A stretch of 39,498 nucleotides of DNA, from positions 1-39,498 of IMG/VR virus record IMGVR_UViG_3300031949_000096. One strand, given 5' to 3'. The notes under the pieces are model-generated. The model was given only the letters and a program-made list of their open reading frames with translations. It did no database searches and had not been told where the DNA came from. How positions within the stretch are numbered: the first letter of the stretch is position 1; each line of letters opens with the position of its first letter. Of this stretch, positions 1 through 39,498 are shown piece by piece. Source of the DNA: a virus. The translations under genes were made by a program, and so were the position numbers.

Positions 1-127
1 CACCGCCTGGTCGGCCGAGGCGCCGATGTCTCGCACTGCCCAGTTCTCCGCTACCGCGTAGGGAGTAGGGCCGGATGAGACGCCGTTGGGGTACCAGTCG
101 CGGGTCTCCTGGACTCCGCTGACAGTC
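1..127. repeat. Terminal direct repeat, copy 1 (identical to 39372..39498)
   Basis: Comparing the ends base by base shows 1..127 (caccgcctgg...gacagtc) is identical to 39372..39498. The repeat lies inside an open reading frame. Confidence 0.97.
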
Positions 128-225
128 GTATCGGCGGGTGCCGATACGATGCCGCGGACCAGGAAACCTGCAACGAGTGCGACGAGCACCAGCACTCCCG
201 CCACTATTGCTTTACCTTGGGTCAT
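1..225 (-). CDS. 5' part of the junction-spanning gene (N-terminal 75 codons); anchored virion-module protein, 215 aa once the circle is closed
   Basis: ATG at 225..223. The translation MTQGKAIVAGVLVLVALVAGFLVRGIVSAPADTTVSGVQETRDWYPNG...AVRDIGASADQAV has no stop down to position 1. It runs in frame into the ORF ending at 38949 (position 36 corresponds to 39407). The N-terminus is a hydrophobic helix. Confidence 0.8.
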   Translation of the reverse strand, partial: MTQGKAIVAGVLVLVALVAGFLVRGIVSAPADTTVSGVQETRDWYPNGVSSGPTPYAVAENWAVRDIGASADQAV

Positions 226-264
226 CGTGGTGTTTATTAGGAGTGATTAAGAGGGCCCCGGGGA

Positions 265-1551
265 CTAGCCGGAGTAAGCCTCGGTGCGAACGCGCACGTC
301 GACCATCATCGGCTTGGCCTCGTAGAAGACCTTGATGCCGTACACCGCCCAGGTGACGACGTCGACGCCGACTTTGCCGTCGCGGTCCTTGACCTTCATC
401 GAGGGGGTCTTTTGGATGACCACGTCGATGGCGCCAGCCACTCCGAAGAGGCAGTGCTGCATCTCCTTCCCTGCGGTGAAGATGTTGCCGACGGCGGTGA
501 AGGTCTCCGACACGTCGACGAAGCCGTAGCCGCTCGCCTTGAGCGAGAGGGTGTCTGCCGAGTTGGAGTTGGTAGCGACGACGTTGAGGAGCGACACATG
601 GGCCGCGGAGTCCTCATCGAACCCACCGAAGCCTGCGTTGGTAGCGTCGGCGATGTCGGTGATAGGGGCGTTGATGGCCGTCTCGAGGTTGGCCCGGGTG
701 AGGTCAACGGTCGAAGCAATTTTTACCTGGCCCGCCGTGGCCGGGACTACCGTGTCCTTGAAGGTAAAGGTGGCGCTACCGATGACGAGCGTGTCGCCGT
801 CGGTAGGGTTGGTCGGCAGGTAGAGCTCTGCGCTCCAGCCGACACCGTTGGAGACGAAGATGTCGTAGCCGAAGTAACGACCCATGTGGCCGTTGAGTCC
901 TACCTGGTCGCCGAGAGCGGTCTCCTTGCCGTCGAGAGACTCGAGGAGCACCTGGTAGACATCCGGCGAGAGGATGGCCACGAGGCGGCCCGCCTTGTTG
1001 TCCTCGTCTCGGAAGCCGGTGAAGCGGCCAGTGAGATTTTGGATAGCGAGGTTGGAGCGCTGGAGAGCCTTGGTGCTCTTGGAGAAGAGCTTGCGCACGT
1101 TCGACGAGTCGAGCGTGATGCCGAGACCGTCGGTGCCGCCAAAGTCACCGTCGTCGATGTTGCGGGTGAACTGGTCGTACTGACCCAGCACATTCGCGTC
1201 GATTTGGTTGAAGATGGCTACCGAAGCGTCGTAGGCGTGCTTTTGCCGAACCGGGAGGTGGTTCTGCAGCTCGTCGAGCTCCTTTATGTAGAAGGACGCC
1301 TCCTTCTCATAGGACACGACGAGAGACTCATCGGTGTCGGTGAGTGCCTGGCGGCTGTATGAGCCGTCGCCACCCATCGTCTTGGCGATGAGGGTGTTGC
1401 GGTACTGGCGGTGGACAGTGTCTCCCTTCTTGAGCCCCGCAGCGAGGCGGAAGTTGGAGATGGCCGGGTATACAGGCACCTTGTGGTGCGTGACCTGGTA
1501 GACCTTGTCCCAGGTCTCCTGGATGCCGGCCGATATGGTGTTCGGGTTCAT
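265..1551 (-). CDS. Major capsid protein (HK97-fold; resembles P22/podovirus-type coat proteins by eye)
   Basis: 428 aa, immediately downstream of the scaffold-like gene in a portal-scaffold-capsid order. The N-terminal pattern (..WDKVYQVTHHKVPVYPAISNF.., GDTVHRQY) looks like coat-protein families. The leader is AT-rich with no SD. Confidence 0.8.
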   Translation of the reverse strand: MNPNTISAGIQETWDKVYQVTHHKVPVYPAISNFRLAAGLKKGDTVHRQYRNTLIAKTMGGDGSYSRQALTDTDESLVVSYEKEASFYIKELDELQNHLPVRQKHAYDASVAIFNQIDANVLGQYDQFTRNIDDGDFGGTDGLGITLDSSNVRKLFSKSTKALQRSNLAIQNLTGRFTGFRDEDNKAGRLVAILSPDVYQVLLESLDGKETALGDQVGLNGHMGRYFGYDIFVSNGVGWSAELYLPTNPTDGDTLVIGSATFTFKDTVVPATAGQVKIASTVDLTRANLETAINAPITDIADATNAGFGGFDEDSAAHVSLLNVVATNSNSADTLSLKASGYGFVDVSETFTAVGNIFTAGKEMQHCLFGVAGAIDVVIQKTPSMKVKDRDGKVGVDVVTWAVYGIKVFYEAKPMMVDVRVRTEAYSG

Positions 1552-1611
1552 TGCTTAAAAGTAAAGCTAAAAGTAATGGGAACTTTTGAGCCTACTCGGC
1601 GAGCAATGGAA

Positions 1612-2712
1612 CTAGTTGAGAGTGACTTCTTGGTCACCGCGGCGCACTGTGAGCGAGGTATCTCGCGCACCGAGGTCGTCGATGTAGGCCACATAGGCCT
1701 CCGGCTCCAGGGCTGAAATAAGCGTCTGCTTATCCGCCCCATCCGCCATATTGTGCAACGGTGCAAAATCGTATTTTTTCGTCTTCGCGTCTTTGACAAA
1801 ATCGGATGCTTTGAGTGTCGTGGCTGCGGCTCCTCCGGGTTTTGATGCCTCGGGTCCCTTGCGGGGTGCCGTCTCCGTGGCCGCGGGCGCAGGAGGCGCT
1901 GGCGGTGCATCTGCAGCAGTTGCCGGAGCGATGAGCTCGTCGAACTGTTTGCGGACTTTCGGGAGTGCAAAAATATCTGCAAGGCTCAAGCGTGCGTATT
2001 CGCGCACATGGGAGAGCTGGTCCATTAACTCGCGCGCCTTCGTCTTTTGCTCATCGGTCGCGTTGGGATATGCCGTATCAAGGTGCTCGGACTGGAAGGG
2101 AGTGTACTCCGTACCGAAGAACTCCTCTTCCTCCTTAGCCTTAGCCGCGATGGCTGCCGCTTCGTCCGCCTTGGTGCTCTCGGTGAGGATTTTTGTGAAA
2201 CCCTCCTGGAGCTCCTTGGGGAAGAGCGACTGTCGGGCCAGGTCGAGTGCAGCTCGCGCTGCCTCCTCCGTGATGTTCGCCTTGGTGGCAAACTCTTGGA
2301 CGGCCGTGGTCTCCTCGGCGGAGCCCGGCTCGAACCCTTTGGCCTTCGCTATCGTGGTAAGGAGCGTCTGCTTCTCTGTGTTCCACGCCTGCTTTTCGCT
2401 CGTGTACTTGGGAACTGGGATATATCTCTCGGGACGTTCCGTGTGGGGCTTCGTCTCCACCTTGGGGACTACGGCCGGCACAACGGCGGCAGCTGGTGCT
2501 TCGGGCTCCTTCCTGGAAACAGGTGCCGGAGCTTCGACTACCGGGGCTGCAGGGGCTGCGGCGACGGGCGGGACGACCACAGGCTTCTCCTCTACGGCCG
2601 GGGTCACCACGGTGGGACCTCCTGCGGTAGAACCTGCGCGCTCCTCCATTGCTGCGACCTCTCTCTCGAGCGATGTGTCGCTATTTGCCGCGACGTCTTT
2701 TTTAGGGGGCAT
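1612..2712 (-). CDS. Scaffolding protein (positional call)
   Basis: 366 aa with Pro/Ala-rich linkers and long charged helical segments. It lies directly upstream of the capsid gene. Confidence 0.55.
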   Translation of the reverse strand: MPPKKDVAANSDTSLEREVAAMEERAGSTAGGPTVVTPAVEEKPVVVPPVAAAPAAPVVEAPAPVSRKEPEAPAAAVVPAVVPKVETKPHTERPERYIPVPKYTSEKQAWNTEKQTLLTTIAKAKGFEPGSAEETTAVQEFATKANITEEAARAALDLARQSLFPKELQEGFTKILTESTKADEAAAIAAKAKEEEEFFGTEYTPFQSEHLDTAYPNATDEQKTKARELMDQLSHVREYARLSLADIFALPKVRKQFDELIAPATAADAPPAPPAPAATETAPRKGPEASKPGGAAATTLKASDFVKDAKTKKYDFAPLHNMADGADKQTLISALEPEAYVAYIDDLGARDTSLTVRRGDQEVTLN

Positions 2713-2958
2713 TGTACTTTTTGAAGCGGTGGTAGCCGCTAGTTTTTATCAGTTCGGTGACTAACCGAAAAATCCTTGGTGTCCCAGATGAGCTGGGCGC
2801 TCGTGTATGAAATCGTCGGACCATCATATACACCAGCGGCGGCGGTCCTCTCGGAGCCGCCGCCGCCTCGTAATCCCGCCCGGCAAGGAGGAAGTACGAA
2901 GCATCGGTGGCTCCGAGAAAACAGTGCCGGGCTGGTTGTTAAAGTGCGAGTGTTGCTG

Positions 2959-3558
2959 CTATTTGACCTTGCCTTCGTGCACAAAGACCTGGCCGCCCTT
3001 GAGCGCAGCCATGGCGAGCGCATCCTCCTTTGCCTCCTGCGAGGACACCGGGAAGACCTCGGCCTTCTCTATCGTCTTGCCGCCGTCCTTGTCGGTCTCC
3101 TCCCAGCGCACGCGCACCGCCTTGACGGTGCTGGAGGCGACGATAGAGCCGCCGTGCTTGCCTACGAAGGCTTTGGCGAGCTCCTGGAACTCGGCACCGT
3201 GGACCGCTTTGGAGAAGGTGCGGATGTACTTGAGGTTCGGCTGGCTGCCTTTGACGATGTCGACGCTGTCGCCCTTGACATCTGCCTGCTCTGCCGCCTC
3301 TGCGGCCGGCGCGGCTGCTGCCTCTGCGCCTACGGTGCCGCCTGCGAGTGCCTTGCGGCCCTCTGCGACCGCTTTGCGGAGTTCCGGGAGCGTCATCTCC
3401 GAGAACTTAGCATCGCCGAAATCGAGCTCCTTGGAGAGGACCTCGAGCTCTGCGAGCGCCTGCTCCGTGTTGAGCGCGGACGCCTTAATGGGCTTGGTAG
3501 CTGCTGCGGCTGCCTTCTTGCTGCCGACTTTCTTCGCTGCTGTTTTTTTCTTGGCCAT
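2959..3558 (-). CDS. Hypothetical head-module protein with a Lys/Ala-rich histone-H1-like N-terminus
   Basis: 199 aa beginning MAKKKTAAKKVGSKKAAAAATKP... It sits between the portal and scaffold genes and has strong GC3 bias. Confidence 0.7.
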   Translation of the reverse strand: MAKKKTAAKKVGSKKAAAAATKPIKASALNTEQALAELEVLSKELDFGDAKFSEMTLPELRKAVAEGRKALAGGTVGAEAAAAPAAEAAEQADVKGDSVDIVKGSQPNLKYIRTFSKAVHGAEFQELAKAFVGKHGGSIVASSTVKAVRVRWEETDKDGGKTIEKAEVFPVSSQEAKEDALAMAALKGGQVFVHEGKVK

Positions 3559-3572
3559 GATAAAAATGCTAC

Positions 3573-3902
3573 TTAATAATCGCCCTCTGCTTCGCCCCCG
3601 CGCTCTGCCTTGCGCGATACCTTAGTGTCGGACTCGAGCGCCTCGCACCCTGCCTGGTGCACCTCGATGTCGAGGCTCCCTATAACCTCTTCGCCGCCGC
3701 GCATCTCCTGCTGGCTGCGGCCGACTATCTCGCCTTCGAGCACGATGCGGACCTTGCCGTTCATCGGCAAGTCGACCGCTTCGGGAGGGAGAGAGTCGAG
3801 AGTAAGATACACACGCGGAAAATCGGCCTTTGGCTTCTCCGTCATCTCCTTGAGAAACGGCGGGACCTGCTTTTCTACTTTGTGCATTTTCATGTCGGCC
3901 AT
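3573..3902 (-). CDS. Hypothetical head-module protein
   Basis: 109-aa ORF with tight spacing to its neighbours. The upstream sequence is GGGGTATACT-N10-ATG. Confidence 0.65.
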   Translation of the reverse strand: MADMKMHKVEKQVPPFLKEMTEKPKADFPRVYLTLDSLPPEAVDLPMNGKVRIVLEGEIVGRSQQEMRGGEEVIGSLDIEVHQAGCEALESDTKVSRKAERGGEAEGDY

Positions 3903-3921
3903 ATATGCTGGAAGTATACCC

Positions 3922-4293
3922 CTACTTCTTCTTCGGTGGTGTCAAGCTATCCACAGTCTCCTCGATGAAGCCGAGCGCCTGCATCGCCTTGGTGCCGTCG
4001 AGTCGCTCCAGCCAAAACTTGTGGGCCTTTTTCTCGGCGAAGAGCACCGCGCGCTGTGCCTCCGTGAGCGTCTCGTCGTTAGCGAGGAGGAAGCTGATAT
4101 CCTGGATGGCTTTGACCGCCTCGTCGACCATCTCTTTGACCTCCGGGCGCTCGATGAGCTTGGCCTTTTTGATGTTGCGGCGCATGGCCGCTTCGGTGTC
4201 GGTGATGGCGCGCTGCAGCTCCGGCTGCCCGGTGTAGACCTGGCGGAGCTCCGAGAGCTTTGTTTCGAGTCGTTGAGTGTTGGGGTCGGCCAT
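3922..4293 (-). CDS. Hypothetical coiled-coil protein
   Basis: 123 aa, charged and helical. It starts 4 nt after the portal stop, and TACAATAAACCTATG lies at its start. Confidence 0.7.
   Translation of the reverse strand: MADPNTQRLETKLSELRQVYTGQPELQRAITDTEAAMRRNIKKAKLIERPEVKEMVDEAVKAIQDISFLLANDETLTEAQRAVLFAEKKAHKFWLERLDGTKAMQALGFIEETVDSLTPPKKK
3940..3955 (-). promoter_or_regulatory. DnaA-box-like element (8/9) abutting GCTTGACA
   Basis: The minus strand reads TGTGGATAG-C-TTGACA. It lies at the 3' end of the 3922..4293 CDS, about 40 nt upstream of the 3902 start. A TATACT hexamer follows 21 nt downstream. Confidence 0.35.
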
Positions 4294-4297
4294 AGGT

Positions 4298-6307
4298 TTA
4301 TTGTACCCCCTCTGCAGCGCGAGTGAGCGGGTCTACCGGCGCCTCGGGGGTGTCGATGATAGGCGTCTTGTCGGAGCCGCCGGCTGCAGCCGCGGCGTTG
4401 GCCGCCATCTGTGCCTGCTGGCTCTTTATCTCGAGCGCCGCGCGCGCCTCGTTCTTGGCCGCTATCTCGCCGTGCGAGAGCGCGTAGTCGAGCATCTTCT
4501 CCCGGACGTCGTCCTTGAGCTCCTCGTTGGAGTTGGCCACGTTGACCACATACTCGATGAAGGCGGTGTTGGCGCCGGAGTTGAGCTTCGGCGTGCGGCC
4601 CTTCTTGATTTGCTCGCAGGCCTGGGCAGCCTCCGACATGAGCGCCTTGGTGAGGTTCGGCTGGTAGTTGAAAGCCTCGCGTATCTCCTCCTCGGTAAAC
4701 GGCCCGGTGCGGAGCATCTGCTCGTCGCGCCATCGTGGGTTAGGAGTGGTGACGCCGGCCAGGATGGTGCGCTTCTCATTGCGGTCCACGATGGTGCGCT
4801 CCTCCTCTTCGTTGCCGCCGATGACCGAGACCGAGATAAAGTCTATATACTCGAGGTCCGCCTTGGTGAGCGTCTCCGTCTCGAAGCCCGCCTCGCCGAC
4901 CAGCTCCACCTCGAGCCCCTCGTCGGTGAGGTTATCCTTGAGCCCGATGAGGAAGCGCATGGCCAGCTCCTCATACATCTCTGTGTAGCTCTTATTGCGC
5001 GTGCCTATAAACTCGTCGATTTGCTGCAGCTCGCCGAAATAGATGCCGACTTTTTTATCCTTCTCCGCGGCGCCCTTGCTGCCCGGCGTGTTGCCGGTAT
5101 TGCGGCCAAAGAAGTTTTCGACATAGGTGGCGAGGTCGAGGCTGCCGTTGAGGCCGCCGACTTTGAACTCATAGAAAGCGTTGGCCATGGTCTTGCCCTG
5201 GCCTACCTTGACCGGCACGAGGCCGTCCGGGCGCCAGTCTGCGAGCGCGCCGACGTCGAGGACCATGTCCGGGTCATACCCGCGCTGGCCCTTGTTTTGC
5301 TTCTCGCGGTTGTAGAGCTCCTGGTTGAGCACGCGGTTGAGGTACTTCGCCGCCGGGCGCCAGTCGTCGGCGCTGCCCTTGCTCCAAAAGAGGCCGTACT
5401 CCTCGAACATGGCCCAGGTCGGATACGGATAGAGCGAGTCGGTCGCGCCCTTCGGGATGCTGGCGATGTCGCGCAGCGGCTTGATGCGGACCCAGGTGCC
5501 GGTCTGCTTGTCGAAGAGCACATACCAGCGCACGCCCTCGAAGGTGAGGTACCACTCGACGAACTGGAAGACCTGCTGGCCGACGTAGGAGTGCGTCTTC
5601 GGGTCGAGCCCCATGGCGGTGTGCCGGCTGTGCACCTCGTTCTGCTCGTCCTGCACGTTTTGGTAGTCGCTCTGCCCGACGCCGGTGACCAGGCGCCCGA
5701 CGTTTTCGCGGTCGTAGTAGCCCAGCGTGGAGCCGGTCTCGAGCTGCTGCTTGGTCAAAAAGATGCCCTCCTCGCCGCAGTAGAGGTGGTTCTCGAGATG
5801 CCCGCCGCCATCCGGCTGGCTGTGGAAAAGTTTGTAGTCGACGGTGGAGAAGACGCTGCGATAGCGGCCCTGCACGTTCTCGGCAAAATACTTATGGATG
5901 GCCCGGCCACCCATGATGGCGAGCTTCTTACCCTGGCGGTCCTTGAGCCGGTACTTGTTTTCGGTGAGCGGCGAGGCGATGGTCGCGTCCCAGGCTGCCT
6001 GGAACTTCTGCGCAGCCTTCCACGCGGCGGTGCGGCGCGCCTTGAAGCGCACGCGGGGGCCGTCGTCGACCCGGGCCAGCGTATGGTCCACGGAGCCGGA
6101 CATGAAAGGGAAGGCCTCGTTGAAAGGATTTTTTGGCTGCTTCTCTGCGACGCCAAAGTAGAGGTCCTCGTTCTCCTTGATGAAGGCGAGGCGCGGCGCT
6201 TTGTATGAGATGCTCGTGTCGAGCTGTTGCTTTGCGGCCCGCGAGATGCGGTCGGCAAGGTCCCGAGTGAGGACCGGCGGCTGGATGATAAAAGAGTTGG
6301 ATAGCAT
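4298..6307 (-). CDS. Portal protein
   Basis: 669 aa, the next gene downstream of TerL. Size, position and the Ala/Gln-rich flexible C-terminus are typical of podovirus-type head-tail connectors. Confidence 0.8.
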   Translation of the reverse strand: MLSNSFIIQPPVLTRDLADRISRAAKQQLDTSISYKAPRLAFIKENEDLYFGVAEKQPKNPFNEAFPFMSGSVDHTLARVDDGPRVRFKARRTAAWKAAQKFQAAWDATIASPLTENKYRLKDRQGKKLAIMGGRAIHKYFAENVQGRYRSVFSTVDYKLFHSQPDGGGHLENHLYCGEEGIFLTKQQLETGSTLGYYDRENVGRLVTGVGQSDYQNVQDEQNEVHSRHTAMGLDPKTHSYVGQQVFQFVEWYLTFEGVRWYVLFDKQTGTWVRIKPLRDIASIPKGATDSLYPYPTWAMFEEYGLFWSKGSADDWRPAAKYLNRVLNQELYNREKQNKGQRGYDPDMVLDVGALADWRPDGLVPVKVGQGKTMANAFYEFKVGGLNGSLDLATYVENFFGRNTGNTPGSKGAAEKDKKVGIYFGELQQIDEFIGTRNKSYTEMYEELAMRFLIGLKDNLTDEGLEVELVGEAGFETETLTKADLEYIDFISVSVIGGNEEEERTIVDRNEKRTILAGVTTPNPRWRDEQMLRTGPFTEEEIREAFNYQPNLTKALMSEAAQACEQIKKGRTPKLNSGANTAFIEYVVNVANSNEELKDDVREKMLDYALSHGEIAAKNEARAALEIKSQQAQMAANAAAAAGGSDKTPIIDTPEAPVDPLTRAAEGVQ

Positions 6308-6351
6308 CGGGTCCTGCCGGGACTTTGCGCTTAGTGTATCATCACTCGCCC

Positions 6352-6373
6352 TGTCAAGCCCCCACTGTCCACA
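6352..6373 (-). promoter_or_regulatory. Composite box-like element plus GCTTGACA upstream of the portal gene
   Basis: The minus strand reads TGTGGACAG-TGGGGGC-TTGACA, a 7/9 DnaA-box match with a 7-nt spacer ending in GC. It lies in the 69-nt TerL-portal intergenic region. The geometry matches 9486..9507 and 18339..18360. Confidence 0.45.
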
Positions 6374-6376
6374 GTT

Positions 6377-8068
6377 TTAGCCGCCGTACTCGCCTTTTTT
6401 CTGTATCGTGTTCTTGTATTTGTTTCCCTGGTCGACCGAGCTGCCGGCTATCTTGGCCAGGTGTCGGCCCTCCCATGCGAGCGCTGCAGCGATGAGCTTG
6501 TCGAAGTGCCGGGTCTGTCCCTCCTTGACCTGGATGCTGCGCGCGTCCTCGTTGGTGAAGCGGTAGCACTCGTCGAGCAGGTCCGCGTCGAGTATCTCGA
6601 GGTCGCCATCCTGCACGGCCGAGCGGAACTGCGAGAGGATGTCGCTCTTCGTGCCGTGGCTCATCCAAAAGCCGTAGACGTCCATGGGCTTGCCGGTGGT
6701 GCGGTTCTTGACCTGGCGGATATAAATGTTGGTGTACTCGCAGCCGCCGTCCTCCTCGTTGCGCACGAGCGTGCCGATGCAGGCATAGCCATAGTTGTAT
6801 TCGGGCACCAGTATCGGCGAGCCGTACATGAGCAGCTCGCGGCGCAGCTCGAAGGCGAAGGTGTCGTGGCCGATTTGGTTGTCGGCAAAGGTACCCACCA
6901 GGAGGTTCGGCTTGCGGGAGATGTCGATGCCGGCGGAGGCGTTGTGGTCCCCGCCGTGCCCGGAGGCGTGGTCGGAGCCGAAGGAGTAGGCGTGCTTTTG
7001 GTCGTACTTTGCCCATATCTTAAAGCCTGCGTCGACCTTAATCGGCGGCTTGCATTTGGTGATGAGCTCTTTGATGCGTTCCCGGTCGAAGAAGTAGTCG
7101 GCCGCAGCGCCGGGCTCGTTCATCATCTCGACGGCAAAGGTGGTCTCGCCGAGCGAGCGACGCTTGCTCTCGACGGAGATGACCCTCTTGTCGCGGATAG
7201 TGATTTTCATGTTGATGGCGGCGGCCTCCTCGTCGGTGAGCACGAAACGTCCCGGCCAGGTGGGCTGCCCTTCAGTATCCAGCACTTTGATGTTGCGCAC
7301 CACTCCGCGCGTCCCCAGGCTCTGCACATGGAGCATGATGTCGGTCGCCACCCCGCCCTCCTGGATGTAGTTGGTGAGGTAGAGGATTTTCGCGCCGATG
7401 CCCATGCCGGCGCGCAGCGCGTTGATGTGCTTAATGATTTTGGTGGTGATGAGCCAGCTCTCCTTCGTTATCTCGTTCTCGACGTCGTCGATGAGGTAGA
7501 GGCCCGGGCGCCAGCGTTTGAAGAGGCGGCCGCGGGTGGAGCTGCCGGTGGAGAACGCCTCCACCTTGACCTTGTTGGTGGTGATAAACATACCGACGCG
7601 CTTGACCTCGGACCCTTCCTCTTCCTCCTCCTGCTGCGGCCGGCGGCGCTTGGTGTAGAGCCGGCCGAAGTCCTGGATGAGGCGCTTGTTGGTCATGAGC
7701 TCCTGCGAGACGTCGAAGAGCGTGGCCTCCGCGTTGTTTTTGTCGTAGGAGTCGACGTTGATATAGCGCTCGAGCTGGAAGCAGATGGCGTAGGTGATGA
7801 GGCACAGTTTGGCGATGGAGGTCTTGGCGCTCTCGCGGAAGCCCATCCAGTGCACCTCATCGAGCCGCCCCTCGAAGAGGCCGTGGATGTCCTCGTTAAA
7901 CTCAAAATGAAAGGGGGCGAAGCGGTGGGTGAAAAAGTGCGGGAAGTAGTAGATGGCGAAGTAGAGCGGCCCGAGCTTGCTGTTTTGGAAAAGGTATTTG
8001 CGCTGCGCCGGCGTGCCGGATTTTATAGCCTCGAGGACGATGGGGTTGAGTCGGAGCATTTTATGCAA
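6377..8068 (-). CDS. terL: Terminase large subunit
   Basis: 563 aa. It has a deviant Walker A (GFRESAKTS), a Walker B-like LYLIDDVENE, and a C-terminal nuclease-like half. It is followed by the portal gene. Confidence 0.85.
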   Translation of the reverse strand: MHKMLRLNPIVLEAIKSGTPAQRKYLFQNSKLGPLYFAIYYFPHFFTHRFAPFHFEFNEDIHGLFEGRLDEVHWMGFRESAKTSIAKLCLITYAICFQLERYINVDSYDKNNAEATLFDVSQELMTNKRLIQDFGRLYTKRRRPQQEEEEEGSEVKRVGMFITTNKVKVEAFSTGSSTRGRLFKRWRPGLYLIDDVENEITKESWLITTKIIKHINALRAGMGIGAKILYLTNYIQEGGVATDIMLHVQSLGTRGVVRNIKVLDTEGQPTWPGRFVLTDEEAAAINMKITIRDKRVISVESKRRSLGETTFAVEMMNEPGAAADYFFDRERIKELITKCKPPIKVDAGFKIWAKYDQKHAYSFGSDHASGHGGDHNASAGIDISRKPNLLVGTFADNQIGHDTFAFELRRELLMYGSPILVPEYNYGYACIGTLVRNEEDGGCEYTNIYIRQVKNRTTGKPMDVYGFWMSHGTKSDILSQFRSAVQDGDLEILDADLLDECYRFTNEDARSIQVKEGQTRHFDKLIAAALAWEGRHLAKIAGSSVDQGNKYKNTIQKKGEYGG

Positions 8069-8600
8069 AGTTGGCGCGGGGCACTAGGAGCTTGTGACCG
8101 CGCGCCTGGTCGCGGGCCTTCTTCTCGGCGATGAGCAGGGCCATGCGCGCATCCCGCTCGGGCTTGCTGCGCTTGCGGCTCGAGGCGCGATACTCCCGGT
8201 AGCTCTTGCCCGGGTTGACGTTGACGCACTCGTCGTCGATGAGCGCCTGGTACTTCTCGCTCGGCTTGGGTGTGCGGCGAGCCAGCAGCGGCACGCAGGG
8301 CGTGGTAGGGCCTATACGCTCGACGGAGAGGCGCTGGCGCCGGGTCTGTCGCATCTGTGCGGCGGTCATCCTGTCCGAGCGTGGCCGGCCGCGGCGCACG
8401 ATGACGGTGTTGGAGAACGCGGTGAGTCCTTGCGAAAAGCGCACGAGGTTGTAGCGGATGGTCGAGTAGTCGCAGCCGAAGTGCTTGCCGAGCCGCGGCA
8501 TCGACATCCCGGCGCGCCGGAGCTCGAGCAGCTCCTGCAGCTTCTCGGGGTTGCGGCCGAAGATGTCGCGGTTCTTTTGTGGGAGCGTCACGGAGCTCAT
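8061..8600 (-). CDS. HTH DNA-binding protein; positional candidate for the terminase small subunit
   Basis: 179 aa with an HTH (AGMSMPRLGKHFGCDYSTIRYNLVRF) and a basic C-terminal half. It overlaps the terL start by 8 nt. TAGAATAAACGCATG lies at its start. Confidence 0.5.
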   Translation of the reverse strand: MSSVTLPQKNRDIFGRNPEKLQELLELRRAGMSMPRLGKHFGCDYSTIRYNLVRFSQGLTAFSNTVIVRRGRPRSDRMTAAQMRQTRRQRLSVERIGPTTPCVPLLARRTPKPSEKYQALIDDECVNVNPGKSYREYRASSRKRSKPERDARMALLIAEKKARDQARGHKLLVPRANFA

Positions 8601-8618
8601 GCGTTTATTCTAACCGCA

Positions 8619-8650
8619 GAAAAAGACCCCGCGCGTTGCCGCGGGGGGTC
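8619..8650 (-). terminator. Intrinsic terminator candidate between the small late-leader genes and the packaging genes
   Basis: The minus strand has a CCCCGCG-N6-CGCGGGG stem (8627..8646) followed by TCTTTTTCT. It lies between the stop at 8671 and the start at 8600. Confidence 0.6.
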
Positions 8651-8670
8651 GGGTCGGATAGTCGGGAGCA

Positions 8671-8820
8671 TCACCACTTCTTGCCGCTCCCGAGATAAGT
8701 GAGCCAGCGGTCGCGCTTGTCGCGGTCGCGGGCCTCCTGGGCGCGTCGGTCGTGGTCATCCTCGGCCAGCGCTTCGAGCGAGTCGGTGATGAACTTCCAT
8801 ATCGAGCGGAGGTACTGCAT
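8671..8820 (-). CDS. Small hypothetical protein (49 aa; below the ORF-track length cutoff)
   Basis: MQYLRSIWKFITDSLEALAEDDHDRRAQEARDRDKRDRWLTYLGSGKKW. Its start shares one base with the upstream stop (TGATG). Confidence 0.55.
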   Translation of the reverse strand: MQYLRSIWKFITDSLEALAEDDHDRRAQEARDRDKRDRWLTYLGSGKKW

Positions 8821-9020
8821 CAGTGTCGACTCCTGCACCAGGTGACGAAGCAGCTATAGGCAGGGTCGTCGCCGCGTACCGGGACGCAGAAGAAGCGGAC
8901 CTTGCCGTCGGGGCACCGGGGCGCGGCGCGGTTGTCGCCGAGCTCGGTGTGACAGTTCGCGCAGGTGACGACCGTGGGGGCGCCACCGTTGACGTGCAGC
9001 AGCAGTTGAGGCTGGGCCAT
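8820..9020 (-). CDS. Small Cys-containing protein (possible zinc ribbon)
   Basis: 66 aa with CANC...RCPDG...FC...SC. It is translationally coupled to both neighbours. Confidence 0.6.
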   Translation of the reverse strand: MAQPQLLLHVNGGAPTVVTCANCHTELGDNRAAPRCPDGKVRFFCVPVRGDDPAYSCFVTWCRSRH

Positions 9021-9382
9021 TATGCCGCCTCCTCTTTCGTGAGGAAGAGAGTGAACTGCGCCAGCGGCGGACCGCGGACCCAGCCCATGCCGACGTTGAC
9101 GCCGACGACGATGATGTGCACGACCTCGGCGAGGCCTTGCTTGGTCCGCACCTCCCCGACCCTATCGCCGCGGATGTACGCGACGGCCAGGACTGCGCAG
9201 CCGTTGGTGCCGGCGTTGATGCGCTCGACGGCGGCTTCGGTTGCGACTCCCTCGTTGGAGAGCGCCACGAACTGCTCGACCTGCGCTTGAGTGTCGCAGA
9301 TGAGCCCGGTGCCGACGTGCACCTCTTGGGCTAGAGCGACTGACGGCAGGAGTGCCATCAGTAGTGCGACGATGTAGCGCAT
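9020..9382 (-). CDS. Secreted small protein with a signal peptide
   Basis: 120 aa beginning MRYIVALLMALLPSVALA-QE. It has a good SD (GAGAGGAG) and is the first gene after the leader hairpin. Confidence 0.7.
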   Translation of the reverse strand: MRYIVALLMALLPSVALAQEVHVGTGLICDTQAQVEQFVALSNEGVATEAAVERINAGTNGCAVLAVAYIRGDRVGEVRTKQGLAEVVHIIVVGVNVGMGWVRGPPLAQFTLFLTKEEAA

Positions 9383-9399
9383 GGTCTTCTCCTCTCGTT

Positions 9400-9454
9400 T
9401 GAAAAGAACAAGCGCCCGGAAGTTCCACCTCGATGGAGGTGATTAGCCGGGCGC
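9400..9454 (-). terminator. Leader hairpin, candidate terminator or attenuator, in front of the late operon
   Basis: The minus strand reads GCGCCCGG-CTAAT-CACCTC-CATC-GAGGTG-GAACTT-CCGGGCGC followed by TTGTTCTTTTC. This is an 8+6 bp interrupted stem (9412..9454), and the SD and ATG at 9382 follow it. Confidence 0.55.
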
Positions 9455-9467
9455 GTTACTGCTTTTC

Positions 9468-9507
9468 ATAATACCTCTAAAACCGTGTCAAGCCCGAGTT
9501 ATCCACA
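9468..9507 (-). promoter_or_regulatory. Leftward (late?) promoter candidate with a perfect DnaA box
   Basis: The minus strand reads TGTGGATAA (9507..9499)-CTCGGGC-TTGACA (9491..9486)-12 nt-TATTAT (9473..9468). The 12-nt spacing between the hexamers is non-canonical. Confidence 0.5.
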
Positions 9508-9553
9508 CGAGTTAGAGCCATCGTTTGCCTAAAATCACCCTATTTTCAGGATA

Positions 9554-9585
9554 TTGACAAAGTGCATTTGTTATAATGTATATAT
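9554..9585 (+). promoter_or_regulatory. Rightward promoter candidate
   Basis: TTGACA (9554..9559)-12 nt-TATAAT (9572..9577), followed by TGTATATAT. It lies in an AT-rich divergent intergenic region upstream of the plus-strand ORF at 9622. Confidence 0.45.
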
Positions 9586-9621
9586 GCGAGGTCGATTTTA
9601 TTGGCTCTAACTAACACTATT

Positions 9622-9807
9622 ATGCGTGTATATCATGTCAAAGTAGAGTGGCTTTATAAGGGCCGCTACCCGAAGACCTGGGAAGGTCGCGGCCAGGCGA
9701 GCACGCTGCAGGCGGCCATCGCCGCGGCGTCGCGCGACTGGAAGAAGCAGGGGCTCGCGCCCCGGGAGGTCTGCCGCCAGGCGACCGTGCGCGTCACGCT
9801 GGCTTAG
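9622..9807 (+). CDS. Small plus-strand hypothetical protein (61 aa)
   Basis: ATG inside track ORF 9601..9807; MRVYHVKVEWLYKGRYPKTWEGRGQAST... It converges on the HNH gene and overlaps its 3' end by 14 nt. Confidence 0.45.
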   Translation: MRVYHVKVEWLYKGRYPKTWEGRGQASTLQAAIAAASRDWKKQGLAPREVCRQATVRVTLA

Positions 9808-10291
9808 CCGAGTATTGGTTGCGGCCGCCGGAGAAGACATAGCTCATCTGCGACTTGGGGAGGAGCTCCAGGTTGGCGAGCTCGTTGTTGGCCGGGTTGC
9901 GGTCCCGGTGAAAGACACAATGGCCCGAGGGTATCGGGCCGTTTGCTTTCTCCCATACATACCAGTGCAGCAGCAGCCGGCGGCCGTTGACCGTGCCGCG
10001 GAGATGCCCGCCTTTGGTGAGAGTGAAGTTGATGCCGTCGACCACCTGCAGGCCTTTGAGCTTCTTGGTCCGCAGCGGGTAGCCTCGTGTATTAAAAATA
10101 TCGTAGACCGCCTGGCGCGTGCAGCCGTAGAGTTTGCCTATCGTGGCCAGCGACATCCCATCTTTATAGCAGTCGTACATCTCGGCGACTTTAAAATTAT
10201 TCTGTCGCTTCGGGTGCCGGTTGTAGCGTACTTGGTAGCCACGCTCCGGGTCCTTGTCGACGCGGGTGGGCCTTGGGGAGATGGTCCTCAT
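9794..10291 (-). CDS. HNH endonuclease with an N-terminal HTH
   Basis: 165 aa. The HNH motif reads HCVFHRDRNPANNELANLELL, and the HTH reads MSLATIGKLYGCTRQAVYDIF. Confidence 0.8.
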   Translation of the reverse strand: MRTISPRPTRVDKDPERGYQVRYNRHPKRQNNFKVAEMYDCYKDGMSLATIGKLYGCTRQAVYDIFNTRGYPLRTKKLKGLQVVDGINFTLTKGGHLRGTVNGRRLLLHWYVWEKANGPIPSGHCVFHRDRNPANNELANLELLPKSQMSYVFSGGRNQYSAKPA

Positions 10292-10476
10292 ACCAGGTTT
10301 ATACGCAGCCCATGGTGCTCTTGCAAGTGCCGGGAGACCATGTGCCGGTCGCCGTGGTAGCGCAGCATAAGCTGCCGGATGACCGAGAGGGCGTCTTCGG
10401 GCAGTGGAACGCTGCAGGGGGTCGTTTTGAGCGCCTGGATGCCCTTGTGGAAGTGGGGGCCTTGGAGCTTAGGCAT
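10288..10476 (-). CDS. Small hypothetical protein (62 aa)
   Basis: Internal ATG of track ORF 10288..10578. It has an 8-nt overlap with the upstream gene and an ATGA overlap with the HNH start. Confidence 0.55.
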   Translation of the reverse strand: MPKLQGPHFHKGIQALKTTPCSVPLPEDALSVIRQLMLRYHGDRHMVSRHLQEHHGLRINLV

Positions 10477-10771
10477 GGTCCGGGTCGATGGGCTTGATAC
10501 CCTCGGGCTCTCGGAGGAAGCGGGCCCGGGCCGCCGGCGCGTGCTGCAGCCACTCGAGCACGAGCGGGTCGTCGCCAAAAACTACTTTATAGCTGGGCTC
10601 GTGGTAGCCCTTCTTCATCCCGGTCAAAATCGCCGCGTGCTCCCAGGGCAGCATCTCGAGGCCACAGTTGTCCTGGTCCTCGCAGTAGTAGACGCGCCGC
10701 ATAAAGTTCGACGTCGTGAGCGTGCTCTCGCAGTTGGGGCAGCCGCCGGTGAGTATTCGTTTCCAGTCCAT
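10469..10771 (-). CDS. Zinc-ribbon protein (100 aa)
   Basis: Begins MDWKRILTGGCPNCESTL...YYCEDQDNCG. It is trimmed from track ORF 10469..11122 to the ATG that directly follows the upstream stop. Confidence 0.65.
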   Translation of the reverse strand: MDWKRILTGGCPNCESTLTTSNFMRRVYYCEDQDNCGLEMLPWEHAAILTGMKKGYHEPSYKVVFGDDPLVLEWLQHAPAARARFLREPEGIKPIDPDHA

Positions 10772-10772
10772 A

Positions 10773-11210
10773 CTAAAAATTGTTGAAGGCGTCGTCCACG
10801 GCCGCGAGCTCGGCCTGGCTCTGCACCCCGGTCCCCTCTTTGCTCGGCGTGCCGCCGATGCGCATAAAATATCCACGCGGCAAAAATATCTGCGCCCGGT
10901 GCGTGTTGAGTCCGTCCTTGAAGTGCAGAAAAGAGCCGTGCTCATGGAACACGGAGGAGCCCACCTGGTAGGTCGTGCCGGTCTCGGCGTCGATGACGCG
11001 GATGGTCGCTTTGATAGGCAGCAGCTGCTCGGTAAAGACCTGGGCGTCGATGCCCCAGGCGTCGAGCTTGCGGAAGAGGTGCTTGCTCTCCCGGACGTGC
11101 TTGGTAAAAATCCGGCGGCCATCGTCGAGGATGCCGATGAGGCGCTCGAAGTCGCCGTGCTTGATGGTGATGCCGCGGGGCTTGGTGTAGGTTATCTTTT
11201 TCTTTCTCAT
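10773..11210 (-). CDS. Hypothetical protein (145 aa)
   Basis: Begins MRKKKITYTKPRGITIKHGDFERL... The start forms an ATGA overlap with the upstream gene's stop. Confidence 0.65.
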   Translation of the reverse strand: MRKKKITYTKPRGITIKHGDFERLIGILDDGRRIFTKHVRESKHLFRKLDAWGIDAQVFTEQLLPIKATIRVIDAETGTTYQVGSSVFHEHGSFLHFKDGLNTHRAQIFLPRGYFMRIGGTPSKEGTGVQSQAELAAVDDAFNNF

Positions 11211-11383
11211 TTTTTTAGGCACTTCGGAGCGGTGCATAGGGTCTTCGTGCGGTCCGCCCAGGCGCAAGCGTGCGGGTAGTCGGCCACGATGCAGGCCCTC
11301 TCCTCGGTGCAGCCGCATTTGCGGCAGGTGCCCGGGAGCGAGCGGTACTTTTTCTTTTCGGGTGTTGAGGTACTAGAGGCCAT
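11207..11383 (-). CDS. Cys-rich small protein (58 aa), probably metal-binding
   Basis: Contains CRKCGCTEERAC...HAC...C...C, seven Cys in 58 aa. It overlaps the upstream gene by 11 nt. Confidence 0.6.
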   Translation of the reverse strand: MASSTSTPEKKKYRSLPGTCRKCGCTEERACIVADYPHACAWADRTKTLCTAPKCLKK

Positions 11384-11753
11384 AGCGTTTATAAAACTCG
11401 TCGACGAGGTCACCGGCGAGCCCGGCCAGTCGCTCTTCGACGTCCGGCGCGTCCTCGGTGGTGCACGGCACCGACCGCACCTTTTGCCGAGCGAGTATCG
11501 CGAGCGTCGCGTGTATCATCTCGTGGGCCACGATGCCGCGCGTGAGGTGCGTCTTTGAGAAGTAGATGATGGCCGCCTTCCCCGCCGGCATCCTGGCGCG
11601 CTGCGTTGCGCAGTAGGCCATGGTGTCGTTCGCGATGCCGCCGATGCGGTCCTTGCGGATGGCGCGCAGCATCTCCCGCTGGCTCGGATAGATGCGGCAC
11701 TCGACCTTGAGCTTCGTGCCCGGCGCCCGGAAGTTGATGACGTGAGTGACCAT
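11373..11753 (-). CDS. Putative zinc metallopeptidase (HExxH; resembles SprT/Wss1-like proteins by eye)
   Basis: 126 aa. GIVAHEMIHATL is the only HExxH motif in the window. Confidence 0.45.
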   Translation of the reverse strand: MVTHVINFRAPGTKLKVECRIYPSQREMLRAIRKDRIGGIANDTMAYCATQRARMPAGKAAIIYFSKTHLTRGIVAHEMIHATLAILARQKVRSVPCTTEDAPDVEERLAGLAGDLVDEFYKRYGL

Positions 11754-11789
11754 GTGCCCCTATTCTAACTCGGCCGCAAAGGCAGGTCG

Positions 11790-11798
11790 GGTGGATAA
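11790..11798 (-). promoter_or_regulatory. DnaA box, 8/9 match (TTATCCACC)
   Basis: The plus strand reads GGTGGATAA. It lies in the 111-nt gap between the CDSs ending at 11865 and starting at 11753. Confidence 0.4.
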
Positions 11799-11864
11799 CG
11801 TGTGCAAAACGCAGGGAGTCATCGGCCCGGTAGGAGAGCACCAGGAGCTTGCGGGCTGGCTGGG

Positions 11865-12401
11865 TCATAGTGCGAAGAGCGGCGCCGTAGAGGTCTCGAT
11901 GGGTGCGTACTCGCCGATGCGGTCGAGTTGCGTGTCGGAGAGGTCCCAGAAAGGCGTCTCGCGCTTGAGCAGCCCTCCGAAAGTCACACAGTCCTTCTCC
12001 TCCTCGAGGTAGTAGGCCTTATGCCCGGTGGTCTTGTCGATGATGGCGACGCGCGGCACGCTCTCGCCGCGGAGGAACCGTGCGCCCTTTTTGGTGAGTA
12101 GGTAAAAGCCGCGCTCCTCCATCGCGATGAGGCCGTGAAAGCGCGCCCGCGAGAGGTTACCCTCCATCTTGAAAGTCATCCAGCCGCCGGCGACCATGTC
12201 GCGGTAGCTCGAGAAGTCGCTCGCCGGCCGCACCATCTCATTGCCGACATGGACGAGGTTTTGCTTTTTGTCCCGGATGCGGTTGAAGATGGCCAGCACG
12301 ATGAGCGCAGTGCCGCGGTCGAGCGGGAGTGCGTACTCGGTCGTCTGCTTGCAGCAGGAGCACACATTTGGGATAAACTTTTTGCGCTTGGTGAGGCTCA
12401 T
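11865..12401 (-). CDS. Hypothetical protein (178 aa)
   Basis: A clean ORF with an N-terminal CSCC motif. I recognise no domain. Confidence 0.65.
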   Translation of the reverse strand: MSLTKRKKFIPNVCSCCKQTTEYALPLDRGTALIVLAIFNRIRDKKQNLVHVGNEMVRPASDFSSYRDMVAGGWMTFKMEGNLSRARFHGLIAMEERGFYLLTKKGARFLRGESVPRVAIIDKTTGHKAYYLEEEKDCVTFGGLLKRETPFWDLSDTQLDRIGEYAPIETSTAPLFAL

Positions 12402-12437
12402 ATCGCTGCGCCCCGAGAGAGGCGAAGCGGATGGGCC

Positions 12438-12737
12438 CTAGCGAAGCCAGGGGAGGACGTTCTGCGCGTACCACGCGGTGCGAGTGACGTCGTAGCAGCC
12501 TGCCGGGAAGAACCAGGGGCACACGAACGTGTGGCCGCGGCCGTCGGAGAACGACGTACCAGCAGCCACCTGGGGCGTCTGGTCGCCGGTGAGACCCCAG
12601 GGCATCGAGATGAGCCCCGGGTTGCCGTTACCGTTGCACTGCTCGGGCGTGATGTTGCAGTCGACCGCAGCGGAAGCCACCGAGGCGCCACCGAAGAGGA
12701 CTACTGCAAAGGCGAGAGCGAAAATTGCGTTTTTCAT
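12438..12737 (-). CDS. Secreted Cys/Trp-rich small protein
   Basis: 99 aa with the signal peptide MKNAIFALAFAVVLFGGASVASA-AVDC. The mature part has 4 Cys. Confidence 0.7.
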   Translation of the reverse strand: MKNAIFALAFAVVLFGGASVASAAVDCNITPEQCNGNGNPGLISMPWGLTGDQTPQVAAGTSFSDGRGHTFVCPWFFPAGCYDVTRTAWYAQNVLPWLR

Positions 12738-12911
12738 AGCAAAATTAAATTAAGTTGTTTCTAATATCGACCTTCGAGTGGAGGTGGTGGGAGTTGCACC
12801 CACTAGCCGGGCTACCGTCGGAGCCGCTCCTTGGGGGGTTGAGCTCCATCGCCGCGCGGGTTTTGAGGATAGAAAGCCTCATGCGGTCTACACCGCCTCA
12901 CCCCCGCGCGT

Positions 12912-13106
12912 CTACTTCTTCTCCACCCGGATGACCTCTAACGACTCGACCCACGCCTCACCTTTGCCCGCGAGCGGTGCTACTAGGTAGCGGTCGCGGT
13001 TGTAGGTGCGCTTGTAGTCGAGTATCTCCACCTTGACCTGCATCTTGCCCATCGTAATGAGCGCGTGCCGGCCGACGAGGCGGAGCTTGTCTTTCAGTCC
13101 GGGCAT
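12912..13106 (-). CDS. Small hypothetical protein (64 aa, beta-rich)
   Basis: Begins MPGLKDKLRLVGRHALITMGKMQVKVEILDYKRTY... This is the internal ATG of track ORF 12912..13187, so the start is uncertain. Confidence 0.5.
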   Translation of the reverse strand: MPGLKDKLRLVGRHALITMGKMQVKVEILDYKRTYNRDRYLVAPLAGKGEAWVESLEVIRVEKK

Positions 13107-13342
13107 ATTTCGATGTACTAGCTGGTAATGTCGAGACGGCCAGCTCACCCCACAGTAGTCATAGCGATGGGGTCTTGTGGCCCCCATGCGACGGTCCCCA
13201 CAAAGGTCCGGCTCGCTTTTCCATCATCCTCGCCGCACCCGAAGGTGCACTGGGTCATGCGCTCCCAGCTCGCAAAGTCGAAGGTAGGAACTCCTCGACT
13301 CCGGCGCTACTGTGTGAAGAGCTGGCTGCCTCTCTGCCCCTA

Positions 13343-13372
13343 TGTATATCACTATCCCTATAGGGATAGCAA
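13343..13372 (-). promoter_or_regulatory. Promoter candidate whose spacer carries most of an 18-bp perfect palindrome (operator candidate)
   Basis: The minus strand reads TTGCTA (13372..13367)-18 nt-TATACA (13348..13343) with TG two nt upstream of the -10. The palindrome CTATCCCTATAGGGATAG occupies 13352..13369. Confidence 0.5.
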
Positions 13373-13375
13373 GGG

Positions 13376-13394
13376 CCCGGTGTGGATAACCGGG
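13376..13394 (-). promoter_or_regulatory. Perfect DnaA box (13381..13389) embedded in a 6-bp inverted repeat
   Basis: The plus strand reads CCCGGT-GTGGATA-ACCGGG. TGTGGATAA is the reverse complement of TTATCCACA. Confidence 0.6.
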
Positions 13395-13435
13395 AGCTCA
13401 TTGTTTTTTCAGGTATATGGCGCTACCTTCACACG

Positions 13436-13618
13436 ATGCCCGGCAAGGAGGAGGACCCGCGCGAAGTGCTGCGACGCTGCGACCGCAACGAACTCCTCAC
13501 TATGCTGATACTCTCGGGTCTACTGATGGTGACATTTGCGGCAGGGGTGCAGCTGGGCGGATGGGCGAGCTCACTGCAGCCGGCAGAAGCGGCGGATAGT
13601 TCTTCTCCGTCCCGATGA
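13436..13618 (+). CDS. Small plus-strand membrane protein candidate (60 aa)
   Basis: MPGKEEDPREVLRRCDRNELLTMLILSGLLMVTFAAGVQLGGW... contains one TM helix. By my hand count, GC3 in the overlap with 13500..13814 is higher in this frame than in the opposing frame. No SD is visible. Confidence 0.4.
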   Translation: MPGKEEDPREVLRRCDRNELLTMLILSGLLMVTFAAGVQLGGWASSLQPAEAADSSSPSR

Positions 13619-13814
13619 GCTCGTAGAAAAGCCACAGGCTCTTCGGCTTGAAATGGTGCTGGATGTGCGGCTTGTCGATGCGCTTGCCTTTCGGCCGGTC
13701 GCCGCCGCGCGTTATCAAAATATCGTGCACCTCCGCTTTGCGGCCTTTGATGAGAGAGAGGCGGCGCCACACCTGGCCTTTGCATATCTTCGGGCCGGTG
13801 AGCTTTCTACTCAT
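13500..13814 (-). CDS. Hypothetical protein (104 aa); the C-terminal third may be read-through
   Basis: The N-terminal 70 aa look protein-like, and the start forms an ATGA overlap with the upstream gene. The last 30 aa or so are Pro/Ala/Ser low complexity and overlap the plus-strand ORF. Confidence 0.5.
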   Translation of the reverse strand: MSRKLTGPKICKGQVWRRLSLIKGRKAEVHDILITRGGDRPKGKRIDKPHIQHHFKPKSLWLFYELIGTEKNYPPLLPAAVSSPIRPAAPLPQMSPSVDPRVSA

Positions 13815-14320
13815 GGCTTAGTGTAGTCGGGCCCGCGGCGCATGACCTCGATGATTTGCTCGAGCGTGTAAGCATCCGGCACGTTCTCCAGCTTGACCGA
13901 GAAGGCGGGGTTGGTGACCACGATAAAGGCCTCCGGCGGCGTGCCCGGCGGCCGCAGCATCTGCAGCTGCAGGATGGTCTCGACACGCCCGGCGCCTTCC
14001 TCGGTGAGCATCACCTGCTGGAAGCGGTCGGAGTTGGGGATTATCTCCCACAGGATGACCACCTTGCGCTGGTAGAGCTCGCGTATAAGGCTCGAGGAGG
14101 CCTGTGCTCCGGCCGGGACGCTACCCTGGCCCATCTGCGACGCCGGCCACGGCACCATACTCGGCCGCTGCGGCTTAACCGAGAGGTCCACGACGGTCCA
14201 CTTGCAGGGAGCGACGTGGCCGTGCTCGATGGTGCAGCCTTCGTGGACGCTGCCCATGTTGCGACCCTCGCAAGTCGGGCAGTGCTTAGTGAGTTTTTTC
14301 GTGTGGCGTTTGGCTACCAT
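13811..14320 (-). CDS. Hypothetical protein (169 aa) with an N-terminal Cys/His cluster
   Basis: Begins MVAKRHTKKLTKHCPTCEGRNMGSVHEGCTIEHGHVAPC... It is trimmed from track ORF 13811..14509 to the ATG 4 nt after the upstream stop. Confidence 0.65.
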   Translation of the reverse strand: MVAKRHTKKLTKHCPTCEGRNMGSVHEGCTIEHGHVAPCKWTVVDLSVKPQRPSMVPWPASQMGQGSVPAGAQASSSLIRELYQRKVVILWEIIPNSDRFQQVMLTEEGAGRVETILQLQMLRPPGTPPEAFIVVTNPAFSVKLENVPDAYTLEQIIEVMRRGPDYTKP

Positions 14321-14324
14321 AAAA

Positions 14325-14537
14325 TTATTCGTCTTTCGGAGAGATGAGGATGTCGTTGTGCACGAGCTTTTTGCGCAGCACCCAGGCCACGATAGTCCAA
14401 AAGACCATTTTGCCCGAGACCGGCGTCTCGAAACTGGCGCGCATCTCCGGCACCCAGGCGCACGGTCCATCCTCATGCGGCGGCCGCCGGCAATAGCCGG
14501 GCTCTCCATGTGGATTTTGTTTGGTGCAGTGTTGCAT
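14325..14537 (-). CDS. Small hypothetical protein (70 aa)
   Basis: It has 4-nt gaps to both neighbours, several Cys/His residues and one hydrophobic segment. Confidence 0.55.
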   Translation of the reverse strand: MQHCTKQNPHGEPGYCRRPPHEDGPCAWVPEMRASFETPVSGKMVFWTIVAWVLRKKLVHNDILISPKDE

Positions 14538-14541
14538 AAAA

Positions 14542-15117
14542 TTATGCCTCCTCGTTCATGCGCAGGATGTCGTCGAGAGCCTCGCGCTCTTCCTCTCCGA
14601 GCGTGTGCTCCACCCGGTCCGTCGGCCGGCCCTCGAGCATGGCGATGCTTTTATCGAGCACCTGCAGGCCGAAGGCGAGCTGGCCGTAGTTGGCGGTGTT
14701 GGTCTCGAGCTCGATGCGCGTGAGCGTTGCCTCGCGTATTTTCTGCAGTCGAGCGAGGTGGTCTTGCACGGTGTCACTGTTGCGAGCGGCCTGCACGATG
14801 CTCGGAGGTTGAGCGTGCGCGGTCGTTTTTGCGTAGCCGGCGGCGAGCATCATCTCCTCTAGGGAGAGGGGTGGGGTTTTACCAATATTCTCCAACATGA
14901 GCTTCTCCAGCTTTTTCCTTCTCTCACTATCCTGCAGCTGCCCAGCTTTTCCATTTTTAAACGCTCTCGCGATGACTGCAGGAGCGGGAGCTGCTGGACG
15001 GCGCACGACCACCGGCGCCGCGCTCACCACCGAGCTCGGGACTACTGCCTTGCGCTTAACAACGCGCACAGTAGGCTCCACCATCACTCTCTTTTTTAAC
15101 TTAGGTCGGATACGCAT
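14542..15117 (-). CDS. Terminase-small-subunit-like HTH protein (second TerS candidate)
   Basis: 191 aa. LSLEEMMLAAGYAKTTAHAQPPSIVQAARNSDTVQDHL resembles the AGYS-type HTH of phage small terminases. The gene lies about 6 kb from terL. Confidence 0.4.
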   Translation of the reverse strand: MRIRPKLKKRVMVEPTVRVVKRKAVVPSSVVSAAPVVVRRPAAPAPAVIARAFKNGKAGQLQDSERRKKLEKLMLENIGKTPPLSLEEMMLAAGYAKTTAHAQPPSIVQAARNSDTVQDHLARLQKIREATLTRIELETNTANYGQLAFGLQVLDKSIAMLEGRPTDRVEHTLGEEEREALDDILRMNEEA

Positions 15118-15172
15118 GGTCTTGTCTTAAAACTCTATCATCACTTCGCGCTCGGACTAAGCGGCACCAGGC

Positions 15173-15207
15173 CAAAAAATCGCGGCGCGGAACTTGTTTA
15201 GGCCGCG
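15173..15207 (-). terminator. Intrinsic terminator candidate
   Basis: The minus strand reads CGCGGC-15 nt-GCCGCG followed by ATTTTTTGG. The stop codon at 15198 lies in the loop. Confidence 0.5.
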
Positions 15208-15389
15208 GCGGCCGCCACTCTCGGCCGTACTGTGAACAACGACACTTGACCCTCCGCCGGCTGGAGTCGCTCGCACTTCGCGCACGTCCTCGCTTTCGCC
15301 CGGGCATAGGAGAAGGCGATGCGCTTGTGGGTGCAGTGCTTGCAGGTGTAGGGATAGACGCTGCGCCGCTTTGTATCCCGGCTCCTCAT
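15198..15389 (-). CDS. Zinc-ribbon small protein (63 aa)
   Basis: Contains CKHC...CAKC. The start forms an ATGA overlap with the upstream gene. Confidence 0.6.
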   Translation of the reverse strand: MRSRDTKRRSVYPYTCKHCTHKRIAFSYARAKARTCAKCERLQPAEGQVSLFTVRPRVAAAAA

Positions 15390-16141
15390 ATGCTCCAGGA
15401 GTCTATCTCCCCCTTAATAAAGCGCTGGATGTTGGCGGCGCTCTTGCCCATTTTCTCCAGCTTCTCCCGGATGACTTTGTCACGCCCCTCGAGCACGACC
15501 TTCACGGCCTCCCCGATAGTCGCCGAGTCGTGCTTGTACGTTATGAGCTCCACCCCGGAGGCCGTCTCGAAGGCTTTGACCTTGTCCTGGAGGCTCTTGA
15601 GCTCTCGAGGGGCTATGCCTGCGCTCGAGGCGCCCACGGTCTTGCCCCGCTCGAACTCCTCGCTCATGCGGCCGGCGATGGTGGCCGAGGGTATCATCCC
15701 CTTCGTTAGGTTGCGCATGAGCGCCGCCAGGAAGCTCGCGTCTATGGGCTGCGGCGTGAGCTTGACCGCCTCTTTGATTATTTTGAGCCCGGTGCCGCTC
15801 GGCACGATGAGCCCCCACTTCTCCGGCAGCTCACCCAGCTGCACTATGTCCGGGTCTCCCACGACGATGTACCAGTAGTCGCAAAAGCAGGCGAGCTCGT
15901 CGGCCTTCTGCGGGTTGCGTATCTCTCGTATAAAATCCCCGCGGGAGACCTTGACCTCGAAGCCGGTGATGTGCAGCCCGCGACTCGGCCACAGGCTCAT
16001 CGCCATCGCGTCCATGGTCCGGGTCGCACTAAAGCCGGCGCCGTTGCGCACCTGCGTCAAAAAGCCATACTCGGGCTGCGAGTACCGCTTGGAGAGGCGC
16101 TCTATCACCTCGTCCGTGTTGAGTGTTTTCTTGACCCCCAT
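15386..16141 (-). CDS. PD-(D/E)XK nuclease, MmcB-like N-terminal domain
   Basis: 251 aa. RTMDAMAMSLWPSRGLHITGFEVKVSRGDF...CDYWYIVV matches the D...E-x-K core of MmcB-family proteins as I recall them. Confidence 0.6.
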   Translation of the reverse strand: MGVKKTLNTDEVIERLSKRYSQPEYGFLTQVRNGAGFSATRTMDAMAMSLWPSRGLHITGFEVKVSRGDFIREIRNPQKADELACFCDYWYIVVGDPDIVQLGELPEKWGLIVPSGTGLKIIKEAVKLTPQPIDASFLAALMRNLTKGMIPSATIAGRMSEEFERGKTVGASSAGIAPRELKSLQDKVKAFETASGVELITYKHDSATIGEAVKVVLEGRDKVIREKLEKMGKSAANIQRFIKGEIDSWSI

Positions 16142-16144
16142 AAA

Positions 16145-16303
16145 TTATTCCAGCAACAGCTGCACCTCCACCACCCGGCAGCCGACGCCGCCATCCAGGA
16201 GAGTTTTGGCCATCTGTTTCTCGGCCCACTTGCGCGAGTCGAAGAGCATACTGATTCGCAGCTCTCCGTCGGCACGCACGATAGCAAAATACTTTTTCTG
16301 CAT
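16145..16303 (-). CDS. Small hypothetical protein (52 aa)
   Basis: Begins MQKKYFAIVRADGELRISMLF... This is the internal ATG of track ORF 16145..16411, 1 nt after the upstream stop. Confidence 0.5.
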   Translation of the reverse strand: MQKKYFAIVRADGELRISMLFDSRKWAEKQMAKTLLDGGVGCRVVEVQLLLE

Positions 16304-16304
16304 A

Positions 16305-16463
16305 TTATTCCAGCTCCTCGAGCTCCTCCGGCTCTTCGTCGACCACCTCATCCTCCTCGAGGTCGTCCGGGTAGTTGATGCGGTCTTCGGCCACAGGCAC
16401 AGGCTCGCCAAAAAGAAAGGCTTTGATGCGGCCGGCTAGTGAGTAGTCCCGGTAGGTGACCAT
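16305..16463 (-). CDS. Small protein with a strongly acidic C-terminus (52 aa; not in the ORF track)
   Basis: My own translation is MVTYRDYSLAGRIKAFLFGEPVPVAEDRINYPDDLEEDEVVDEEPEELEELE. It has 1-4 nt gaps to its neighbours. Confidence 0.5.
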   Translation of the reverse strand: MVTYRDYSLAGRIKAFLFGEPVPVAEDRINYPDDLEEDEVVDEEPEELEELE

Positions 16464-16467
16464 AGAG

Positions 16468-16713
16468 TTATCCTTGGCCCGGCTCCGAGCGGTCCATTAT
16501 GCAATTCATCGCGAGCTCCGCCATGGCGCTGCGCGTCGTGCGACCTTTGCCGATAAAGAGGCGAGCCGCGCAGGTCTCGCTTTTGCCGACCACGATGCTG
16601 GCCTCCCACTCCGTGCTGCGGTTGTTGGTCTCGAGCTTAAAGCTGCAGGAGTCCGCCGTCGGGTGTCCCTCGAGAATCGCTTTTACTAGTGCCGGTGCGA
16701 TGTGGTCTATCAT
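16468..16713 (-). CDS. Small hypothetical protein (81 aa)
   Basis: Begins MIDHIAPALVKAILEGHPTADSCSFKLE... This is the internal ATG of track ORF 16468..16812. Confidence 0.55.
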   Translation of the reverse strand: MIDHIAPALVKAILEGHPTADSCSFKLETNNRSTEWEASIVVGKSETCAARLFIGKGRTTRSAMAELAMNCIMDRSEPGQG

Positions 16714-16717
16714 ATTT

Positions 16718-16879
16718 TTATCCGTTGCCCGGGTACTCGGCGTCCATCTGCTGCAGGAGGTCGCGCAGGTCGTTTTTGACCTTAATCGCGGCCATCTCCT
16801 TGCCCGAAGCATCGGCCCGGAGGGTATACTCCCGGTCCTCTACTTTGAGCTTAAATGTGAAGGTGGTGATGACGTCCAT
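16718..16879 (-). CDS. Small hypothetical protein (53 aa; not in the ORF track)
   Basis: My own translation is MDVITTFTFKLKVEDREYTLRADASGKEMAAIKVKNDLRDLLQQMDAEYPGNG. It has 4-nt gaps on both sides. Confidence 0.5.
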   Translation of the reverse strand: MDVITTFTFKLKVEDREYTLRADASGKEMAAIKVKNDLRDLLQQMDAEYPGNG

Positions 16880-16883
16880 GGTA

Positions 16884-17282
16884 TTAGTAGCGGCGCTCTC
16901 CCGGTCGACGTTCGCGCATAGGTCCGAAGTCCCCGCCGTCGCCTTGGTCTCGCCGCGGCTGCTGGCGCTCGGTGATGATGCGCTCGATGTCCTCGAAGGC
17001 CATGCCGTCCTTGCGCATCGACGCGCGCAGGGTCATGAAGAGCTCGTCCTCGAGCGCGCGGATGATGCCATCCTTAACGCCTAAAGACCGCTCGATGCGG
17101 CCGTTGGCTTGGATGCTCTCCCCTACGTTGCGCTCTGCACGCTCGACCTTGGCGTTTGCCTCGCGCACCTGGGTCTCCAGGTTGCCGACCGTGATGTTTT
17201 TGTGCTCGAGCCGCGTCTTGAGCTCGCGGTTTTCTGCGAGGAGCTGCCTGCGGGACTTTATTGTTGGTTTTTGCCGGGCCAT
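16884..17282 (-). CDS. Coiled-coil hypothetical protein (132 aa)
   Basis: Begins MARQKPTIKSRRQLLAENRELKTRLEHKNITVGNLETQVREANAKVERAE... It is trimmed from track ORF 16884..17645. Confidence 0.6.
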   Translation of the reverse strand: MARQKPTIKSRRQLLAENRELKTRLEHKNITVGNLETQVREANAKVERAERNVGESIQANGRIERSLGVKDGIIRALEDELFMTLRASMRKDGMAFEDIERIITERQQPRRDQGDGGDFGPMRERRPGERRY

Positions 17283-17296
17283 GATTTTAGAGGGGG

Positions 17297-17893
17297 TTAG
17301 TCCTGCTTGTAGATTTTGTAATCGCCGGCGAGTATCTCCTTGGCGAACTGGAGGCCGGTGTCGATGTCCTTGCGGCGGTCTTCCATCTTCTTCTTCGTGA
17401 CCACAATATCCTCCTCGGCGTTTTCGATTTGAGTGAGGATGCCGGCATCTTTGCCCTCTCCGTTGAGCTCGGCATCGAGCTCCTGGCGCTTCTTGGTGAT
17501 GCGAGCGCGCTCTTTTTGGTAGGCGGCGCGGCCCTCTTTGTCCTTCGCGTCGGTCGGCGCCTTGAGGTCCGCAAGCTCCTGGTCGAGTGCCGCTATCTCC
17601 GGCTCTATCTCCGCGGCGCGCGCCTTCTTCTCGTCGATGCGCCATGCGAACTGGCGTATCTTCATGTCGTCCTCGACGATGGCCTCGCGGTTGGCGCGGA
17701 TGTGCGAGTAGATGGTCTCGGCAGCGATGAAGGGAGCGATGGTGTCCGGCTCCGGCTTGTAGAGCACGACGATGCCCTCTTCTTTGAACTGCAGCGCCGG
17801 CATGGCGTCGGTGTGGTAGAGGTGCGCGGTCTGCAGGAACTGGTTGAGCTCATCCTGCTGGTCGTACTTAAAAACGCGGGTTTGAAGTGTCAT
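17297..17893 (-). CDS. Hypothetical protein (198 aa) with a charged coiled-coil C-terminal half
   Basis: A clean ORF and the second gene of the early leftward operon. Confidence 0.65.
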   Translation of the reverse strand: MTLQTRVFKYDQQDELNQFLQTAHLYHTDAMPALQFKEEGIVVLYKPEPDTIAPFIAAETIYSHIRANREAIVEDDMKIRQFAWRIDEKKARAAEIEPEIAALDQELADLKAPTDAKDKEGRAAYQKERARITKKRQELDAELNGEGKDAGILTQIENAEEDIVVTKKKMEDRRKDIDTGLQFAKEILAGDYKIYKQD

Positions 17894-17898
17894 ATAAA

Positions 17899-18291
17899 TT
17901 ATGCGAAGGCCGAAGCCGGGCTAAGGTTAATAGTCGATAGAACCGCTGCCGCACCAGGACCGCCACCGCTCGGGGCCGAGGGCATAGGTGCCGGGGCGCT
18001 GCCGCCGCCCGCACCCGACTCCCCGGTCCCTTTCTCCGGCACGTCGAGCTCGACCTCCACCTTCGGGAGGCCTAGCTTCTGCCCGGCTGCCCACGCGAGC
18101 GCCCGGATGGCGTTTGCGTTGGTGCCTTTCTTGCCGATGATGAAGCGCGCATCCGCCGGGTTGCAGCGGACGGTATAGACCAGCACTCCCTCCTCGAGTT
18201 TATGCGACACCGAGACGGCACCTTCGTCCGGCACAATGGCTTTCGCCAGCGTGGTGATGAGAGCGACGATGACGAGCTCGTTGGTATCCAT
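17899..18291 (-). CDS. KH-domain RNA-binding protein, KhpA/UPF0109-like, with a Gly/Pro/Ala-rich tail
   Basis: 130 aa. LVIVALITTLAKAIVPDEGAVSVSHK..LVYTVRCNPADARFIIGKKGTNANAIRALAWAAG matches the KhpA-type KH fold, including the GxxG loop (GKKG). It is the first gene of the early leftward operon. Confidence 0.7.
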   Translation of the reverse strand: MDTNELVIVALITTLAKAIVPDEGAVSVSHKLEEGVLVYTVRCNPADARFIIGKKGTNANAIRALAWAAGQKLGLPKVEVELDVPEKGTGESGAGGGSAPAPMPSAPSGGGPGAAAVLSTINLSPASAFA

Positions 18292-18338
18292 ACTTGCTGC
18301 TCATTGTACCCCCTGCTCCTGCAGGGCCAGCTGCGCGG

Positions 18339-18391
18339 TGTGGATAACTCATGCTTGACGCGCTTGACAGGTCAAGGGAGTCAAGTAAGAT
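18339..18391 (+). promoter_or_regulatory. Rightward promoter candidate with a perfect DnaA box
   Basis: TGTGGATAA (18339..18347)-CTCATGC-TTGACG (18355..18360)-CGC-TTGACA (18364..18369)-16 nt-TAAGAT (18386..18391). It lies in the divergent region between the KH gene and the plus-strand island. Confidence 0.55.
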
Positions 18392-18436
18392 GGAGGAAGG
18401 ACTGCCGCTTTAGAGCAGCCCGGCAACAAAACTATT

Positions 18437-18952
18437 ATGGGTAAAAAAACAGGAGCAGCTTTTGAGGTCCAGTACCGCGGGTACACCATTATTTTTAACG
18501 AGGGGGAGAAGTGGGAGACCCTGCTCAAGGGTGCGAAGCGCCCGGAGATGCACGAGAATATCAAGCGCGTGCAGGACGCCATCGACCGCTCTCTTCGTGG
18601 GGACTTCGAGCGCCTCCCGGTCTTTATCGAAAAGCGCAACGCAAACGGCTACGGCCGGAGCGGCCGCTACGAGAAGGCGACCATCACCTCCGTCGGCATC
18701 GACCGCGACGTATTTGTGCAGCGTGAGGGCCAAAAGCATACGGAGGCGCATAGCCACTACAACGGCGGCCTCTTCGTACAGAACCCTGCAAACGCCCAGC
18801 TCATCGCCGAGCTTCACGCCATCCAGGACGAGATAGAAACACTCGAGTCGAAGCGCCGCCAGGCCGCAGAAAAGTCCAGCCAAAAGGCCCGCAAGCTCCA
18901 GGTGGTCGATACCGAAAAGATAGTCGCTAAGGTCCTCGGCCCCGATGCGTAG
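18437..18952 (+). CDS. Hypothetical protein (171 aa), first gene of the rightward island
   Basis: A clean ORF with a coiled-coil C-terminal segment. I recognise no domain. Confidence 0.65.
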   Translation: MGKKTGAAFEVQYRGYTIIFNEGEKWETLLKGAKRPEMHENIKRVQDAIDRSLRGDFERLPVFIEKRNANGYGRSGRYEKATITSVGIDRDVFVQREGQKHTEAHSHYNGGLFVQNPANAQLIAELHAIQDEIETLESKRRQAAEKSSQKARKLQVVDTEKIVAKVLGPDA

Positions 18953-19091
18953 CTCGCTCTACAAAGAGCTCCGGGATGAGCGTATCGCTCGCCGGCAAGA
19001 GCGCGGCATCATCATATTTTTCTCGGTCGTCACCGTCCTACTCGCCTACTTGCTACTCATCTGCCTCGCCGCGGAGGGCCGCCTCTTCTAG
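18945..19091 (+). CDS. Small membrane protein (48 aa; not in the ORF track)
   Basis: My own translation is MRSSLYKELRDERIARRQERGIIIFFSVVTVLLAYLLLICLAAEGRLF. It has an 8-nt overlap with the upstream gene and one TM helix. Confidence 0.5.
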   Translation: MRSSLYKELRDERIARRQERGIIIFFSVVTVLLAYLLLICLAAEGRLF

Positions 19092-19093
19092 CC

Positions 19094-19339
19094 ATGAAAA
19101 AGAAAAAAACACTTGAGTCCCCGCGGGCGGCCGCTGCCGGCCACAAGGTCCTCCGGGCGCTGCTCAAAAACGACGGCCGCAGCTACGAAGAAATCGGCAA
19201 GGATGCCGGCATCTCGAAGCAGCGCGTCGGGCAGATAGCGAAGAGGCACGGCATCACCCGAGCACCGGCGCGCGGCGTGATGCAGGTCGCTTGCGTACAC
19301 TGCGGCCGGCAGACTCCTGCGGTGCCCACCATACGGTGA
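19094..19339 (+). CDS. HTH DNA-binding protein (81 aa), candidate transcription regulator
   Basis: RSYEEIGKDAGISKQRVGQIAKRHGI is a sigma-region-4-like or Cro-like HTH. The last 28 codons or so overlap the rusA 3' end on the opposite strand. Confidence 0.6.
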   Translation: MKKKKTLESPRAAAAGHKVLRALLKNDGRSYEEIGKDAGISKQRVGQIAKRHGITRAPARGVMQVACVHCGRQTPAVPTIR

Positions 19340-19688
19340 CCCGGATGCGCTTGTTGCTCGAGCGCACCTGCCGCAATAACACCCCCGCCACCTCGGCGGG
19401 GGTGTCGTCTTTCAGTACCCCGGCGTGGCGCAGTCCGTCCTCCACCATTTTCGCCATCGAGGAGAGGTTGAGGTTGTCGAGCGGCTTGCCCGGTATCTCG
19501 AAGAGGTACTCCACGAGCGGCAGCGGGTAGCTCGTGACCGGCGGCATCGACGTGCGCCGCACCGCCTCCCGGACCGCCAGGTAGAACGCCTGCTCGAGCG
19601 GGTATCGCTTCATCGCGTGCTTGCGGTAGAAGACGTTGGTCGAGACCTTCTCCGGGAGCTCGAGAGTGAGTTGGGGGGTCATGTGCAT
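19254..19688 (-). CDS. rusA: RusA-family Holliday junction resolvase
   Basis: 144 aa. GKPLDNLNLSSMAKMVEDGLRHAGVLKDDTPAEV matches the RusA D-x-DN...K...D...DD catalytic pattern. Confidence 0.75.
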   Translation of the reverse strand: MHMTPQLTLELPEKVSTNVFYRKHAMKRYPLEQAFYLAVREAVRRTSMPPVTSYPLPLVEYLFEIPGKPLDNLNLSSMAKMVEDGLRHAGVLKDDTPAEVAGVLLRQVRSSNKRIRVTVWWAPQESAGRSVRKRPASRRAPVLG

Positions 19689-19706
19689 ATTCTCTCTTAT
19701 ATAAAA

Positions 19707-19721
19707 CTACTATTACTATTA
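19707..19721 (-). repeat. Trinucleotide array TAA-TAG-TAA-TAG-TAG (DnaA-trio-like)
   Basis: The plus strand reads ctactattactatta. On the minus strand the array is preceded by CCCCACCCC and followed by TTTTATATAAGAGAGAAT. Confidence 0.5.
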
Positions 19722-19809
19722 GGGGTGGGGATAGCTCGGATAACTCACTTTTGCGTTGCCCTTCATATGTTTTTCAGGAAGTGCCGCTGGGGACAACGTG
19801 GGACCCGAC

Positions 19810-19829
19810 TGTGGATAAATTGTGGATAA
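19810..19829 (-). promoter_or_regulatory. Two perfect DnaA boxes in tandem, 11-bp register
   Basis: TGTGGATAA occurs at 19810..19818 and again at 19821..19829. Confidence 0.75.
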
Positions 19830-19830
19830 C

Positions 19831-19865
19831 AAAAGGGGAGCAAATGGCTATACCACTTGCTCCCC
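19831..19865 (-). terminator. Intrinsic terminator downstream of the DnaA-domain-IV gene
   Basis: The minus strand reads GGGGAGCAAGTGG-TATAG-CCATTTGCTCCCC, a 13-bp stem with one G-U pair, followed by TTTTGTT. Confidence 0.75.
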
Positions 19866-19890
19866 AGGTGTTTCACGCGAAACCCCCAGC

Positions 19891-19912
19891 TTATCCACAG
19901 GGGTTACCCACA
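19891..19912 (+). promoter_or_regulatory. Perfect DnaA box plus an 8/9 box, in the opposite orientation to the 19810 pair
   Basis: TTATCCACA at 19891..19899 and TTACCCACA at 19904..19912. They end 2 nt before the stop codon of the 19915..20247 gene. Confidence 0.7.
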
Positions 19913-19914
19913 GT

Positions 19915-20247
19915 CTAAAGCAGGCCGTGGAGCTCGTTTTTGCACCGGGTTCCTATGCCGATGGCGCGCTCGAGCAGCTCCTCGCTCGCCCGGACCTGGG
20001 CGATGCCGTTGAGCACGGTCGTGTGGTCCTTCTCGTAGAAGCGACCCATGCGGGCGGCACTGTACTGCAGCAGGGTGCTGCCGAGGTACCACAGGATAAA
20101 TCGGGCCTCCACGCGCTCCTGGAAGCGCCCAGGCACGCGCATCTCCTCGAGAGGCACTCCGCACTCCCGGGCCACTATCGACTCCAGGCGGAGGAAGCCA
20201 GGGGGCACGAACGCCGGAGAGTTGGACCGCTCCTCGGCGCCACTCAT
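19915..20247 (-). CDS. Stand-alone DnaA domain IV (DnaA-box-binding HTH) protein, 110 aa
   Basis: RVEARFILWYLGSTLLQYSAARMGRFYEKDHTTVLNGIAQVRA aligns by eye with the DnaA C-terminal domain (..ARQIAMYL...IG..FG.RDHTTVLHA..KI), including the DHTTV signature. There is no AAA+ region. The start forms an ATGA overlap with the upstream gene. Confidence 0.8.
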   Translation of the reverse strand: MSGAEERSNSPAFVPPGFLRLESIVARECGVPLEEMRVPGRFQERVEARFILWYLGSTLLQYSAARMGRFYEKDHTTVLNGIAQVRASEELLERAIGIGTRCKNELHGLL

Positions 20248-22397
20248 ACGGAGTAGCCCTGCAGGCGCTGTATGGGGCTGCCGTCGGCCCGGAGCAGCAG
20301 CATATCGCCTTTACCGAGTAACTTCTCTGCCCCCTCCTGGTCCACGATGACGATGCTCGCCGCGGCGCTCGCGGTGCGGAAGGCCACGCGCGTGGGGAAG
20401 TTCGCCTTAATCGCCGAGTCGACTATTTTGGCGATGGGGTGCTGGGTGGTGAGGATGAGGTGGATGCCCGCGGCGCGCGCCTTTTGTGCCAGCAGCAGGA
20501 TGGCCGTGCGTATCTCGCTCGAGACGTCGGTCTTTATCGTGCGGAAGCGGGTCTCACCTTTGCGCGGCCCGGAGAGATACTCCCCATCCTCGACCTCCTG
20601 CAGGTCCTCGTGGCCCTGCGCAATGAGGTCGCCATACTCGTCGATGAACACGAAGATATAGGGCAGCTTGCCGCCGGCTGCGCGGTATGCCTCGAGGTTT
20701 TTTACCTTGGCCTTTTTGAGCGTGGAGTAACGGTCCTCCATCTCGCCGACCAGGTGCTTGAGCGTTTTGTAGATGCCCATGATGTCGTCGCTGTAGTCGA
20801 CCTTGGGGTATTCCTCGAACTCCCCGAGCTCCACCTTCTTCGGGTCCAGGAGCACGAGCTCGCAGCCCGGCGTGCCGAGCAGCTGGTGGACCCACGAAGA
20901 GATGCACACCGATTTGCCGGAGCCGGTGGTGCCGGCGACCAGTGTATGCGGTCCCTGCCGCAGGTCGAGCGTTTGCATCACGCCGGAGATGTCGACGCCG
21001 ACCGGGAGCTCGAAGCCTTTGGCCTTCGGCGCTTTGCCGGGGAACGTGCGGACCTTGTTGGGCAGCTCGAAGCCCACGAGCTCGGAGTCCGGGATGGGCG
21101 CCAGGACGCGGATGCCGGTGGTGCCGGTCACTTGCTCCAGGTCCTTGGCGAACTTCTCTATACGGCTCATTTTGAGGCCTACGCCGGCCTCGAAGCGATA
21201 GAGCGTGACCGAGCCGCCGGTCACCTCACTGTGGAACTCGACCGAGAGGCCGTGCTCCGCGAGCTTCATTTTGATGCGGTCGGGGATAGTCATATTTTTA
21301 TAGTTAAGGGTAGAGCCGGAAACGAACTTGGCCGCGACCGTCTCCAGGTACTTCTTCATCGAGCCGTCCTGCTGGATACGCTTTTTGAGGAAGTCGGTGA
21401 TATTGTCGACCTTCATCGCGGCCATTTGTTTGGCGCGCTCTTCGTCGACGTCGAGCCGGTGGATGTACGCCAGGACCGAGACCTCCCGGTCAAAGATGGC
21501 CATGAGGTTCGGCACATACACTTGCTTGCCGAGGAGCGCGTCGGTCATGTCTTGGTAGAAGCGGAAGAAGAGCTCGAAGGCCAGCGGCACCTCGTCGAAC
21601 ACTATCTCGTACTCCCGGGTCTGCGGCTCCTTCGGGTCTTTGTTGGGGGTGATTTTGTGCTCCGCGAAAATCATCGAGTAGGGCGCCTCGCCAAGCTCCG
21701 CGTACACCGTCATGTAGTTGAAGATGGCCTGCAGGAGCTTGCCGCCGTCGATAGCCTCCGGGTCCGAAAACTTGGTAGTGAACTTGTGGTCTCGGATGCG
21801 GATGCGCTTGTCGCTCTTTTGCCGATACACCAGGTCGGCCACTGCTTTGAGCGGCACCGGCATCACCTTGCCGTCCACCTCGACCTTGTGCTTGAGCATT
21901 TTTTCTACCAGCAATATCTCCATCTTTGCCGGGTCGAAGTTGAGGTCCTTGAGGTAGCCGAGGAACGCGAACGCGAAGCGCTCCTCGAGCTTGGCGCGGT
22001 CCTGCGTTGTTGCGCCCCACTCGATGAGCCCATCGGAGAAGCTCGCGAGATACGCGCGGCCGGCCTCGAAGGCCAGGCGCATCGCCTCGCCATCATCGTT
22101 AGCCGGCACCGGCACCGCATCGTTGCCGCCGAAGTACGTCTGCAGGCCGAAGTGCGCCGCGCGCCCGAGCACGTTGGTGGGCGAGCTCGTCGTCTGCAGC
22201 TGGTCGCCGTTGATATTGTTGACCTTGAACATAAAGGGGTTAGTCGAAAACTTCATCCAGCTGGAGTAGCTGTAGCTCTCGAGAGGGAACCCCTGGAAGG
22301 CCGGCTTAATCTCACGCCTCGATAGTACCTTCGGGAGCGGCATCTTCGTCCGCAGCTTCGACCGCCGCGGCGCCTTTGCCTTTTTTGTTTTTGTCAT
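20244..22397 (-). CDS. Fusion protein: N-terminal RecB/Cas4-type PD-(D/E)XK nuclease plus C-terminal FtsK/SpoIIIE-type DNA translocase ATPase
   Basis: 717 aa. Nuclease motifs are GRAAHFGLQ, ADLVY, IRDHKF and QAIFNY (aa ~78-228). FtsK motifs are VTLYRFEAGVGLKMSRI..APIPDSELVGFELPN, Walker A GTTGSGKS (aa 489-496), Walker B IFVFIDEYGD, LILTTQHP and RVAFRTASAAASIVIVDQEGAEKLLGKGDML. The start overlaps the recT 3' end (86 nt, or 32 nt if Met19 is used). Confidence 0.8.
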   Translation of the reverse strand: MTKTKKAKAPRRSKLRTKMPLPKVLSRREIKPAFQGFPLESYSYSSWMKFSTNPFMFKVNNINGDQLQTTSSPTNVLGRAAHFGLQTYFGGNDAVPVPANDDGEAMRLAFEAGRAYLASFSDGLIEWGATTQDRAKLEERFAFAFLGYLKDLNFDPAKMEILLVEKMLKHKVEVDGKVMPVPLKAVADLVYRQKSDKRIRIRDHKFTTKFSDPEAIDGGKLLQAIFNYMTVYAELGEAPYSMIFAEHKITPNKDPKEPQTREYEIVFDEVPLAFELFFRFYQDMTDALLGKQVYVPNLMAIFDREVSVLAYIHRLDVDEERAKQMAAMKVDNITDFLKKRIQQDGSMKKYLETVAAKFVSGSTLNYKNMTIPDRIKMKLAEHGLSVEFHSEVTGGSVTLYRFEAGVGLKMSRIEKFAKDLEQVTGTTGIRVLAPIPDSELVGFELPNKVRTFPGKAPKAKGFELPVGVDISGVMQTLDLRQGPHTLVAGTTGSGKSVCISSWVHQLLGTPGCELVLLDPKKVELGEFEEYPKVDYSDDIMGIYKTLKHLVGEMEDRYSTLKKAKVKNLEAYRAAGGKLPYIFVFIDEYGDLIAQGHEDLQEVEDGEYLSGPRKGETRFRTIKTDVSSEIRTAILLLAQKARAAGIHLILTTQHPIAKIVDSAIKANFPTRVAFRTASAAASIVIVDQEGAEKLLGKGDMLLLRADGSPIQRLQGYSV

Positions 22398-23037
22398 CTT
22401 TTTTTAGGGCGCCCATTTTAAGACCCGATGCCTCGACCTGGGCGGGTGCTTTGTTAATGCGAGACTCCGGGACTACTTGGTGCGAGTCGAACTCTTCGGC
22501 GAGGTAGATGCCGGAGAGGTCTTCGGGAGCAGCTTTGCGCAGCGCCTGCATCTCCGCGACTTTCGCTATCATGGTGCGAGGCTTGAGCTCCCACATACTC
22601 TTGATGTAGGCGCCGTTCTTTGTGCGGCCGGCTTTAAAGTATTCCTCGAAGTAAACGGTGGCGGTGTAGCCGCCCGGGTGGCCATCTTTTTTGAAGACAG
22701 TGACATCGCACGAGACTATTGTTTTGCCATCCGGCGCCATCTCGTAGACTGGTTTGCTGGTGCCGTTGACACCGCCGCGCGCGCCGCGCTTGCGAGCGAA
22801 GTCGATGGAGGTGATGAGACTGTAGCCGGTGTCACCGAAGGGCAGCGCATACACGTCCTTTTGCAGGAAGTGCTTGAACGTAAACCCGCGGATGAGGCCC
22901 TCGAGTATGGCCTGCTTCATGACCACGTCGGTGAGACCTTTGAAGGTGGTGGCGAGGAGCGCGCGCCCGACTGCCGGGTCCGCGAGCTCGCGTTTTACCT
23001 CTTCATTGAAGAGGGCTACTTGGGATTTTTCTTCCAT
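22312..23037 (-). CDS. recT: RecT/Red-beta-superfamily single-strand annealing protein
   Basis: 241 aa. DVYALPFGDTGYSLITSIDFARKRG and MWELKPRTMIAKVAEMQALRKAAPE resemble RecT/Bet signatures. It is adjacent to a nuclease gene. Confidence 0.7.
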   Translation of the reverse strand: MEEKSQVALFNEEVKRELADPAVGRALLATTFKGLTDVVMKQAILEGLIRGFTFKHFLQKDVYALPFGDTGYSLITSIDFARKRGARGGVNGTSKPVYEMAPDGKTIVSCDVTVFKKDGHPGGYTATVYFEEYFKAGRTKNGAYIKSMWELKPRTMIAKVAEMQALRKAAPEDLSGIYLAEEFDSHQVVPESRINKAPAQVEASGLKMGALKKDDKNKKGKGAAAVEAADEDAAPEGTIEA

Positions 23038-23127
23038 AGTGTTGCCGCACTAGGCTGGTAAAGCGCACGAGTTTTATATAGTATTTTTTGTGGTTAGCCG
23101 GGCTAAAGTCGACCTGTTGCTACTCAA

Positions 23128-23157
23128 AGTATACCCGCGATATACCCGCAGTGTCCA
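23128..23157 (-). promoter_or_regulatory. Promoter candidate for the recombination/replication operon
   Basis: The minus strand reads TGGACA (23157..23152)-18 nt-TATACT (23133..23128). The spacer and -10 carry two TATACCCGC direct repeats (plus strand 23130..23138 and 23141..23149) in 11-bp register. Confidence 0.5.
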
Positions 23158-23177
23158 CACCCCCGAAGGGGATAACT

Positions 23178-23627
23178 TTAAGCCCAGCAGGCCTTCGATG
23201 CGGCCCACGGCTGGGTCCCCTCGAGCTCGTAGATGTGCAGCGCCATCGCGGTGTTGCCCTCTTCTGTATAAATATCGTGGCCGAGTTCTTGCGCAGGCTC
23301 GAGCCAGTAGTGCTCGTTGATTTGAAAGAGGCCGACATCTTTGGGGTTGACCTCGCCGCGGACCACACGACCGTGCTCGTCGAACTGCCGGCTGCCGCTC
23401 TCGCACTCGGCGATGCGCACAAGTATCGGCGGCACGGCGATGCGCACCGTATGCGTGTCGCTTTTAGTCTTGTTAGGGGGCACAGTGTGCACCACCTCCG
23501 GCGGTTCGATGTACGAAGAAGGCGCCGCAGTAAAAACCGCCGGCGCCACTTCGACTGTGACTTTGTCGGCCGGCGCTCCGATGAGCAGCCCGACCGCAAA
23601 CGCACCTATGGATAGAAACTTGAGCAT
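23178..23627 (-). CDS. Secreted or signal-anchored lytic transglycosylase-like (SLT/lysozyme-like) protein
   Basis: 149 aa beginning MLKFLSIGAFAVGLLIGAPA. IAECESGSRQF...DVGLFQINEHYW matches the E-S...GLxQI pattern of goose-type/SLT enzymes. It is trimmed from track ORF 23178..23831. Confidence 0.65.
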   Translation of the reverse strand: MLKFLSIGAFAVGLLIGAPADKVTVEVAPAVFTAAPSSYIEPPEVVHTVPPNKTKSDTHTVRIAVPPILVRIAECESGSRQFDEHGRVVRGEVNPKDVGLFQINEHYWLEPAQELGHDIYTEEGNTAMALHIYELEGTQPWAASKACWA

Positions 23628-23652
23628 AGTGCCGGCACGAGGCCGGCGAGAG

Positions 23653-23931
23653 CTATATGAGCGTGACGCTCGCCCGGGCCTCTGCCTGGCCGCGCGAGTC
23701 GCTGCCGAAGTAGCGGGTGGCTTTGCCGAGCACGCGCACGTTGCGGAAGTGCTTGACCAGCTCCGTGACCGCCATGAGGATGAGCGACCCGGTGACTCCT
23801 TCGCCGAAGTGCTGGGTGACCAGCGCGACAAACTCGGGAGAGACCAGCATGGCGACGAGGGTCGTGCCGACGAGCGAGAGGACGCTCCAGCTGAACGAGA
23901 TAGCGCGCGCCTTGAGTAGTTCGTAATTCAT
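23653..23931 (-). CDS. Holin-like membrane protein
   Basis: 92 aa with two hydrophobic helices and a charged C-terminus. It lies between the two peptidoglycan hydrolase genes. Confidence 0.55.
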   Translation of the reverse strand: MNYELLKARAISFSWSVLSLVGTTLVAMLVSPEFVALVTQHFGEGVTGSLILMAVTELVKHFRNVRVLGKATRYFGSDSRGQAEARASVTLI

Positions 23932-23949
23932 GAGTGAAAAAATTAAATA

Positions 23950-24669
23950 CTAAATAGTACCGTCGCACGCCCGACCCCCATGCGCGCCGACGCCAGGCGT
24001 CTCGCGCAGCTGCGCGAGGAAGTCGGCGAGGGCGAGGATGACCTGCATGATGAGCGCTGCAAGCGCGCCACGCTTCTCCAGCTGCACCGTAGAGGTGGAG
24101 ATGTCGGTCGTGGGCGCCGGCAGTATGGGGGCGGGTTTATAGGCGACGAGGAGGTCGCGGAAGTGCGAGTCTTTGACGAAGCTGCCGTAGCACTCGGTCG
24201 GCTGGTAGAAGCGGTGCGGGCTGACGCGCGCGATGGCGAGCGAGACCGTGGTGCCCGGCACGACCTTGAGGCCGCGGCGGTTGCCGTTGATGAGGTCAAA
24301 CAAAAAGAGGGTGATATCCTCCTCGATTTGTTTGGTGAGCGGGTCCACCGAGACGCTGGTGAGCGGCTTGCGCATGAAGTTGCCGATGATGCAGATGGAG
24401 AAGGTATCGAAATTAAAGCCGTACTGCGCAGCGGTCTCCTCGCCGAGTGCGCGGCCCTGGAAGAAGGTGCGATTTTTAGGGTCGTAGATGACGCTGTAGC
24501 CGAAGTACCAGGGCTTGCCCGCCGGGTCCTTCATGTACTGGCTGGGGAAGTCCCAGCGCTGACGGTGAGCCTCGCTGATGCCGGCCGCGGAGAGGTGTGC
24601 GGTAGAAGCGTAGGCGTTAGTGCCGAGACCCCCGGAGTGGTGTATTGCGATATTTTTTATATCCGCCAT
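23950..24669 (-). CDS. N-acetylmuramoyl-L-alanine amidase (PGRP/amidase_2-type endolysin) with a hydrophobic C-terminal helix
   Basis: 239 aa. IAIHHSGG...AHRQRWDF...GYSVIYDP...FSICIIGNF is typical of amidase_2. The C-terminus contains ALAALIMQVILALADFLAQL. Confidence 0.75.
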   Translation of the reverse strand: MADIKNIAIHHSGGLGTNAYASTAHLSAAGISEAHRQRWDFPSQYMKDPAGKPWYFGYSVIYDPKNRTFFQGRALGEETAAQYGFNFDTFSICIIGNFMRKPLTSVSVDPLTKQIEEDITLFLFDLINGNRRGLKVVPGTTVSLAIARVSPHRFYQPTECYGSFVKDSHFRDLLVAYKPAPILPAPTTDISTSTVQLEKRGALAALIMQVILALADFLAQLRETPGVGAHGGRACDGTI

Positions 24670-24788
24670 GTATGCACATTTTACCCCCTGGACAAGCCCG
24701 CGCGATGCTATGCTGGGGATAGTGAAAGACTACCAGTGGTACTTGCTTTATATCGGCCTCATGCTGCTCTCCCTCGTGGTGATGGCGG

Positions 24789-27700
24789 CTATTCGCTCTG
24801 CTGCGTGAGCAAGTAGGTCACCTGCTTCTGCACCTCTTTGGTGAGGATGCCCTTCTCGACGTACTCGGTCCATAGTTTTGCCTTGGCTTCCTTGCTTCCG
24901 AGCGCATCGAACTCTTCTACTATCATCTTTGCTCGCGTGCCGTTGGCGACACCCATCTCCAGGAGCATACGGTCGGTGTAGTTGAGATTTTTCTTCTCCG
25001 CTTTGGCGATGGCGGCCACTTTTGCGGCCAGGTCCTTGTCGACGGCGTTGAGTTCGGACCAGCGCGCGGCCGCCTCCTCGGTCGGGAGATTTTTCATTTG
25101 CTGATAAGAGTCCTCCGCTTGTTGGTCGAGGATAAATCGCTCGCGGCTTTGGTCCATGAGCACGTCTTTATACTTCTCGTATTTGTCGGTGCCGGCGCCC
25201 ACCTCTTCCTCGGTGCGCGCCTTAAAGAAGCGCGAGACGATAGGCACGTCGCGCAATGCCGGCGCCTCGAGCTTGGCCGCGGCCGAGACCGTGTTGGCAG
25301 TCTTGGTCGCGGCCCGGCCGGCGCCGCCGATGAGCTGCTCGTAGGTGTAGTTGATGTCCGCCGGCGACACCTCGACGCCGATGCCGGAAAGACCGCGCGA
25401 GAAAGCGATGGCGATTTGGCCGGAGCTTGAGTCTTTGAGTGAGTCGAAATACTGGATGCTCGCCGGCGCGTGGCGGTCCCAGTCCGCTCGGATTTTTCCG
25501 CCGTGCCACCCCTGGTTTCGGCCGAGCTCCACCGGGAGGTCGATGACCGTCGGCGTGAGGGCGGAGATGAGGTCGGTACCGCCCGCTGGGTTGTAGCCCT
25601 CGATGACGGAGACCATTGCCGCGCCCATGGCGTCGACGATGCCTTTGCTCTTGCCGTTGGCTAGGTCCGAGAGCTGGTCGACCATCACTTTGATTGGCTT
25701 GAGGCCCCAGGATACTGGGATAGTTATGTAGCGCACGCCGCTGCCGTCGGCCGACGGTATCATTACCGATAACGCATTGAGGCGGTCCCAGGTGGTCACC
25801 TTGTCGCGCCAGTTGGGGTCGACGTAGTCATTCCACTCGTTGACCGCAGCCACCGGCACGGCGACCGAGAGGACCGTGGCCGCGGCGACCTTCGGGTTTT
25901 TCATGGCCATGAGCATCTTCGCCGAGCCCTGGATGCTGGCGTTGCTGAACATATAGAAAGCGTTGATGATGGGCCCGGCCTTACCTGTCTTGTTGAAGTT
26001 GACCGACGCCTCTTTGGCCAGGCGTGCTGCGCGCTCGCGCGAGGCACCATTTTTAAGCGCCTCGCGGTAGACGGAGAGGCGGGTCGAGTCCTCGAAAATA
26101 GTGTTCCAGTCGTCGACGAGCTCCACCATTTTCTTCCATGCAGCGCGCGGGTTGGAGCGGTTGAGTTTGCGGAGCGCCTCCATGTCGAGGTCTACCTGCA
26201 CCCGGGTCGAGAGGCCGAGGCCCCCGGTGGTGCCGCCGTCCTCGCGCATTTGCTTGTAGAGCATGGCGCCGGCGGAGTCTTTGCCGCGGATGAGGTCGAG
26301 CACCGCGCGCTCGTTCTCGAGGCGCAGCTCCCGGCCGACGACTTTGACCGCGCCCCTTGCGCCGAGTTCGCCCTGGGCGCCGGCATAGACCATCACCTCC
26401 TGGATATCACGGACCTTGTTGGCGAAGGCGAACTCCGGATTAAAGCGGGTCTGCAGGCCGCTGTAGAAGCGCGTAATGGCCCCTACGCCGCGTATAAGAC
26501 TCGCGAGCTTCTCCCGGCTCACCCCGCGCAGCGCGGCCGCTAGGTTGGGGTCCTCGATGCGAAGGTAGACCGGCTTGCCTTTCTCCCGGAGCACGAGCAC
26601 CTGCGGGTCGTTTATCTGCTCGAGGATGATGCGGCCCTCCTTGCCGGCGGCCTTCTCCGCGGGTGATACGAAGCCGCGGCCGATGGGCTTGGGGTGTATC
26701 TCTTTGAAGGTATCGCCGAGGATGTCCTGGTTGTCCCGGACCATCTTGAGCGTCGAGAGGTCCACGCGGTTTTTCTCCGCGCGGATGACCGCCTGCTCGT
26801 AGTTGGCCACCACGTTGTTGAGGATGTCGGCGACCTCGCGCTGGCTGCCCTTGGCCGCCTTTATGCCGGTGCTCTTTACGTCGAAGCCGCGGCCGAGTGC
26901 CGAGCCCATGTCCTCCTCGCCCTCGAAGACGCGGTTGAGTGGGATGTGGGTCTTGTATCTTGTGCGCAGCGTCTGATAGAGCTCCTCGGAGATGACCTCG
27001 CCGTCGCGCAGCACGTCGAGCGTGCGGTTGTTAAATTGCTGTACGTCGTCGGCTATGCGCATCACCGCGGCGCCATGCTTGCTTCCCTCTATCTGCGCCT
27101 TTGCCGCGCGGGCCTCCGCGGTAGTGATGCCGGCGGCGCCTTCGCCGATAGCAGCATTGCGCTCCGGCGCGTGCCGGGCAATGAGGTAACGGTTGACCTC
27201 GTCGGTGAGCTGCTTGTCGGAGAGCCCGGTCTCTTCGGCCAGGCGCACGATGTCGCGGTCGATGTTGCGCGCGGCATCCTTCGCTTCCTCGAGGCGATAG
27301 CCTACCCGGCCATGGAAGAGAACCTCCGCCTGGTAGGGGTCGGAGGCATCGCTGATTTTGATGTTGGGATTGTCGACGAGCTGCTTGACGCGGAGCATAT
27401 CGTCCTGCACTTGCTCGCGCATCCAGTTCCAGGCGTTGCCGACCTTGTGGCGGAAGTTATTAAAGAGAGGCTGCTTGCTCGGGTCCTTGGGACCGGCTGG
27501 GGGTATCGAGCTCTCCACTTCGGAGCGCATGGTAGCATCAGTAGTACCGTCGAGGCGCTTAGAAAATGACTCACCAGACTGCAAAACACCACGGAGCCCT
27601 GGCTCTTTTAGCGCTTCTTTTCCTAGTTTTTTTCCTTGGCTACTATTCGGGAGTGGACGGGTCGCGTCCTCACCCGGAGCGCCCGGAGGGGCGTCCTTCG

Positions 27701-29498
27701 CTTGAGCGCTAGGTGCTACTTCTTCTTGCGCTTTTGCTGGTAGTCCTTCTGCTCCTTCGCGTTGGAGTCCATTTTTTGCAGGTGCGTCGGACTTCCCCAG
27801 GAACCCTTCGGCTGTTTTGCGGGAGATGGAGCCTTCGGAGAGGGCCCTTGAGACGCGGGACTGGAGTTGTTTTTTGAGCTCGTCATTAGACCCAGTATAC
27901 CCCTTTTCCTTGAGAAAGGCAAGGGGGTCGGCCACCGGCTTCGCGAAGTCGCCGGAGTTGTCTATGAGTGAAAAATTGACACGCGGGTCGTCGGCATACT
28001 TGGCCAGGAGCTCGGCAAACACCTCCGCGGACCCCTGGTGAGACTTGATGTGGTAGTCGACCGGGAGCGTGCGGCCGCTGCCGAGCTCGTCCTCCATGCG
28101 CGTGGCGCGGTTGAGCGCGTTGTCGAGCGCCTTTTCTATATCGTTGTATACATAGCCCACCTGCACGTCGAAGCCGTTGTCGAGTGCCTTGCCGATTTGG
28201 TTGGTCGCCGCGTTTTTGTTGGCGAGGTTGCCGTCGAAGACGATGGGGAACTCGTCGAGGTCCGTGCCGAGCGCGCGCAGTGCCGTGCTCTTGCCGGCGC
28301 CGGTGCCGCCGGCCGAAAAGAAGACCGTGTTATTGCCGACCCCCTGCTTGGTGGTGAGGAGCTCGTCGTAGACGCGGTTGGCCAGGTAGCCGGAGGGCGC
28401 TTGCACGCCGTTTGAAAGTGAGCGGTCCGCCTGGTACGCCGGGAAGAGCTCCTTGGCCTCGTCGGCCGAGACCACGTTGCCGTTTTTTTCGATATACTCC
28501 TGGACCAGCTTGGGCTGGTTGAACTCGATGGCCATGGCGGCATCATCCTCGATAGCGCGCAGCTCCGGGGAGAGCTCCGGGAGGCGGGCCACCGGCGAGG
28601 AGCCGTTGCGCGCAGCCTCCGCCAGGATTTTCATAACCTCCTCCTCGTCCTTGGTGGCGGCAATGCGCACGGCCGCGTCGTCGATGACGTCCTGCGCCAT
28701 CTTCGGGAACTCCTTGCGCAGCGTGCCTTTGATAGCATCCTCGCCGCCCTCTGCGGCGAGCTTGATGGCGGTCCTGCGTATCGGCCCGGTCATGCCGAGG
28801 GTCGCGAAGTCGACGACCGAAAGAGCGGCGTCGAGGTTTTCAAAAAAGCCGGAGCCGCGGATGGCCGCCTTCTCGACGTCGTTGAGTTTGAGCGCCTCGA
28901 CCGCCTTGGTGCGCGCGGTGGAGCTCGGGATAGTGTCGGCGACGGAGATGGCGGTGGCGCGGTCCGGGTCGATGCCCGCCTCTAGTAGGGAGTCATACCG
29001 CTCGGTCACTTTTTCCTCGCGCGGCTTGAGCGTGGACCCGCCGAAGGGGAGTATATCGAGCGGCCGCGCGCCGCCCGGAGAGATGGGGTTGAGCGCGGTG
29101 CGCTGCAGCTGGTCGCCCTGCTCGCCGAGGAAGCCCGAGACGGTGCGGCCGATGCTGCCGCCAGTTATCTCGTCGAGCTTTTCGAGCCCGGACTGGAAGA
29201 TGCTTTTTTTCTCCTTGGGTGCGGCCGAGATGGTCGCCGGCTCGAGCTCGCGGAGCGGTTGGTTGAGCTTGTCTTCTTTGGGTGCGATGACCGCGGGCGT
29301 GTACCCGAACTTCTCCCGGAGAGAGTCGGTGATAGGGGTCGGACTCTTTGCTTGCGATGCAGCAGAATAGGCGGCGACCTTGGGAGTCACCGCCAGAGTG
29401 GAGCCGGGCATCGTCGTGCTCATGGGCAGCAGAAGAGGCGCACTGGTGGCCGTTGGCGCCACCCCGAAACGCTTGCGGAGTTCTGCTGCAGTAGCCAT
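24789..29498 (-). CDS. Giant polyvalent virion/internal (ejection?) protein, 1,569 aa
   Basis: The largest ORF, lying between the internal-protein and lysis genes. It has a zeta-toxin-like P-loop domain (aa ~340-535). The C-terminal ~900 aa include YKTHIPLNRVFEG, which resembles the PLxRFG domain of phage polyvalent proteins. Confidence 0.7.
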   Translation of the reverse strand: MATAAELRKRFGVAPTATSAPLLLPMSTTMPGSTLAVTPKVAAYSAASQAKSPTPITDSLREKFGYTPAVIAPKEDKLNQPLRELEPATISAAPKEKKSIFQSGLEKLDEITGGSIGRTVSGFLGEQGDQLQRTALNPISPGGARPLDILPFGGSTLKPREEKVTERYDSLLEAGIDPDRATAISVADTIPSSTARTKAVEALKLNDVEKAAIRGSGFFENLDAALSVVDFATLGMTGPIRRTAIKLAAEGGEDAIKGTLRKEFPKMAQDVIDDAAVRIAATKDEEEVMKILAEAARNGSSPVARLPELSPELRAIEDDAAMAIEFNQPKLVQEYIEKNGNVVSADEAKELFPAYQADRSLSNGVQAPSGYLANRVYDELLTTKQGVGNNTVFFSAGGTGAGKSTALRALGTDLDEFPIVFDGNLANKNAATNQIGKALDNGFDVQVGYVYNDIEKALDNALNRATRMEDELGSGRTLPVDYHIKSHQGSAEVFAELLAKYADDPRVNFSLIDNSGDFAKPVADPLAFLKEKGYTGSNDELKKQLQSRVSRALSEGSISRKTAEGFLGKSDAPAKNGLQREGAEGLPAKAQEEVAPSAQAKDAPPGAPGEDATRPLPNSSQGKKLGKEALKEPGLRGVLQSGESFSKRLDGTTDATMRSEVESSIPPAGPKDPSKQPLFNNFRHKVGNAWNWMREQVQDDMLRVKQLVDNPNIKISDASDPYQAEVLFHGRVGYRLEEAKDAARNIDRDIVRLAEETGLSDKQLTDEVNRYLIARHAPERNAAIGEGAAGITTAEARAAKAQIEGSKHGAAVMRIADDVQQFNNRTLDVLRDGEVISEELYQTLRTRYKTHIPLNRVFEGEEDMGSALGRGFDVKSTGIKAAKGSQREVADILNNVVANYEQAVIRAEKNRVDLSTLKMVRDNQDILGDTFKEIHPKPIGRGFVSPAEKAAGKEGRIILEQINDPQVLVLREKGKPVYLRIEDPNLAAALRGVSREKLASLIRGVGAITRFYSGLQTRFNPEFAFANKVRDIQEVMVYAGAQGELGARGAVKVVGRELRLENERAVLDLIRGKDSAGAMLYKQMREDGGTTGGLGLSTRVQVDLDMEALRKLNRSNPRAAWKKMVELVDDWNTIFEDSTRLSVYREALKNGASRERAARLAKEASVNFNKTGKAGPIINAFYMFSNASIQGSAKMLMAMKNPKVAAATVLSVAVPVAAVNEWNDYVDPNWRDKVTTWDRLNALSVMIPSADGSGVRYITIPVSWGLKPIKVMVDQLSDLANGKSKGIVDAMGAAMVSVIEGYNPAGGTDLISALTPTVIDLPVELGRNQGWHGGKIRADWDRHAPASIQYFDSLKDSSSGQIAIAFSRGLSGIGVEVSPADINYTYEQLIGGAGRAATKTANTVSAAAKLEAPALRDVPIVSRFFKARTEEEVGAGTDKYEKYKDVLMDQSRERFILDQQAEDSYQQMKNLPTEEAAARWSELNAVDKDLAAKVAAIAKAEKKNLNYTDRMLLEMGVANGTRAKMIVEEFDALGSKEAKAKLWTEYVEKGILTKEVQKQVTYLLTQQSE
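27894..28481 (-). other. Zeta-toxin-like P-loop kinase domain within the 1,569-aa protein
   Basis: TVFFSAGGTGAGKSTALRALG (Walker A at 28287..28313), then IVFDGNLANK, then DVQVGYVYNDIEKALDNALNRATRM. The order and spacing look like zeta/AAA_33-type kinases. Confidence 0.6.
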
Positions 29499-29507
29499 AT
29501 AAATATA

Positions 29508-30749
29508 TTACTCGAACGGATTTTTGGTGCCGCTGCCCTGCGTCGCCTCCCAGTCTTCGAGGGACTTGAGCAGGTTCTCCGGGGTGGCCGAGCTGCTGCC
29601 GGAGCCGTTGCGTGCAAACGCCTCGCGGAAGGCCGAAGGCGAGTTGACGTAGATGCTGCGCGTGCGCTCGTCGGCGTTGGCGAGGCCGGCCTGCGAGAGC
29701 TGGCGCTTGTCCTCGTCCGAGAAGGTGACCCCGCTGCCGGAAGCCGCGGGCGCCTTGTAGCCAGGGAGGCTCTCCACGCGGAGGCTCTCTTTTTTGTTGC
29801 CCTTCGCGTCGTAGGTCGTGGTCTTGATAGCGACCTGGCCATTGGTGAAGACCTGCTGCACCGACTCTTCGGGTCCGAGATTTTGTGGCAGCTCGAACTC
29901 GAGCGTCGACGTCTTGCCGGAGACCGGGTCTTCGTAGAAGGTGATGTACTTGTTGCCCACGGTGGTGGAGCCGAGCTTGTTTTTTGCCGGCACGCTCGCA
30001 AGGAAGGCACCCTTGACCGCGTTCTCATCGCCACCGAAGGCGTCGAGGAGCTTGGAGTAGCTCGGGCTGTTCTGCAGCGAGTCGTAGGATGCGCCGGATG
30101 CGGCGATGGCCGCGAGCGTGTTGGTCGCGGTGGCGCGTTGGCCGTCCCGGAAGTTCTTGATGGCGGCGAGACCGGCCTCCGCGTTGGTGCGGTAGACCTC
30201 GGTCGCTTTTGCATACGCCTCATCGGCATCGCTCGGAACGCCGGAGAGCACGGCCGCAATTTTTGCATCGCGCTCCGCCTCCTTTCCTTGGATGATGGCG
30301 AGGTTGTCGTCCTCCGTCTCCTGCGCAGCTGCGCTCGCGAAGTCGGAGCCTTGGAGGTTGCTGGAGATGTTAAGCGCCCGAGTGCGGTTATTGCGCGTGT
30401 CTCCGGCCGCACGCTCGCCAGCAATGACGCCGTTAAAAGACGCCCGGATGCTGTCGACGATGCGGTTGGCCTGCTCGGTCTTCTCCTGGAGTATCTGCTC
30501 GCGGGTCTTAGGCTTGTCCGCTGCGAGCGCGGCAAGGCCCTCGGTGAGCGTCTTCTCCGGGGAGTTGTCGGGTGCAGCAGTGACCTCTGTACGCGCATCC
30601 TTGCGGCTCACGCGCGCGTCGAGCTGCTCCTTAGTCGGATTGATGGGGACGATAGGAGACGGAGGAGTAGGAGGAGCCGGCGGTGGGGTATTGACCGGGG
30701 CGCTGGGGATGATGGAGCCGGTGCCGTCTTTATTTGCGTACTGGGGCAT
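29508..30749 (-). CDS. Virion internal/structural protein (413 aa)
   Basis: Begins MPQYANKDGTG... followed by a Pro-rich linker. It is trimmed from track ORF 29508..30839 to the ATG 1 nt after the upstream stop. Confidence 0.55.
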   Translation of the reverse strand: MPQYANKDGTGSIIPSAPVNTPPPAPPTPPSPIVPINPTKEQLDARVSRKDARTEVTAAPDNSPEKTLTEGLAALAADKPKTREQILQEKTEQANRIVDSIRASFNGVIAGERAAGDTRNNRTRALNISSNLQGSDFASAAAQETEDDNLAIIQGKEAERDAKIAAVLSGVPSDADEAYAKATEVYRTNAEAGLAAIKNFRDGQRATATNTLAAIAASGASYDSLQNSPSYSKLLDAFGGDENAVKGAFLASVPAKNKLGSTTVGNKYITFYEDPVSGKTSTLEFELPQNLGPEESVQQVFTNGQVAIKTTTYDAKGNKKESLRVESLPGYKAPAASGSGVTFSDEDKRQLSQAGLANADERTRSIYVNSPSAFREAFARNGSGSSSATPENLLKSLEDWEATQGSGTKNPFE

Positions 30750-30750
30750 A

Positions 30751-32421
30751 TTAGTAAAAGTAGGTGTTAAGCGCTTCGAGGTGCTTACCTGTGGCTCCGC
30801 CGCCAGCATCACCACCTCCGCCGCCTCCATTGGAGCCACCCGACCCGCCAGTCACGTTGTAGGTGCCGGTGTTGGATATGAGGGAGCCAAAGAGGACGAG
30901 GATACTGCCACCACCGCCACCACCGCCACCACCGCCACCCGGGCTGCTGCCGCCGTTGGTGCCGTTTGCGCCGGAGGCCATAAACCCGCCGGTCGTGAAC
31001 GTATAGCCGCCAGCGCACTCGATGTAGAGACCGCCTGCGCCGCGGCCCATGGCGCCGGTCGTACCGGCCGAGCCGGAGCCACCATCGCCACCGTTGCCGC
31101 CTGGAGGTGCTGCGCGCGTGGAGGTCGCGAGTGCAGGCAAGGGCCGGCCTCCGTAGCCCCTTGTGCCGGGACCATTGCTCGCATCATTTCCGATGCTTCC
31201 TGCGCCGGCGGCGGAACCGCCTCCGCCTCCGCCACCACCACTCCAGTTTGCCGAGCCGTTGGCGTCGCCGTTGCCCTCGAAGCCGTTGGCGACGCCGCCG
31301 CCGAGCCAGCGGAGGTCTATCATGGTCATGCTCGAAGAGGTAAAGGTACAGGTGCCCTGGGAGCGAAGTATCACGGTGACGCCGGAGGTGCTCGTCGCTG
31401 CGCTCGAAAAGTTGAGGGAGCCAGTGCCGGTGATGGCGATGCTGGTGTAGTTCTTCTCGTAGACGCCGTTGGTGCCGAGCGGCACGGTCGTGGTACCCGA
31501 GCTTATCGCCAGCGCGCCATCGGTGCCGGTGCCGCCGAACATCCGGGGAGTGAGCGTGGCGCCTTGGTAGATGATGTTGCCGGTGACGGTGAGGTTGGTC
31601 GTGGTCGCGTTGGTGCTCGAGGCGTTAGTTGCAAAAAGCGAGGAGAAGATGAAGTGCTCGGTCAAGTTGAGCCATGCCTGCTTGAGGTAGCCGGCGGCAT
31701 CGCTGACGATGGTCGTGTTGGCGCTTACACTCTGCGGAGTCGAAGGAGTGGAGCTCGCATACCGGCTCTGCAGCACCGTGGGCTTGTCCACGCCGCCGTA
31801 GTAGGAGGAGGCTTGCTCCGCTGCGGTCGCAAGTTCGACGATACCGCCGAAAGTTTCGGTCGAAGTAGCGGCACCGGCGTTGGCCAGGTTGCGTATGTAG
31901 CCGATATTACAGATGGTCTCGCTTGCCGACCCGGAGGTGCAGCTGGTGGTCGTAGCGTAGCGGACCAGGTTGGGGAAGTCCCCCTCGCCGTTGATGATGC
32001 GGGTGATTTGAACGATGACCGGGGCGTCCGTTATTTTGACGATGGCGCCACGGCCGTGGCGCTTCTGCAGGGCAGTGACGCTCGTGGTGCCGGTGACCGT
32101 GGAAACACCGCGGACCATATCGGTGATGGTGTTGTTGGCGGCCGCAGTGCCGATGACGTACTCGAGGAGCGTGGTGCCTTCGTCGATGGTAAAGCCATAG
32201 ACGCGGCCGGTCACGAGGTCGGTGCCGTCATCGGTCTCAAAGGAGACCAGCGTCATGCTGGTCGCCGAGCTCGTTATTGTGGCCGCGAGCGAGGTCTCAA
32301 AAGAGGCGACCGGGGTGGCGATGGCGCCGGTGGTTAGATTTTGCTGTGCGAAATTGCCGCCGACGAAACCTGCGCCGAAGGCTGCGAGGAGGATGAGTGC
32401 GCCGACAAGTATTTTTTTCAT
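30751..32421 (-). CDS. Tail fibre / receptor-binding protein with an N-terminal hydrophobic anchor and a Gly-rich C-terminal domain
   Basis: 556 aa beginning MKKILVGALILLAAFGAGFVGG. It has a fibre-like motif (FGGIVELATAAEQASS), Thr/Ser-rich beta segments and poly-Gly tracts. Confidence 0.6.
   Translation of the reverse strand: MKKILVGALILLAAFGAGFVGGNFAQQNLTTGAIATPVASFETSLAATITSSATSMTLVSFETDDGTDLVTGRVYGFTIDEGTTLLEYVIGTAAANNTITDMVRGVSTVTGTTSVTALQKRHGRGAIVKITDAPVIVQITRIINGEGDFPNLVRYATTTSCTSGSASETICNIGYIRNLANAGAATSTETFGGIVELATAAEQASSYYGGVDKPTVLQSRYASSTPSTPQSVSANTTIVSDAAGYLKQAWLNLTEHFIFSSLFATNASSTNATTTNLTVTGNIIYQGATLTPRMFGGTGTDGALAISSGTTTVPLGTNGVYEKNYTSIAITGTGSLNFSSAATSTSGVTVILRSQGTCTFTSSSMTMIDLRWLGGGVANGFEGNGDANGSANWSGGGGGGGGSAAGAGSIGNDASNGPGTRGYGGRPLPALATSTRAAPPGGNGGDGGSGSAGTTGAMGRGAGGLYIECAGGYTFTTGGFMASGANGTNGGSSPGGGGGGGGGGGSILVLFGSLISNTGTYNVTGGSGGSNGGGGGGDAGGGATGKHLEALNTYFY
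30907..30940. repeat. Tandem 9-bp repeat (GCCACCACC x3.8) encoding poly-Gly
   Basis: Read directly: gccaccacc gccaccacc gccaccacc gccaccc, inside the fibre gene. Confidence 0.85.
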
Positions 32422-32469
32422 AGTGAGCTTTTGCCGGGCTCTATGCTAATAAATATATCACGCAATACT

Positions 32470-34356
32470 TTAGTCCGAGAGGAAGCTGTTGACACCCACC
32501 CGACCTTTGAAGCGGATGTCCTTAATCTCGTACCCCGACACGGTAGCGATGCCCACATTGAGCGCCTGGAACTTGACCCGGATGCGCTTAAAGAGCTCCG
32601 TGTTGATGGGAAACTCCACCTCGTAGGGGTGGCCCGAGAGGCCGGTCTCGCCGCCGCCGATTTGGCTGGTGCCGATGGTAGGGGAGCCGATGGTGATGCT
32701 CTGCCCGGAGCTCACATAGGAGCCAGTGCCCTGGATGATTTTGTAGAGGACGAAAGGCCCGAGGTCGAGCGAGAGGTATACCCCGATATTTTGGTCCCGG
32801 TCGATGATGCCCCGGACGACCATTTGGTTCGCTATTTTTTTGCCCTTTGAGTCGAGGTCATCGTTGCCCGAAATCCAGTAGTTTGGTATCTCGACGTCGT
32901 CGTCGGTGAGGCCGGAGAAGAGGGTGTAGAGGTTGGGCGCGCCCGAGTCGCCGGCGAGCAGGGTGCCGTTGAAGTCATCGAAGCAGGTGGCCCGGATGTC
33001 GGTCACGTCCCAGGAGCCATAGAGTTTATTGTAAAAGAGCACGCGGTTGTTGACCGTGGAGCTGGAGGTGCGGCACGCGACCGCGAGATAGTCGCCCCAC
33101 TCATACACCGCCGCTTTGTCGAAGCGGTAAGGCGAGAGGTCGAGGAAGTCGGAGATGCTCTTCGGCAGCTCCTTGTTGTCGGCGTACTGCGAGGGCACCA
33201 GGAGGCGGATGTACGCATTGTCCTGCTTGATGGCATCGACGTAGTAGAGGCCGTCCCCGGACTCGGCGAGTGCGCGCCAGTGGGGGATGCCTACCTGGGA
33301 GCGGAAGATGGGGTTGGAGGCATCGGCATCGTCGCTCGATATACTCACGCGCCAGGTTTTTTTCGTGTGGAAGGAGAACTCCGAAGAGTCGATGGAGCCG
33401 ATATTTTGTAGCTCCGCACCGCCGTCGTCCTGGCGCAGTACGAAGCCTTCGCCAGGCGCGCGTGGCGTAGCTTTGGAGAAGTCCAGGATGCCCTCGTCGG
33501 TCGAGTCCTCGACATAATAGTCGCAGGTGATAGCCGTGAGGTTGACCACCGCGGTGGCGAAGGTCACGGAGACGGCGCCGGTGGCGTAGTTGACCGTGCC
33601 GGTACCTCCCAGGCTGCCCATCAGGACGCCGTTGCGGTCGTCGTAGAAGGTCTCGACGCCGTCGGTGACGCTCACATAGTGGGCGGTCTTTTTGCCGGAG
33701 ACATTGGTGAGCGTGTGCGCGAAGGTGACCAGGATGCCGTTGCCGGTGCCGTATGATTCGTTATCGTAAAAGGTGTAGTCGGCGAGCTCGTCTTTATCGA
33801 GGTAGCTGCCGTAGAGACCCGAGGGGTCTTCGATGCCGTTGGTGCCCAGGCGCTTCCATAGCCAGGTGCGACCGCGCTTTATTTTGAAGCGGCCGCGGTG
33901 GTCGGTCATCGACTGGTTCACCGCCGAGCCTGGGTTGGCGATGGGTATTTTATAAAAGCTCGAGTTGGGGCTCGAGACGTAGAGCATCGCGCCGGCGAGC
34001 GAGTGATACTCCTGCAGCGCAAAATCGTCTTCCTCCGCGTCTTCGGGGAAGAGGTTGCTGCCCACCTCGATGCTGGCGTCGGTGGCGAGGTCGTAGTATT
34101 TGAGCTTGCGGCCGTGCGTGTAAAAAGGGACCAGTGTGCCGTCGAAGCGGGCCGCCACCTTGAGCCCGGTGACCGGCGAGCTTGAGCCTTCCACGGCCGT
34201 GCCGGTGAGCGCCTGGCCGCCGCGCAGCTCGATGTGGTCGCCGCGGCTCATCCAGTTGAGCGAGTCGGAGGACGCGCCACGCGGAATAGTCTCATCCTCG
34301 AAGCGAGTGACGACTCCGTGCTTGAACTCTTCGACTGATATGGCGGGTAGTCTCAT
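32470..34356 (-). CDS. Large tail/nozzle-like structural protein (628 aa)
   Basis: A beta-rich sequence positioned between the adaptor-like and fibre genes. The functional call is positional only. Confidence 0.5.
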   Translation of the reverse strand: MRLPAISVEEFKHGVVTRFEDETIPRGASSDSLNWMSRGDHIELRGGQALTGTAVEGSSSPVTGLKVAARFDGTLVPFYTHGRKLKYYDLATDASIEVGSNLFPEDAEEDDFALQEYHSLAGAMLYVSSPNSSFYKIPIANPGSAVNQSMTDHRGRFKIKRGRTWLWKRLGTNGIEDPSGLYGSYLDKDELADYTFYDNESYGTGNGILVTFAHTLTNVSGKKTAHYVSVTDGVETFYDDRNGVLMGSLGGTGTVNYATGAVSVTFATAVVNLTAITCDYYVEDSTDEGILDFSKATPRAPGEGFVLRQDDGGAELQNIGSIDSSEFSFHTKKTWRVSISSDDADASNPIFRSQVGIPHWRALAESGDGLYYVDAIKQDNAYIRLLVPSQYADNKELPKSISDFLDLSPYRFDKAAVYEWGDYLAVACRTSSSTVNNRVLFYNKLYGSWDVTDIRATCFDDFNGTLLAGDSGAPNLYTLFSGLTDDDVEIPNYWISGNDDLDSKGKKIANQMVVRGIIDRDQNIGVYLSLDLGPFVLYKIIQGTGSYVSSGQSITIGSPTIGTSQIGGGETGLSGHPYEVEFPINTELFKRIRVKFQALNVGIATVSGYEIKDIRFKGRVGVNSFLSD

Positions 34357-34362
34357 GGTGGG

Positions 34363-35004
34363 TTATACGCCCAGCATGGAGCGCTGGCGGGCATCGTCGG
34401 CCATGACCAGCGCCGAAAGGATGGCGCCGGCTTCGGGCGAGTAGAGCTTTATATTCTCGAGGTTGACCTCGTCGTAGTCGCGGGACTTTTCCATGATGGC
34501 CACCAGGTAGCCGAGCAGCGCGTGGTACTCCGAGTCAAAGACCCAGGTGTCCGCGTCGTCGGTGAGCGCCGGGGAGTATTTGATGAAGCTCCAGTAGGCA
34601 GTATAAGCCTTGGGGGTCGGGCCGGTCACGATGAACGTGCCGGCCGCGTAGTTGATAGCAAAGTAGCCCGGGGTGTTTTGGTACTCCAGGCGCTGCGGCC
34701 ACTGTATCTCGGTGAGCGGCACCACCTCGGTCCCGGAGACGAGCACCAGCGGGCTGTAGGCGCCATTGCCGCGCTTGACCGGGTGCGGCTTCGCGAAGCG
34801 CGTCGGCAGCGTGTAGGGGGTGTTCCAGGAGCTCGCAGCGGCAATAGCCTGGCTCGAGTCCTCATTGCGCAGCACGACCCAGGGGCGGTGCGCCTCCACC
34901 TTATTTTTTGCGAGGTTGAGCAGGATGCCGAAAAGGTCGGCGTCCATGGTCCGGCCATCGAGCAGGTTGTCGTTGACGAAAGTCTGTAGTTCGGTTCTAG
35001 TCAT
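34363..35004 (-). CDS. Head-tail adaptor-like structural protein (213 aa)
   Basis: The N-terminus (TELQTFVNDNLLDG..DADLFGILLNLAKNKVEAHRPW) resembles connector/adaptor families. The call is mainly positional. Confidence 0.45.
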   Translation of the reverse strand: MTRTELQTFVNDNLLDGRTMDADLFGILLNLAKNKVEAHRPWVVLRNEDSSQAIAAASSWNTPYTLPTRFAKPHPVKRGNGAYSPLVLVSGTEVVPLTEIQWPQRLEYQNTPGYFAINYAAGTFIVTGPTPKAYTAYWSFIKYSPALTDDADTWVFDSEYHALLGYLVAIMEKSRDYDEVNLENIKLYSPEAGAILSALVMADDARQRSMLGV

Positions 35005-35896
35005 TTTGTTTTTTTGAGCCGGAGGGCGTAAGGGCTAATATGGCGGCGAGCAGATTTTTGAGGGCCGCGATGAGCCCTTCCACGACCTTCGCGAGCTGGC
35101 TTTTTTTTTGCTGCACTTCCCCCGGCGCGTACCGGCGGAGGTAGTACACCTTGGCGAAGCCGAAGTCGTAGTCTGCGGCGAGGTCCTTTTCGACCTGGTC
35201 ATAGTGGTCGTATACGCGCCAGGTGCCGTCCGGGTTGCGGCGCAGCAGCTGCACCCAGTGGTTATCCGACTCTCCGCGGGCCTTGAAAAAGATGCCGTCG
35301 CGGCTCTTCCAGGCGAGGACGGAGACGCACACGGTGCCGCGCTGCAGCGCATACTCGAGCTTTGTCGCCTTCTCCTCCGGGCTGCCCTGCATAATGAAGA
35401 CCCAGTCGTGCCCTATCTCGAACTTGGTGATGAGTTTTTTGCCGATGTTGAGATACGCCTGGAGCATGGGCTTCGGCGAGTAGTATTTTTCCCAGGTGTC
35501 TATGCTTTCATCAAAAGGGAGGATGCCCTCGTCGACGCCGCCTATCTCGGTGCGGATGAGCTCGATGACTTTGTGCGGGGCATTGCCCTCGGGCGTGGTC
35601 TCGGTGAGCACGCCGCTGTAGCGCTCCGCAAAATTGCGCGGGAAGTCTACGAAATCGTGAAAAATGCCGAGGGTCTCGAGCGCATTGTAGGTACCGTAGT
35701 TGGAGCAGTTCATCGTCTCCAGTCCGTTCTTATTCTGCAGCTCCCGGACCGGCTTGTGCGGGCTCCAGTCTCCCTTCGGGTTGATGACCGCGGCGCCGGC
35801 GAACTTGCTGGCGCCGAGTATATACATATCCGGGGTAAAGGCCTCGGCCTGGAAGCCGTGGTTGCGGATGTCGATTTTGATGGTGGGGTCGGTCAT
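34997..35896 (-). CDS. Papain-like cysteine peptidase fold protein (candidate virion-associated cell-wall hydrolase) with a C-terminal amphipathic helix
   Basis: 299 aa. The candidate triad is Cys in LETMNCSNYGTYNALE, His in ESDNHWVQLL and Asp in WRVYDHYD. It is trimmed from track ORF 34997..36097 to the ATG that abuts the upstream stop. Confidence 0.45.
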   Translation of the reverse strand: MTDPTIKIDIRNHGFQAEAFTPDMYILGASKFAGAAVINPKGDWSPHKPVRELQNKNGLETMNCSNYGTYNALETLGIFHDFVDFPRNFAERYSGVLTETTPEGNAPHKVIELIRTEIGGVDEGILPFDESIDTWEKYYSPKPMLQAYLNIGKKLITKFEIGHDWVFIMQGSPEEKATKLEYALQRGTVCVSVLAWKSRDGIFFKARGESDNHWVQLLRRNPDGTWRVYDHYDQVEKDLAADYDFGFAKVYYLRRYAPGEVQQKKSQLAKVVEGLIAALKNLLAAILALTPSGSKKQND

Positions 35897-35897
35897 G

Positions 35898-36338
35898 TTA
35901 CTTGTGGAGCACCCAGGCTGCGAGTGCGACGAGCCAGCCTTTGAACGCGCCGGTGATGATAGAGAAGGCCACCAGGAGCGCTGCGAGGCCCAGGACGAAG
36001 CGGGAGAGCCACTTGCCGCCTCCGTTGACCAGCTGCGCCGAGAGGGCCAGTTTGTCGTAAAAGGCGACCACCGGCTGCACGTCTTTTTTAGTAGCAAACT
36101 TCGGGATGAGGTGACCTGTCTCCGGGTTGCGCTTCACCTCTCCCTCGTCGTCGAGTTCGACGAACAATTTAGTGAGGTCTGCGAGGTCTTGCTTTGTGGC
36201 CAAAGTATCCATCTTCTCCGAGCCTGCCTGAAACGCCAGGGCGTCTGCCTTCTCGTGGTTGCGCATCCACGAGTGGATGGACCCGAGCTCCCTGGCGGTC
36301 GACATCTTTTTCTTTTTTAGGGGAGCTCGTTTTTTCAT
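35898..36338 (-). CDS. Membrane protein (146 aa) with two C-terminal TM helices
   Basis: The C-terminus reads ...KWLSRFVLGLAALLVAFSIITGAFKGWLVALAAWVLHK, and the N-terminus is basic. Confidence 0.6.
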   Translation of the reverse strand: MKKRAPLKKKKMSTARELGSIHSWMRNHEKADALAFQAGSEKMDTLATKQDLADLTKLFVELDDEGEVKRNPETGHLIPKFATKKDVQPVVAFYDKLALSAQLVNGGGKWLSRFVLGLAALLVAFSIITGAFKGWLVALAAWVLHK

Positions 36339-36344
36339 AGGTCC

Positions 36345-37283
36345 TTAGAATTGCATCATCATCATCACTGCGCCGGAAGCAGTAGGTGGGGTGATGGTCG
36401 GAGTGAAGGTGCCGCTCGTGGTGAAGGTCCATATATCATTGCCCCCGGAGGTGGTCTTGCTACCGCCCACTGCAGAGGTAATCGTGCCGGTAGGCGCGGA
36501 GATAATAACGACGCCGCTGCCGCCATTGCTGCCGCCTCGCTCGGCGCCTACAATGCCCGCACCTCCACCACCACCGCCGAGACCGTCGGTGCCGGCGCCA
36601 CCGCTATCGCCCGAGCCTCCGCCGCCGCCTCCACCAGTACCTCCACCTCCACCTCCTCCGTTGCCTCCACCTCCTCCGCCACCACCTGCGTAAGTGACCG
36701 AAACGCCGGATATGCTTGATGCGGTGCCGTTGCCGCCCGAGCCGCCGGTAGAACCCGAGCCCGAACTACCACCACCTCCCTTACCACCACCACCACCGGC
36801 ACCGCCGCAGCCACCACCGGCACCGCCACCACCAGCTTCACCTTGGCCGCCGGTACCACTGCCGCCGCCGTTGGAGCAGCTGCCACCACCGCCCGAGCCG
36901 CCGCTTGAGCCGGTCTCGAAACCGCCGCCTGAACCGCCGCCGCCGCCGGTTGCGGTTATGGTGCCGCCGGTGAAGTTCACCGAGGAGTTGTTGCCGTTGC
37001 CGCCGTAGCTTCGAGTACCACCGCCGCCGCCGGCCGTGCCGACGGTGACGGTGTAGGTGACTCCGCTGTTCATGGTGCCGGAGCCGGTGAGCATACCGCC
37101 GGCGCCGCCGGCGCCTCCACCAGAAGAGGCTGCGTTGTTAGAACCGCCGCCGCCGCCGCCACCGGCCACGATGAGATAGCTCACCGATGCCGCGCTCGCC
37201 GTCGGCACCAAAAATCCGTAGGCGCTCGAAATGATGAGCGCTGCTATCGCGAGAGCTGATGCGTATTTATCGAGGCGAGTCAT
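36345..37283 (-). CDS. Glycine-rich secreted/anchored protein (312 aa)
   Basis: The signal-like N-terminus is MTRLDKYASALAIAALIISSAYGFLVPTASA. The body consists of GGGGxG tracts interrupted by short beta-like motifs (VTYTVTVGTAGGGGG, VSVTYAGGGGGGG). Confidence 0.65.
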   Translation of the reverse strand: MTRLDKYASALAIAALIISSAYGFLVPTASAASVSYLIVAGGGGGGGSNNAASSGGGAGGAGGMLTGSGTMNSGVTYTVTVGTAGGGGGTRSYGGNGNNSSVNFTGGTITATGGGGGSGGGFETGSSGGSGGGGSCSNGGGSGTGGQGEAGGGGAGGGCGGAGGGGGKGGGGSSGSGSTGGSGGNGTASSISGVSVTYAGGGGGGGGNGGGGGGGTGGGGGGGSGDSGGAGTDGLGGGGGGAGIVGAERGGSNGGSGVVIISAPTGTITSAVGGSKTTSGGNDIWTFTTSGTFTPTITPPTASGAVMMMMQF

Positions 37284-37287
37284 GGTG

Positions 37288-38298
37288 TTAGAAGGCTAGA
37301 ACGCTGCCGAGGAATATCTTGGGAGTCGAGGTGCCGTTGGTGACGAAGCCCGAGTAGACGTCGCACTTGTTGGCCGTCGCAGTTTGCGTGGGCGCCGTGC
37401 CGCCCGGCCACATGATGAGCGCATCCCAGGTGAAGGACCATGCGCCATTCGCACACACCACAAGGCGCACACTCTGTCCTATCGCCTGCTCGGCGTTAGT
37501 GATGTCAAGAGTGCGGCTCGCGGTGAGGTTGACGCGCGCGTAGGAGCTCGCAGAAAGGTCCCAGGTGACGGTTGCTCCGTCGGTGAGAGTGGCCTCCTGG
37601 ACCGCTACGGAGCCCACCACGGAGAGCGTGCGCTGGGGGGTGGTAGAACTGACGCCGATGCGGCTGTTGGTCGACCCTATGAAGAGGGAGGACGTCGCTG
37701 CGCCGGTGTTGGTGCCGTTGAAGTAGAGCATCTGCCCGAGGGTGCCGGTGATGGCCGTAAAGGCCGAGGTGCCGTTGCCCTGCAGGAGCCCGGTGAGAGT
37801 CGCTGCGCCGGTGCCACCCTGTGCGACGGTGACCGCGGCGGCCGTTGAGAGCAACGTGCCGGAGGTCGGGAAGGTGACGTCGGTGGTGCCGGAGGTCGTG
37901 AGCGTCAAGCCATGCGCGCCGGCGCGGATGAAGCTGTTGGCGCCGAGCGTGATGGTGCTCGGGAGTACCGGGGTGCCGGTGAAGGTCGGCGACACCGAAG
38001 CGACCAGGTCGCCGCAGGTGCCGGTTATCTCGCTCGCGCCCAGGATGGCGTAGAGCTTGGCGCAGGTGTTGATGTCGGTCGACGCCATCTTTGCGTCGAG
38101 CGCGCTCTGCAGGTCGGTCTGCGCCGAGAGAGTGCCGGTGATGTCACCCCAGGCCGTGCTGGAGACCGGGTCCGCGATGGAGTCGCCGGAGCCGAGAGAG
38201 GGGAGGATGTTGGCCGCGCCCGCAACGCCAATCGCGAAGGCCAAAATCGCCGCTAGTGTGATGCCTACTGCCCAGCCGAAAGGGATGTCTCGAGTCAT
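37288..38298 (-). CDS. Tail-fibre-like protein with an N-terminal hydrophobic anchor (336 aa)
   Basis: Begins MTRDIPFGWAVGITLAAILAFAIGVAGA. It has Thr/Gly/Ala-rich repeats and VAQGGTGAATLTGLLQGNGTSAFTA, a fibre-type motif. Confidence 0.55.
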   Translation of the reverse strand: MTRDIPFGWAVGITLAAILAFAIGVAGAANILPSLGSGDSIADPVSSTAWGDITGTLSAQTDLQSALDAKMASTDINTCAKLYAILGASEITGTCGDLVASVSPTFTGTPVLPSTITLGANSFIRAGAHGLTLTTSGTTDVTFPTSGTLLSTAAAVTVAQGGTGAATLTGLLQGNGTSAFTAITGTLGQMLYFNGTNTGAATSSLFIGSTNSRIGVSSTTPQRTLSVVGSVAVQEATLTDGATVTWDLSASSYARVNLTASRTLDITNAEQAIGQSVRLVVCANGAWSFTWDALIMWPGGTAPTQTATANKCDVYSGFVTNGTSTPKIFLGSVLAF

Positions 38299-38302
38299 AA
38301 GC

Positions 38303-38866
38303 CTATCGAGCTAAAGGCTTTCGTAATACTGCATCCGCGTGGAGCGCGCCTGCAGCGCCGGTGGCGTAGAAGTTGATGCGTGAGAACTTCTGCGCGTTCG
38401 GCTCGATGGAGACGTTCTTGGTCGAGGTGGCCACGGTGCCCGGGGTCCACTGGTGCTCATGACAAGCGGCGGAGTGGGTCGTGGAGGCAATGGCCACGCT
38501 CTTCGCGTCGGCGCAGTACCAGGTGCCCACGCCGGTCGTGTTGTTGTAGTCGCTGGAGAAGTCGATGGTCCAGCGGAACACGGTGGCGGTGGTCGATGCC
38601 TCGGCCACGAGGTTGAGGTCGAAGAGGTCCACCTCCTCCGTCGGGATGATGAAGCTCTGCGCGGCGGCCGCGCCGGTCGAAGCGAGGAACGCGCGCGTGG
38701 TCGTCGCCGGCTGGTTGCCGGGGAAGCTGCGCACGTTGGTCGCAAAGGCGGAGCCGAGGCTCTGCTCTTGCGCGGCGGGAGCGGGCTGCTGCGCGGCCTG
38801 GATGCCCATAAAGGCACCAACGAGACCTGCGAGGGCAATGGCTCCGGCGATGAGATACTTTTGCAT
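38303..38866 (-). CDS. Anchored/secreted beta-rich protein (187 aa)
   Basis: The N-terminus is MQKYLIAGAIALAGLVGAFMGIQAAQQ. It has 2 Cys and I recognise no domain. Confidence 0.6.
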   Translation of the reverse strand: MQKYLIAGAIALAGLVGAFMGIQAAQQPAPAAQEQSLGSAFATNVRSFPGNQPATTTRAFLASTGAAAAQSFIIPTEEVDLFDLNLVAEASTTATVFRWTIDFSSDYNNTTGVGTWYCADAKSVAIASTTHSAACHEHQWTPGTVATSTKNVSIEPNAQKFSRINFYATGAAGALHADAVLRKPLAR

Positions 38867-38910
38867 AATAATTTTGGCGTTGCGGGACGGTTATGTTAAT
38901 GGTCCCGACT

Positions 38911-38938
38911 CATTGCTCGAGCTCTCGCTCGAGCAATG
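38911..38938. other. Perfect 12-bp-stem hairpin in an intergenic region
   Basis: CATTGCTCGAGC-TCTC-GCTCGAGCAATG. No U-tract follows on either strand. A second 6-bp hairpin (CGGGAC...GTCCCG) is adjacent. Confidence 0.8.
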
Positions 38939-38948
38939 GTTGGAAACA

Positions 38949-39498
38949 CTAGCGGACTGCTGTGTCGTCGAAGTGGTAGTGCGCGCGGGCTCGAAGGTCG
39001 TAGCCTCGGTTAGTCGAGGTTGCGGTCTCGCAAGCGCCGGTGGTGCATACGCCGTTCGTCGCGCGGTTGATGTACGCGATGAGCGACCATCCTGCCGGGA
39101 GGCGGATGGAGCCTTGGCCACCTTGTGCGGTTGTCCCGACCGAGTTGGTCGTGGTAGCCGTCGTGGAGGTTGCCCAGGTGCCTACTACGAGCTGGTACTT
39201 GTCGGCAGCGATGGCGGTGTAGTCGTGTGAGTTCGGCACCTCCGTGGTGGAGGTAGCGAAGAGTCTCACGTTGACGGTCGAGGACGCAGTGCGGGTGCCG
39301 TCGGCGTTGGCCTTGAGCTCGAGCTCTGCATAATCGACATACATATCCTGGCTGGTCGAGTTGGTGAGGAGCACCGCCTGGTCGGCCGAGGCGCCGATGT
39401 CTCGCACTGCCCAGTTCTCCGCTACCGCGTAGGGAGTAGGGCCGGATGAGACGCCGTTGGGGTACCAGTCGCGGGTCTCCTGGACTCCGCTGACAGTC
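38949..39498 (-). CDS. 3' part of the junction-spanning gene (continues from 225..1 across the circle)
   Basis: The frame is open from 39498 down to the stop at 38949. It overlaps track ORF 38949..39407, and 39372..39498 duplicates 1..127. Confidence 0.8.
   Translation of the reverse strand, partial: TVSGVQETRDWYPNGVSSGPTPYAVAENWAVRDIGASADQAVLLTNSTSQDMYVDYAELELKANADGTRTASSTVNVRLFATSTTEVPNSHDYTAIAADKYQLVVGTWATSTTATTTNSVGTTAQGGQGSIRLPAGWSLIAYINRATNGVCTTGACETATSTNRGYDLRARAHYHFDDTAVR
39372..39498. repeat. Terminal direct repeat, copy 2 (identical to 1..127)
   Basis: Same 127-bp string as the window start. This indicates a circular or terminally redundant complete genome with a unique length of 39,371 bp. 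Confidence 0.97.

What the first reader, a model, noticed from the sequence alone, without database searches (positions are those of the whole stretch)
6352..18369. Recurrent composite element: DnaA(-like) box, exactly 7 nt, then GCTTGAC(A/G)
Seen, read 5'-3' on the strand of the downstream gene:
- 9507..9486: TGTGGATAA-CTCGGGC-TTGACA, upstream of the late leader.
- 18339..18360: TGTGGATAA-CTCATGC-TTGACG, followed 3 nt later by a second GCTTGACA. This lies upstream of the rightward island.
- 6373..6352: TGTGGACAG-TGGGGGC-TTGACA, upstream of portal.
- 3955..3940: TGTGGATAG-C-TTGACA, a fourth site with different spacing.

The 7-nt spacer always ends in GC.

Caveat, also seen: the best -10-like hexamers lie only 12-13 nt after TTGACA at 9.49 kb (TATTAT), 9.55 kb (TATAAT) and 6.36 kb (TACACT). 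That is too short for a canonical sigma-70 promoter. Only the 18364 copy has canonical spacing (16 nt to TAAGAT).

Inference: this is either a DnaA-dependent promoter class, with the box centred roughly at -50, or a bipartite binding site for a phage factor in which TTGACA is not a -35 element.
Basis: seen in the sequence. Interest (0 to 1): 0.7.

Follow-up and report, generated by a model that had tools for sequence, protein, structure and literature searches.

The report
DnaA-box promoters of an uncultured phage
A newly seen phage places the binding site of the bacterial replication starter protein DnaA at a fixed distance upstream of most of its promoters and also encodes its own copy of DnaA's DNA-binding domain, which suggests that its gene expression is wired to the host's replication machinery.

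Summary
TGTGGAYAR-N7-TTGACR occurs 3 times where 0.00 are expected. The 9-mer occurs 8 times where 0.54 are expected.

The 7-nt gap to TTGACA is not the conserved unit. Across 9 related phage loci, a DnaA box lies 24-29 nt (direct orientation) or about 29-32 nt (inverted) upstream of a conserved -10 element, TAnnnT, often preceded by TGn.

TTGACA is a second, optional module. It sits 12-15 nt from the -10, which is too close to act as a sigma-70 -35 element. It is absent from several orthologous promoters.

At 18.3 kb, the first TTGACG is one of four TTGAC half-sites in a 42-bp palindrome. That palindrome overlaps the only promoter with canonical spacing.

The phage encodes a 110-aa protein consisting only of DnaA domain IV. 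It keeps the base-reading residues, an Arg and the DHTTV motif. Next to its gene lies an origin-like cluster of boxes followed by TA(A/G) trinucleotide repeats.

My best reading is a class of DnaA-box-dependent phage promoters, with the box centred near -42 to -47. They would be read by host DnaA and/or the phage domain-IV protein, more likely as activators than repressors. No transcription start sites or binding data exist. The host is unknown.

The parts
9499..9507 (-). DnaA box TGTGGATAA of the late promoter (site 1)
   Evidence: Exact consensus. The orthologue in L004 is also TGTGGATAA. L002 has an inverted TTATCCCCC 30 nt from its -10.
9486..9491 (-). TTGACA module of the late promoter, 7 nt after the box and 12 nt before the -10
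   Evidence: L004 has box-8-TTGACA-12-TTCAAT. L002 has TTGCGC-14-TATACT.
9468..9473 (-). Inferred -10 element TATTAT of the late promoter, 25 nt after the box
   Evidence: A -10-like hexamer sits at the same place in L004 (TGcTTCAAT) and L002 (TGtTATACT).
9400..9454 (-). Late leader hairpin (GCGCCCGG ... CCGGGCGC) followed by a U-run; terminator-like
   Evidence: Folding energy -35 kcal/mol, z = -4.8. The inverted repeat was found. An equivalent hairpin plus T-run is present in L004 and L002.
9554..9577 (+). Divergent promoter TTGACA-12-TATAAT without a box; drives the conserved 61-aa gene at 9622-9807(+)
   Evidence: Conserved in L004 as TTGACA-12-TATAAT. The 61-aa product is 74% identical in L004.
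6365..6373 (-). Weak DnaA-like box TGTGGACAG (site 3), directly after the terL stop codon
   Evidence: Not conserved: L001 has TGTTCACAG and L002 has TATGCACAG. L004 instead has an inverted CTATCCCCA 30 nt from the -10.
6352..6357 (-). TTGACA module of the portal promoter, 13 nt before the -10
   Evidence: TTGACA, TTGCAT or TTGCAC is present in all 5 orthologues, 12-15 nt from the -10.
6333..6341 (-). Extended -10 element TGATACACT of the portal promoter
   Evidence: TG(A/G)TACACT is invariant in the 5-way alignment A2.
3947..3955 (-). DnaA box TGTGGATAG (site 4), embedded in the last codons (T-V-D-S) of ORF 3922-4293
   Evidence: TGTGGA(T/C)A is invariant in 6 phages (alignment A3). It uses the rare T-ending codons ACT/GGT and GAT in a genome with third-position GC of about 0.85.
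3913..3918 (-). -10 element TATACT of the site-4 promoter, 28 nt after the box and 10 nt before the ATG at 3902 (near-leaderless)
   Evidence: GTATA(C/A)T is invariant in A3; coordinates. The TTGACA at 3940-3945 is not conserved in the orthologues.
18339..18347 (+). DnaA box shared by two divergent promoters (site 2)
   Evidence: Exact consensus. Read on the minus strand, it lies 30 nt upstream of TACAAT. A box lies upstream of the KH-gene -10 in 5 phages: L002 inverted at 29 nt, L022 inverted at 32, L001 direct at 26, L006 direct at 25.
18303..18308 (-). -10 element TACAAT of the leftward KH-gene promoter, 11 nt before the ATG at 18291; no -35 element
18349..18390 (+). 42-bp imperfect palindrome with four TTGAC/GTCAA half-sites (18355, 18364, 18371, 18380). 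It covers the N7 TTGACG, the true -35 TTGACA (18364-18369), and the first five bases of the -10 TAAGAT (18386-18391)
   Evidence: Inverted repeat with 20-nt arms, 80% complementary, 2-nt gap. Canonical 16-nt spacing between -35 and -10.
13381..13389 (+). Further exact DnaA box in the 312-nt intergenic region. Read on the minus strand, it is followed by an 18-bp perfect palindrome (13352-13369) and TGATATACA (TATACA at 13343-13348, 32 nt from the box)
23128..23175 (-). Promoter-like region upstream of the RecT / ATPase / DnaA-IV operon: TTATCCCC (23168-23175), TGTGGACAC (23151-23159), then 17 nt, then TATACT (23128-23133)
   Evidence: L022 has boxes at the equivalent place, near 6699 and 6732.
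19915..20247 (-). Gene for a 110-aa stand-alone DnaA domain IV protein
   Evidence: PF08299, E = 6.5e-12, above the curated cut-off. Matches the C-terminal part of the TIGR00362 DnaA model. Matches M. tuberculosis DnaA domain IV, PDB 3PVP, at 3.4e-5 with DHTTV and the upstream Arg aligned. These residues are conserved across the family. 324 clusters found, nearly all of the best 150 being 90-240 aa.
19689..19914 (-). Origin-like region. On the minus strand: TGTGGGTAA, TGTGGATAA, hairpin plus T-run, TTATCCACA twice, then TTATCCGAG-CTATCCCCA, cccc, and TAATAGTAATAGTAG (19707-19721)
   Evidence: The same layout follows the DnaA-IV gene in L002, L020 and L022, and it is also present in L019. It fits the published box-spacer-trio definition (PMC8287927).
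19094..19339 (+). 81-aa helix-turn-helix protein resembling sigma-70 region 4.2; a candidate binder of TTGAC(A), by inference only
   Evidence: Pfam Sigma70_r4, E = 1.2e-4, below the curated cut-off. The best PDB matches are weak and are mostly SigA/SigB/RpoD region 4. Weak NCBIfam matches to sigma-32 and ECF sigma factors. 69% identical homologue in L002.

Best explanation
The composite marks a class of phage promoters built from up to three modules.
1. A -10 element, TAnnnT, often with an upstream TGn extension. This is always present.
2. A DnaA box 24-29 nt upstream of the -10 in direct orientation, or about 29-32 nt upstream when inverted. If the -10 spans -12 to -7, the box is centred near -42 to -47.
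3. In this clade, an optional TTGACA-like hexamer 6-8 nt after the box and 12-15 nt before the -10.

Inferred mechanism:
- A protein bound to the box takes the place of a -35 contact and recruits host RNA polymerase, as a class II activator does.
- That protein would be host DnaA at the start of infection. In phages that carry the gene, the 110-aa domain-IV-only protein could bind as well.
- TTGACA at this spacing cannot be read as a normal -35 element. It is probably a site for a second factor or for displaced sigma region 4.

The phage has no RNA polymerase or DNA polymerase gene that I could find. Its origin-like region has DnaA boxes plus DnaA-trio-like repeats. Transcription and replication would then both be keyed to host DnaA.

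Shown: the motifs, their enrichment, their conservation, their geometry, and the domain-IV gene.
Inferred: binding, activation rather than repression, start sites, and the timing of expression.
For: Enrichment in this window:
- The composite has 3 hits against 0.00 expected, and the box 8 against 0.54.
- Box-N24-30-TAnnnT has 3 hits against 0.01 expected.

Geometry across phages:
- I pooled 83 boxes from 9 non-redundant phage loci.
- A -10-like hexamer falls 24-29 nt after a direct box in 13 of 29 cases (binomial 1.2e-6).
- It falls 24-34 nt after an inverted box in 13 of 29 cases (8e-4).

Phylogenetic footprints:
- At site 4, the box and GTATAmT are invariant in 6 phages while the sequence between them varies. 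The box is held by rare T-ending codons.
- TGnTACACT is invariant in 5 terL-portal spacers.
- The KH-gene promoter has a box in 5 phages.

Support for the -10 assignment:
- Several of these -10 elements lie 6-11 nt before an ATG, as in leaderless mRNAs.

Short spacing as a class:
- Spacings of 12-15 nt account for 15 of 27 TTGACA-like hexamer to TAnnnT pairs in 5 phages; 16-18 nt account for only 4.

The candidate readers:
- The domain-IV protein keeps the Arg and the DHTTV reading residues.
- The temperate relatives L001 and L006 carry an integrase where this phage has the RecT / ATPase / DnaA-IV module. They still keep exact boxes at two promoters, which points to host DnaA as a reader.

Precedent:
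- DnaA is an established activator and repressor of transcription, at nrdAB and at lambda pR (PMC8203912).
Against: - There are no transcription start sites, so the -10 assignments and the -42 to -47 positions are inferred.
- The box is not conserved at the portal promoter in L001, L002 and L006, so it is dispensable there.
- The divergent 9554 promoter has TTGACA-12-TATAAT and no box, so the short-spacer architecture can stand alone.
- Promoters with an extended -10 can work without any activator, so the box could equally mediate repression.
- DnaA boxes inside transcription units are also known to block elongating polymerase (my own knowledge, not checked here).
- The inverted-orientation peak is broad, and some pooled hits are origin sequences rather than promoters.
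- The contigs of the relatives are incomplete, so the absence of a DnaA-IV gene in L001 and L006 rests on synteny only.
- The host, and therefore its DnaA-box consensus, is unknown.
Confidence: 0.55

Rival explanations
1. These are ordinary sigma-70 promoters. TTGACA is a true -35 element, the real -10 lies 16-18 nt downstream and is weak, and the DnaA box is an upstream site centred near -47 to -50.
For: TTGACA is a perfect -35 hexamer. One copy, at 18364, does have a 16-nt spacer to TAAGAT. DnaA boxes just upstream of a -35 element are known at nrdAB (PMC8203912).
Against: No TAnnnT lies 16-18 nt after the TTGACA at 9486 or at 6352. The hexamers that are conserved in orthologues lie 12-15 nt away: TGnTACACT is invariant in 5 phages, while sequence at the 17-nt position is not conserved. 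Site-4 orthologues and the KH promoters of the window, L001 and L002 keep the box and the -10 but have no TTGACA.
Confidence: 0.13
2. The boxes act as repressor sites. DnaA, or the phage domain-IV protein (which lacks the other DnaA domains), sits where the -35 region would be, or in the path of elongating polymerase. It switches these promoters or operons off, for example to time early and late expression or to block read-through between terL and portal.
For: DnaA represses its own gene and others through boxes in promoter regions (PMC8203912). Promoters with TGn-extended -10 elements need no activator. The box cluster next to the DnaA-IV gene and the box-like sequences upstream of its operon would suit autoregulation.
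Against: Simple occlusion does not need the narrow, orientation-dependent distance to the -10 that is observed. The KH-gene promoter heads the long operon of small early-type genes and lacks any -35 element, so it looks activator-dependent.
Confidence: 0.2
3. The composite is a two-protein site for phage factors. The domain-IV protein binds the box, and the 81-aa sigma-region-4-like helix-turn-helix protein binds TTGACA about 30 nt upstream of the start. Together they redirect host polymerase to a non-canonical promoter class, in the manner of T4 MotA/AsiA middle promoters.
For: The 12-15 nt distance from TTGACA to the -10 matches the geometry of a -30 box. Four TTGAC half-sites form a 42-bp palindrome over the promoter of the operon that encodes the 81-aa protein, which looks like an operator. 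The 81-aa protein's recognition helix aligns with sigma region 4.2: SYEEIGKDAGISKQRVGQI against TLEEVGKVFGVTRERIRQI. In L017 the same position between box and -10 is occupied by a different palindrome, AACGGGCnGCCCGTT, as expected for a phage-specific factor site.
Against: The similarity to sigma region 4 is weak: Pfam is below its cut-off and the PDB E-values are 0.2-0.9. No MotA or AsiA homologue was detected. Single TTGACA half-sites at the late promoters are poor targets for a dimer. L006 has box-7-TTGCAC-12-TAAGAT, yet neither gene is visible in its 17-kb contig.
Confidence: 0.15
4. The dispersed boxes serve replication or DnaA titration rather than transcription. They would act as secondary loading or titration sites, and their proximity to promoters follows simply from their being in non-coding DNA.
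For: The phage clearly uses DnaA boxes in an origin-like region with trio-like repeats. Distant relatives are very rich in boxes: L017 has 18 and L019 has 15, allowing up to 1 mismatch.
Against: This does not explain the preferred distance and orientation relative to the -10. It also does not explain a box kept inside coding sequence exactly upstream of a conserved -10.
Confidence: 0.07

Closest known systems
DnaA-regulated bacterial and phage promoters (E. coli nrdAB and dnaA; lambda pR)
   Same: A 9-bp DnaA box in a promoter region modulates host RNA polymerase. DnaA can activate or repress. A phage (lambda) exploits host DnaA for transcription linked to replication (PMC8203912).
   Different: Here a single box sits at a fixed 24-32 nt from the -10 at most promoters of the genome, apparently in place of a -35 element, and the arrangement recurs across a whole phage group. 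In lambda the boxes lie downstream of pR (my own knowledge). No phage-encoded domain-IV protein is involved in any of the known cases.
Class II activator-dependent promoters (CRP or FNR at -41.5; lambda cI at PRM)
   Same: The activator site overlaps or abuts the -35 region, is centred near -42, and the promoter has a weak or missing -35 element (textbook knowledge).
   Different: Those activators are dimers on palindromic sites. A DnaA box is an asymmetric monomer site. It occurs here in both orientations, with an offset of roughly 4-5 bp between them. Activation has not been shown.
Phage T4 middle promoters (MotA box with AsiA sigma appropriation)
   Same: A sigma-70-type -10 element is combined with a phage-specific box centred near -30, about 12 bp upstream of the -10, instead of a -35 element (my own knowledge). 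The TTGACA module here has the same geometry.
   Different: The hexamer here is the -35 consensus itself, not TGCTT. No MotA or AsiA homologue was found among the proteins scanned. There is an additional DnaA box upstream.
Stand-alone DnaA DNA-binding-domain genes in HTVC010P-type pelagiphages
   Same: These are podovirus-type phages without their own RNA or DNA polymerase that carry a PF08299-only gene in the replication region (PMC8477408).
   Different: That paper proposes only a role in replication. No promoter-associated boxes or origin structure were described. I did not test sequence relatedness to those phages.
Bacterial origin basal unwinding system (DnaA boxes + GC spacer + DnaA-trios)
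   Same: The window segment 19707-19743 has tandem boxes, a 4-bp GC spacer, and five TA(A/G) trinucleotides. This matches the published search rules (PMC8287927). It is repeated in L002, L019, L020 and L022.
   Different: It lies in a phage genome next to a domain-IV-only gene. It concerns the origin-like region, not the promoter composite, and unwinding has not been tested.

Membership tests
DnaA box (binding site of DnaA domain IV) | 9-mer matching TTATCCACA or accepted variants | tested here: met
   There are 6 exact copies, plus TGTGGATAG, TGTGGACAG and TGTGGGTAA. The site-3 variant CTGTCCACA has 2 mismatches and is not conserved.
DnaA box (binding site of DnaA domain IV) | Over-representation and non-random placement | tested here: met
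   8 hits against 0.54 expected. All lie in non-coding DNA or in the last codons of a gene. They are conserved at orthologous places.
DnaA box (binding site of DnaA domain IV) | Bound by DnaA or by a domain-IV protein | not testable with these tools
   Needs EMSA, footprinting or ChIP. A cognate-looking reader is encoded at 19915-20247.
Canonical sigma-70 promoter | A -35 hexamer and a -10 hexamer separated by 16-18 nt | tested here: not met
   The spacings are 12 nt at site 1, 13 nt at site 3 and 21 nt at site 4. Only the TTGACA at 18364, with 16 nt to TAAGAT, meets the rule.
Class II activator-dependent promoter | Activator site centred near -41.5, with a poor -35 element at the canonical position | tested here: inconclusive
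   A box-to-(-10) distance of 24-32 nt gives centres of about -41 to -49, but only if the -10 spans -12 to -7. No start sites are known.
Class II activator-dependent promoter | Transcription depends on the bound activator | not testable with these tools
   Needs in vitro transcription or reporter assays.
T4-type middle promoter (sigma appropriation) | A box centred near -30, about 12 nt upstream of a sigma-70 -10 element | tested here: met
   A TTGACA-like hexamer lies 12-15 nt from the -10 in 11 promoters of 5 phages.
T4-type middle promoter (sigma appropriation) | MotA-like activator and AsiA-like co-activator encoded by the phage | tested here: not met
   No such family appeared in the Pfam, PHROGs or NCBIfam scans of about 40 ORFs. 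Many ORFs have no match at all, so distant analogues cannot be excluded.
Sigma-54 promoter | GG and GC separated by 10 nt (TGGCAC-N5-TTGCA) | tested here: not met
   In the composite, GG and GC are 9 nt apart, and the offset from TGG to TTG is 14 rather than 11. This is read directly from the sequence.
Stand-alone DnaA domain IV protein (PF08299 only) | A Bac_DnaA_C domain above the curated cut-off, no AAA+ domain, and the base-contacting Arg and DHTTV retained | tested here: met
   45.7 bits against a cut-off of 31.5. The protein is 110 aa. The alignment to M. tuberculosis DnaA domain IV includes the motif. The Arg and His are invariant in the 14-sequence family alignment.
Origin basal unwinding system | Tandem DnaA boxes no more than 3 bp apart, a GC spacer of about 4 bp, and at least 3 NAN trinucleotides | tested here: met
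   TTATCCGAG-CTATCCCCA, cccc, TAA-TAG-TAA-TAG-TAG at 19707-19743. The rules are taken from PMC8287927. The first box matches the consensus at only 6 of 9 positions. L002 and L019 have better copies.

The most novel reading that the evidence does not exclude
A group of polymerase-less podovirus-like phages has replaced the -35 element of most of its promoters by a DnaA box. Phage transcription from the first early operon to the head genes would then be licensed by the host replication initiator. The phage's own domain-IV-only protein, perhaps together with a sigma-region-4-like helix-turn-helix protein on TTGACA at about -30, would then take over or re-tune these promoters. This would be a new form of host-polymerase redirection built from a domesticated fragment of DnaA.
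Probability: 0.2. Interest if true: 0.85.

Novelty: new variant of a known kind. Interest (0 to 1): 0.62.

Why it matters
DnaA is known as a transcription factor at a handful of cellular promoters and at lambda pR. It is not known as a general promoter element of a phage.

If the box really substitutes for the -35 contact, these phages couple their whole expression programme to the amount or state of the host initiator, which is a read-out of host growth.

It would also assign a function to stand-alone DnaA domain IV proteins. This search found 324 clusters of them, and none has a described role in the papers I found.

The system is easy to test. There are short defined sites, a 110-aa protein, and clear predictions for spacing and orientation. 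It also offers compact DnaA-responsive promoter parts.

The neighbouring origin-like region, with boxes plus trio-like repeats, would extend the bacterial origin-unwinding module to phages.

Tried and rejected
Searches that found nothing:
- Megablast of 14.5 kb against GenBank phages gave no match.
- tblastn of terL found only Mu-like and other terminases below 30% identity.
- tblastn of the DnaA-IV protein against phages gave no match.
- An IMG/VR scan with terL found no relative.

Host identification failed:
- The scan of reference genomes found only prophage-like relatives at 44% identity or less, in unrelated phyla.
- The window has no tRNA genes.
- Rfam found nothing.

Readings of the motif that I rejected:
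- The box as a -35 element (TGGATA followed by 17 nt): no -10 follows.
- A sigma-54 promoter: the GG-to-GC spacing is wrong by 1 and the offset between the two elements by 3.
- A longer dispersed repeat: the flanks of the three copies are unrelated.
- A conserved 7-nt spacer sequence, or a spacer ending in GC: not conserved in relatives.
- TTGACA as a generally enriched word: 12 hits against 8.65 expected.

Other points:
- A word-indexed protein search with DnaA-IV alone returned only 2 hits. A profile search returned 12. Two of those gave useful phage contigs, L020 and L022.
- I could not fetch the missing halves of the L001, L002 and L004 contigs. Whether each relative has a DnaA-IV gene therefore rests on synteny.
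- I did not run structure prediction, because the sequence evidence for domain IV was already above the curated thresholds.

Full report
**1. What is in the sequence**

The composite TGTGGAYAR-N7-TTGACR has three exact hits, at 6352-6373(-), 9486-9507(-) and 18339-18360(+). None appeared in 100 dinucleotide-preserving shuffles.

The 9-mer is the enriched part. TGTGGAYAR occurs 8 times against 0.54 expected, with six exact TGTGGATAA copies. TTGACA alone is not enriched, at 12 against 8.65.

At 9.49, 9.55 and 6.36 kb the best -10-like hexamer lies only 12-13 nt after TTGACA, giving 3 hits against 0.10 expected. Only the TTGACA at 18364 has canonical spacing.

**2. Genome context**

The window is about 61% GC and is almost entirely transcribed leftward. 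It looks like a complete genome of roughly 39.5 kb from an uncultured podovirus-like phage.

Genes identified:
- an SU10-type adaptor;
- a 1569-aa polyvalent protein;
- terL and portal;
- RecT;
- a PD-(D/E)XK plus FtsK/HerA-type ATPase;
- RusA;
- an HNH endonuclease.

I found no RNA polymerase, DNA polymerase or integrase among the scanned ORFs, and no tRNA gene. It has no close relative in GenBank phages or in IMG/VR.

ORF 19915-20247(-) encodes a 110-aa protein that is only DnaA domain IV:
- PF08299, E = 6.5e-12, above the curated cut-off.
- It aligns to the C-terminal 70 positions of the DnaA equivalog model.
- It aligns to M. tuberculosis DnaA domain IV, with the DHTTV recognition motif and the upstream arginine in register.
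- Both features are conserved in a family alignment.
- A full HMMER scan of 1.84 billion representatives found 324 clusters. Nearly all of the best 150 are 90-240 aa, so stand-alone domain IV is a real family.
- The only phage mention I found is a PF08299-only gene in HTVC010P-type pelagiphages, with a presumed replication role (PMC8477408).

**3. Relatives and what is conserved**

A terL protein search gave four phages at 74-81% identity (L001, L002, L004, L006). It also gave more distant ones at about 45% (L017-L019). A DnaA-IV profile search gave two more phages with the same RecT / ATPase / DnaA-IV module (L020, L022).

*Site 4.* The alignment of six phages shows TGTGGA(T/C)A and GTATA(C/A)T invariant, with variable sequence between them. 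The box sits in the last codons, (T/G)-V-D-S, of the gene after portal. It is kept by T-ending codons (ACT/GGT, GAT) in genomes whose third-position GC is about 0.85. This argues for selection on the DNA. The TTGACA of the window is not conserved here.

*Site 3, the terL-portal spacer.* TG(A/G)TACACT, an extended -10, is invariant in five phages. A TTGACA, TTGCAT or TTGCAC hexamer lies 12-15 nt upstream in all five. The box is good only in the window.

*Site 1, the late promoter.*
- Window: box-7-TTGACA-12-TATTAT.
- L004: box-8-TTGACA-12-TTCAAT.
- L002: inverted TTATCCCCC, 30 nt from TATACT.
- All three are followed by a leader hairpin plus U-run. In the window this folds at -35 kcal/mol, z = -4.8.

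*The KH-gene promoter, head of the long leftward operon of small genes.*

| Phage | Box orientation | Arrangement |
|---|---|---|
| Window | inverted | box, 30 nt, TACAAT |
| L002 | inverted | box, 29 nt, TATACT |
| L022 | inverted | box, 32 nt, TACACT |
| L001 | direct | box, 26 nt, TACTAT |
| L006 | direct | box-7-TTGCAC-12-TAAGAT |

*Pooled test.* I pooled 83 boxes from nine non-redundant loci. A -10-like hexamer falls 24-29 nt after a direct box in 13 of 29 cases (binomial 1.2e-6). It falls 24-34 nt after an inverted box in 13 of 29 cases (8e-4).

*Leaderless starts.* Several of these -10 elements lie 6-11 nt before the ATG, as in leaderless mRNAs. This independently supports reading them as -10 elements.

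**4. What this means for the composite**

The conserved relation is box to -10, not box to TTGACA. The 7-nt gap is 6, 7 or 8 nt in relatives, or the hexamer is missing. The GC ending of the spacer is particular to this window.

TTGACA forms a second module. Counting TTGACA-like hexamers followed by TAnnnT in five phages, spacings of 12, 13, 14 and 15 nt give 5, 4, 4 and 2 cases. Spacings of 16, 17 and 18 nt give 3, 0 and 1. One of the short-spacer promoters has no box at all: TTGACA-12-TATAAT at 9554(+), conserved in L004. It drives a conserved 61-aa gene.

Sigma region 4 cannot reach a hexamer 12-15 nt from the -10 in a normal holoenzyme. So TTGACA here is either a site for another protein or is read by a remodelled polymerase.

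Site 2 is different in kind. The N7 TTGACG is the outermost of four TTGAC half-sites in a 42-bp imperfect palindrome (18349-18390). That palindrome covers the canonical promoter TTGACA-16-TAAGAT, which looks like an operator. The single box there lies between two divergent promoters. L002 has a different palindrome at the same place. L017 carries yet another palindrome between box and -10. This is what phage-specific regulator sites would look like.

A candidate TTGAC binder is the 81-aa helix-turn-helix protein encoded by that same operon. It resembles sigma region 4.2, but the similarity is weak.

**5. Who reads the box**

Two candidates exist.

The phage domain-IV protein has the right residues.

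Host DnaA is favoured for at least some promoters, for three reasons:
- The KH promoter heads what looks like the early operon, and it has no -35 element.
- The temperate relatives L001 and L006 carry an integrase where this phage has the RecT / ATPase / DnaA-IV / origin / RusA block. They still keep exact boxes at the KH promoter and at site 4.
- The origin-like region next to the DnaA-IV gene has tandem boxes, a 4-bp GC spacer and five TA(A/G) trinucleotides (19707-19743). The layout recurs in L002, L019, L020 and L022. It fits the published box-spacer-trio rules, in which the trios are bound by the AAA+ domain that the phage protein lacks (PMC8287927).

**6. Mechanism I commit to**

These are box-dependent promoters. 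A protein bound at about -42 (direct) to -47 (inverted) supplies the upstream contact that a -35 element normally gives. This works like a class II activator.

I prefer activation over repression, at roughly 60:40. The distance is narrow and shifts with orientation, which simple occlusion would not require, and several of these promoters lack any -35 element. Repression or road-blocking by DnaA remains a serious rival. All binding, timing and start sites are inferred.

**7. Comparison with known systems**

- It works like DnaA-modulated promoters (nrdAB, lambda pR; PMC8203912) and like class II activator promoters.
- The TTGACA module has the geometry of the T4 MotA box. No MotA or AsiA homologue was found, so the system is not a member of that family.
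- It is not a canonical sigma-70 promoter, because the spacing test fails.
- It is not a sigma-54 promoter.

**8. Verdict**

The finding is real and biologically meaningful, but the description needs correcting. It is a modular promoter class in which a DnaA box sits at a fixed distance from the -10 element. TTGACA is an optional element at about -30, and at 18.3 kb it is part of an operator-like palindrome.

Novelty: a new variant of a known kind, namely DnaA-regulated promoters. If the phage domain-IV protein proves to be a promoter-specificity factor, the significance would be greater.

Noticed in passing
window 19689-19914 (also L002 1750-1995, L019 about 2928-3130, L020 10342-10548, L022 10339-10550): An origin-like region lies directly after the DnaA-IV gene. 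It has two pairs of DnaA boxes flanking a hairpin, then tandem boxes, a 4-bp GC spacer, and TAATAGTAATAGTAG (five TA(A/G) trinucleotides). This matches the bacterial DnaA-trio basal unwinding layout and is conserved in five phages.
   Followed up: partly
window 9400-9454 (-): The late leader begins with a strong hairpin plus U-run (-35 kcal/mol, z = -4.8) between the late promoter and the first late gene. It is conserved in L004 and L002. This implies antitermination or attenuation control of the late operon. No antiterminator was identified.
   Followed up: partly
window 2713-2958 (-); L002 15153-15402; L004 9198-9448: A conserved non-coding element of about 245 nt lies upstream of the putative major capsid gene. 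Its consensus fold is -72 kcal/mol, and 13 of 56 pairs show compensatory changes among three sequences. It has no Rfam match. It may be a structured 5' UTR or a small RNA.
   Followed up: partly
window 9622-9807 (+): A small 61-aa gene on the opposite strand, 74% identical in L004, is transcribed divergently from the late promoter by a conserved TTGACA-12-TATAAT promoter. It has no family match and could be a regulator.
   Followed up: partly
window 19094-19339 (+): An 81-aa helix-turn-helix protein has a recognition helix resembling sigma-70 region 4.2. It is encoded in the three-gene rightward operon, whose promoter lies inside the TTGAC palindrome.
   Followed up: partly
window 17899-18291 (-); L001 6565, L002 3845, L006 6526, L019 1432, L022 15045: A KH-domain (KhpA/B-like) RNA-binding protein is the first gene of the long leftward operon in the window and its closest relatives, and a KH-domain gene is also present in L019 and L022. 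Its role is unknown. It might act on the recurring leader hairpins.
   Followed up: no
window 6314, 9444, 12804, 18419(+), 23095, 32431: CCCGGC(A/T)R recurs in leaders just downstream of predicted promoters. Overall there are 18 hits against 10.2 expected, and about a third lie in the small non-coding fraction. In the portal leader it forms a small hairpin with a compensatory change between phages.
   Followed up: partly
window 13343-13389: An exact DnaA box is followed by an 18-bp perfect palindrome, CTATCCCTATAGGGATAG, and then TGATATACA, inside a 312-nt intergenic region. It looks like another regulated promoter or operator.
   Followed up: no
window 3902-3918, 18291-18308; L002 about 3900; L004 about 8215: Several -10 elements lie only 6-11 nt before the start codon, which predicts leaderless mRNAs. 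This may be a clue to the unknown host.
   Followed up: no
window 24789-29498 (-): A 1569-aa polyvalent protein has a zeta-toxin-like kinase domain and an LPD38 domain. It is probably an ejected virion protein.
   Followed up: no
L001 5486-6334 and L006 5484-6275: An IS1595-family transposase is inserted just upstream of the KH-gene promoter in both temperate relatives. Both also share a repeated leader, 'aggcacaactgaata', after two different promoters.
   Followed up: no
window 9510-9520 / 9602-9612 and 23130-23149: A perfect 11-nt inverted repeat (AGTTAGAGCCA / TGGCTCTAACT) brackets the divergent promoter pair at 9.5 kb. It is not conserved in L004. A tandem TATACCCGC repeat lies in the spacer of the promoter at 23.1 kb.
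   Followed up: no

What the first reader, a model, noticed from the sequence alone, without database searches (positions are those of the whole stretch)
9499..19899. All six perfect DnaA boxes lie in intergenic control regions and mark every strand switch
Seen: I scanned both strands by eye for TTATCC and GGATAA. Perfect TTATCCACA occurs six times (9499, 13381, 18339, 19810, 19821, 19891), and none is inside an annotated CDS. Of the three 8/9 matches, two are intergenic (11790 and 19904) and one lies in the last codons of a gene (3947).

The naive expectation for a given 9-mer on both strands of 39.4 kb is about 0.3 (2 x 39,371 / 4^9). It is lower for an AT-rich word in a GC-rich genome.

Each of the three plus-strand gene islands (9622, 13436, 18437) lies next to a perfect box in its upstream control region.

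Inference: the boxes form a regulon read by host DnaA and/or the phage domain-IV protein, coupling phage transcription to the host initiator state. They are not a single-origin feature.
Basis: partly seen in the sequence, partly recalled or inferred. Interest (0 to 1): 0.75.

Follow-up and report, generated by a model that had tools for sequence, protein, structure and literature searches.

The report
Phage DnaA boxes: origin plus promoters
A 39-kb phage genome carries six perfect copies of the site bound by the bacterial replication initiator DnaA: four form what looks like a miniature bacterial replication origin next to a phage gene for DnaA's DNA-binding domain alone, and the others sit just upstream of promoter-like sequences, a habit shared by a whole group of related uncultured phages.

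Summary
TTATCCACA occurs exactly six times, at the stated coordinates, against 0.04-0.08 expected. It is the most over-represented 9-mer in the window, and all six copies lie in the 7% of the genome that is non-coding. Two details are wrong: there are four 8/9 matches, not three, and the four-box cluster lies between two same-strand genes, not at a strand switch.

The boxes fall into two classes.

(1) The cluster at 19689-19914 follows a 110-aa DnaA domain-IV-only gene. It matches the sequence pattern of an oriC-type origin: two inverted pairs of strong boxes around a terminator hairpin, weaker same-orientation boxes, a GC spacer, seven DnaA-trio-like triplets, and the least stable DNA in the genome. 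Its first 66 nt are 94% conserved in a relative whose flanking genes are 83-88% identical. Box clusters follow the DnaA-IV gene in three of four more distant carriers.

(2) The solitary boxes sit 7-8 bp upstream of −35-like hexamers. Across 27 related viral loci, 37 perfect boxes occur against 4.4 expected, mostly intergenic and upstream of promoter-like sequences, and most of those loci lack the DnaA-IV gene.

The claim that this is not a single-origin feature holds for the solitary boxes, but the cluster itself looks like an origin. All function is inferred from sequence.

The parts
19915..20247 (-). Gene for a 110-aa standalone DnaA domain IV protein (DnaA-IV). Its start overlaps the stop of the FtsK-like/nuclease gene (20244-22397).
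   Evidence: Pfam PF08299 Bac_DnaA_C, E=6.5e-12, 45.7 bits against a cutoff of 31.5. Best PDB match is the M. tuberculosis DnaA DNA-binding domain 3pvp. dN/dS=0.16 against an 85%-identical homologue. Box-reading residues are nearly invariant in 111 short homologues.
19904..19912 (+). Box D1, 8/9 (TTACCCACA), starting 2 nt after the DnaA-IV stop codon.
   Evidence: It aligns to a perfect TTATCCACA in relative L006.
19891..19899 (+). Box D2, perfect. It forms a pair with D1, 4 bp apart.
   Evidence: Conserved in L006.
19835..19865 (-). Intrinsic-terminator-like hairpin (14 pairs) with a TTTTG tail that runs into box D3. It would end the RecT / FtsK-nuclease / DnaA-IV operon.
   Evidence: The part of its 5' arm covered by L006 is conserved.
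19821..19829 (-). Box D3, perfect.
19810..19818 (-). Box D4, perfect. It is in tandem with D3 (11-bp period) and inverted relative to D1/D2.
   Evidence: Inverted repeat I1 (arms 19798-19825 and 19884-19911).
19726..19743 (-). Two abutting weak boxes, TTATCCGAG (3 mismatches) and CTATCCCCA (2 mismatches), in the same orientation as D3/D4. A further weak box, TTGTCCCCA, lies at 19788-19796.
19702..19725 (-). GC spacer (CCC) followed by seven DnaA-trio-like triplets, CTA ATA GTA ATA GTA GTT TTA. On the other strand these read 3'-GAT TAT CAT TAT CAT CAA AAT-5'.
   Evidence: Fits the published BUS search pattern in the orientation verified on E. coli oriC. One such composite in the window against 0.01 expected. 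Similar runs follow the DnaA-IV genes of L022 and L033.
19683..19722 (.). Candidate DNA-unwinding element. It overlaps the trio run and reaches into the first codons of the RusA-like gene.
   Evidence: Least stable 30-mer and 40-mer duplex of the whole 39.5-kb window by nearest-neighbour energies.
18339..18347 (-). Solitary perfect box C, between a KH-domain gene (17899-18291, minus) and a 171-aa gene (18437-18952, plus).
   Evidence: Plus strand: TGTGGATAA-N7-TTGACG, and N16-TTGACA-16-TAAGAT (10/12 promoter match). Minus strand: TTATCCACA-N7-(-35 position)-17-TACAAT, 11 nt before the start codon.
13381..13389 (-). Solitary perfect box B, upstream of the minus-strand gene block that starts at 13187 and divergent from the 60-aa plus gene at 13436.
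   Evidence: Minus strand: TTATCCACA-N8-TTGCTA-18-TATACA preceded by TG. This is the same geometry as in relatives.
9499..9507 (+). Solitary perfect box A, between the minus-strand block that leads into the small and large terminase genes (9382 downwards) and the 61-aa plus gene at 9622.
   Evidence: Minus strand: TGTGGATAA-N7-TTGACA. TTGACA on the plus strand at 9554.
11790..11798 (-). 8/9 box (TTATCCACC) in the 111-nt gap upstream of gene 11373-11753. It lies 22 nt before a TAGAAT that is itself 8 nt before the start codon.
3940..3955 (-). 8/9 box (TGTGGATAG on the minus strand) followed after 1 nt by TTGACA, in the last codons of gene 3922-4293 and upstream of gene 3573-3902. Possible internal promoter.
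6352..6373 (-). Degenerate box (TGTGGACAG, 2 mismatches)-N7-TTGACA in the gap between the large terminase gene and the 669-aa gene. Same layout as boxes A and C.

Best explanation
The six perfect boxes are real binding sites for a DnaA-type helix-turn-helix, and they do two jobs.

(1) The cluster at 19689-19914 is the phage's replication origin, built like a small bacterial oriC. On the minus strand, after the DnaA-IV stop codon, it contains in order: a pair of boxes, the operon terminator, an inverted pair of perfect boxes, then progressively weaker boxes in the same orientation, a GC spacer, seven DnaA-trio-like triplets, and the least stable DNA in the genome. Host ATP-DnaA would bind the boxes, extend onto the trios, open the AT-rich element and recruit the host helicase. 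No phage initiator, helicase, primase or polymerase was recognisable.

(2) The solitary boxes (9499, 13381, 18339, probably also 11790, 3947 and the degenerate 6365) lie 7-8 bp upstream of -35 positions, where minus-strand transcription restarts and where the small plus-strand islands diverge. They make those promoters responsive to DnaA. The sign of the effect (activation or repression) is unknown. The geometry, just upstream of -35 with variants one helical turn apart in relatives, is typical of activators.

(3) The 110-aa DnaA-IV protein keeps the residues that read the box but has no AAA+ or helicase-loading domains, so it can occupy boxes but cannot unwind DNA. Most likely it competes with or modulates host DnaA at these sites and at the host oriC.

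What is shown: sequence presence, enrichment, location, conservation, domain identity. What is inferred: every binding and functional step.
For: Enrichment and placement.

DnaA-IV identity, purifying selection and conserved reading head.

Origin reading. The anatomy fits the published BUS pattern (PMC8287927), with orientation checked on E. coli oriC. The composite occurs once against 0.01 expected. The least stable 30/40-mer in the window is at 19683-19722. There are no iterons or tandem repeats elsewhere in the early region. The 66 nt after the stop codon are 93.9% identical in L006, against 83-88% for flanking coding DNA with dS about 0.58. DnaA-IV genes sit in the same place in L022, L026, L031 and L033. 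Clusters of three or more sites follow the DnaA-IV gene in the window, L022 and L026 (L033 has two sites there), and otherwise occur only in L029 and at one further L026 site. Runs of (TA[AG])>=4 occur four times in about 520 kb, three of them just downstream of DnaA-IV genes. L022 reads TTATCCCCA-N6-CTACTACTATTACTACTA. Pfam and PHROGs found no phage replication initiator.

Promoter reading. TGTGGATAA-like-N0-20-TTGAC[AG] occurs 5 times against 0.41 expected, reached by 0 of 200 simulations. A 10/12 promoter sits next to box C. In relatives there are 37 boxes against 4.4 expected, 28 of 37 intergenic. Fourteen of 41 boxes have a >=9/12 promoter within 65 nt downstream on the coding strand, against 3 of 37 in the other direction and 1.9% at random positions, with box-to-(-35) distances of 2-5, 9-10 and 19-20 nt.
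Against: No experimental data exist, and the host is unidentified, so its DnaA-box consensus and promoter rules are assumed. The two boxes nearest the trios are weak (2 and 3 mismatches), and the strong boxes lie 65-190 bp away. The NAN-trio pattern is permissive: any AT-rich (TAR)n run satisfies it on both strands, and in AT-rich relatives the pattern gives many chance hits. L031 has a DnaA-IV gene but no box cluster, and L029 has a cluster but no DnaA-IV gene. Many ORFs are unannotated, so a hidden phage initiator with a different origin cannot be excluded. In the window itself the -10 elements beside boxes A and D are unclear, and TTGACA-to-(-10) spacings are irregular (12-21 nt). The promoter control used random positions, which are mostly coding, rather than intergenic ones. 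Close-relative conservation could be tested for region D only. Olleya phage Harreka_1 encodes a DnaA HTH protein but shows no box enrichment, so a DnaA-IV gene does not by itself imply boxes.
Confidence: 0.55

Rival explanations
1. A pure phage regulon. All boxes, the cluster included, are operators of the phage's own DnaA-IV protein, which acts as a dedicated repressor or activator that times expression of the transcription units. Host DnaA and replication are irrelevant.
For: The gene is present, under purifying selection, and keeps the box-reading residues. The boxes lie beside promoter-like elements. The box cluster co-occurs with the DnaA-IV gene in relatives. Standalone DnaA-IV proteins form a sizeable family.
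Against: About 22 related phage loci have promoter-proximal perfect boxes but no detectable DnaA-IV gene. The exact 9-mer is preserved across relatives with 30-61% GC, which fits a universal host reader. This reading does not explain the trio run and the minimum of helix stability next to the cluster.
Confidence: 0.15
2. A DnaA sink and host shut-off. The high-affinity boxes, multiplied by phage copy number, together with DnaA-IV occupying the host oriC, titrate or block host DnaA and stop host replication. Their position in non-coding DNA only reflects where a 9-mer can be placed freely.
For: The sites are perfect consensus sites, the highest-affinity form. A truncated DnaA lacking AAA+ and domain I is the expected form of a competitive inhibitor. 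By analogy, the E. coli datA locus titrates or inactivates DnaA through a box cluster (my own knowledge, not tested here).
Against: Free placement would not give the preferred distances and orientations relative to -35/-10 elements, nor the BUS-type arrangement. This reading could still be true as an additional effect.
Confidence: 0.12
3. A T5-like anchoring signal. The inverted pairs of boxes around the hairpin tether the incoming or replicating genome to membrane-bound DnaA, for injection pause, partition or packaging, rather than starting replication.
For: T5-like phages carry conserved pairs of DnaA boxes 3 bp apart within inverted repeats in non-coding DNA, proposed there as an injection-stop signal (bioRxiv 10.1101/866236). 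In the window the pairs are 4 and 2 bp apart and form an inverted repeat around a hairpin.
Against: The T5 model is itself untested. The window assembles as a circle with no identified termini. The adjacent trio and AT-rich module and the linkage to a DnaA-IV gene are not features of the T5 iss.
Confidence: 0.05
4. Chance or compositional artefact: AT-rich intergenic DNA simply contains the word more often.
For: Intergenic regions are more AT-rich (43-57% GC) than coding DNA.
Against: Expected 0.04-0.08 copies genome-wide against six observed. It is the top 9-mer of 26,631. About 2.7 kb of intergenic DNA at 50% GC would give about 0.02 copies. The sites are conserved in L006 and enriched about 8-fold across 27 related loci.
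Confidence: 0.01

Closest known systems
Bacterial oriC with the basal unwinding system (DnaA boxes, GC spacer, DnaA-trios, AT-rich element; Richardson 2016 / Pelliciari 2021, PMC8287927), typically next to dnaA
   Same: A box cluster in one orientation leads through a short GC spacer to at least three NAN triplets and the least stable DNA. It lies directly downstream of a dnaA-derived gene, as the B. subtilis dnaA-dnaN origin does. The orientation equals that of E. coli R1 relative to 13-mer R.
   Different: It is on a 39-kb phage. The neighbouring gene encodes domain IV only. The boxes next to the trios are weak. An intrinsic terminator sits inside the cluster. Origin activity is untested.
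DnaA as a transcription factor (E. coli dnaA, nrdAB and mioC promoters; activation of the phage lambda pR promoter by DnaA; my own knowledge; lambda context in PMC3985674, listed but not read)
   Same: Single consensus boxes lie next to promoters, consistent with transcription tied to the host initiator.
   Different: Here the boxes are a genome-wide feature of a whole group of phages, at preferred distances upstream of -35 (9-10 or 19-20 nt). In lambda a few boxes lie downstream of one promoter. A phage-encoded box-binder is also present in some members.
DnaA boxes that assist plasmid and phage origins with their own Rep initiator (P1 oriR, pSC101, F, RK2; my own knowledge)
   Same: A mobile element uses host DnaA boxes at its origin.
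   Different: Those origins have iterons and a Rep protein. No iterons and no Rep-like protein were found here. The layout is oriC-like instead.
T5-like phage injection-stop region with eight paired DnaA boxes (bioRxiv 10.1101/866236)
   Same: Conserved pairs of boxes arranged around inverted repeats in phage non-coding DNA.
   Different: The T5 boxes lie in the terminal repeat, far from the replication origins, with no trio module, no DnaA-IV gene and no promoter-associated solitary boxes.
Standalone Bac_DnaA_C (PF08299) proteins, e.g. the 'DnaA protein' gp24 of Olleya phage Harreka_1
   Same: A short protein made of the DnaA helix-turn-helix with the D-H-T-T signature.
   Different: Harreka_1 shows no box enrichment: it has one box, inside a CDS. 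The window's protein is linked to a box cluster and has no PHROG family.

Membership tests
DnaA box (9-bp consensus TTATCCACA) | Exact or near-exact match to the consensus, present more often than composition predicts | tested here: met
   Six 9/9 and four 8/9 sites. Expected 0.04-0.08 perfect sites.
DnaA box (9-bp consensus TTATCCACA) | Bound by DnaA domain IV | not testable with these tools
   Needs EMSA, DAP-seq or ChIP with host DnaA and the phage protein. The host is unknown.
oriC-type origin with basal unwinding system | A DnaA box with at most 2 mismatches lying 0-16 bp from the trios, optionally with a second box of at most 4 mismatches beside it | tested here: met
   CTATCCCCA (2 mismatches) lies 3 bp from the first triplet, and TTATCCGAG (3 mismatches) abuts it.
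oriC-type origin with basal unwinding system | At least three NAN trios (consensus 3'-GAT-5') on the correct strand relative to the box | tested here: met
   Seven triplets, the first being 3'-GAT-5'. Orientation as in E. coli R1-N13-CTAATAAGA. Caveat: the pattern is permissive.
oriC-type origin with basal unwinding system | Adjacent AT-rich, easily melted element | tested here: met
   19683-19722 is the least stable 30/40-mer of the window.
oriC-type origin with basal unwinding system | Cluster of several further DnaA boxes | tested here: met
   Three perfect boxes, one 8/9 box and three weaker boxes within 190 bp.
oriC-type origin with basal unwinding system | DnaA-dependent unwinding, and replication starting here | not testable with these tools
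   Needs unwinding assays and marker-frequency analysis.
DnaA initiator protein (full length) | AAA+ domain III and helicase-loading domain I | tested here: not met
   The protein is 110 aa, and Pfam matches Bac_DnaA_C only. It is a domain IV protein, not an initiator.
Bac_DnaA_C / DnaA domain IV (PF08299) | Profile match above the curated cutoff, and conservation of DNA-contact residues | tested here: met
   45.7 bits against a cutoff of 31.5. The equivalents of R399, R407, D433, H434, T435 and T436 are conserved; P423 is A and H439 is N (E. coli numbering from memory).
DnaA-regulated promoter | Box overlapping or adjacent to a functional promoter | tested here: inconclusive
   Consensus-like -35/-10 elements lie next to boxes in the window and in relatives, but no transcription start sites are known.
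DnaA-regulated promoter | Transcription changes with DnaA level or box mutation | not testable with these tools
   Needs reporter fusions or RNA-seq.
T5-type iss DnaA-box array | Pairs of boxes 3 bp apart inside inverted repeats in the terminal-repeat non-coding region | tested here: inconclusive
   The pairs are 2 and 4 bp apart and form an inverted repeat. The genome termini are unknown because the assembly is circular.

The most novel reading that the evidence does not exclude
A lineage of uncultured phages captured the 3' end of a bacterial dnaA gene together with the adjoining oriC unwinding module. It now replicates from a portable mini-oriC fired by host DnaA. The retained domain-IV-only protein acts as a dominant-negative box-binder that silences the host origin and retunes a family-wide set of DnaA-box promoters. 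A more speculative variant is that DnaA-IV serves as the missing sequence-reading module for the gamma-less FtsK-like translocase/nuclease, whose gene overlaps its start codon.
Probability: 0.3. Interest if true: 0.85.

Novelty: new variant of a known kind. Interest (0 to 1): 0.68.

Why it matters
DnaA boxes are known in a few phage and plasmid origins and near lambda pR. I found no description of either feature seen here (literature searches; absence from that library is not proof). The first is a phage group in which the host initiator's site is a recurrent element upstream of promoters across genomes of 30-61% GC. The second is a phage carrying an oriC-style box-trio-AT module next to a standalone DnaA domain IV gene.

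If true, the phage ties both its replication and its transcription to the host's initiator. That would be a direct read-out of host growth state and a way to take over initiation without encoding an initiator. It would also assign a testable role to a sizeable, unnamed family of roughly 100-130-aa DnaA-IV proteins (324 cluster representatives). Finally, it would offer a compact natural substrate for studying the basal unwinding system.

Tried and rejected
(1) No close relative among cultured phages. Megablast of 9000-20500 against INPHARED found nothing. tblastn with the FtsK-like protein found only the ATPase half at no more than 38% identity. tblastn with DnaA-IV found only a weak hit to Olleya phage Harreka_1, which turned out to be a negative control.

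(2) Exact look-ups of the window's proteins did not retrieve the source contig, so neither provenance nor host could be learned.

(3) The genome-contig scan with the FtsK-like protein found no prophage relative. The metagenome scan gave only distant relatives.

(4) I tried to recover the close relative's versions of regions A-C with a concatenated query of flanking proteins. The candidate list saturated and nothing scored. The last homology search, with the 171-aa protein, returned only the window's own protein. Conservation in a close relative could therefore be tested for region D only.

(5) The single-sequence AlphaFold model of DnaA-IV was poor (pLDDT 55), so I did not use it or run a fold search.

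(6) I first read the trio run as TAA-TAG on the box strand and took L022 to be reversed. Checking E. coli oriC showed that the canonical frame is CTA-type on the TTATCCACA strand. The window fits in either frame, and L022 fits best.

(7) TTTTCAGG occurs three times, always in box-bearing gaps, but the enrichment is weak (expected 0.86; 7 of 100 shuffles reach 3). I did not pursue it.

(8) The GC-skew profile gives no origin signal because nearly all genes are on one strand.

(9) Rfam and tRNA scans found nothing.

Full report
**Observation**

An exact search finds TTATCCACA six times, at 9499(+), 13381(-), 18339(-), 19810(-), 19821(-) and 19891(+). Dinucleotide shuffles predict 0.04 copies, and none of 100 shuffles reaches six. 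With one mismatch allowed there are four further sites: 3947, 5821, 11790 and 19904. In an unbiased scan of all 9-mers against a third-order Markov model, TTATCCACA is the most over-represented word in the window (n=6, expected 0.08, P=3.7e-10). The three solitary boxes share the extended form G-TTATCCACA-C.

The window is about 61% GC. Its first and last 127 nt are identical, so it is a circular assembly of a 39,371-bp genome. It encodes a large terminase, RecT, a RusA-like resolvase and an HNH endonuclease. It has no close relative among deposited phages.

**Gene map**

Real genes show GC1>GC2 and GC3 of about 0.8-0.9. Nearly all are on the minus strand. There are three small plus-strand islands: 9622-9807, 13436-13618 and 18437-19339. 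Non-coding gaps total 2,729 nt, or 6.9%. All six perfect boxes lie in these gaps. Mechanical ORFs that overlap them have no coding signature.

The cluster at 19810-19912 lies between two minus-strand genes. The three convergent strand switches have no box. So 'every strand switch' is not correct.

**The phage DnaA-like gene**

ORF 19915-20247 (minus strand, 110 aa) matches Pfam Bac_DnaA_C above the curated threshold and matches nothing else. Its start overlaps the stop of a 717-aa protein that joins a PD-(D/E)XK nuclease to an FtsK/SpoIIIE ATPase and has no gamma domain. It aligns to the DNA-binding domains of M. tuberculosis and Aquifex DnaA. It keeps the equivalents of E. coli R399 and R407 and the D433-H434-T435-T436 signature. 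P423 is A and H439 is N. The E. coli numbering is from my memory.

An exhaustive HMMER search finds 324 cluster representatives at E<=1e-3. Of the best 150, 111 are 150 aa or shorter, so the nearest relatives are other standalone proteins rather than cellular DnaA. In those 111, the reading residues are nearly invariant: R 91%, R 100%, D 90%, H 97%, T/S about 98%. Against an 85%-identical homologue (P0002, on the 967-bp contig L006), dN/dS is 0.16 with dS of 0.58. The protein is therefore functional, and it very probably binds DnaA boxes. Lacking the AAA+ domain and domain I, it cannot act as an initiator.

**Anatomy of the cluster (region D), read on the minus strand**

1. Stop codon of DnaA-IV.
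2. After 2 nt, TGTGGGTAA (8/9), then CCCC, then TGTGGATAA.
3. A conserved 24-nt stretch.
4. A 14-pair terminator hairpin (19865-19835) with a TTTTG tail.
5. TTATCCACA-AT-TTATCCACA.
6. TTGTCCCCA (2 mismatches).
7. TTATCCGAG (3 mismatches) abutting CTATCCCCA (2 mismatches).
8. CCC.
9. CTA ATA GTA ATA GTA GTT TTA.
10. TATATAAGAGAGAATATGCAC.
11. The ATG of the RusA-like gene.

The published search pattern for the oriC basal unwinding system has four requirements: a box with at most 2 mismatches, an optional second box with at most 4, a spacer of 0-16 bp (most often 13, including a GC-rich element of about 4 bp), and at least three NAN trios of consensus 3'-GAT-5' (PMC8287927). I fixed the orientation by reading E. 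coli oriC directly: 5'-TTATCCACA(R1)-N13-CTA ATA AGA-3'. Region D fits in that orientation, and its first trio is exactly 3'-GAT-5'.

The composite with at least seven triplets occurs once in the window, against 0.01 expected. The least stable 30-mer and 40-mer duplexes of the whole window are at 19692-19721 and 19683-19722, that is, the trio and AT-rich element. No iterons or tandem repeats that might mark another origin exist in the early region. No initiator, helicase, primase or polymerase was recognised, though many ORFs have no annotation.

**Conservation of the cluster**

L006 ends 65 nt past its DnaA-IV stop codon. Those nucleotides read TGTGGATAAccccTGTGGATAA followed by the same conserved stretch. 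The non-coding segment is 93.9% identical, while the flanking coding DNA is 83-88% identical. The window's 8/9 box aligns to a perfect box there.

A profile of the FtsK-like protein recovered 27 distinct related viral or metagenomic loci (40-60% amino-acid identity, 30-56% GC). A small domain-IV HMM, then Pfam, found standalone DnaA-IV genes of 104-122 aa in four of them (L022, L026, L031, L033), always directly after the FtsK-like gene.

Clusters of at least three sites with at most one mismatch occur at these places:

- Window: 332 nt past the FtsK-like gene end.
- L022: 332 nt past it.
- L026: 355 nt past it (seven sites), plus a second three-site cluster about 743 nt upstream of the gene start.
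- L029: 207 nt past it. This locus has no DnaA-IV gene.
- L033 has only two sites at this threshold, 492 nt past the gene end.

L031 has a DnaA-IV gene but no cluster. Runs of (TA[AG])>=4 occur four times in about 520 kb, and three of them lie in the non-coding DNA after DnaA-IV genes. L022 reads TTATCCCCA-N6-CTA CTA CTA TTA CTA CTA, a near-textbook unwinding module. The DnaA-IV gene and a box-rich non-coding region with a trio-like run therefore travel together in most carriers. This is the layout of bacterial dnaA next to oriC.

**The solitary boxes**

On the strand that is transcribed:

- Box A: TGTGGATAA-N7-TTGACA, leading into the block that contains the terminase genes.
- Box C: TGTGGATAA-N7-TTGACG, and N16-TTGACA-16-TAAGAT, on the plus strand (a 10/12 promoter match). 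On the minus strand it reads TTATCCACA-N7-(-35 position)-17-TACAAT, 11 nt before the KH-domain gene.
- Box B: TTATCCACA-N8-TTGCTA-18-TATACA with an upstream TG.
- The 8/9 site at 3947 and a 7/9 site at 6365 repeat the 'TGTGGATAA-like, then TTGACA' layout.

That layout occurs five times, against 0.41 expected, and none of 200 simulations reaches five. The -10 elements in this GC-rich genome are not clear, and TTGACA-to-(-10) spacings vary from 12 to 21 nt. Promoter assignments inside the window are therefore tentative.

**Family-wide pattern**

The 27 related loci (about 480 kb) hold 37 perfect boxes against 4.4 expected. Twenty-eight of them fall in the roughly 8% of sequence left non-coding by a crude ORF caller. 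Read in context, most sit just after a stop codon and upstream of a clear promoter. Examples:

- TTATCCACA-N9-TTGCAA-17-TAGAGT
- TTATCCACA-N10-TTGCCG-17-TATACT
- TTATCCACA-N20-TTGACA-17-TATACT
- TGTGGATAA-N3-TTGATG-18-TATAAT

Fourteen of 41 boxes have a >=9/12 promoter within 65 nt downstream on the main coding strand. The figure is 3 of 37 in the other direction and 1.9% at random positions. Box-to-(-35) distances cluster at 2-5, 9-10 and 19-20 nt. The two larger classes differ by one helical turn, as expected for a factor that must face RNA polymerase.

About 22 of these loci have no detectable DnaA-IV gene, and the word is kept exactly across very different base compositions. The shared reader is therefore most simply host DnaA. 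Olleya phage Harreka_1, which encodes a DnaA HTH protein, has a single box, inside its tape-measure gene. A DnaA-IV gene alone does not predict boxes.

**Interpretation**

I conclude that the finding joins two things.

First, there is an oriC-like origin module linked to the DnaA-IV gene (confidence about 0.55-0.6).

Second, there are DnaA boxes just upstream of promoter-like sequences, marking where transcription units restart. This is a trait of the whole phage group (about 0.65).

The role of the DnaA-IV protein, as competitor or modulator of host DnaA at these sites and at the host origin, is inference only.

Three alternatives cannot be excluded as additional or alternative functions: the boxes serve only as operators for the phage protein, they act as a DnaA sink, or they act as a T5-like anchoring signal. 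Each explains less of the anatomy. Chance is excluded.

**Limits**

- The host is unknown.
- There are no transcription or replication data.
- Close-relative conservation could be tested for region D only.
- The trio pattern is permissive.
- The promoter statistics use a simple consensus and a crude gene caller.
- The structure model was too poor to use.

Noticed in passing
window 1-127 and 39372-39498: The first and last 127 nt are identical, so the window is a circularly closed assembly with a unique length of 39,371 bp. Genes at the two ends belong to one continuous structural block.
   Followed up: yes
window 18354-18385: Nested palindrome CTTGAC-gcg-CTTGAC-ag-GTCAAG-gga-GTCAAG overlapping the plus-strand promoter next to box C. 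It may be an operator for another regulator, or a cruciform.
   Followed up: partly
window 13352-13369: Perfect 18-bp palindrome CTATCCCTATAGGGATAG in the spacer of the putative minus-strand promoter beside box B. The half-site CTATCCC recurs at 19728 and 24716 in other non-coding gaps.
   Followed up: partly
window 9511-9519 and 9603-9611: The 9-bp inverted repeat GTTAGAGCC / GGCTCTAAC, each arm unique in the window, brackets the plus-strand promoter region of the 61-aa gene.
   Followed up: partly
window 9543, 13406, 19771 (+ strand): TTTTCAGG occurs three times, always on the plus strand and always in a box-bearing gap (expected 0.86; 7 of 100 shuffles reach 3). Its meaning is unknown.
   Followed up: partly
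window 8601-8614, 11754-11769, 24670-24685, 18292-18310 (minus strand): -10-like hexamers (GTTAGAATA twice, TAAAAT, TACAAT) lie only 6-11 nt before start codons. This suggests leaderless or very short-leader mRNAs, a habit of Deinococcus-Thermus and actinobacterial hosts. The host was not identified.
   Followed up: no
window 20244-22397 (-): A 717-aa fusion of an N-terminal PD-(D/E)XK nuclease with an FtsK/SpoIIIE ATPase lacking a gamma domain. It is conserved at 40-60% identity in at least 27 viral contigs of 30-61% GC and is the hallmark gene of this phage group. Its function is unknown.
   Followed up: partly
window 9400-9470: Strong GC hairpin (GCGCCCGG...CCGGGCGC) with T-rich flanks on both strands, between box A and the start of gene 9020-9382. 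It may be a bidirectional terminator or a structured leader.
   Followed up: no
L022:8543-8563, L032:8770-8789, L033:9107-9127: A conserved AATACGAAATC(G/A)T element lies between the DnaA box and the -35 hexamer of the syntenic promoter about 1-1.5 kb upstream of the FtsK-like gene. It may be a second operator.
   Followed up: no
window 23038-23177: The gap upstream of RecT is the syntenic place where many relatives have a perfect box. In the window it holds only 2-mismatch versions (TTATCCCCT, GTGTCCACA, CTAACCACA) around a CCCCTTCGGGGG hairpin.
   Followed up: partly
window 30907-30939 and 36616-36834: Short in-frame tandem repeats (GCCACCACC; CCTCCA/ACC) inside structural genes, giving low-complexity protein stretches.
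   Followed up: no
L014 (Olleya phage Harreka_1, MT732457.1): This phage encodes a 145-aa 'DnaA protein' HTH next to an adenine methyltransferase gene, but it has a single TTATCCACA, inside the tape-measure gene. Standalone DnaA-IV proteins evidently have more than one mode of use.
   Followed up: partly

What the first reader, a model, noticed from the sequence alone, without database searches (positions are those of the whole stretch)
19689..19914. oriC-like origin architecture next to a dnaA-fragment gene, in a phage with no recognisable replication proteins
Seen in sequence:
- A 226-bp non-coding gap lies directly downstream of the DnaA-domain-IV gene and directly upstream of rusA.
- It holds two perfect TGTGGATAA boxes in 11-bp register (19810 and 19821).
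- It also holds a perfect TTATCCACA (19891) and TTACCCACA (19904) in the opposite orientation. The two pairs therefore face each other across a 13-bp-stem terminator hairpin.
- On the left side, read on the minus strand, are two degenerate boxes: TTATCCGAG (19743..19735) and CTATCCCCA (19734..19726).
- These are followed by a CCCCACCCC cluster, five consecutive TA(A/G) triplets (19721..19707), and one of the most AT-rich stretches in this GC-rich genome (19706..19689).

Established: DnaA box(es), then a GC cluster, then 3'-GAT-5' DnaA-trios, then an AT-rich unwinding element is the core unwinding module of bacterial oriC (Richardson et al. 2016). dnaA-oriC adjacency is also typical of bacterial chromosomes.

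Inference: the phage carries an oriC mimic fired by host DnaA. I could not recognise any phage initiator, helicase, loader, primase or polymerase in the window. I am not certain that the box-to-trio orientation and spacing match the bacterial rule.
Basis: partly seen in the sequence, partly recalled or inferred. Interest (0 to 1): 0.85.

Follow-up and report, generated by a model that had tools for sequence, protein, structure and literature searches.

The report
Phage-borne copy of bacterial oriC
Next to a gene for only the DNA-binding domain of DnaA, this phage carries a small but complete copy of a bacterial chromosome origin, sitting where related phages keep their own replication initiator, so it probably starts replication with the host's DnaA.

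Summary
The 226-bp gap (19689..19914) holds three perfect DnaA boxes and one with a single mismatch, arranged around a strong terminator.

Read on the minus strand, it continues with two weak tandem boxes, a CCC spacer, trios CTA ATA GTA ATA GTA (3'-GAT TAT CAT TAT CAT-5' on the + strand) and an AT-rich stretch. This is the order and orientation of the bacterial basal unwinding system (BUS). It is the only such hit in the window, and no shuffle matched it (0 of 300).

- **Bacterial match:** the core TATCCNCNNCCCTAATAGTAATA occurs in 36 bacterial genome loci. In 15 it lies just downstream of a DnaA-encoding ORF; in the four whose flanks I checked with Pfam it lies between dnaA and dnaN.
- **Other phages:** six other phage lineages carry the same DnaA-domain-IV gene followed by a 200-265 bp box-rich gap. 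Five have a strict BUS. One low-GC lineage has (CTA)4 trios instead.
- **Position:** relatives without this gene carry O-like or DnaD-like initiators in the same slot.
- **Replication genes:** Pfam and PHROGs find no helicase, primase, polymerase or initiator.

Firing by host DnaA is inferred, not shown. GC skew is uninformative. The role of the 110-aa protein is unresolved.

The parts
19915..20247 (-). Gene for a stand-alone DnaA domain IV protein (110 aa). Its ATG overlaps the stop of the upstream PDDEXK-FtsK gene (ATGA).
   Evidence: Pfam Bac_DnaA_C E 6.5e-12. Matches M. tuberculosis DnaA domain IV 3PVP at E 3.4e-5. The RDHTTV signature and the Arg that I align to E. coli R399 are conserved in the family alignment. 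Nearest relatives are all about 100-125 aa, none full-length DnaA.
19904..19912 (+). DnaA box TTACCCACA (1 mismatch). It is inverted relative to the gene direction and starts 3 bp after the stop codon.
   Evidence: In the 85%-identical relative L006 this box is a perfect TGTGGATAA.
19891..19899 (+). Perfect DnaA box TTATCCACA, inverted relative to the gene direction.
   Evidence: Conserved in L006.
19828..19865 (-). Intrinsic terminator of the RecT / PDDEXK-FtsK / DnaA-IV operon: a 14-pair hairpin plus UUUUGUU. It is the centre of a larger imperfect palindrome formed by the two strong box pairs.
   Evidence: -28.4 kcal/mol, z = -6.3; inverted repeats I1, I2, I5, I6.
19810..19829 (-). Two perfect DnaA boxes (TTATCCACA AT TTATCCACA on the minus strand) in 11-bp register, pointing toward the unwinding module.
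   Evidence: Same-orientation pairs in 11-bp register also occur in L007 and L008.
19788..19796 (-). Weak DnaA box TTGTCCCCA (2 mismatches), same orientation.
19726..19743 (-). Tandem weak boxes next to the trios: TTATCCGAG (3 mismatches) and CTATCCCCA (2 mismatches), in 9-bp register.
   Evidence: The equivalent tandem pairs in L007, L008, L190 and in bacterial oriCs are in 8-bp register and closer to consensus.
19723..19725 (-). GC spacer (CCC) between the last box and the first trio.
   Evidence: The same G/C-CCC spacer occurs in 36 bacterial loci.
19702..19722 (-). DnaA-trio array: minus strand CTA ATA GTA ATA GTA GTT TTA, equal to + strand 3'-GAT TAT CAT TAT CAT CAA AAT-5'. The first five trios fit the strict 3'-NAT-5' form.
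   Evidence: Best BUS hit of the whole window on both strands. Only strict hit, and 0 of 300 shuffles reach 5 trios. TAATAGTAATAG is unique in the window.
19689..19706 (.). AT-rich stretch, the candidate DNA unwinding element. It runs into the ribosome-binding region of the next gene.
   Evidence: 19681..19720 is the third most AT-rich 40-mer of the genome.
19254..19688 (-). Downstream gene, weakly RusA-like (144 aa).
   Evidence: PHROG RusA-like E 3.6e-4, no Pfam hit. The counterparts in L007, L008 and L192 have weak or faint Pfam RusA hits.
20244..22397 (-). Upstream partner: a 717-aa fusion of PD-(D/E)XK nuclease, FtsK alpha domain and FtsK ATPase. It is the conserved anchor of the module.
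   Evidence: Pfam. Homologues in L001-L004, L007, L008, L129-L152, L190, L192.
22312..23037 (-). RecT-family single-strand annealing protein, first gene of the module.
   Evidence: Pfam RecT E 1.6e-12; PHROGs.
11865..12401 (-). 178-aa protein with a CxxC motif and a winged-helix-like fold. In L007, L008, L190 and L192 it lies downstream of the gap (immediately after it in L192, after one small ORF in the others). Here it sits 7.3 kb away.
   Evidence: tblastn 40-52% identity; context; AF2 pLDDT 87.5 with no PDB fold match better than E 0.26.

Best explanation
The gap is the phage's origin of replication, built as a small copy of a bacterial dnaA-dnaN-type oriC.

**Proposed mechanism (inferred):**
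1. Host ATP-DnaA binds the strong boxes at 19810-19829 and 19891-19912.
2. It oligomerises onto the weak tandem boxes at 19726-19743.
3. It captures the trio strand, the window's + strand 3'-GAT TAT CAT TAT CAT-5' (19708-19722).
4. It melts the AT-rich stretch at 19689-19706 and recruits the host helicase and replisome.

The phage therefore needs no initiator, loader, helicase, primase or polymerase of its own. RecT, the PDDEXK-FtsK nuclease/motor and the RusA-like resolvase would then serve later recombination-dependent replication and processing.

**Where the module came from:** the adjacent 110-aa protein is an old derivative of the DNA-binding domain of DnaA, probably acquired together with the origin. 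It keeps the residues that read the DnaA box, so it should bind the same boxes. It has no AAA+ domain and no helicase-recruiting domain, so it cannot fire the origin itself. Its most likely role is as a modulator. It could autoregulate the module, or compete with host DnaA at strong boxes such as those of the host oriC and so shift initiation toward the phage.

**Shown:** the anatomy, its statistical uniqueness, its identity with bacterial oriC cores, its conservation across phage lineages, and its position in the initiator slot.

**Inferred:** DnaA binding, unwinding, replication start, and the role of the 110-aa protein.
For: 1. **All BUS elements are present in the right order, orientation and spacing.** The published search rules are. 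B. subtilis incC is inactive if box #6 alone or boxes #6/7 are reversed (PMC6669920). A 4-5 bp GC-rich element directly follows the box and precedes the trio (PMC8235120). C. difficile gives the same top-strand trio reading.
2. **The hit is unique.** It is the best BUS hit of the window and the only strict one. None of 300 dinucleotide shuffles reaches 5 trios, and 296 have no hit at all. About 295 kb of control loci give no hit with 4 or more trios and only two with 3.
3. **The core matches real bacterial origins.** TATCCNCNNCCCTAATAGTAATA is found in 36 bacterial genome loci, where I estimate about 1 by chance. In 15 of them an ORF carrying DnaA domain IV ends about 90-260 bp upstream on the same strand. 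Pfam confirms DnaA upstream and DnaN downstream in two Saccharibacteria loci, one Erysipelothrix locus and a Bdellovibrionales MAG locus.
4. **The layout matches too.** In these oriCs inverted boxes (where present) come first, after the dnaA stop, then direct boxes, then a tandem pair, a CCC spacer, TAATAGTAATA and AT-rich DNA.
5. **Other phages carry the same module.** L007, L008/L009, L190/L191, L189, L192 and L194 have the same DnaA-IV subfamily gene, 30-37% identical to the window's where I measured it (L007, L008, L189, L190). Each is followed by a 200-265 bp gap rich in boxes. In L007, L008, L189 and L190 the top strict BUS hit, and in L194 the only one, lies in that gap on the gene strand. 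L006, an 85% relative, keeps the first two boxes.
6. **The trio sequence varies while the architecture stays.** L189 (GC 30%) has ATATCCACA, a 14-bp spacer and CTACTACTACTA. That fits a DnaA-trio array better than a fixed promoter motif.
7. **The slot argument.** In seven of nine relatives without DnaA-IV, a recognisable replication initiator lies downstream of the PDDEXK-FtsK gene, and in five it is the very next ORF. These are O-like, DnaD-like or 'replication initiation protein' PHROGs, with E from 1e-6 to 4e-47. No such gene appears in the precomputed Pfam tables of the loci that carry DnaA-IV, nor in the window.
8. **The protein should read DnaA boxes.** It keeps R41 (aligned to E. coli R399) and D74-H75-T76 (D433-H434-T435) (residue mapping is my own alignment).
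Against: - There is no experimental or read-depth evidence.
- Cumulative GC skew is monotonic. After detrending, its extremes are at 12.9 and 23.6 kb, not at 19.8 kb. Skew here follows the coding strand.
- In this window the two boxes next to the trios are poor (2 and 3 mismatches). They sit in 9-bp register rather than the 8-bp register of the bacterial and other phage copies.
- A protein with domain IV alone should compete with DnaA for these same boxes, so its benefit to a DnaA-fired origin is not obvious.
- L192 has boxes but only a loose BUS.
- The AT-rich stretch is short, about 18-25 bp, and overlaps the start region of the next gene. The trio region could also act as a -10-like promoter element.
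- The host is unknown.
Confidence: 0.6

Rival explanations
1. The gap is a transcription-control region only. The boxes are operators for the 110-aa protein, or for host DnaA acting as a transcription factor. The protein autoregulates termination or read-through at the end of its operon and controls a promoter whose -10 lies in TAATAGTAAT. No replication starts here.
For: - All six perfect boxes of the window are intergenic. The three outside the gap sit near promoter-like sequences.
- L007 and L008 also have a box just upstream of recT.
- The four strong boxes bracket the operon terminator as an imperfect palindrome.
- The trio region is AT-rich and lies 18-45 bp upstream of the next start codon.
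Against: - The consensus scan finds no sigma-70-type promoter in 18800-20600.
- No conserved -35 accompanies the element, and TAATAGTAATAG occurs nowhere else in the window.
- The element matches the oriC core at bacterial dnaA-dnaN loci.
- L189 replaces TAATAG.. with CTACTACTACTA while keeping the order box, spacer, trios, AT-rich.
- This reading does not explain why the module replaces the initiator in the slot.
- It is not exclusive of an origin function, since bacterial oriC regions also carry promoters.
Confidence: 0.2
2. The gap is a decoy for host takeover. The phage copy of oriC titrates host DnaA, and the 110-aa protein blocks the host oriC. Host initiation stops, while the phage replicates by recombination-dependent replication using RecT, the nuclease-motor fusion and RusA.
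For: - Recombination genes flank the element.
- A domain-IV-only protein is expected to act as a competitive inhibitor at DnaA boxes (inference).
- Phage or prophage proteins aimed at DnaA are reported: YfdR (PMC4776307) and YqaH (bioRxiv 10.1101/2020.11.18.388090), known to me here from the titles and abstracts listed.
Against: - A titration site needs only boxes. It does not need the full, correctly oriented unit of tandem boxes, GC spacer, trios and AT-rich DNA that is conserved in several lineages.
- Sibling phages carry true initiators in the same slot.
Confidence: 0.12
3. The element is a functionless remnant of captured host DNA, or a chimeric assembly.
For: The element resembles a piece of a bacterial chromosome.
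Against: - The gene is translationally coupled to a phage gene through an ATGA overlap.
- The same arrangement occurs on independent contigs from different samples.
- The protein family is old and diverged but keeps its DNA-contact residues.
- The BUS is maintained while the surrounding sequence has diverged.
Confidence: 0.03
4. The DnaA-box cluster anchors the incoming or replicating genome to membrane-bound DnaA, as proposed for the phage T5 injection-stop signal.
For: A cluster of 8 DnaA boxes 'reminiscent of oriC' is conserved in T5-like phages and was proposed to bind membrane DnaA (bioRxiv 10.1101/866236).
Against: - This genome has no large terminal repeat (only a 127-bp assembly overlap), and the cluster is internal.
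- Trios, GC spacer and AT-rich DNA are not needed for anchoring.
- The T5 idea is itself a hypothesis.
Confidence: 0.03

Closest known systems
Bacterial chromosomal oriC of the dnaA-dnaN type with a basal unwinding system (B. subtilis incC, C. difficile oriC2, and the Saccharibacteria, Erysipelothrix and Bdellovibrionales loci L156, L181, L183, L171 found here)
   Same: The layout is the same. Inverted boxes follow the dnaA stop, then direct boxes, then a tandem box pair, a 3-5 bp GC spacer, 3'-NAT-5' trios and AT-rich DNA, all in the direction of the dnaA-type gene. The core TATCCNCNNCCCTAATAGTAATA is the same.
   Different: It sits on a 39-kb podovirus-like phage genome. The upstream gene encodes only domain IV (110 aa), not a full DnaA. 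The downstream gene is RusA-like, not dnaN. The boxes next to the trios are more degenerate and in 9-bp register. A strong terminator sits inside the box cluster.
Phage and plasmid origins that use host DnaA as an auxiliary factor (P1 oriR, pSC101, F, RK2; from my own knowledge)
   Same: Mobile replicons with DnaA boxes in the origin that depend on host DnaA.
   Different: Those origins are built around a plasmid- or phage-encoded Rep protein and its iterons. Here there are no iterons other than DnaA boxes and no Rep-like gene, and the unwinding module is of the chromosomal type.
O-like and DnaD-like 'replisome organiser' modules of lambdoid and Firmicutes phages
   Same: Same genomic slot, directly downstream of recT and the PDDEXK-FtsK gene, in sibling phages L002, L134, L135, L138, L141, and a few ORFs further downstream in L001 and L004.
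   Different: The window has no such protein. The slot holds DnaA-IV plus the box-rich gap.
DnaA-box clusters noted in other phages: the T5 injection-stop region (bioRxiv 10.1101/866236) and the software-predicted oriC of phage G (PMC12484599)
   Same: oriC-like DnaA-box clusters have been described in phage genomes.
   Different: As far as searches show, neither comes with a DnaA-domain gene, with evidence of conservation of a full BUS, or with an initiator-slot argument. T5 was proposed to use the boxes for injection arrest, not replication.
Stand-alone Bac_DnaA_C (PF08299) small proteins
   Same: The 110-aa protein is one of them. 324 representatives score E below 1e-3, and nearly all the listed ones are about 90-240 aa.
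   Different: Only the subfamily of the window protein comes with boxes and a BUS. Twelve viral loci with more distant members (24-37% identical to the search profile's first sequence) have no box cluster and no BUS, and L010 and L005 sit in other contexts.

Membership tests
Bacterial oriC basal unwinding system (BUS) | A DnaA box with at most 2 mismatches, reading 5'-TTATCCACA-3' on the strand where the trios read 5'-NTN-3'; optionally a second box with at most 4 mismatches | tested here: met
   CTATCCCCA (2 mismatches) and TTATCCGAG (3 mismatches) on the minus strand, 19726-19743. Rules from PMC8287927. Orientation checked against C. difficile oriC2.
Bacterial oriC basal unwinding system (BUS) | A spacer of 0-16 bp between box and first trio, typically a GC-rich element of about 4 bp | tested here: met
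   CCC, 3 bp. The upstream box lies 12 bp from the first trio, inside the reported 10-13 bp peak.
Bacterial oriC basal unwinding system (BUS) | At least three consecutive DnaA-trios (3'-NAN-5', consensus 3'-GAT-5') | tested here: met
   Seven NAN trios. The first five are NAT and the first is GAT. 0 of 300 shuffles match.
Bacterial oriC basal unwinding system (BUS) | An AT-rich unwinding region directly beyond the trios | tested here: met
   19689-19706. The third most AT-rich 40-mer of the genome covers it. It is short.
Bacterial oriC basal unwinding system (BUS) | DnaA- and ATP-dependent strand separation and origin activity in vivo | not testable with these tools
   Needs the biochemical strand-separation assay and replication assays.
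Full-length DnaA initiator | Domain I (helicase recruitment), AAA+ domain III and domain IV | tested here: not met
   Only Bac_DnaA_C is present, at residues 23-85 of 110. The bacterial neighbours of the same motif have DnaA_N, Bac_DnaA and Bac_DnaA_C.
Pfam PF08299 Bac_DnaA_C | Score above the gathering cut-off and the RDHTT(V/I) signature | tested here: met
   45.7 bits against 31.5. KDHTTV is present, H75 is invariant and T76/T77 nearly invariant.
Iteron/Rep origins with auxiliary DnaA boxes (P1 oriR type) | A Rep initiator gene and its iterons next to the DnaA boxes | tested here: not met
   The only direct repeat in 19600-20000 is the DnaA-box pair. No Rep-like protein by Pfam or PHROGs.
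Lambda-O / DnaD-like replisome-organiser origin | An O-like or DnaD-like initiator with the origin in or beside its gene | tested here: not met
   None in the window. Present in sibling phages at the same slot.
Sigma-70-type promoter | -35 and -10 hexamers with 16-18 bp spacing | tested here: not met
   0 promoter-like sites in 18800-20600. An activator-dependent or non-canonical promoter is not excluded.

The most novel reading that the evidence does not exclude
A lineage of small tailed phages has discarded the usual phage initiator. It replicates as a DnaA-fired minichromosome, having captured the 3' end of a bacterial dnaA together with the complete oriC unwinding module. It kept the orphan DNA-binding domain as a weapon that occupies the strong boxes of the host origin, so that host DnaA, helicase and replisome are redirected to the phage copy.
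Probability: 0.3. Interest if true: 0.88.

Novelty: new variant of a known kind. Interest (0 to 1): 0.78.

Why it matters
- **A third route to replication.** Phages are thought to start replication either with their own initiator or by recombination. A phage that carries the host chromosome's own unwinding module would be a different solution.
- **A portable origin.** It would be a natural, roughly 230-bp, portable DnaA/BUS origin. That makes it a good test of which oriC elements are sufficient for DnaA-dependent firing.
- **Escaping host control.** It raises a testable question about how a parasite escapes or exploits the controls that limit DnaA to one firing per cell cycle.
- **A candidate inhibitor.** The stand-alone domain IV protein is a candidate natural inhibitor or re-router of DnaA.
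- **A side result on bacterial origins.** Nearly the same BUS core, TATCCACA-GCCC-TAATAGTAATA, marks origins in Chitinophagaceae, Erysipelothrix, Saccharibacteria and other Patescibacteria, and a Bdellovibrionales MAG. This could help locate oriC in uncultured lineages.

Tried and rejected
- **Direct similarity to known phages.** blastn of 18300-22400 against 50,697 GenBank phages found nothing. tblastn of the 110-aa protein against the same set also found nothing.
- **DNA pattern in viral contigs.** TATCCNCN{4,9}TAATAGTAATA gave 118 hits, but none lies beside a DnaA-IV gene. They are chance hits and I discarded them.
- **Metagenome scan with the DnaA-IV alignment.** The scan with the 717-aa family returned 24 relatives, none with DnaA-IV. 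These served as controls and for the slot argument.
- **Exact-sequence look-ups.** They failed for the window's own DnaA-IV (P0001), for the RusA-like ORF and for P0017.
- **PHROGs.** There is no family for the 110-aa protein.
- **GC skew.** It is monotonic and follows the coding strand, so it says nothing about an origin.
- **Recent capture from a host dnaA.** Rejected, because the nearest relatives are short proteins and identity to cellular domain IV is only 24-31%.
- **Rickettsia plasmid 'DnaA-like' proteins.** Not relevant, because their similarity is to DnaA domain I.
- **The 178-aa co-travelling protein as a hidden helicase or loader.** The model is confident, but no PDB match scores better than E 0.26 and the resemblance is only winged-helix-like.
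- **Other searches.** No Rfam family and no tRNA in the window. No paper in the library describes a phage DnaA-trio origin or a phage stand-alone domain IV.
- **Host identification.** Not achieved.
Full report
**Setting.** The window is a circularly assembled genome: a 127-bp terminal direct repeat gives 39,371 bp. It belongs to a tailed phage, with a major head protein, a large terminase, an SU10-type adaptor and a 1569-aa polyvalent protein. Nearly all genes are on the minus strand. Read along that strand, the local order is:
- RecT (22312..23037)
- a 717-aa fusion of PD-(D/E)XK nuclease, FtsK alpha domain and FtsK ATPase (20244..22397)
- a 110-aa protein that is only DnaA domain IV (19915..20247; Pfam Bac_DnaA_C, E 6.5e-12)
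- the 226-bp gap
- a weakly RusA-like ORF (19254..19688)

The domain-IV gene starts inside the stop codon of the upstream gene (ATGA).

Three perfect DnaA boxes and one with a single mismatch are at the stated positions. The window has 10 boxes with at most one mismatch against 2.7 expected, and no shuffle reaches 10. All six perfect boxes in the genome lie in intergenic gaps. Boxes with at most two mismatches are about 16 times denser in the gap than in the genome. The hairpin between the two strong pairs is a strong minus-strand terminator, at -28.4 kcal/mol and z = -6.3. The two pairs form an imperfect palindrome around it.

**Orientation and spacing fit the bacterial rule.** Three papers give the rule.
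- The BUS search rules ask for a box with at most 2 mismatches, a spacer of 0-16 bp, at least three trios with a central A on the bound strand, and optionally a second box with at most 4 mismatches (PMC8287927).
- B. subtilis incC is inactive if box #6 alone or boxes #6/7 are reversed (PMC6669920).
- A GC-rich element of 4-5 bp usually sits between the box and the trios, and 3'-GAT-5' appears as 5'-CTA-3' on the complementary strand (PMC8235120).

C. difficile oriC2, read in the dnaA-to-dnaN direction, is 5'-CACC TAC TAC TAT TAC TAC TAT GA-3'.

On the window's minus strand the sequence is TTATCCGAG CTATCCCCA CCC CTA ATA GTA ATA GTA GTT TTA, followed by AT-rich DNA. The layout is therefore right. 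The strand that DnaA would hold is the window's + strand.

A scan of both strands with the published rules puts this site first, with 7 trios against 5 for the next best. With the stricter 3'-NAT-5' form it is the only hit in the window. None of 300 dinucleotide shuffles reaches 5 trios, and 296 have no hit at all.

**The element matches real chromosome origins.** I searched one genome per bacterial species for TATCCNCNNCCCTAATAGTAATA. The scan returned 36 loci, where I estimate about one by chance for uniform base composition. All show the same arrangement: a tandem pair such as TTATCCNNN overlapping TATCCACA, then G/T/C-CCC, then TAATAGTAATA, then AT-rich DNA.
- In 15 loci an ORF carrying DnaA domain IV ends about 90-260 bp upstream on the same strand.
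- Pfam confirms DnaA upstream and the beta clamp DnaN downstream in two Saccharibacteria loci, one Erysipelothrix locus and a Bdellovibrionales MAG locus.
- In the one Chitinophagaceae locus whose flanks I checked (Flavihumibacter L169) the motif lies elsewhere, between surA-like and nadA.

In these origins the region between the dnaA stop codon and the motif has the phage layout: inverted boxes (where present) come first, then direct boxes, then the tandem pair.

**The module is conserved in other phages.**
- *The protein family.* The closest relatives of the 110-aa protein are stand-alone proteins of about 100-125 aa, not full-length DnaA. 324 representatives score E below 1e-3, and the best is 60% identical. 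The family keeps the RDHTT(V/I) signature and an Arg that I align to E. coli R399. Identity to cellular domain IV is only 24-31%. This is an old derivative, not a recent fragment.
- *Same arrangement elsewhere.* Members of the same subfamily on contigs from other samples show the same arrangement. L007, L008/L009, L190/L191 and L192 have RecT, the PDDEXK-FtsK fusion, DnaA-IV and then a 204-265 bp gap. L189 has a Rad52-type recombinase and a 209-aa ORF instead of the RecT pair, then DnaA-IV and a 223-bp gap. L194 comes from the viral collection.
- *The gaps.* In L007, L008 and the window the gaps are 10-16 times enriched in boxes. In L007, L008, L189 and L190, inverted boxes follow the stop, direct boxes come later (some pairs in 11-bp register), and a tandem or single box lies next to a GC spacer, trios and AT-rich DNA.
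- *BUS scan.* In L007, L008, L189 and L190 the top strict BUS hit, and in L194 the only one, is in that gap on the gene strand. L192 has only a loose version. L006, 85% identical in protein, ends inside the hairpin but keeps the first two boxes, both perfect there.
- *Variation in the trios.* L189 (GC 30%) has ATATCCACA, a 14-bp spacer and CTA CTA CTA CTA. The architecture is conserved while the trio sequence changes. That is expected for a DnaA-trio array and not for a fixed promoter motif.
- *Controls.* 228 kb of related phages without DnaA-IV give two hits with 3 trios and none with 4 or more. Twelve viral loci (about 67 kb) with more distant DnaA_C-like proteins have no hit and no box cluster.

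**Position argues for a replication role.** The PDDEXK-FtsK gene anchors a large group of metagenomic phages. In seven of nine relatives without DnaA-IV that I scanned, a recognisable initiator lies downstream of that gene, and in five it is the very next ORF.
- O-like initiators in L135 and L138
- DnaD-like helicase loaders in L134, L001 and L004
- 'replication initiation protein' PHROGs in L002 and L141

E-values run from 1e-6 to 4e-47. The window has none of these. It also has no helicase, primase or polymerase by Pfam or PHROGs. The precomputed Pfam tables of the other loci that carry DnaA-IV list none either. The DnaA-IV gene plus box-rich gap therefore replaces the initiator module.

**Most likely mechanism (inferred).** Host ATP-DnaA binds the strong boxes and extends onto the weak tandem boxes. 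It engages the + strand trios, opens the AT-rich stretch and recruits the host helicase. The phage then needs no replication proteins of its own. Its recombination genes would serve later stages. The 110-aa protein should bind the same boxes but cannot unwind DNA or recruit a helicase. I think it is a modulator, either autoregulating the module or competing with DnaA at strong boxes such as those of the host origin. This step is the weakest part of the account.

**Rivals.**
- *Transcription control only.* This reading has some support. The other perfect boxes sit near promoter-like sites, and L007 and L008 have a box upstream of recT. It does not explain the identity with oriC cores, the change of trio sequence in L189, the uniqueness of the motif or the slot replacement. 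The consensus scan finds no promoter in the region. The two functions could also coexist.
- *Decoy that titrates DnaA.* A decoy would not need trios, a spacer and AT-rich DNA.
- *Functionless capture or chimeric assembly.* The translational coupling, the independent contigs and the conservation argue against it.
- *Membrane anchoring.* An idea of the kind proposed for phage T5 does not need a BUS.

**What does not support the origin reading.**
- GC skew is monotonic. After detrending, its extremes are at 12.9 and 23.6 kb. The skew follows the coding strand, so the test is uninformative.
- The boxes next to the trios are the weakest of all the copies and sit in 9-bp rather than 8-bp register.
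- The host is unknown, and nothing has been tested experimentally.

**Novelty.** DnaA-dependent origins and the BUS are well known in chromosomes. DnaA boxes are also known as auxiliary sites in P1 and in plasmid origins (my own knowledge). DnaA-box clusters have been noted in T5 and predicted by software in phage G. I found no description of a phage module that combines a stand-alone DnaA domain IV gene with a complete BUS of the chromosomal type. I also found no homologue of the protein among 50,697 deposited phage genomes. I rate it a new variant of a known kind, of high interest to people who work on replication initiation and on host takeover by phages.

Noticed in passing
window 9499-9507(+), 13381-13389(-), 18339-18347(-): Three more perfect DnaA boxes, each alone in an intergenic gap. 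The 18339 box sits between divergent genes, beside a TTGACA-16-TAAGAT promoter-like site on the + strand. Together with the gap, these account for all six perfect boxes of the genome, none of them in coding sequence.
   Followed up: partly
window 9555-9583 (+) and ORF 9601-9807 (+): A perfect TTGACA-17-TATAAT promoter with a TG extension, on the + strand of a genome transcribed almost entirely from the minus strand. It points at a 68-aa ORF or possibly a small RNA. No Rfam family matches.
   Followed up: no
window 13352-13369: The perfect palindrome CTATCCCTATAGGGATAG lies 11 bp from the 13381 DnaA box. Its half-site resembles the weak box CTATCCCCA of the gap.
   Followed up: no
window 11865-12401 (-); L007 6871-7422; L008 6944-7489; L190 5969-6472; L192 5598-6134: A conserved 178-aa protein with an N-terminal CxxC motif and a winged-helix-like core travels with the DnaA-IV module. 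In L192 it lies directly after the gap; in L007, L008 and L190 one small ORF lies between. The AF2 model is confident (pLDDT 87.5) but has no PDB fold match better than E 0.26. A homologue also sits beside RecT/YqaJ in L193, which shows no DnaA-IV in the stretch fetched.
   Followed up: partly
window 20244-22397 (-): A 717-aa fusion of PD-(D/E)XK nuclease, FtsK alpha domain and FtsK ATPase, always next to RecT. It anchors a large group of metagenomic phage contigs with GC from 30 to 63% (L001-L004, L129-L152). Its role is unknown; it could be a recombination exonuclease with a motor.
   Followed up: partly
L153-L188 (bacterial genomes): Nearly the same oriC core, tandem boxes then G/T/C-CCC then TAATAGTAATA, is shared by Chitinophagaceae, Erysipelothrix, Saccharibacteria, Moraniibacteriota, Parcubacteria and a Bdellovibrionales MAG. 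In Flavihumibacter it lies between a surA-like gene and nadA rather than next to dnaA.
   Followed up: partly
window 18437-19339 (+): A small plus-strand island of three ORFs (171 aa, 48 aa, and an 81-aa HTH protein resembling sigma-70 region 4). The last ORF overlaps the 3' end of the RusA-like ORF by 86 bp, so one of the two gene models may be too long.
   Followed up: no
L192 5347-5363: In this relative a tandem DnaA-box pair in 8-bp register (CTATCCACATATCCACA) lies inside the 3' end of the DnaA-IV coding sequence. The gap itself has only a loose BUS.
   Followed up: no
window 24789-29498 (-): A 1569-aa protein with a Zeta-toxin-like kinase domain and an LPD38 domain, a 'large polyvalent protein' of the kind thought to be injected with the DNA.
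   Followed up: no
window 36000-37500: The only sizeable stretch where GC skew turns negative. It coincides with a very GC-rich, glycine-rich ORF (36345-37283, Pfam Gly_rich_2).
   Followed up: no

Follow-up and report, generated by a model that had tools for sequence, protein, structure and literature searches.

The window, i.e. the whole stretch of 39,498 nucleotides that was analysed, is the complete circular genome of a phage, as its ends overlap by 127 bp and the assembly closes on itself. The phage is uncultured, and its 39-kb genome has a GC content of 61% and is 89% coding. A conserved triad of minus-strand genes encodes a single-strand annealing protein, a nuclease::FtsK fusion, and a 110-aa protein (DnaA_C); it is followed by a 226-bp spacer and a resolvase gene (Table 1). 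Related contigs are referred to by L numbers.

Table 1 Features of the DnaA_C locus and isolated DnaA boxes of the phage genome.
Feature	Position	Strand	Remarks
Isolated perfect DnaA box	9499..9507	+	7 nt upstream (minus-strand sense) of TTGACA; CCTGAAAAT 33 nt further 5′
Isolated perfect DnaA box	13381..13389	-	CCTGAAAAA 15 nt 5′; 18-bp perfect palindrome CTATCCCTATAGGGATAG 3′
Isolated perfect DnaA box	18339..18347	-	Divergent promoter region, KH-domain gene (17899-18291, -) / ORF 18437-18952 (+)
RusA-like Holliday-junction resolvase, first gene past the spacer	19254..19688	-	PHROG 34 and 1682, about 1e-5
BUS-like element	19702..19743	-	TTATCCgag (19735-19743), cTATCCcCA (19726-19734), CCC spacer, period-3 TA run
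CCTGAAAAA motif within conserved block CTTCCTGAAAAACATATGAAGGGCAACGC	19770..19778	-	Block kept in L018 and L019
Two co-oriented perfect boxes, 2 bp apart, TTATCCACA-AT-TTATCCACA	19810..19829	-	
Intrinsic-terminator hairpin, 14 pairs then TTTTG	19835..19865	-	Terminator scan
Near-palindrome, 14 bp, GTTTCGCGTGAAAC (minus-strand reading)	19870..19883	.	Kept in L001, L014, and L018
Box pair TGTGGGTAA-CCCC-TGTGGATAA (minus-strand reading)	19891..19912	-	Directly past the stop codon
Stand-alone DnaA domain IV gene (DnaA_C)	19915..20247	-	ATG start, 110 aa; Pfam and AF2
PD-(D/E)XK nuclease::FtsK alpha-beta fusion, 717 aa, no gamma domain	20244..22397	-	Pfam PDDEXK_1, FtsK_alpha, FtsK_SpoIIIE
RecT-family single-strand annealing protein, opens the conserved triad	22312..23037	-	Pfam RecT 1.6e-12; PHROG SSAP families

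DnaA_C is a DnaA domain IV without the AAA+ motor, on which profile, fold, contact residues, and purifying selection agree. Its ORF has a GC3 of 0.86, which is typical for real genes in this genome. The Pfam family Bac_DnaA_C (PF08299) matches the protein with an E-value of 6.5e-12 and 45.7 bits (cut-off 31.5), and residues 23–85 align with positions 6–69 of the 69 in the profile. Domains I–III are absent in the profile searches; the full-length DnaA model TIGR00362 (NCBIfam) scores 32.6 against a cut-off of 343.9 and aligns over positions 352–419 of 437 only. The protein has neither the AAA+ domain III, which is responsible for ATP binding, oligomerisation, and ssDNA/trio binding, nor domain I, which mediates helicase/partner interaction; about 20 residues precede domain IV and are modelled as disordered. 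The AF2 model has a pLDDT of 92.4 and a pTM of 0.83, with low confidence in the N-terminal 15 residues. A Foldseek search with the model returns 3pvp and 1j1v as top matches (TM 0.70/0.80, rmsd 2.0), DnaA accounts for each of the twelve best PDB matches, and nothing else is found at E <0.5. The family profile matches 1j1v at 9.6e-14. The original prediction, a domain IV lacking domains I–III, is thus borne out by a significant Pfam match and by a model that fits solved DnaA-DBD/DNA complexes.

DnaA residues that contact the box were reportedly described in Fujikawa 2003. R41, R49, D74, H75, and T76 of the phage protein are identical to R399, R407, D433, H434, and T435 of the Escherichia coli protein, and in an alignment of 33 family members, the position of R399 is an arginine in 30 and that of H434 a histidine in all 33. 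In E. coli DnaA, base and groove contacts are made by R399, P423, D433, H434, T435, and H439, and R407 contacts the backbone (PMC9638019). Domain IV alone is sufficient for sequence-specific box binding (PMC5835720). Compared with the domain IV structures from E. coli (1J1V) and Mycobacterium tuberculosis (3PVP/3PVV), the phage protein belongs to the same Pfam family and takes on the same fold (TM 0.68–0.80, rmsd ~2 Å), the basic-loop arginine (R399), R407, and the D-H-T-T of the recognition helix are shared, and the canonical box TTATCCACA is overrepresented in the phage genome. Unlike cellular DnaA, the phage protein is free-standing, has only 110 aa, carries an asparagine (N80) in place of H439 and an alanine (A65) in place of P423, and has a subfamily-specific N-terminal peptide with the conserved sequence S-P-x-F-V-P. 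Against L001, the dN/dS is 0.16 at a dS of 0.58, i.e. the gene is under purifying selection. We propose that its product is a monomeric, motor-less DnaA paralogue that would read the same 9-bp box as the host initiator.

The gene is translationally coupled to its neighbor. Plus-strand positions 20244–20247 read tcat, i.e. ATGA on the minus strand, so that the start of DnaA_C overlaps the stop of the 717-aa nuclease::FtsK gene, as had been predicted. This coupling is kept in L015, L019, L021, and L107, and the RecT gene is syntenic in L015, L019, L021, L102, and L104. DnaA_C does not always follow the phage FtsK gene, as other small genes occupy the slot in L102 (a 91-aa protein with an SSB-like ...DIPF tail) and L104 (a 62-aa protein), both unrelated. 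In these two contigs, boxes are absent from the 400 bp around the gene in the slot, and the 22 kb examined contain no perfect box. On the far side of the spacer, the RusA-like gene probably starts at the ATG at 19682, judging from a comparison of its N-terminus with L014.

The 226-bp spacer (19689–19914) lies 3′ of DnaA_C and contains three perfect boxes, one box with a single mismatch, and further boxes with 2–3 mismatches. It is a cluster in the sense of at least three closely spaced boxes; real dnaA genes in a genome sample carry 2–8 perfect boxes within 400 bp. The stop codon (19915–19917) lies 2 nt from TTACCCACA (one mismatch, 19904–19912), followed by a perfect TTATCCACA at 19891–19899, which agrees with the predicted distance. 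In L001, L014, L018, and L019 this pair reads TGTGGATAA-CCCC-TGTGGATAA, it is degenerate in L015, L021, and L107, and it is kept, like the layout of the spacer as a whole, in relatives with saturated synonymous sites (dS >1.4). The near-palindrome that follows is a possible site for a dimeric protein. The stem of the hairpin still pairs through compensatory changes in L018 and L019, and the hairpin is predicted to terminate the RecT-FtsK-DnaA_C transcription unit, separating the operon from the rest of the spacer. The co-oriented box pair beyond it reads TTATCCACA-AT-TTGTCCACA in L018.

The distal part of the spacer resembles the basal unwinding system (BUS) of Bacillus subtilis oriC (boxes 6/7 plus the DnaA-trios; PMC6669920, PMC8287927, PMC10721633). 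The BUS rule and the polarity of the B. subtilis scaffold were taken from PMC8287927 and its supplement; the rule calls for a box with no more than two mismatches that has three or more NAN trios within 16 bp, for a second box in tandem, and for a GC spacer of ~4 bp. A script applying this published rule finds the element in the window in the correct polarity, with seven trios and a 3-nt spacer. Trios occur at the homologous spot in L014 (seven), L015 (five), L019 (seven), L021 (four), and L107 (three), and the null expectation is 0.20 sites per 39.5 kb at five or more trios. The TA run (19702–19722) reads CTA ATA GTA ATA GTA GTT TTA, and its complement 3′-GAT TAT CAT TAT CAT CAA AAT-5′. Relative to the trio consensus 3′-[G/A]A[T/A]-5′, agreement is found in 7/7 trios for the central A and for the third position, and in 2/7 (GAT, AAT) for the first. 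Only the box-proximal trio is 3′-GAT in the canonical polarity, and the others are mostly TAT/CAT, which also occur in tabulated predicted bacterial BUSs. B. subtilis DnaA prefers a captured 3′-GA dinucleotide. An alternative reading of 5′-TAATAGTAATAGTAG as consensus-perfect trios was rejected, as its strand polarity relative to the boxes is wrong in comparison with the B. subtilis scaffold oligos.

Both elements have two co-oriented tandem boxes 0–1 nt apart, a GC spacer of 3–4 nt, and at least three NAN trios on the strand carrying 5′-TGTGGATAA, the first of them 3′-GAT, followed by AT-rich DNA, and both lie immediately downstream of a dnaA-type gene. The phage element differs in that it resides on a 39-kb phage, its proximal boxes have 2–3 mismatches, and its trios 2–6 begin with T or C instead of G or A. 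At 19681, a 40-bp segment has a GC content of 0.23 and ranks third or fourth among the most AT-rich in the genome, so that AT-richness is not a unique mark of the spacer. The TA-rich run is also located 20–30 nt upstream of the start of the next gene and could simply represent the −10/5′UTR of the promoter of this gene, in which case the weak boxes would cover the −35 position.

Across the genome, six perfect TTATCCACA boxes are found (9499+, 13381−, 18339−, 19810−, 19821−, and 19891+), the number that had been predicted, compared with 0.11 expected from base composition. Boxes with at most one mismatch number ten versus 2.7 in shuffled sequences, and none of 100 shuffles reaches ten. All six perfect boxes are intergenic (P ~1.5e-4 when counted as four independent loci). 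In L015, L019, and L021, boxes with at most one mismatch are 3–11-fold over expectation and concentrated within 400 bp of the gene, and boxes stand directly past the DnaA_C stop in the window, L001, L014, L015/16, L018, L019/20, L021, and L107. Compared across these contigs, the gene and its box cluster travel together and are conserved as a module.

The motif CCTGAAAAW has exactly three copies in the genome (0.27 expected); on the minus strand, each copy precedes a DnaA box, lying 12–33 nt 5′ of it. A sigma-70-like promoter, TTGACA-16-TAAGAT, is situated at 18364–18391 (+) beside the 18339 box, and a box is present at the equivalent position in L015 (12572, perfect) and L019 (12425, one mismatch). 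The prediction of box-linked promoters therefore holds for 18339, but not for the 9499 and 13381 regions, for which the promoter scan returned no canonical promoter.

Among the ORFs of at least 300 aa and those of the early region, none was recognised as a replication initiator, helicase, primase, polymerase, or integrase. The phage has no cultured relative, as tblastn of the 110-aa protein against 50,697 phage records and megablast of the 10 kb around DnaA_C against cultured phage records gave 0 matches each, no PHROG family matches the protein (2 of 33 relatives match any PHROG, weakly), and the nuclease::FtsK fusion is matched in cultured phages by its motor half alone, in Mycobacterium and Bacillus phages. 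When 185,579 species genomes were scanned for the close subfamily, neither a member nor a prophage of this lineage was found; a looser pattern retrieved chiefly true full-length dnaA genes, besides just six short proteins. Exact-match searches of contigs for the proteins of the window gave 0 matches.

Among the best 150 of 324 HMMER matches, nearly all are proteins of 90–200 aa rather than full-length DnaA, and the nearest relatives are other short proteins, mostly viral or metagenomic, rather than cellular DnaA. DnaA_C is stand-alone in 71 of 80 IMG/VR relatives. Most other viral stand-alone DnaA_C proteins lack canonical boxes in their vicinity. The idea that all viral DnaA_C proteins adjoin box clusters is rejected, and an origin link need not hold for the family in general. 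The original prediction knew of no characterised phage system of this kind. In UniProt/BFVD, however, dozens of 90–200 aa proteins from uncultured phages are auto-named “DnaA C-terminal”, and GafA and GafY have been characterised; stand-alone phage DnaA_C is already known as an auto-annotation, and for a phage domain-IV-only protein no characterising paper was found in the literature.

Three roles had been suggested for the protein: a competitor of host DnaA at host oriC and DnaA-regulated promoters, a phage transcription factor, and a regulator of the phage origin. The origin role gains most, since the spacer has BUS architecture and is conserved with the gene. In the mechanism that we put forward tentatively, with a probability somewhat below even, host DnaA fires an origin in the spacer, which is gated by the phage protein through competition for boxes, probably also at host oriC. 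The main site of action of the protein would be the conserved 226-bp spacer that starts 2 nt past its own stop. The spacer would be a phage replication origin of oriC-type design, in which high-affinity boxes in two orientations are followed by two tandem weak boxes, the GC spacer, the trio run, and the AT-rich stretch. As trio binding and melting need DnaA domain III, which the phage protein lacks, and as no phage initiator, helicase, or polymerase was found, we infer that firing of the origin would depend on full-length host DnaA and the host replisome.

The phage protein itself would act through competitive box occupancy: it would bind, but could not oligomerise, melt DNA, or recruit the helicase, and DnaA-dependent initiation on the phage would be gated or switched off by its occupancy. 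By the same chemistry, host oriC and box-linked phage promoters may also be affected. Co-transcription with RecT and nuclease::FtsK would fit a hand-over from origin-dependent to recombination-dependent replication. A pure competitor would block the phage's own origin too, so that the gating model needs timing or cooperativity arguments. Doubtful, though conceivable, is a more specific version in which a phage lineage of ~35–40 kb without an initiator or helicase of its own uses a miniature origin fired by host DnaA, together with a domain-IV dominant-negative DnaA that also silences host oriC and serves as a timing switch to RecT/nuclease-FtsK replication.

Alternatively, DnaA_C could be a GafY-like transcription factor, a DnaA-type HTH protein acting on phage promoters with the DnaA box as operator and the spacer as a promoter/terminator region, which we regard as unlikely. 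GafA and GafY are activators of gene transfer agents, and GafY contacts sigma-70 (PMC6363796, PMC9638019, PMC11150451). They set a precedent with the N-terminal DnaA-like domain of GafA and with the stand-alone GafY activating GTA genes, and they likewise represent a DnaA-like HTH detached from the AAA+ motor in a phage-derived element, GafY being small as well. The intergenic position of all four box loci agrees with such a factor, as do the CCTGAAAAW motif shared by three of them in the minus-strand order motif, box, gene, the promoter beside the 18339 box with its position kept in two relatives, the location of boxes 9499 and 13381 at 7–8 nt upstream of TTGACA/TTGCTA hexamers, and the lack of an adjoining box cluster in most viral DnaA_C genes. 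It does not account, however, for the conservation of the BUS geometry (weak tandem boxes, GC spacer, TA run) in six lineages or for a requirement of six to seven boxes in two orientations. Perfect consensus boxes would unavoidably be bound by host DnaA, which makes the DnaA box a poor private operator, and the promoter scan finds a canonical promoter at only one isolated box. GafA has weak, HHpred-level similarity to DnaA with E8 at the position of R399, whereas the phage protein passes the Pfam threshold and keeps this arginine. GafY works with GafZ, IHF, and sigma-70 on sites that are not DnaA boxes; the phage sites are consensus boxes, and there is no adjacent GafZ-like partner. The nearest HTH ORF (19094–19339, +, 81 aa) scores 21.9 for Sigma70_r4 (cut-off 24.1); it is encoded on the opposite strand, beyond the RusA-like gene, overlapping the 3′ end of that gene.

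Cellular FtsK is oriented by its C-terminal gamma winged-helix domain. The phage PDDEXK::FtsK homologs (~620–660 aa, on contigs of 35–47 kb) all lack PF09397, unlike the cellular FtsK matches, and the enzyme in the window ends in ...RLQGYSV, which we take to match the point where the beta domain of E. coli FtsK ends, with a DNA-binding domain as the coupled next gene. DnaA_C could be a targeting subunit by which the translocase-nuclease is loaded or oriented at the box cluster; recombination-dependent replication, together with RecT and RusA, might be started in this way, for example. The ATGA overlap and the gene order persist down to 28% protein identity and, like the box pairs in defined orientations on either side of the terminator, speak for such a subunit, but no FtsK-DnaA_C fusion occurs among the 120 best homologs of a concatenated query, unrelated small proteins fill the same slot in L102 and L104, and most stand-alone viral DnaA_C genes do not adjoin FtsK; we regard this role as improbable. 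A similarly low probability is given to a positive origin-recognition protein that marks the phage origin and aids initiation, in that it bends DNA, occupies the high-affinity boxes itself and thereby directs host DnaA to the weak boxes and trios, or recruits a host factor via S-P-x-F-V-P. Its gene adjoins the putative origin, just as dnaA adjoins oriC in many bacteria, the P15/F18/E22 motif is conserved in the subfamily, and a Brevundimonas prophage (L088) harbors a stand-alone DnaA_C inside its replication module, beside SSB. Domains I and III, which are needed for helicase recruitment and oligomerisation, are absent, however, no partner was identified, and the N-terminal 15 residues are modelled at low confidence. 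The probability of a functionless artefact or decaying remnant, from a captured or mis-assembled dnaA, is negligible. The succession of a dnaA 3′ end, boxes, trios, and an AT-rich region does have the look of a captured dnaA-oriC junction. An FtsK-family gene nevertheless fills the upstream frame and overlaps the start with its stop, the genome is a complete circle, the ratio of substitution rates indicates selection, at least six independent assemblies of different samples contain the gene, at 100–114 aa and in the same arrangement, and its relatives are short proteins. The 3′ remnant of a longer dnaA, against which the original prediction had warned, is ruled out on these grounds, to the extent that sequence data allow.

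DnaA and its 9-bp box are found in almost all bacteria. Should the gating mechanism be true, the phage protein would be a natural, minimal, and diffusible box competitor, i.e. a tool and a lead for a cross-species block of initiation, and the 226-bp element would provide a compact, independently evolved test bed for the cooperation of box, spacer, and trio. It would further represent a new phage strategy, in which the host initiator is borrowed via an oriC mimic and regulated by a truncated paralogue. If the protein is merely a transcription factor, the DNA-binding domain of DnaA would have been recruited repeatedly by mobile elements, and GafY/GafA would not be isolated cases; a function would also be assigned to many auto-named “DnaA C-terminal” ORFs of viral metagenomes that are not understood.

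Single DnaA domains and the DnaA system are also exploited elsewhere. Hda is a DnaA-related paralogue that has the AAA+ domain only, regulates initiation, and acts on DnaA-ATP through the clamp. Like DnaA_C, it retains a single DnaA domain, but Hda keeps domain III, whereas the phage protein keeps only domain IV and would act on DNA only. Phage lambda uses DnaA at pR. YqaH from the B. subtilis skin element and YfdR from an E. coli cryptic prophage are mobile-element factors that act on the DnaA system; they are reported to bind the DnaA protein rather than to mimic its DNA-binding domain. The iss of phage T5 contains a DnaA-box array, but going by the preprint, the phage has no DnaA-like gene. 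None of the systems YqaH, YfdR, T5, and lambda is known to couple a domain-IV-only gene to an oriC-like element.

The DnaA_C protein is a member of the Bac_DnaA_C family and not a DnaA initiator, and the original prediction of a stand-alone DnaA domain IV is borne out. The Pfam search that it had proposed as a check matches Bac_DnaA_C at 6.5e-12, above the curated cut-off and over essentially the whole domain, and only the last ~70 positions of the NCBIfam full-length DnaA models match the protein, at scores far below cut-off. Searches of solved structures lead to the DNA-binding domain of M. tuberculosis DnaA with the single sequence (3.4e-5) and to E. coli 1J1V with the family profile (9.6e-14). 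For an AlphaFold2 model built with 33 relatives as input (mean pLDDT 92.4), the best twelve PDB matches are all DnaA, with the DNA complexes 3PVP and 1J1V at the top (TM 0.68-0.80, rmsd ~2 Å). When the E. coli domain (from NC_000913) is added to the family alignment, its contact residues R399, R407, D433, H434, and T435 map to R41, R49, D74, H75, and T76, positions that are invariant or nearly invariant in the family; the H439 position is taken by an asparagine and the P423 position by an alanine. The gene has a GC3 of 0.86 in a genome of 61% GC, and its dN/dS against an 85%-identical relative is 0.16 at a dS of 0.58. Because of the profile, structure, contact-residue, and dN/dS results, the protein is most probably a selected, functional DNA-binding domain of the DnaA-box type and carries no further domain. 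The model leaves the first ~15 residues of the protein disordered, but they hold an S-P-x-F-V-P peptide that is conserved within the subfamily.

The first 127 bases of the window recur exactly at its end, and the genome is therefore closed and complete at ~39.4 kb. Matches to a major head protein, a large terminase, and a tail protein indicate a tailed phage, whose genes are almost all on the minus strand. A broken dnaA or assembly artefact is ruled out by the closed genome, by short homologs, and by recurrence in independent assemblies, which leaves it a negligible probability. Among 1.84 billion representatives, a HMMER scan returned 324 matches; the top 150 are, with few exceptions, 90-200 aa long, and the short gene with its upstream FtsK overlap is also present in related assemblies from other samples (L001, L014, L015/L016, L018, L019/L020, L021, and L107). 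No cultured relatives of the lineage were found. The search for a polymerase, helicase, primase, initiator, or integrase, which covered all ORFs of at least 300 aa plus the small ones in the non-structural region, found none; since many ORFs match nothing, an unrecognizable initiator may be present. In L015 and L019 too, the large polyvalent protein is encoded upstream of the RecT module, and an HNH_3 endonuclease is probably a homing-type or packaging-associated nuclease.

The start of the DnaA_C gene overlaps the stop of the nuclease::FtsK gene as ATGA, just as originally read. On the DnaA_C strand, the module runs RecT, nuclease::FtsK, DnaA_C, a spacer of 230-250 bp, and the next gene (RusA-like in the window), and this order is kept down to 28% DnaA_C identity in contigs of 35-40 kb. 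The phage FtsK proteins lack the gamma domain PF09397, which their cellular matches carry, and terminate at what we take to be the close of the FtsK beta domain. Stand-alone DnaA_C proteins abound in viral data. Of the 80 IMG/VR relatives retained, 71 are of this kind (<200 aa), and in BFVD dozens of entries bear the name [quoted passage not shown] Domain-IV-only ORFs sit beside box clusters in the window's lineage, and canonical boxes were not found near most other viral DnaA_C genes. Related FtsK phages with another small gene in the DnaA_C slot (L102 and L104) have no box within 400 bp of that gene and no perfect box in the 22 kb examined. The gene and box-cluster module is thus specific to the window's lineage, and gene and cluster co-vary in presence. 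In a related prophage-like region of the 171-kb contig L102, the protein after PDDEXK::FtsK (11821-12096) has 91 aa and ends in ...EDIPF, which resembles the SSB C-terminal tip. This tip recruits host replication proteins.

The six perfect DnaA boxes named in the original prediction were recovered by count, where base composition predicts 0.11; tolerating one mismatch raises the number to 10 (2.7 in shuffles). All six perfect boxes lie in non-coding DNA, which makes up 11% of the genome. The predicted pair directly after the DnaA_C stop is present. In a six-way alignment, conservation across the spacer is highest in this first pair and in the last element, and both persist where the relatives' synonymous sites are saturated. 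The near-palindrome is kept in L001, L014, and L018, which suggests a candidate site for another dimeric protein, and in L018 and L019 compensatory changes preserve the pairing of the hairpin.

Features of the window; spacer items are in order on the DnaA_C strand from the stop
Feature	Position	Strand	Detail
Terminal overlap	1-127 = 39372-39498		exact
HNH_3 endonuclease	9794-10291	-	N-terminal HTH
CCTGAAAAW copies	9542-9550, 13405-13413, 19770-19778	-	intergenic
18-bp perfect palindrome	~13352-13369		CTATCCCTA-TAGGGATAG
KH-domain protein	17899-18291	-	KhpA/KhpB-type, RNA-binding
Helix-turn-helix ORF	19094-19339	+	81 aa
(TAR)n run	19702-19722		
DnaA_C ORF	19915-20247	-	110 aa, ATG start; stop codon 19915-19917
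Nuclease::FtsK	20244-22397		717 aa; PD-(D/E)XK nuclease fused to FtsK alpha and beta motor domains
Polyvalent protein	24789-29498	-	1569 aa; Zeta_toxin and LPD38 domains
Spacer item 1, box pair			TGTGGGTAA-CCCC-TGTGGATAA
Box of this pair	19904-19912		TTACCCACA, two bases from DnaA_C stop
Perfect box	19891-19899		TTATCCACA, four bases beyond TTACCCACA
Spacer item 2	19870-19883		14-bp near-palindrome GTTTCGCGTGAAAC, between first box pair and terminator
Spacer item 3			14-pair hairpin then TTTTG, called terminator by scan
Spacer item 4			TTATCCACA-AT-TTATCCACA
Spacer item 5			conserved block with CCTGAAAAA
Spacer item 6			TTATCCgag-c-TATCCcCA-CCC then CTA ATA GTA ATA GTA GTT TTA
Spacer item 7			ribosome-binding site, next gene

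The last spacer element fits the published rule for the basal unwinding system (BUS) of bacterial oriC, which asks for three or more NAN trinucleotides no farther than 16 bp from a box with at most two mismatches; a tandem second box and a GC spacer of ~4 bp are usually present as well (PMC8287927). In the polarity set by the B. subtilis scaffold oligonucleotides (5'-TTATCCACA-A-ATCCACA-GGCC-CTACTATTACTTCTACTA), the phage trios read 3'-GAT TAT CAT TAT CAT CAA AAT-5', and only the first has G, the base that B. subtilis DnaA prefers to capture. By script, the rule yields seven trios in the window and, at the homologous spot, seven each in L014 and L019, five in L015, four in L021, and three in L107; random sequences of window composition give 0.2 sites with at least five trios per genome. 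Very similar strings occur among tabulated bacterial BUSs (box-box-CGGG-GATTATGATAATAAT and CGG-GATTATCATCAC). A consensus-perfect trio reading, TAATAGTAATAGTAG, is on the strand of wrong polarity, the AT-rich patch of the spacer ranks only third or fourth genome-wide in AT content, and the bases of the trio run lie where a -10 region and a 5'UTR are expected for the gene that follows. Either strand of the (TAR)n run can be read as trinucleotides with a central adenine (3'-GAT/AAT on the minus strand, 3'-TAT/CAT on the plus strand).

Boxes 9499, 13381, and 18339 are all intergenic. The prediction of box-linked promoters stands at 18339, which lies in a divergent promoter region beside TTGACA-16-TAAGAT at a position kept in L015 and L019. 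Boxes 9499 and 13381 are 7-8 nt upstream of TTGACA or TTGCTA, and here the promoter scan reported no canonical promoter. From these sites, we argue that box occupancy would also affect transcription. CCTGAAAAW has three copies in the genome, where 0.27 are expected, and each lies on the 5' side of a box at a distance of 12-33 nt when read on the minus strand; the motif is a second recurrent candidate control element. The 18-bp palindrome lies just 3' of box 13381, with TTGCTA and ATATAC/TATACA hexamers on either side. It could be an operator, and each of its halves looks like a degenerate DnaA box. The KH-domain gene, the first past the divergent region with box 18339, is kept in L015 and L019. 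The helix-turn-helix ORF, with a sub-threshold Sigma70_r4 match, converges on and overlaps the RusA-like 3' end; at the corresponding place in L015 is an ORF of 55 aa, which matches Sigma70_r4 weakly.

Beyond domain identity and conservation, all that is said here on the function of the protein we infer. Domain IV alone can bind boxes (PMC5835720), and oligomerization, trio binding, and helicase recruitment need DnaA domains that are absent here (PMC8287927, PMC10721633). Because a BUS-like element is present and no phage initiator was found, the phage origin would most simply depend on host DnaA, and a protein with the same DNA specificity and no motor would most simply be a competitor. We therefore favor, at somewhat less than even confidence, a gatekeeper or dominant-negative role at the putative phage origin, with probable side effects at host oriC and box-linked promoters. 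Since the gene is co-transcribed with RecT and nuclease::FtsK, this could include a switch towards recombination-dependent replication.

Among characterized systems, the nearest functional analogs are the gene transfer agent proteins GafA and GafY, and a dedicated GafY-like transcription factor is an unlikely but serious reading, to which the promoter-linked boxes are relevant. GafA and GafY, however, are set apart by their descriptions: their DnaA resemblance is much weaker, their targets are not DnaA boxes, whereas the phage genome has such boxes, and their sigma-like partner is absent in the window. It is improbable that the protein is a DNA-targeting subunit standing in for the absent FtsK gamma domain, and we would give a positive origin-marking factor equally poor prospects. 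All three are compatible with the gatekeeper model. The phage or prophage factors YqaH and YfdR are reported to bind the DnaA protein itself instead of mimicking its DNA-binding domain; T5 has box arrays, and a DnaA-like gene is not reported for it. Full-text searches in a library with few subscription journals turned up neither a study of a domain-IV-only protein in phages nor one of DnaA-trios at a phage origin. What makes the case interesting is mainly that a truncated initiator and an oriC-like element are conserved as a pair.

In the Brevundimonas bullata prophage L088 (4305-7066), a replication module places SSB next to a 144-aa stand-alone DnaA_C. The module, whose host is a cultured alphaproteobacterium, also holds a 227-aa ORF that is GcrA-like by eye and further ORFs of no assigned family. 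The database protein P0010 (482 aa) carries three DnaA_C-like stretches in tandem.
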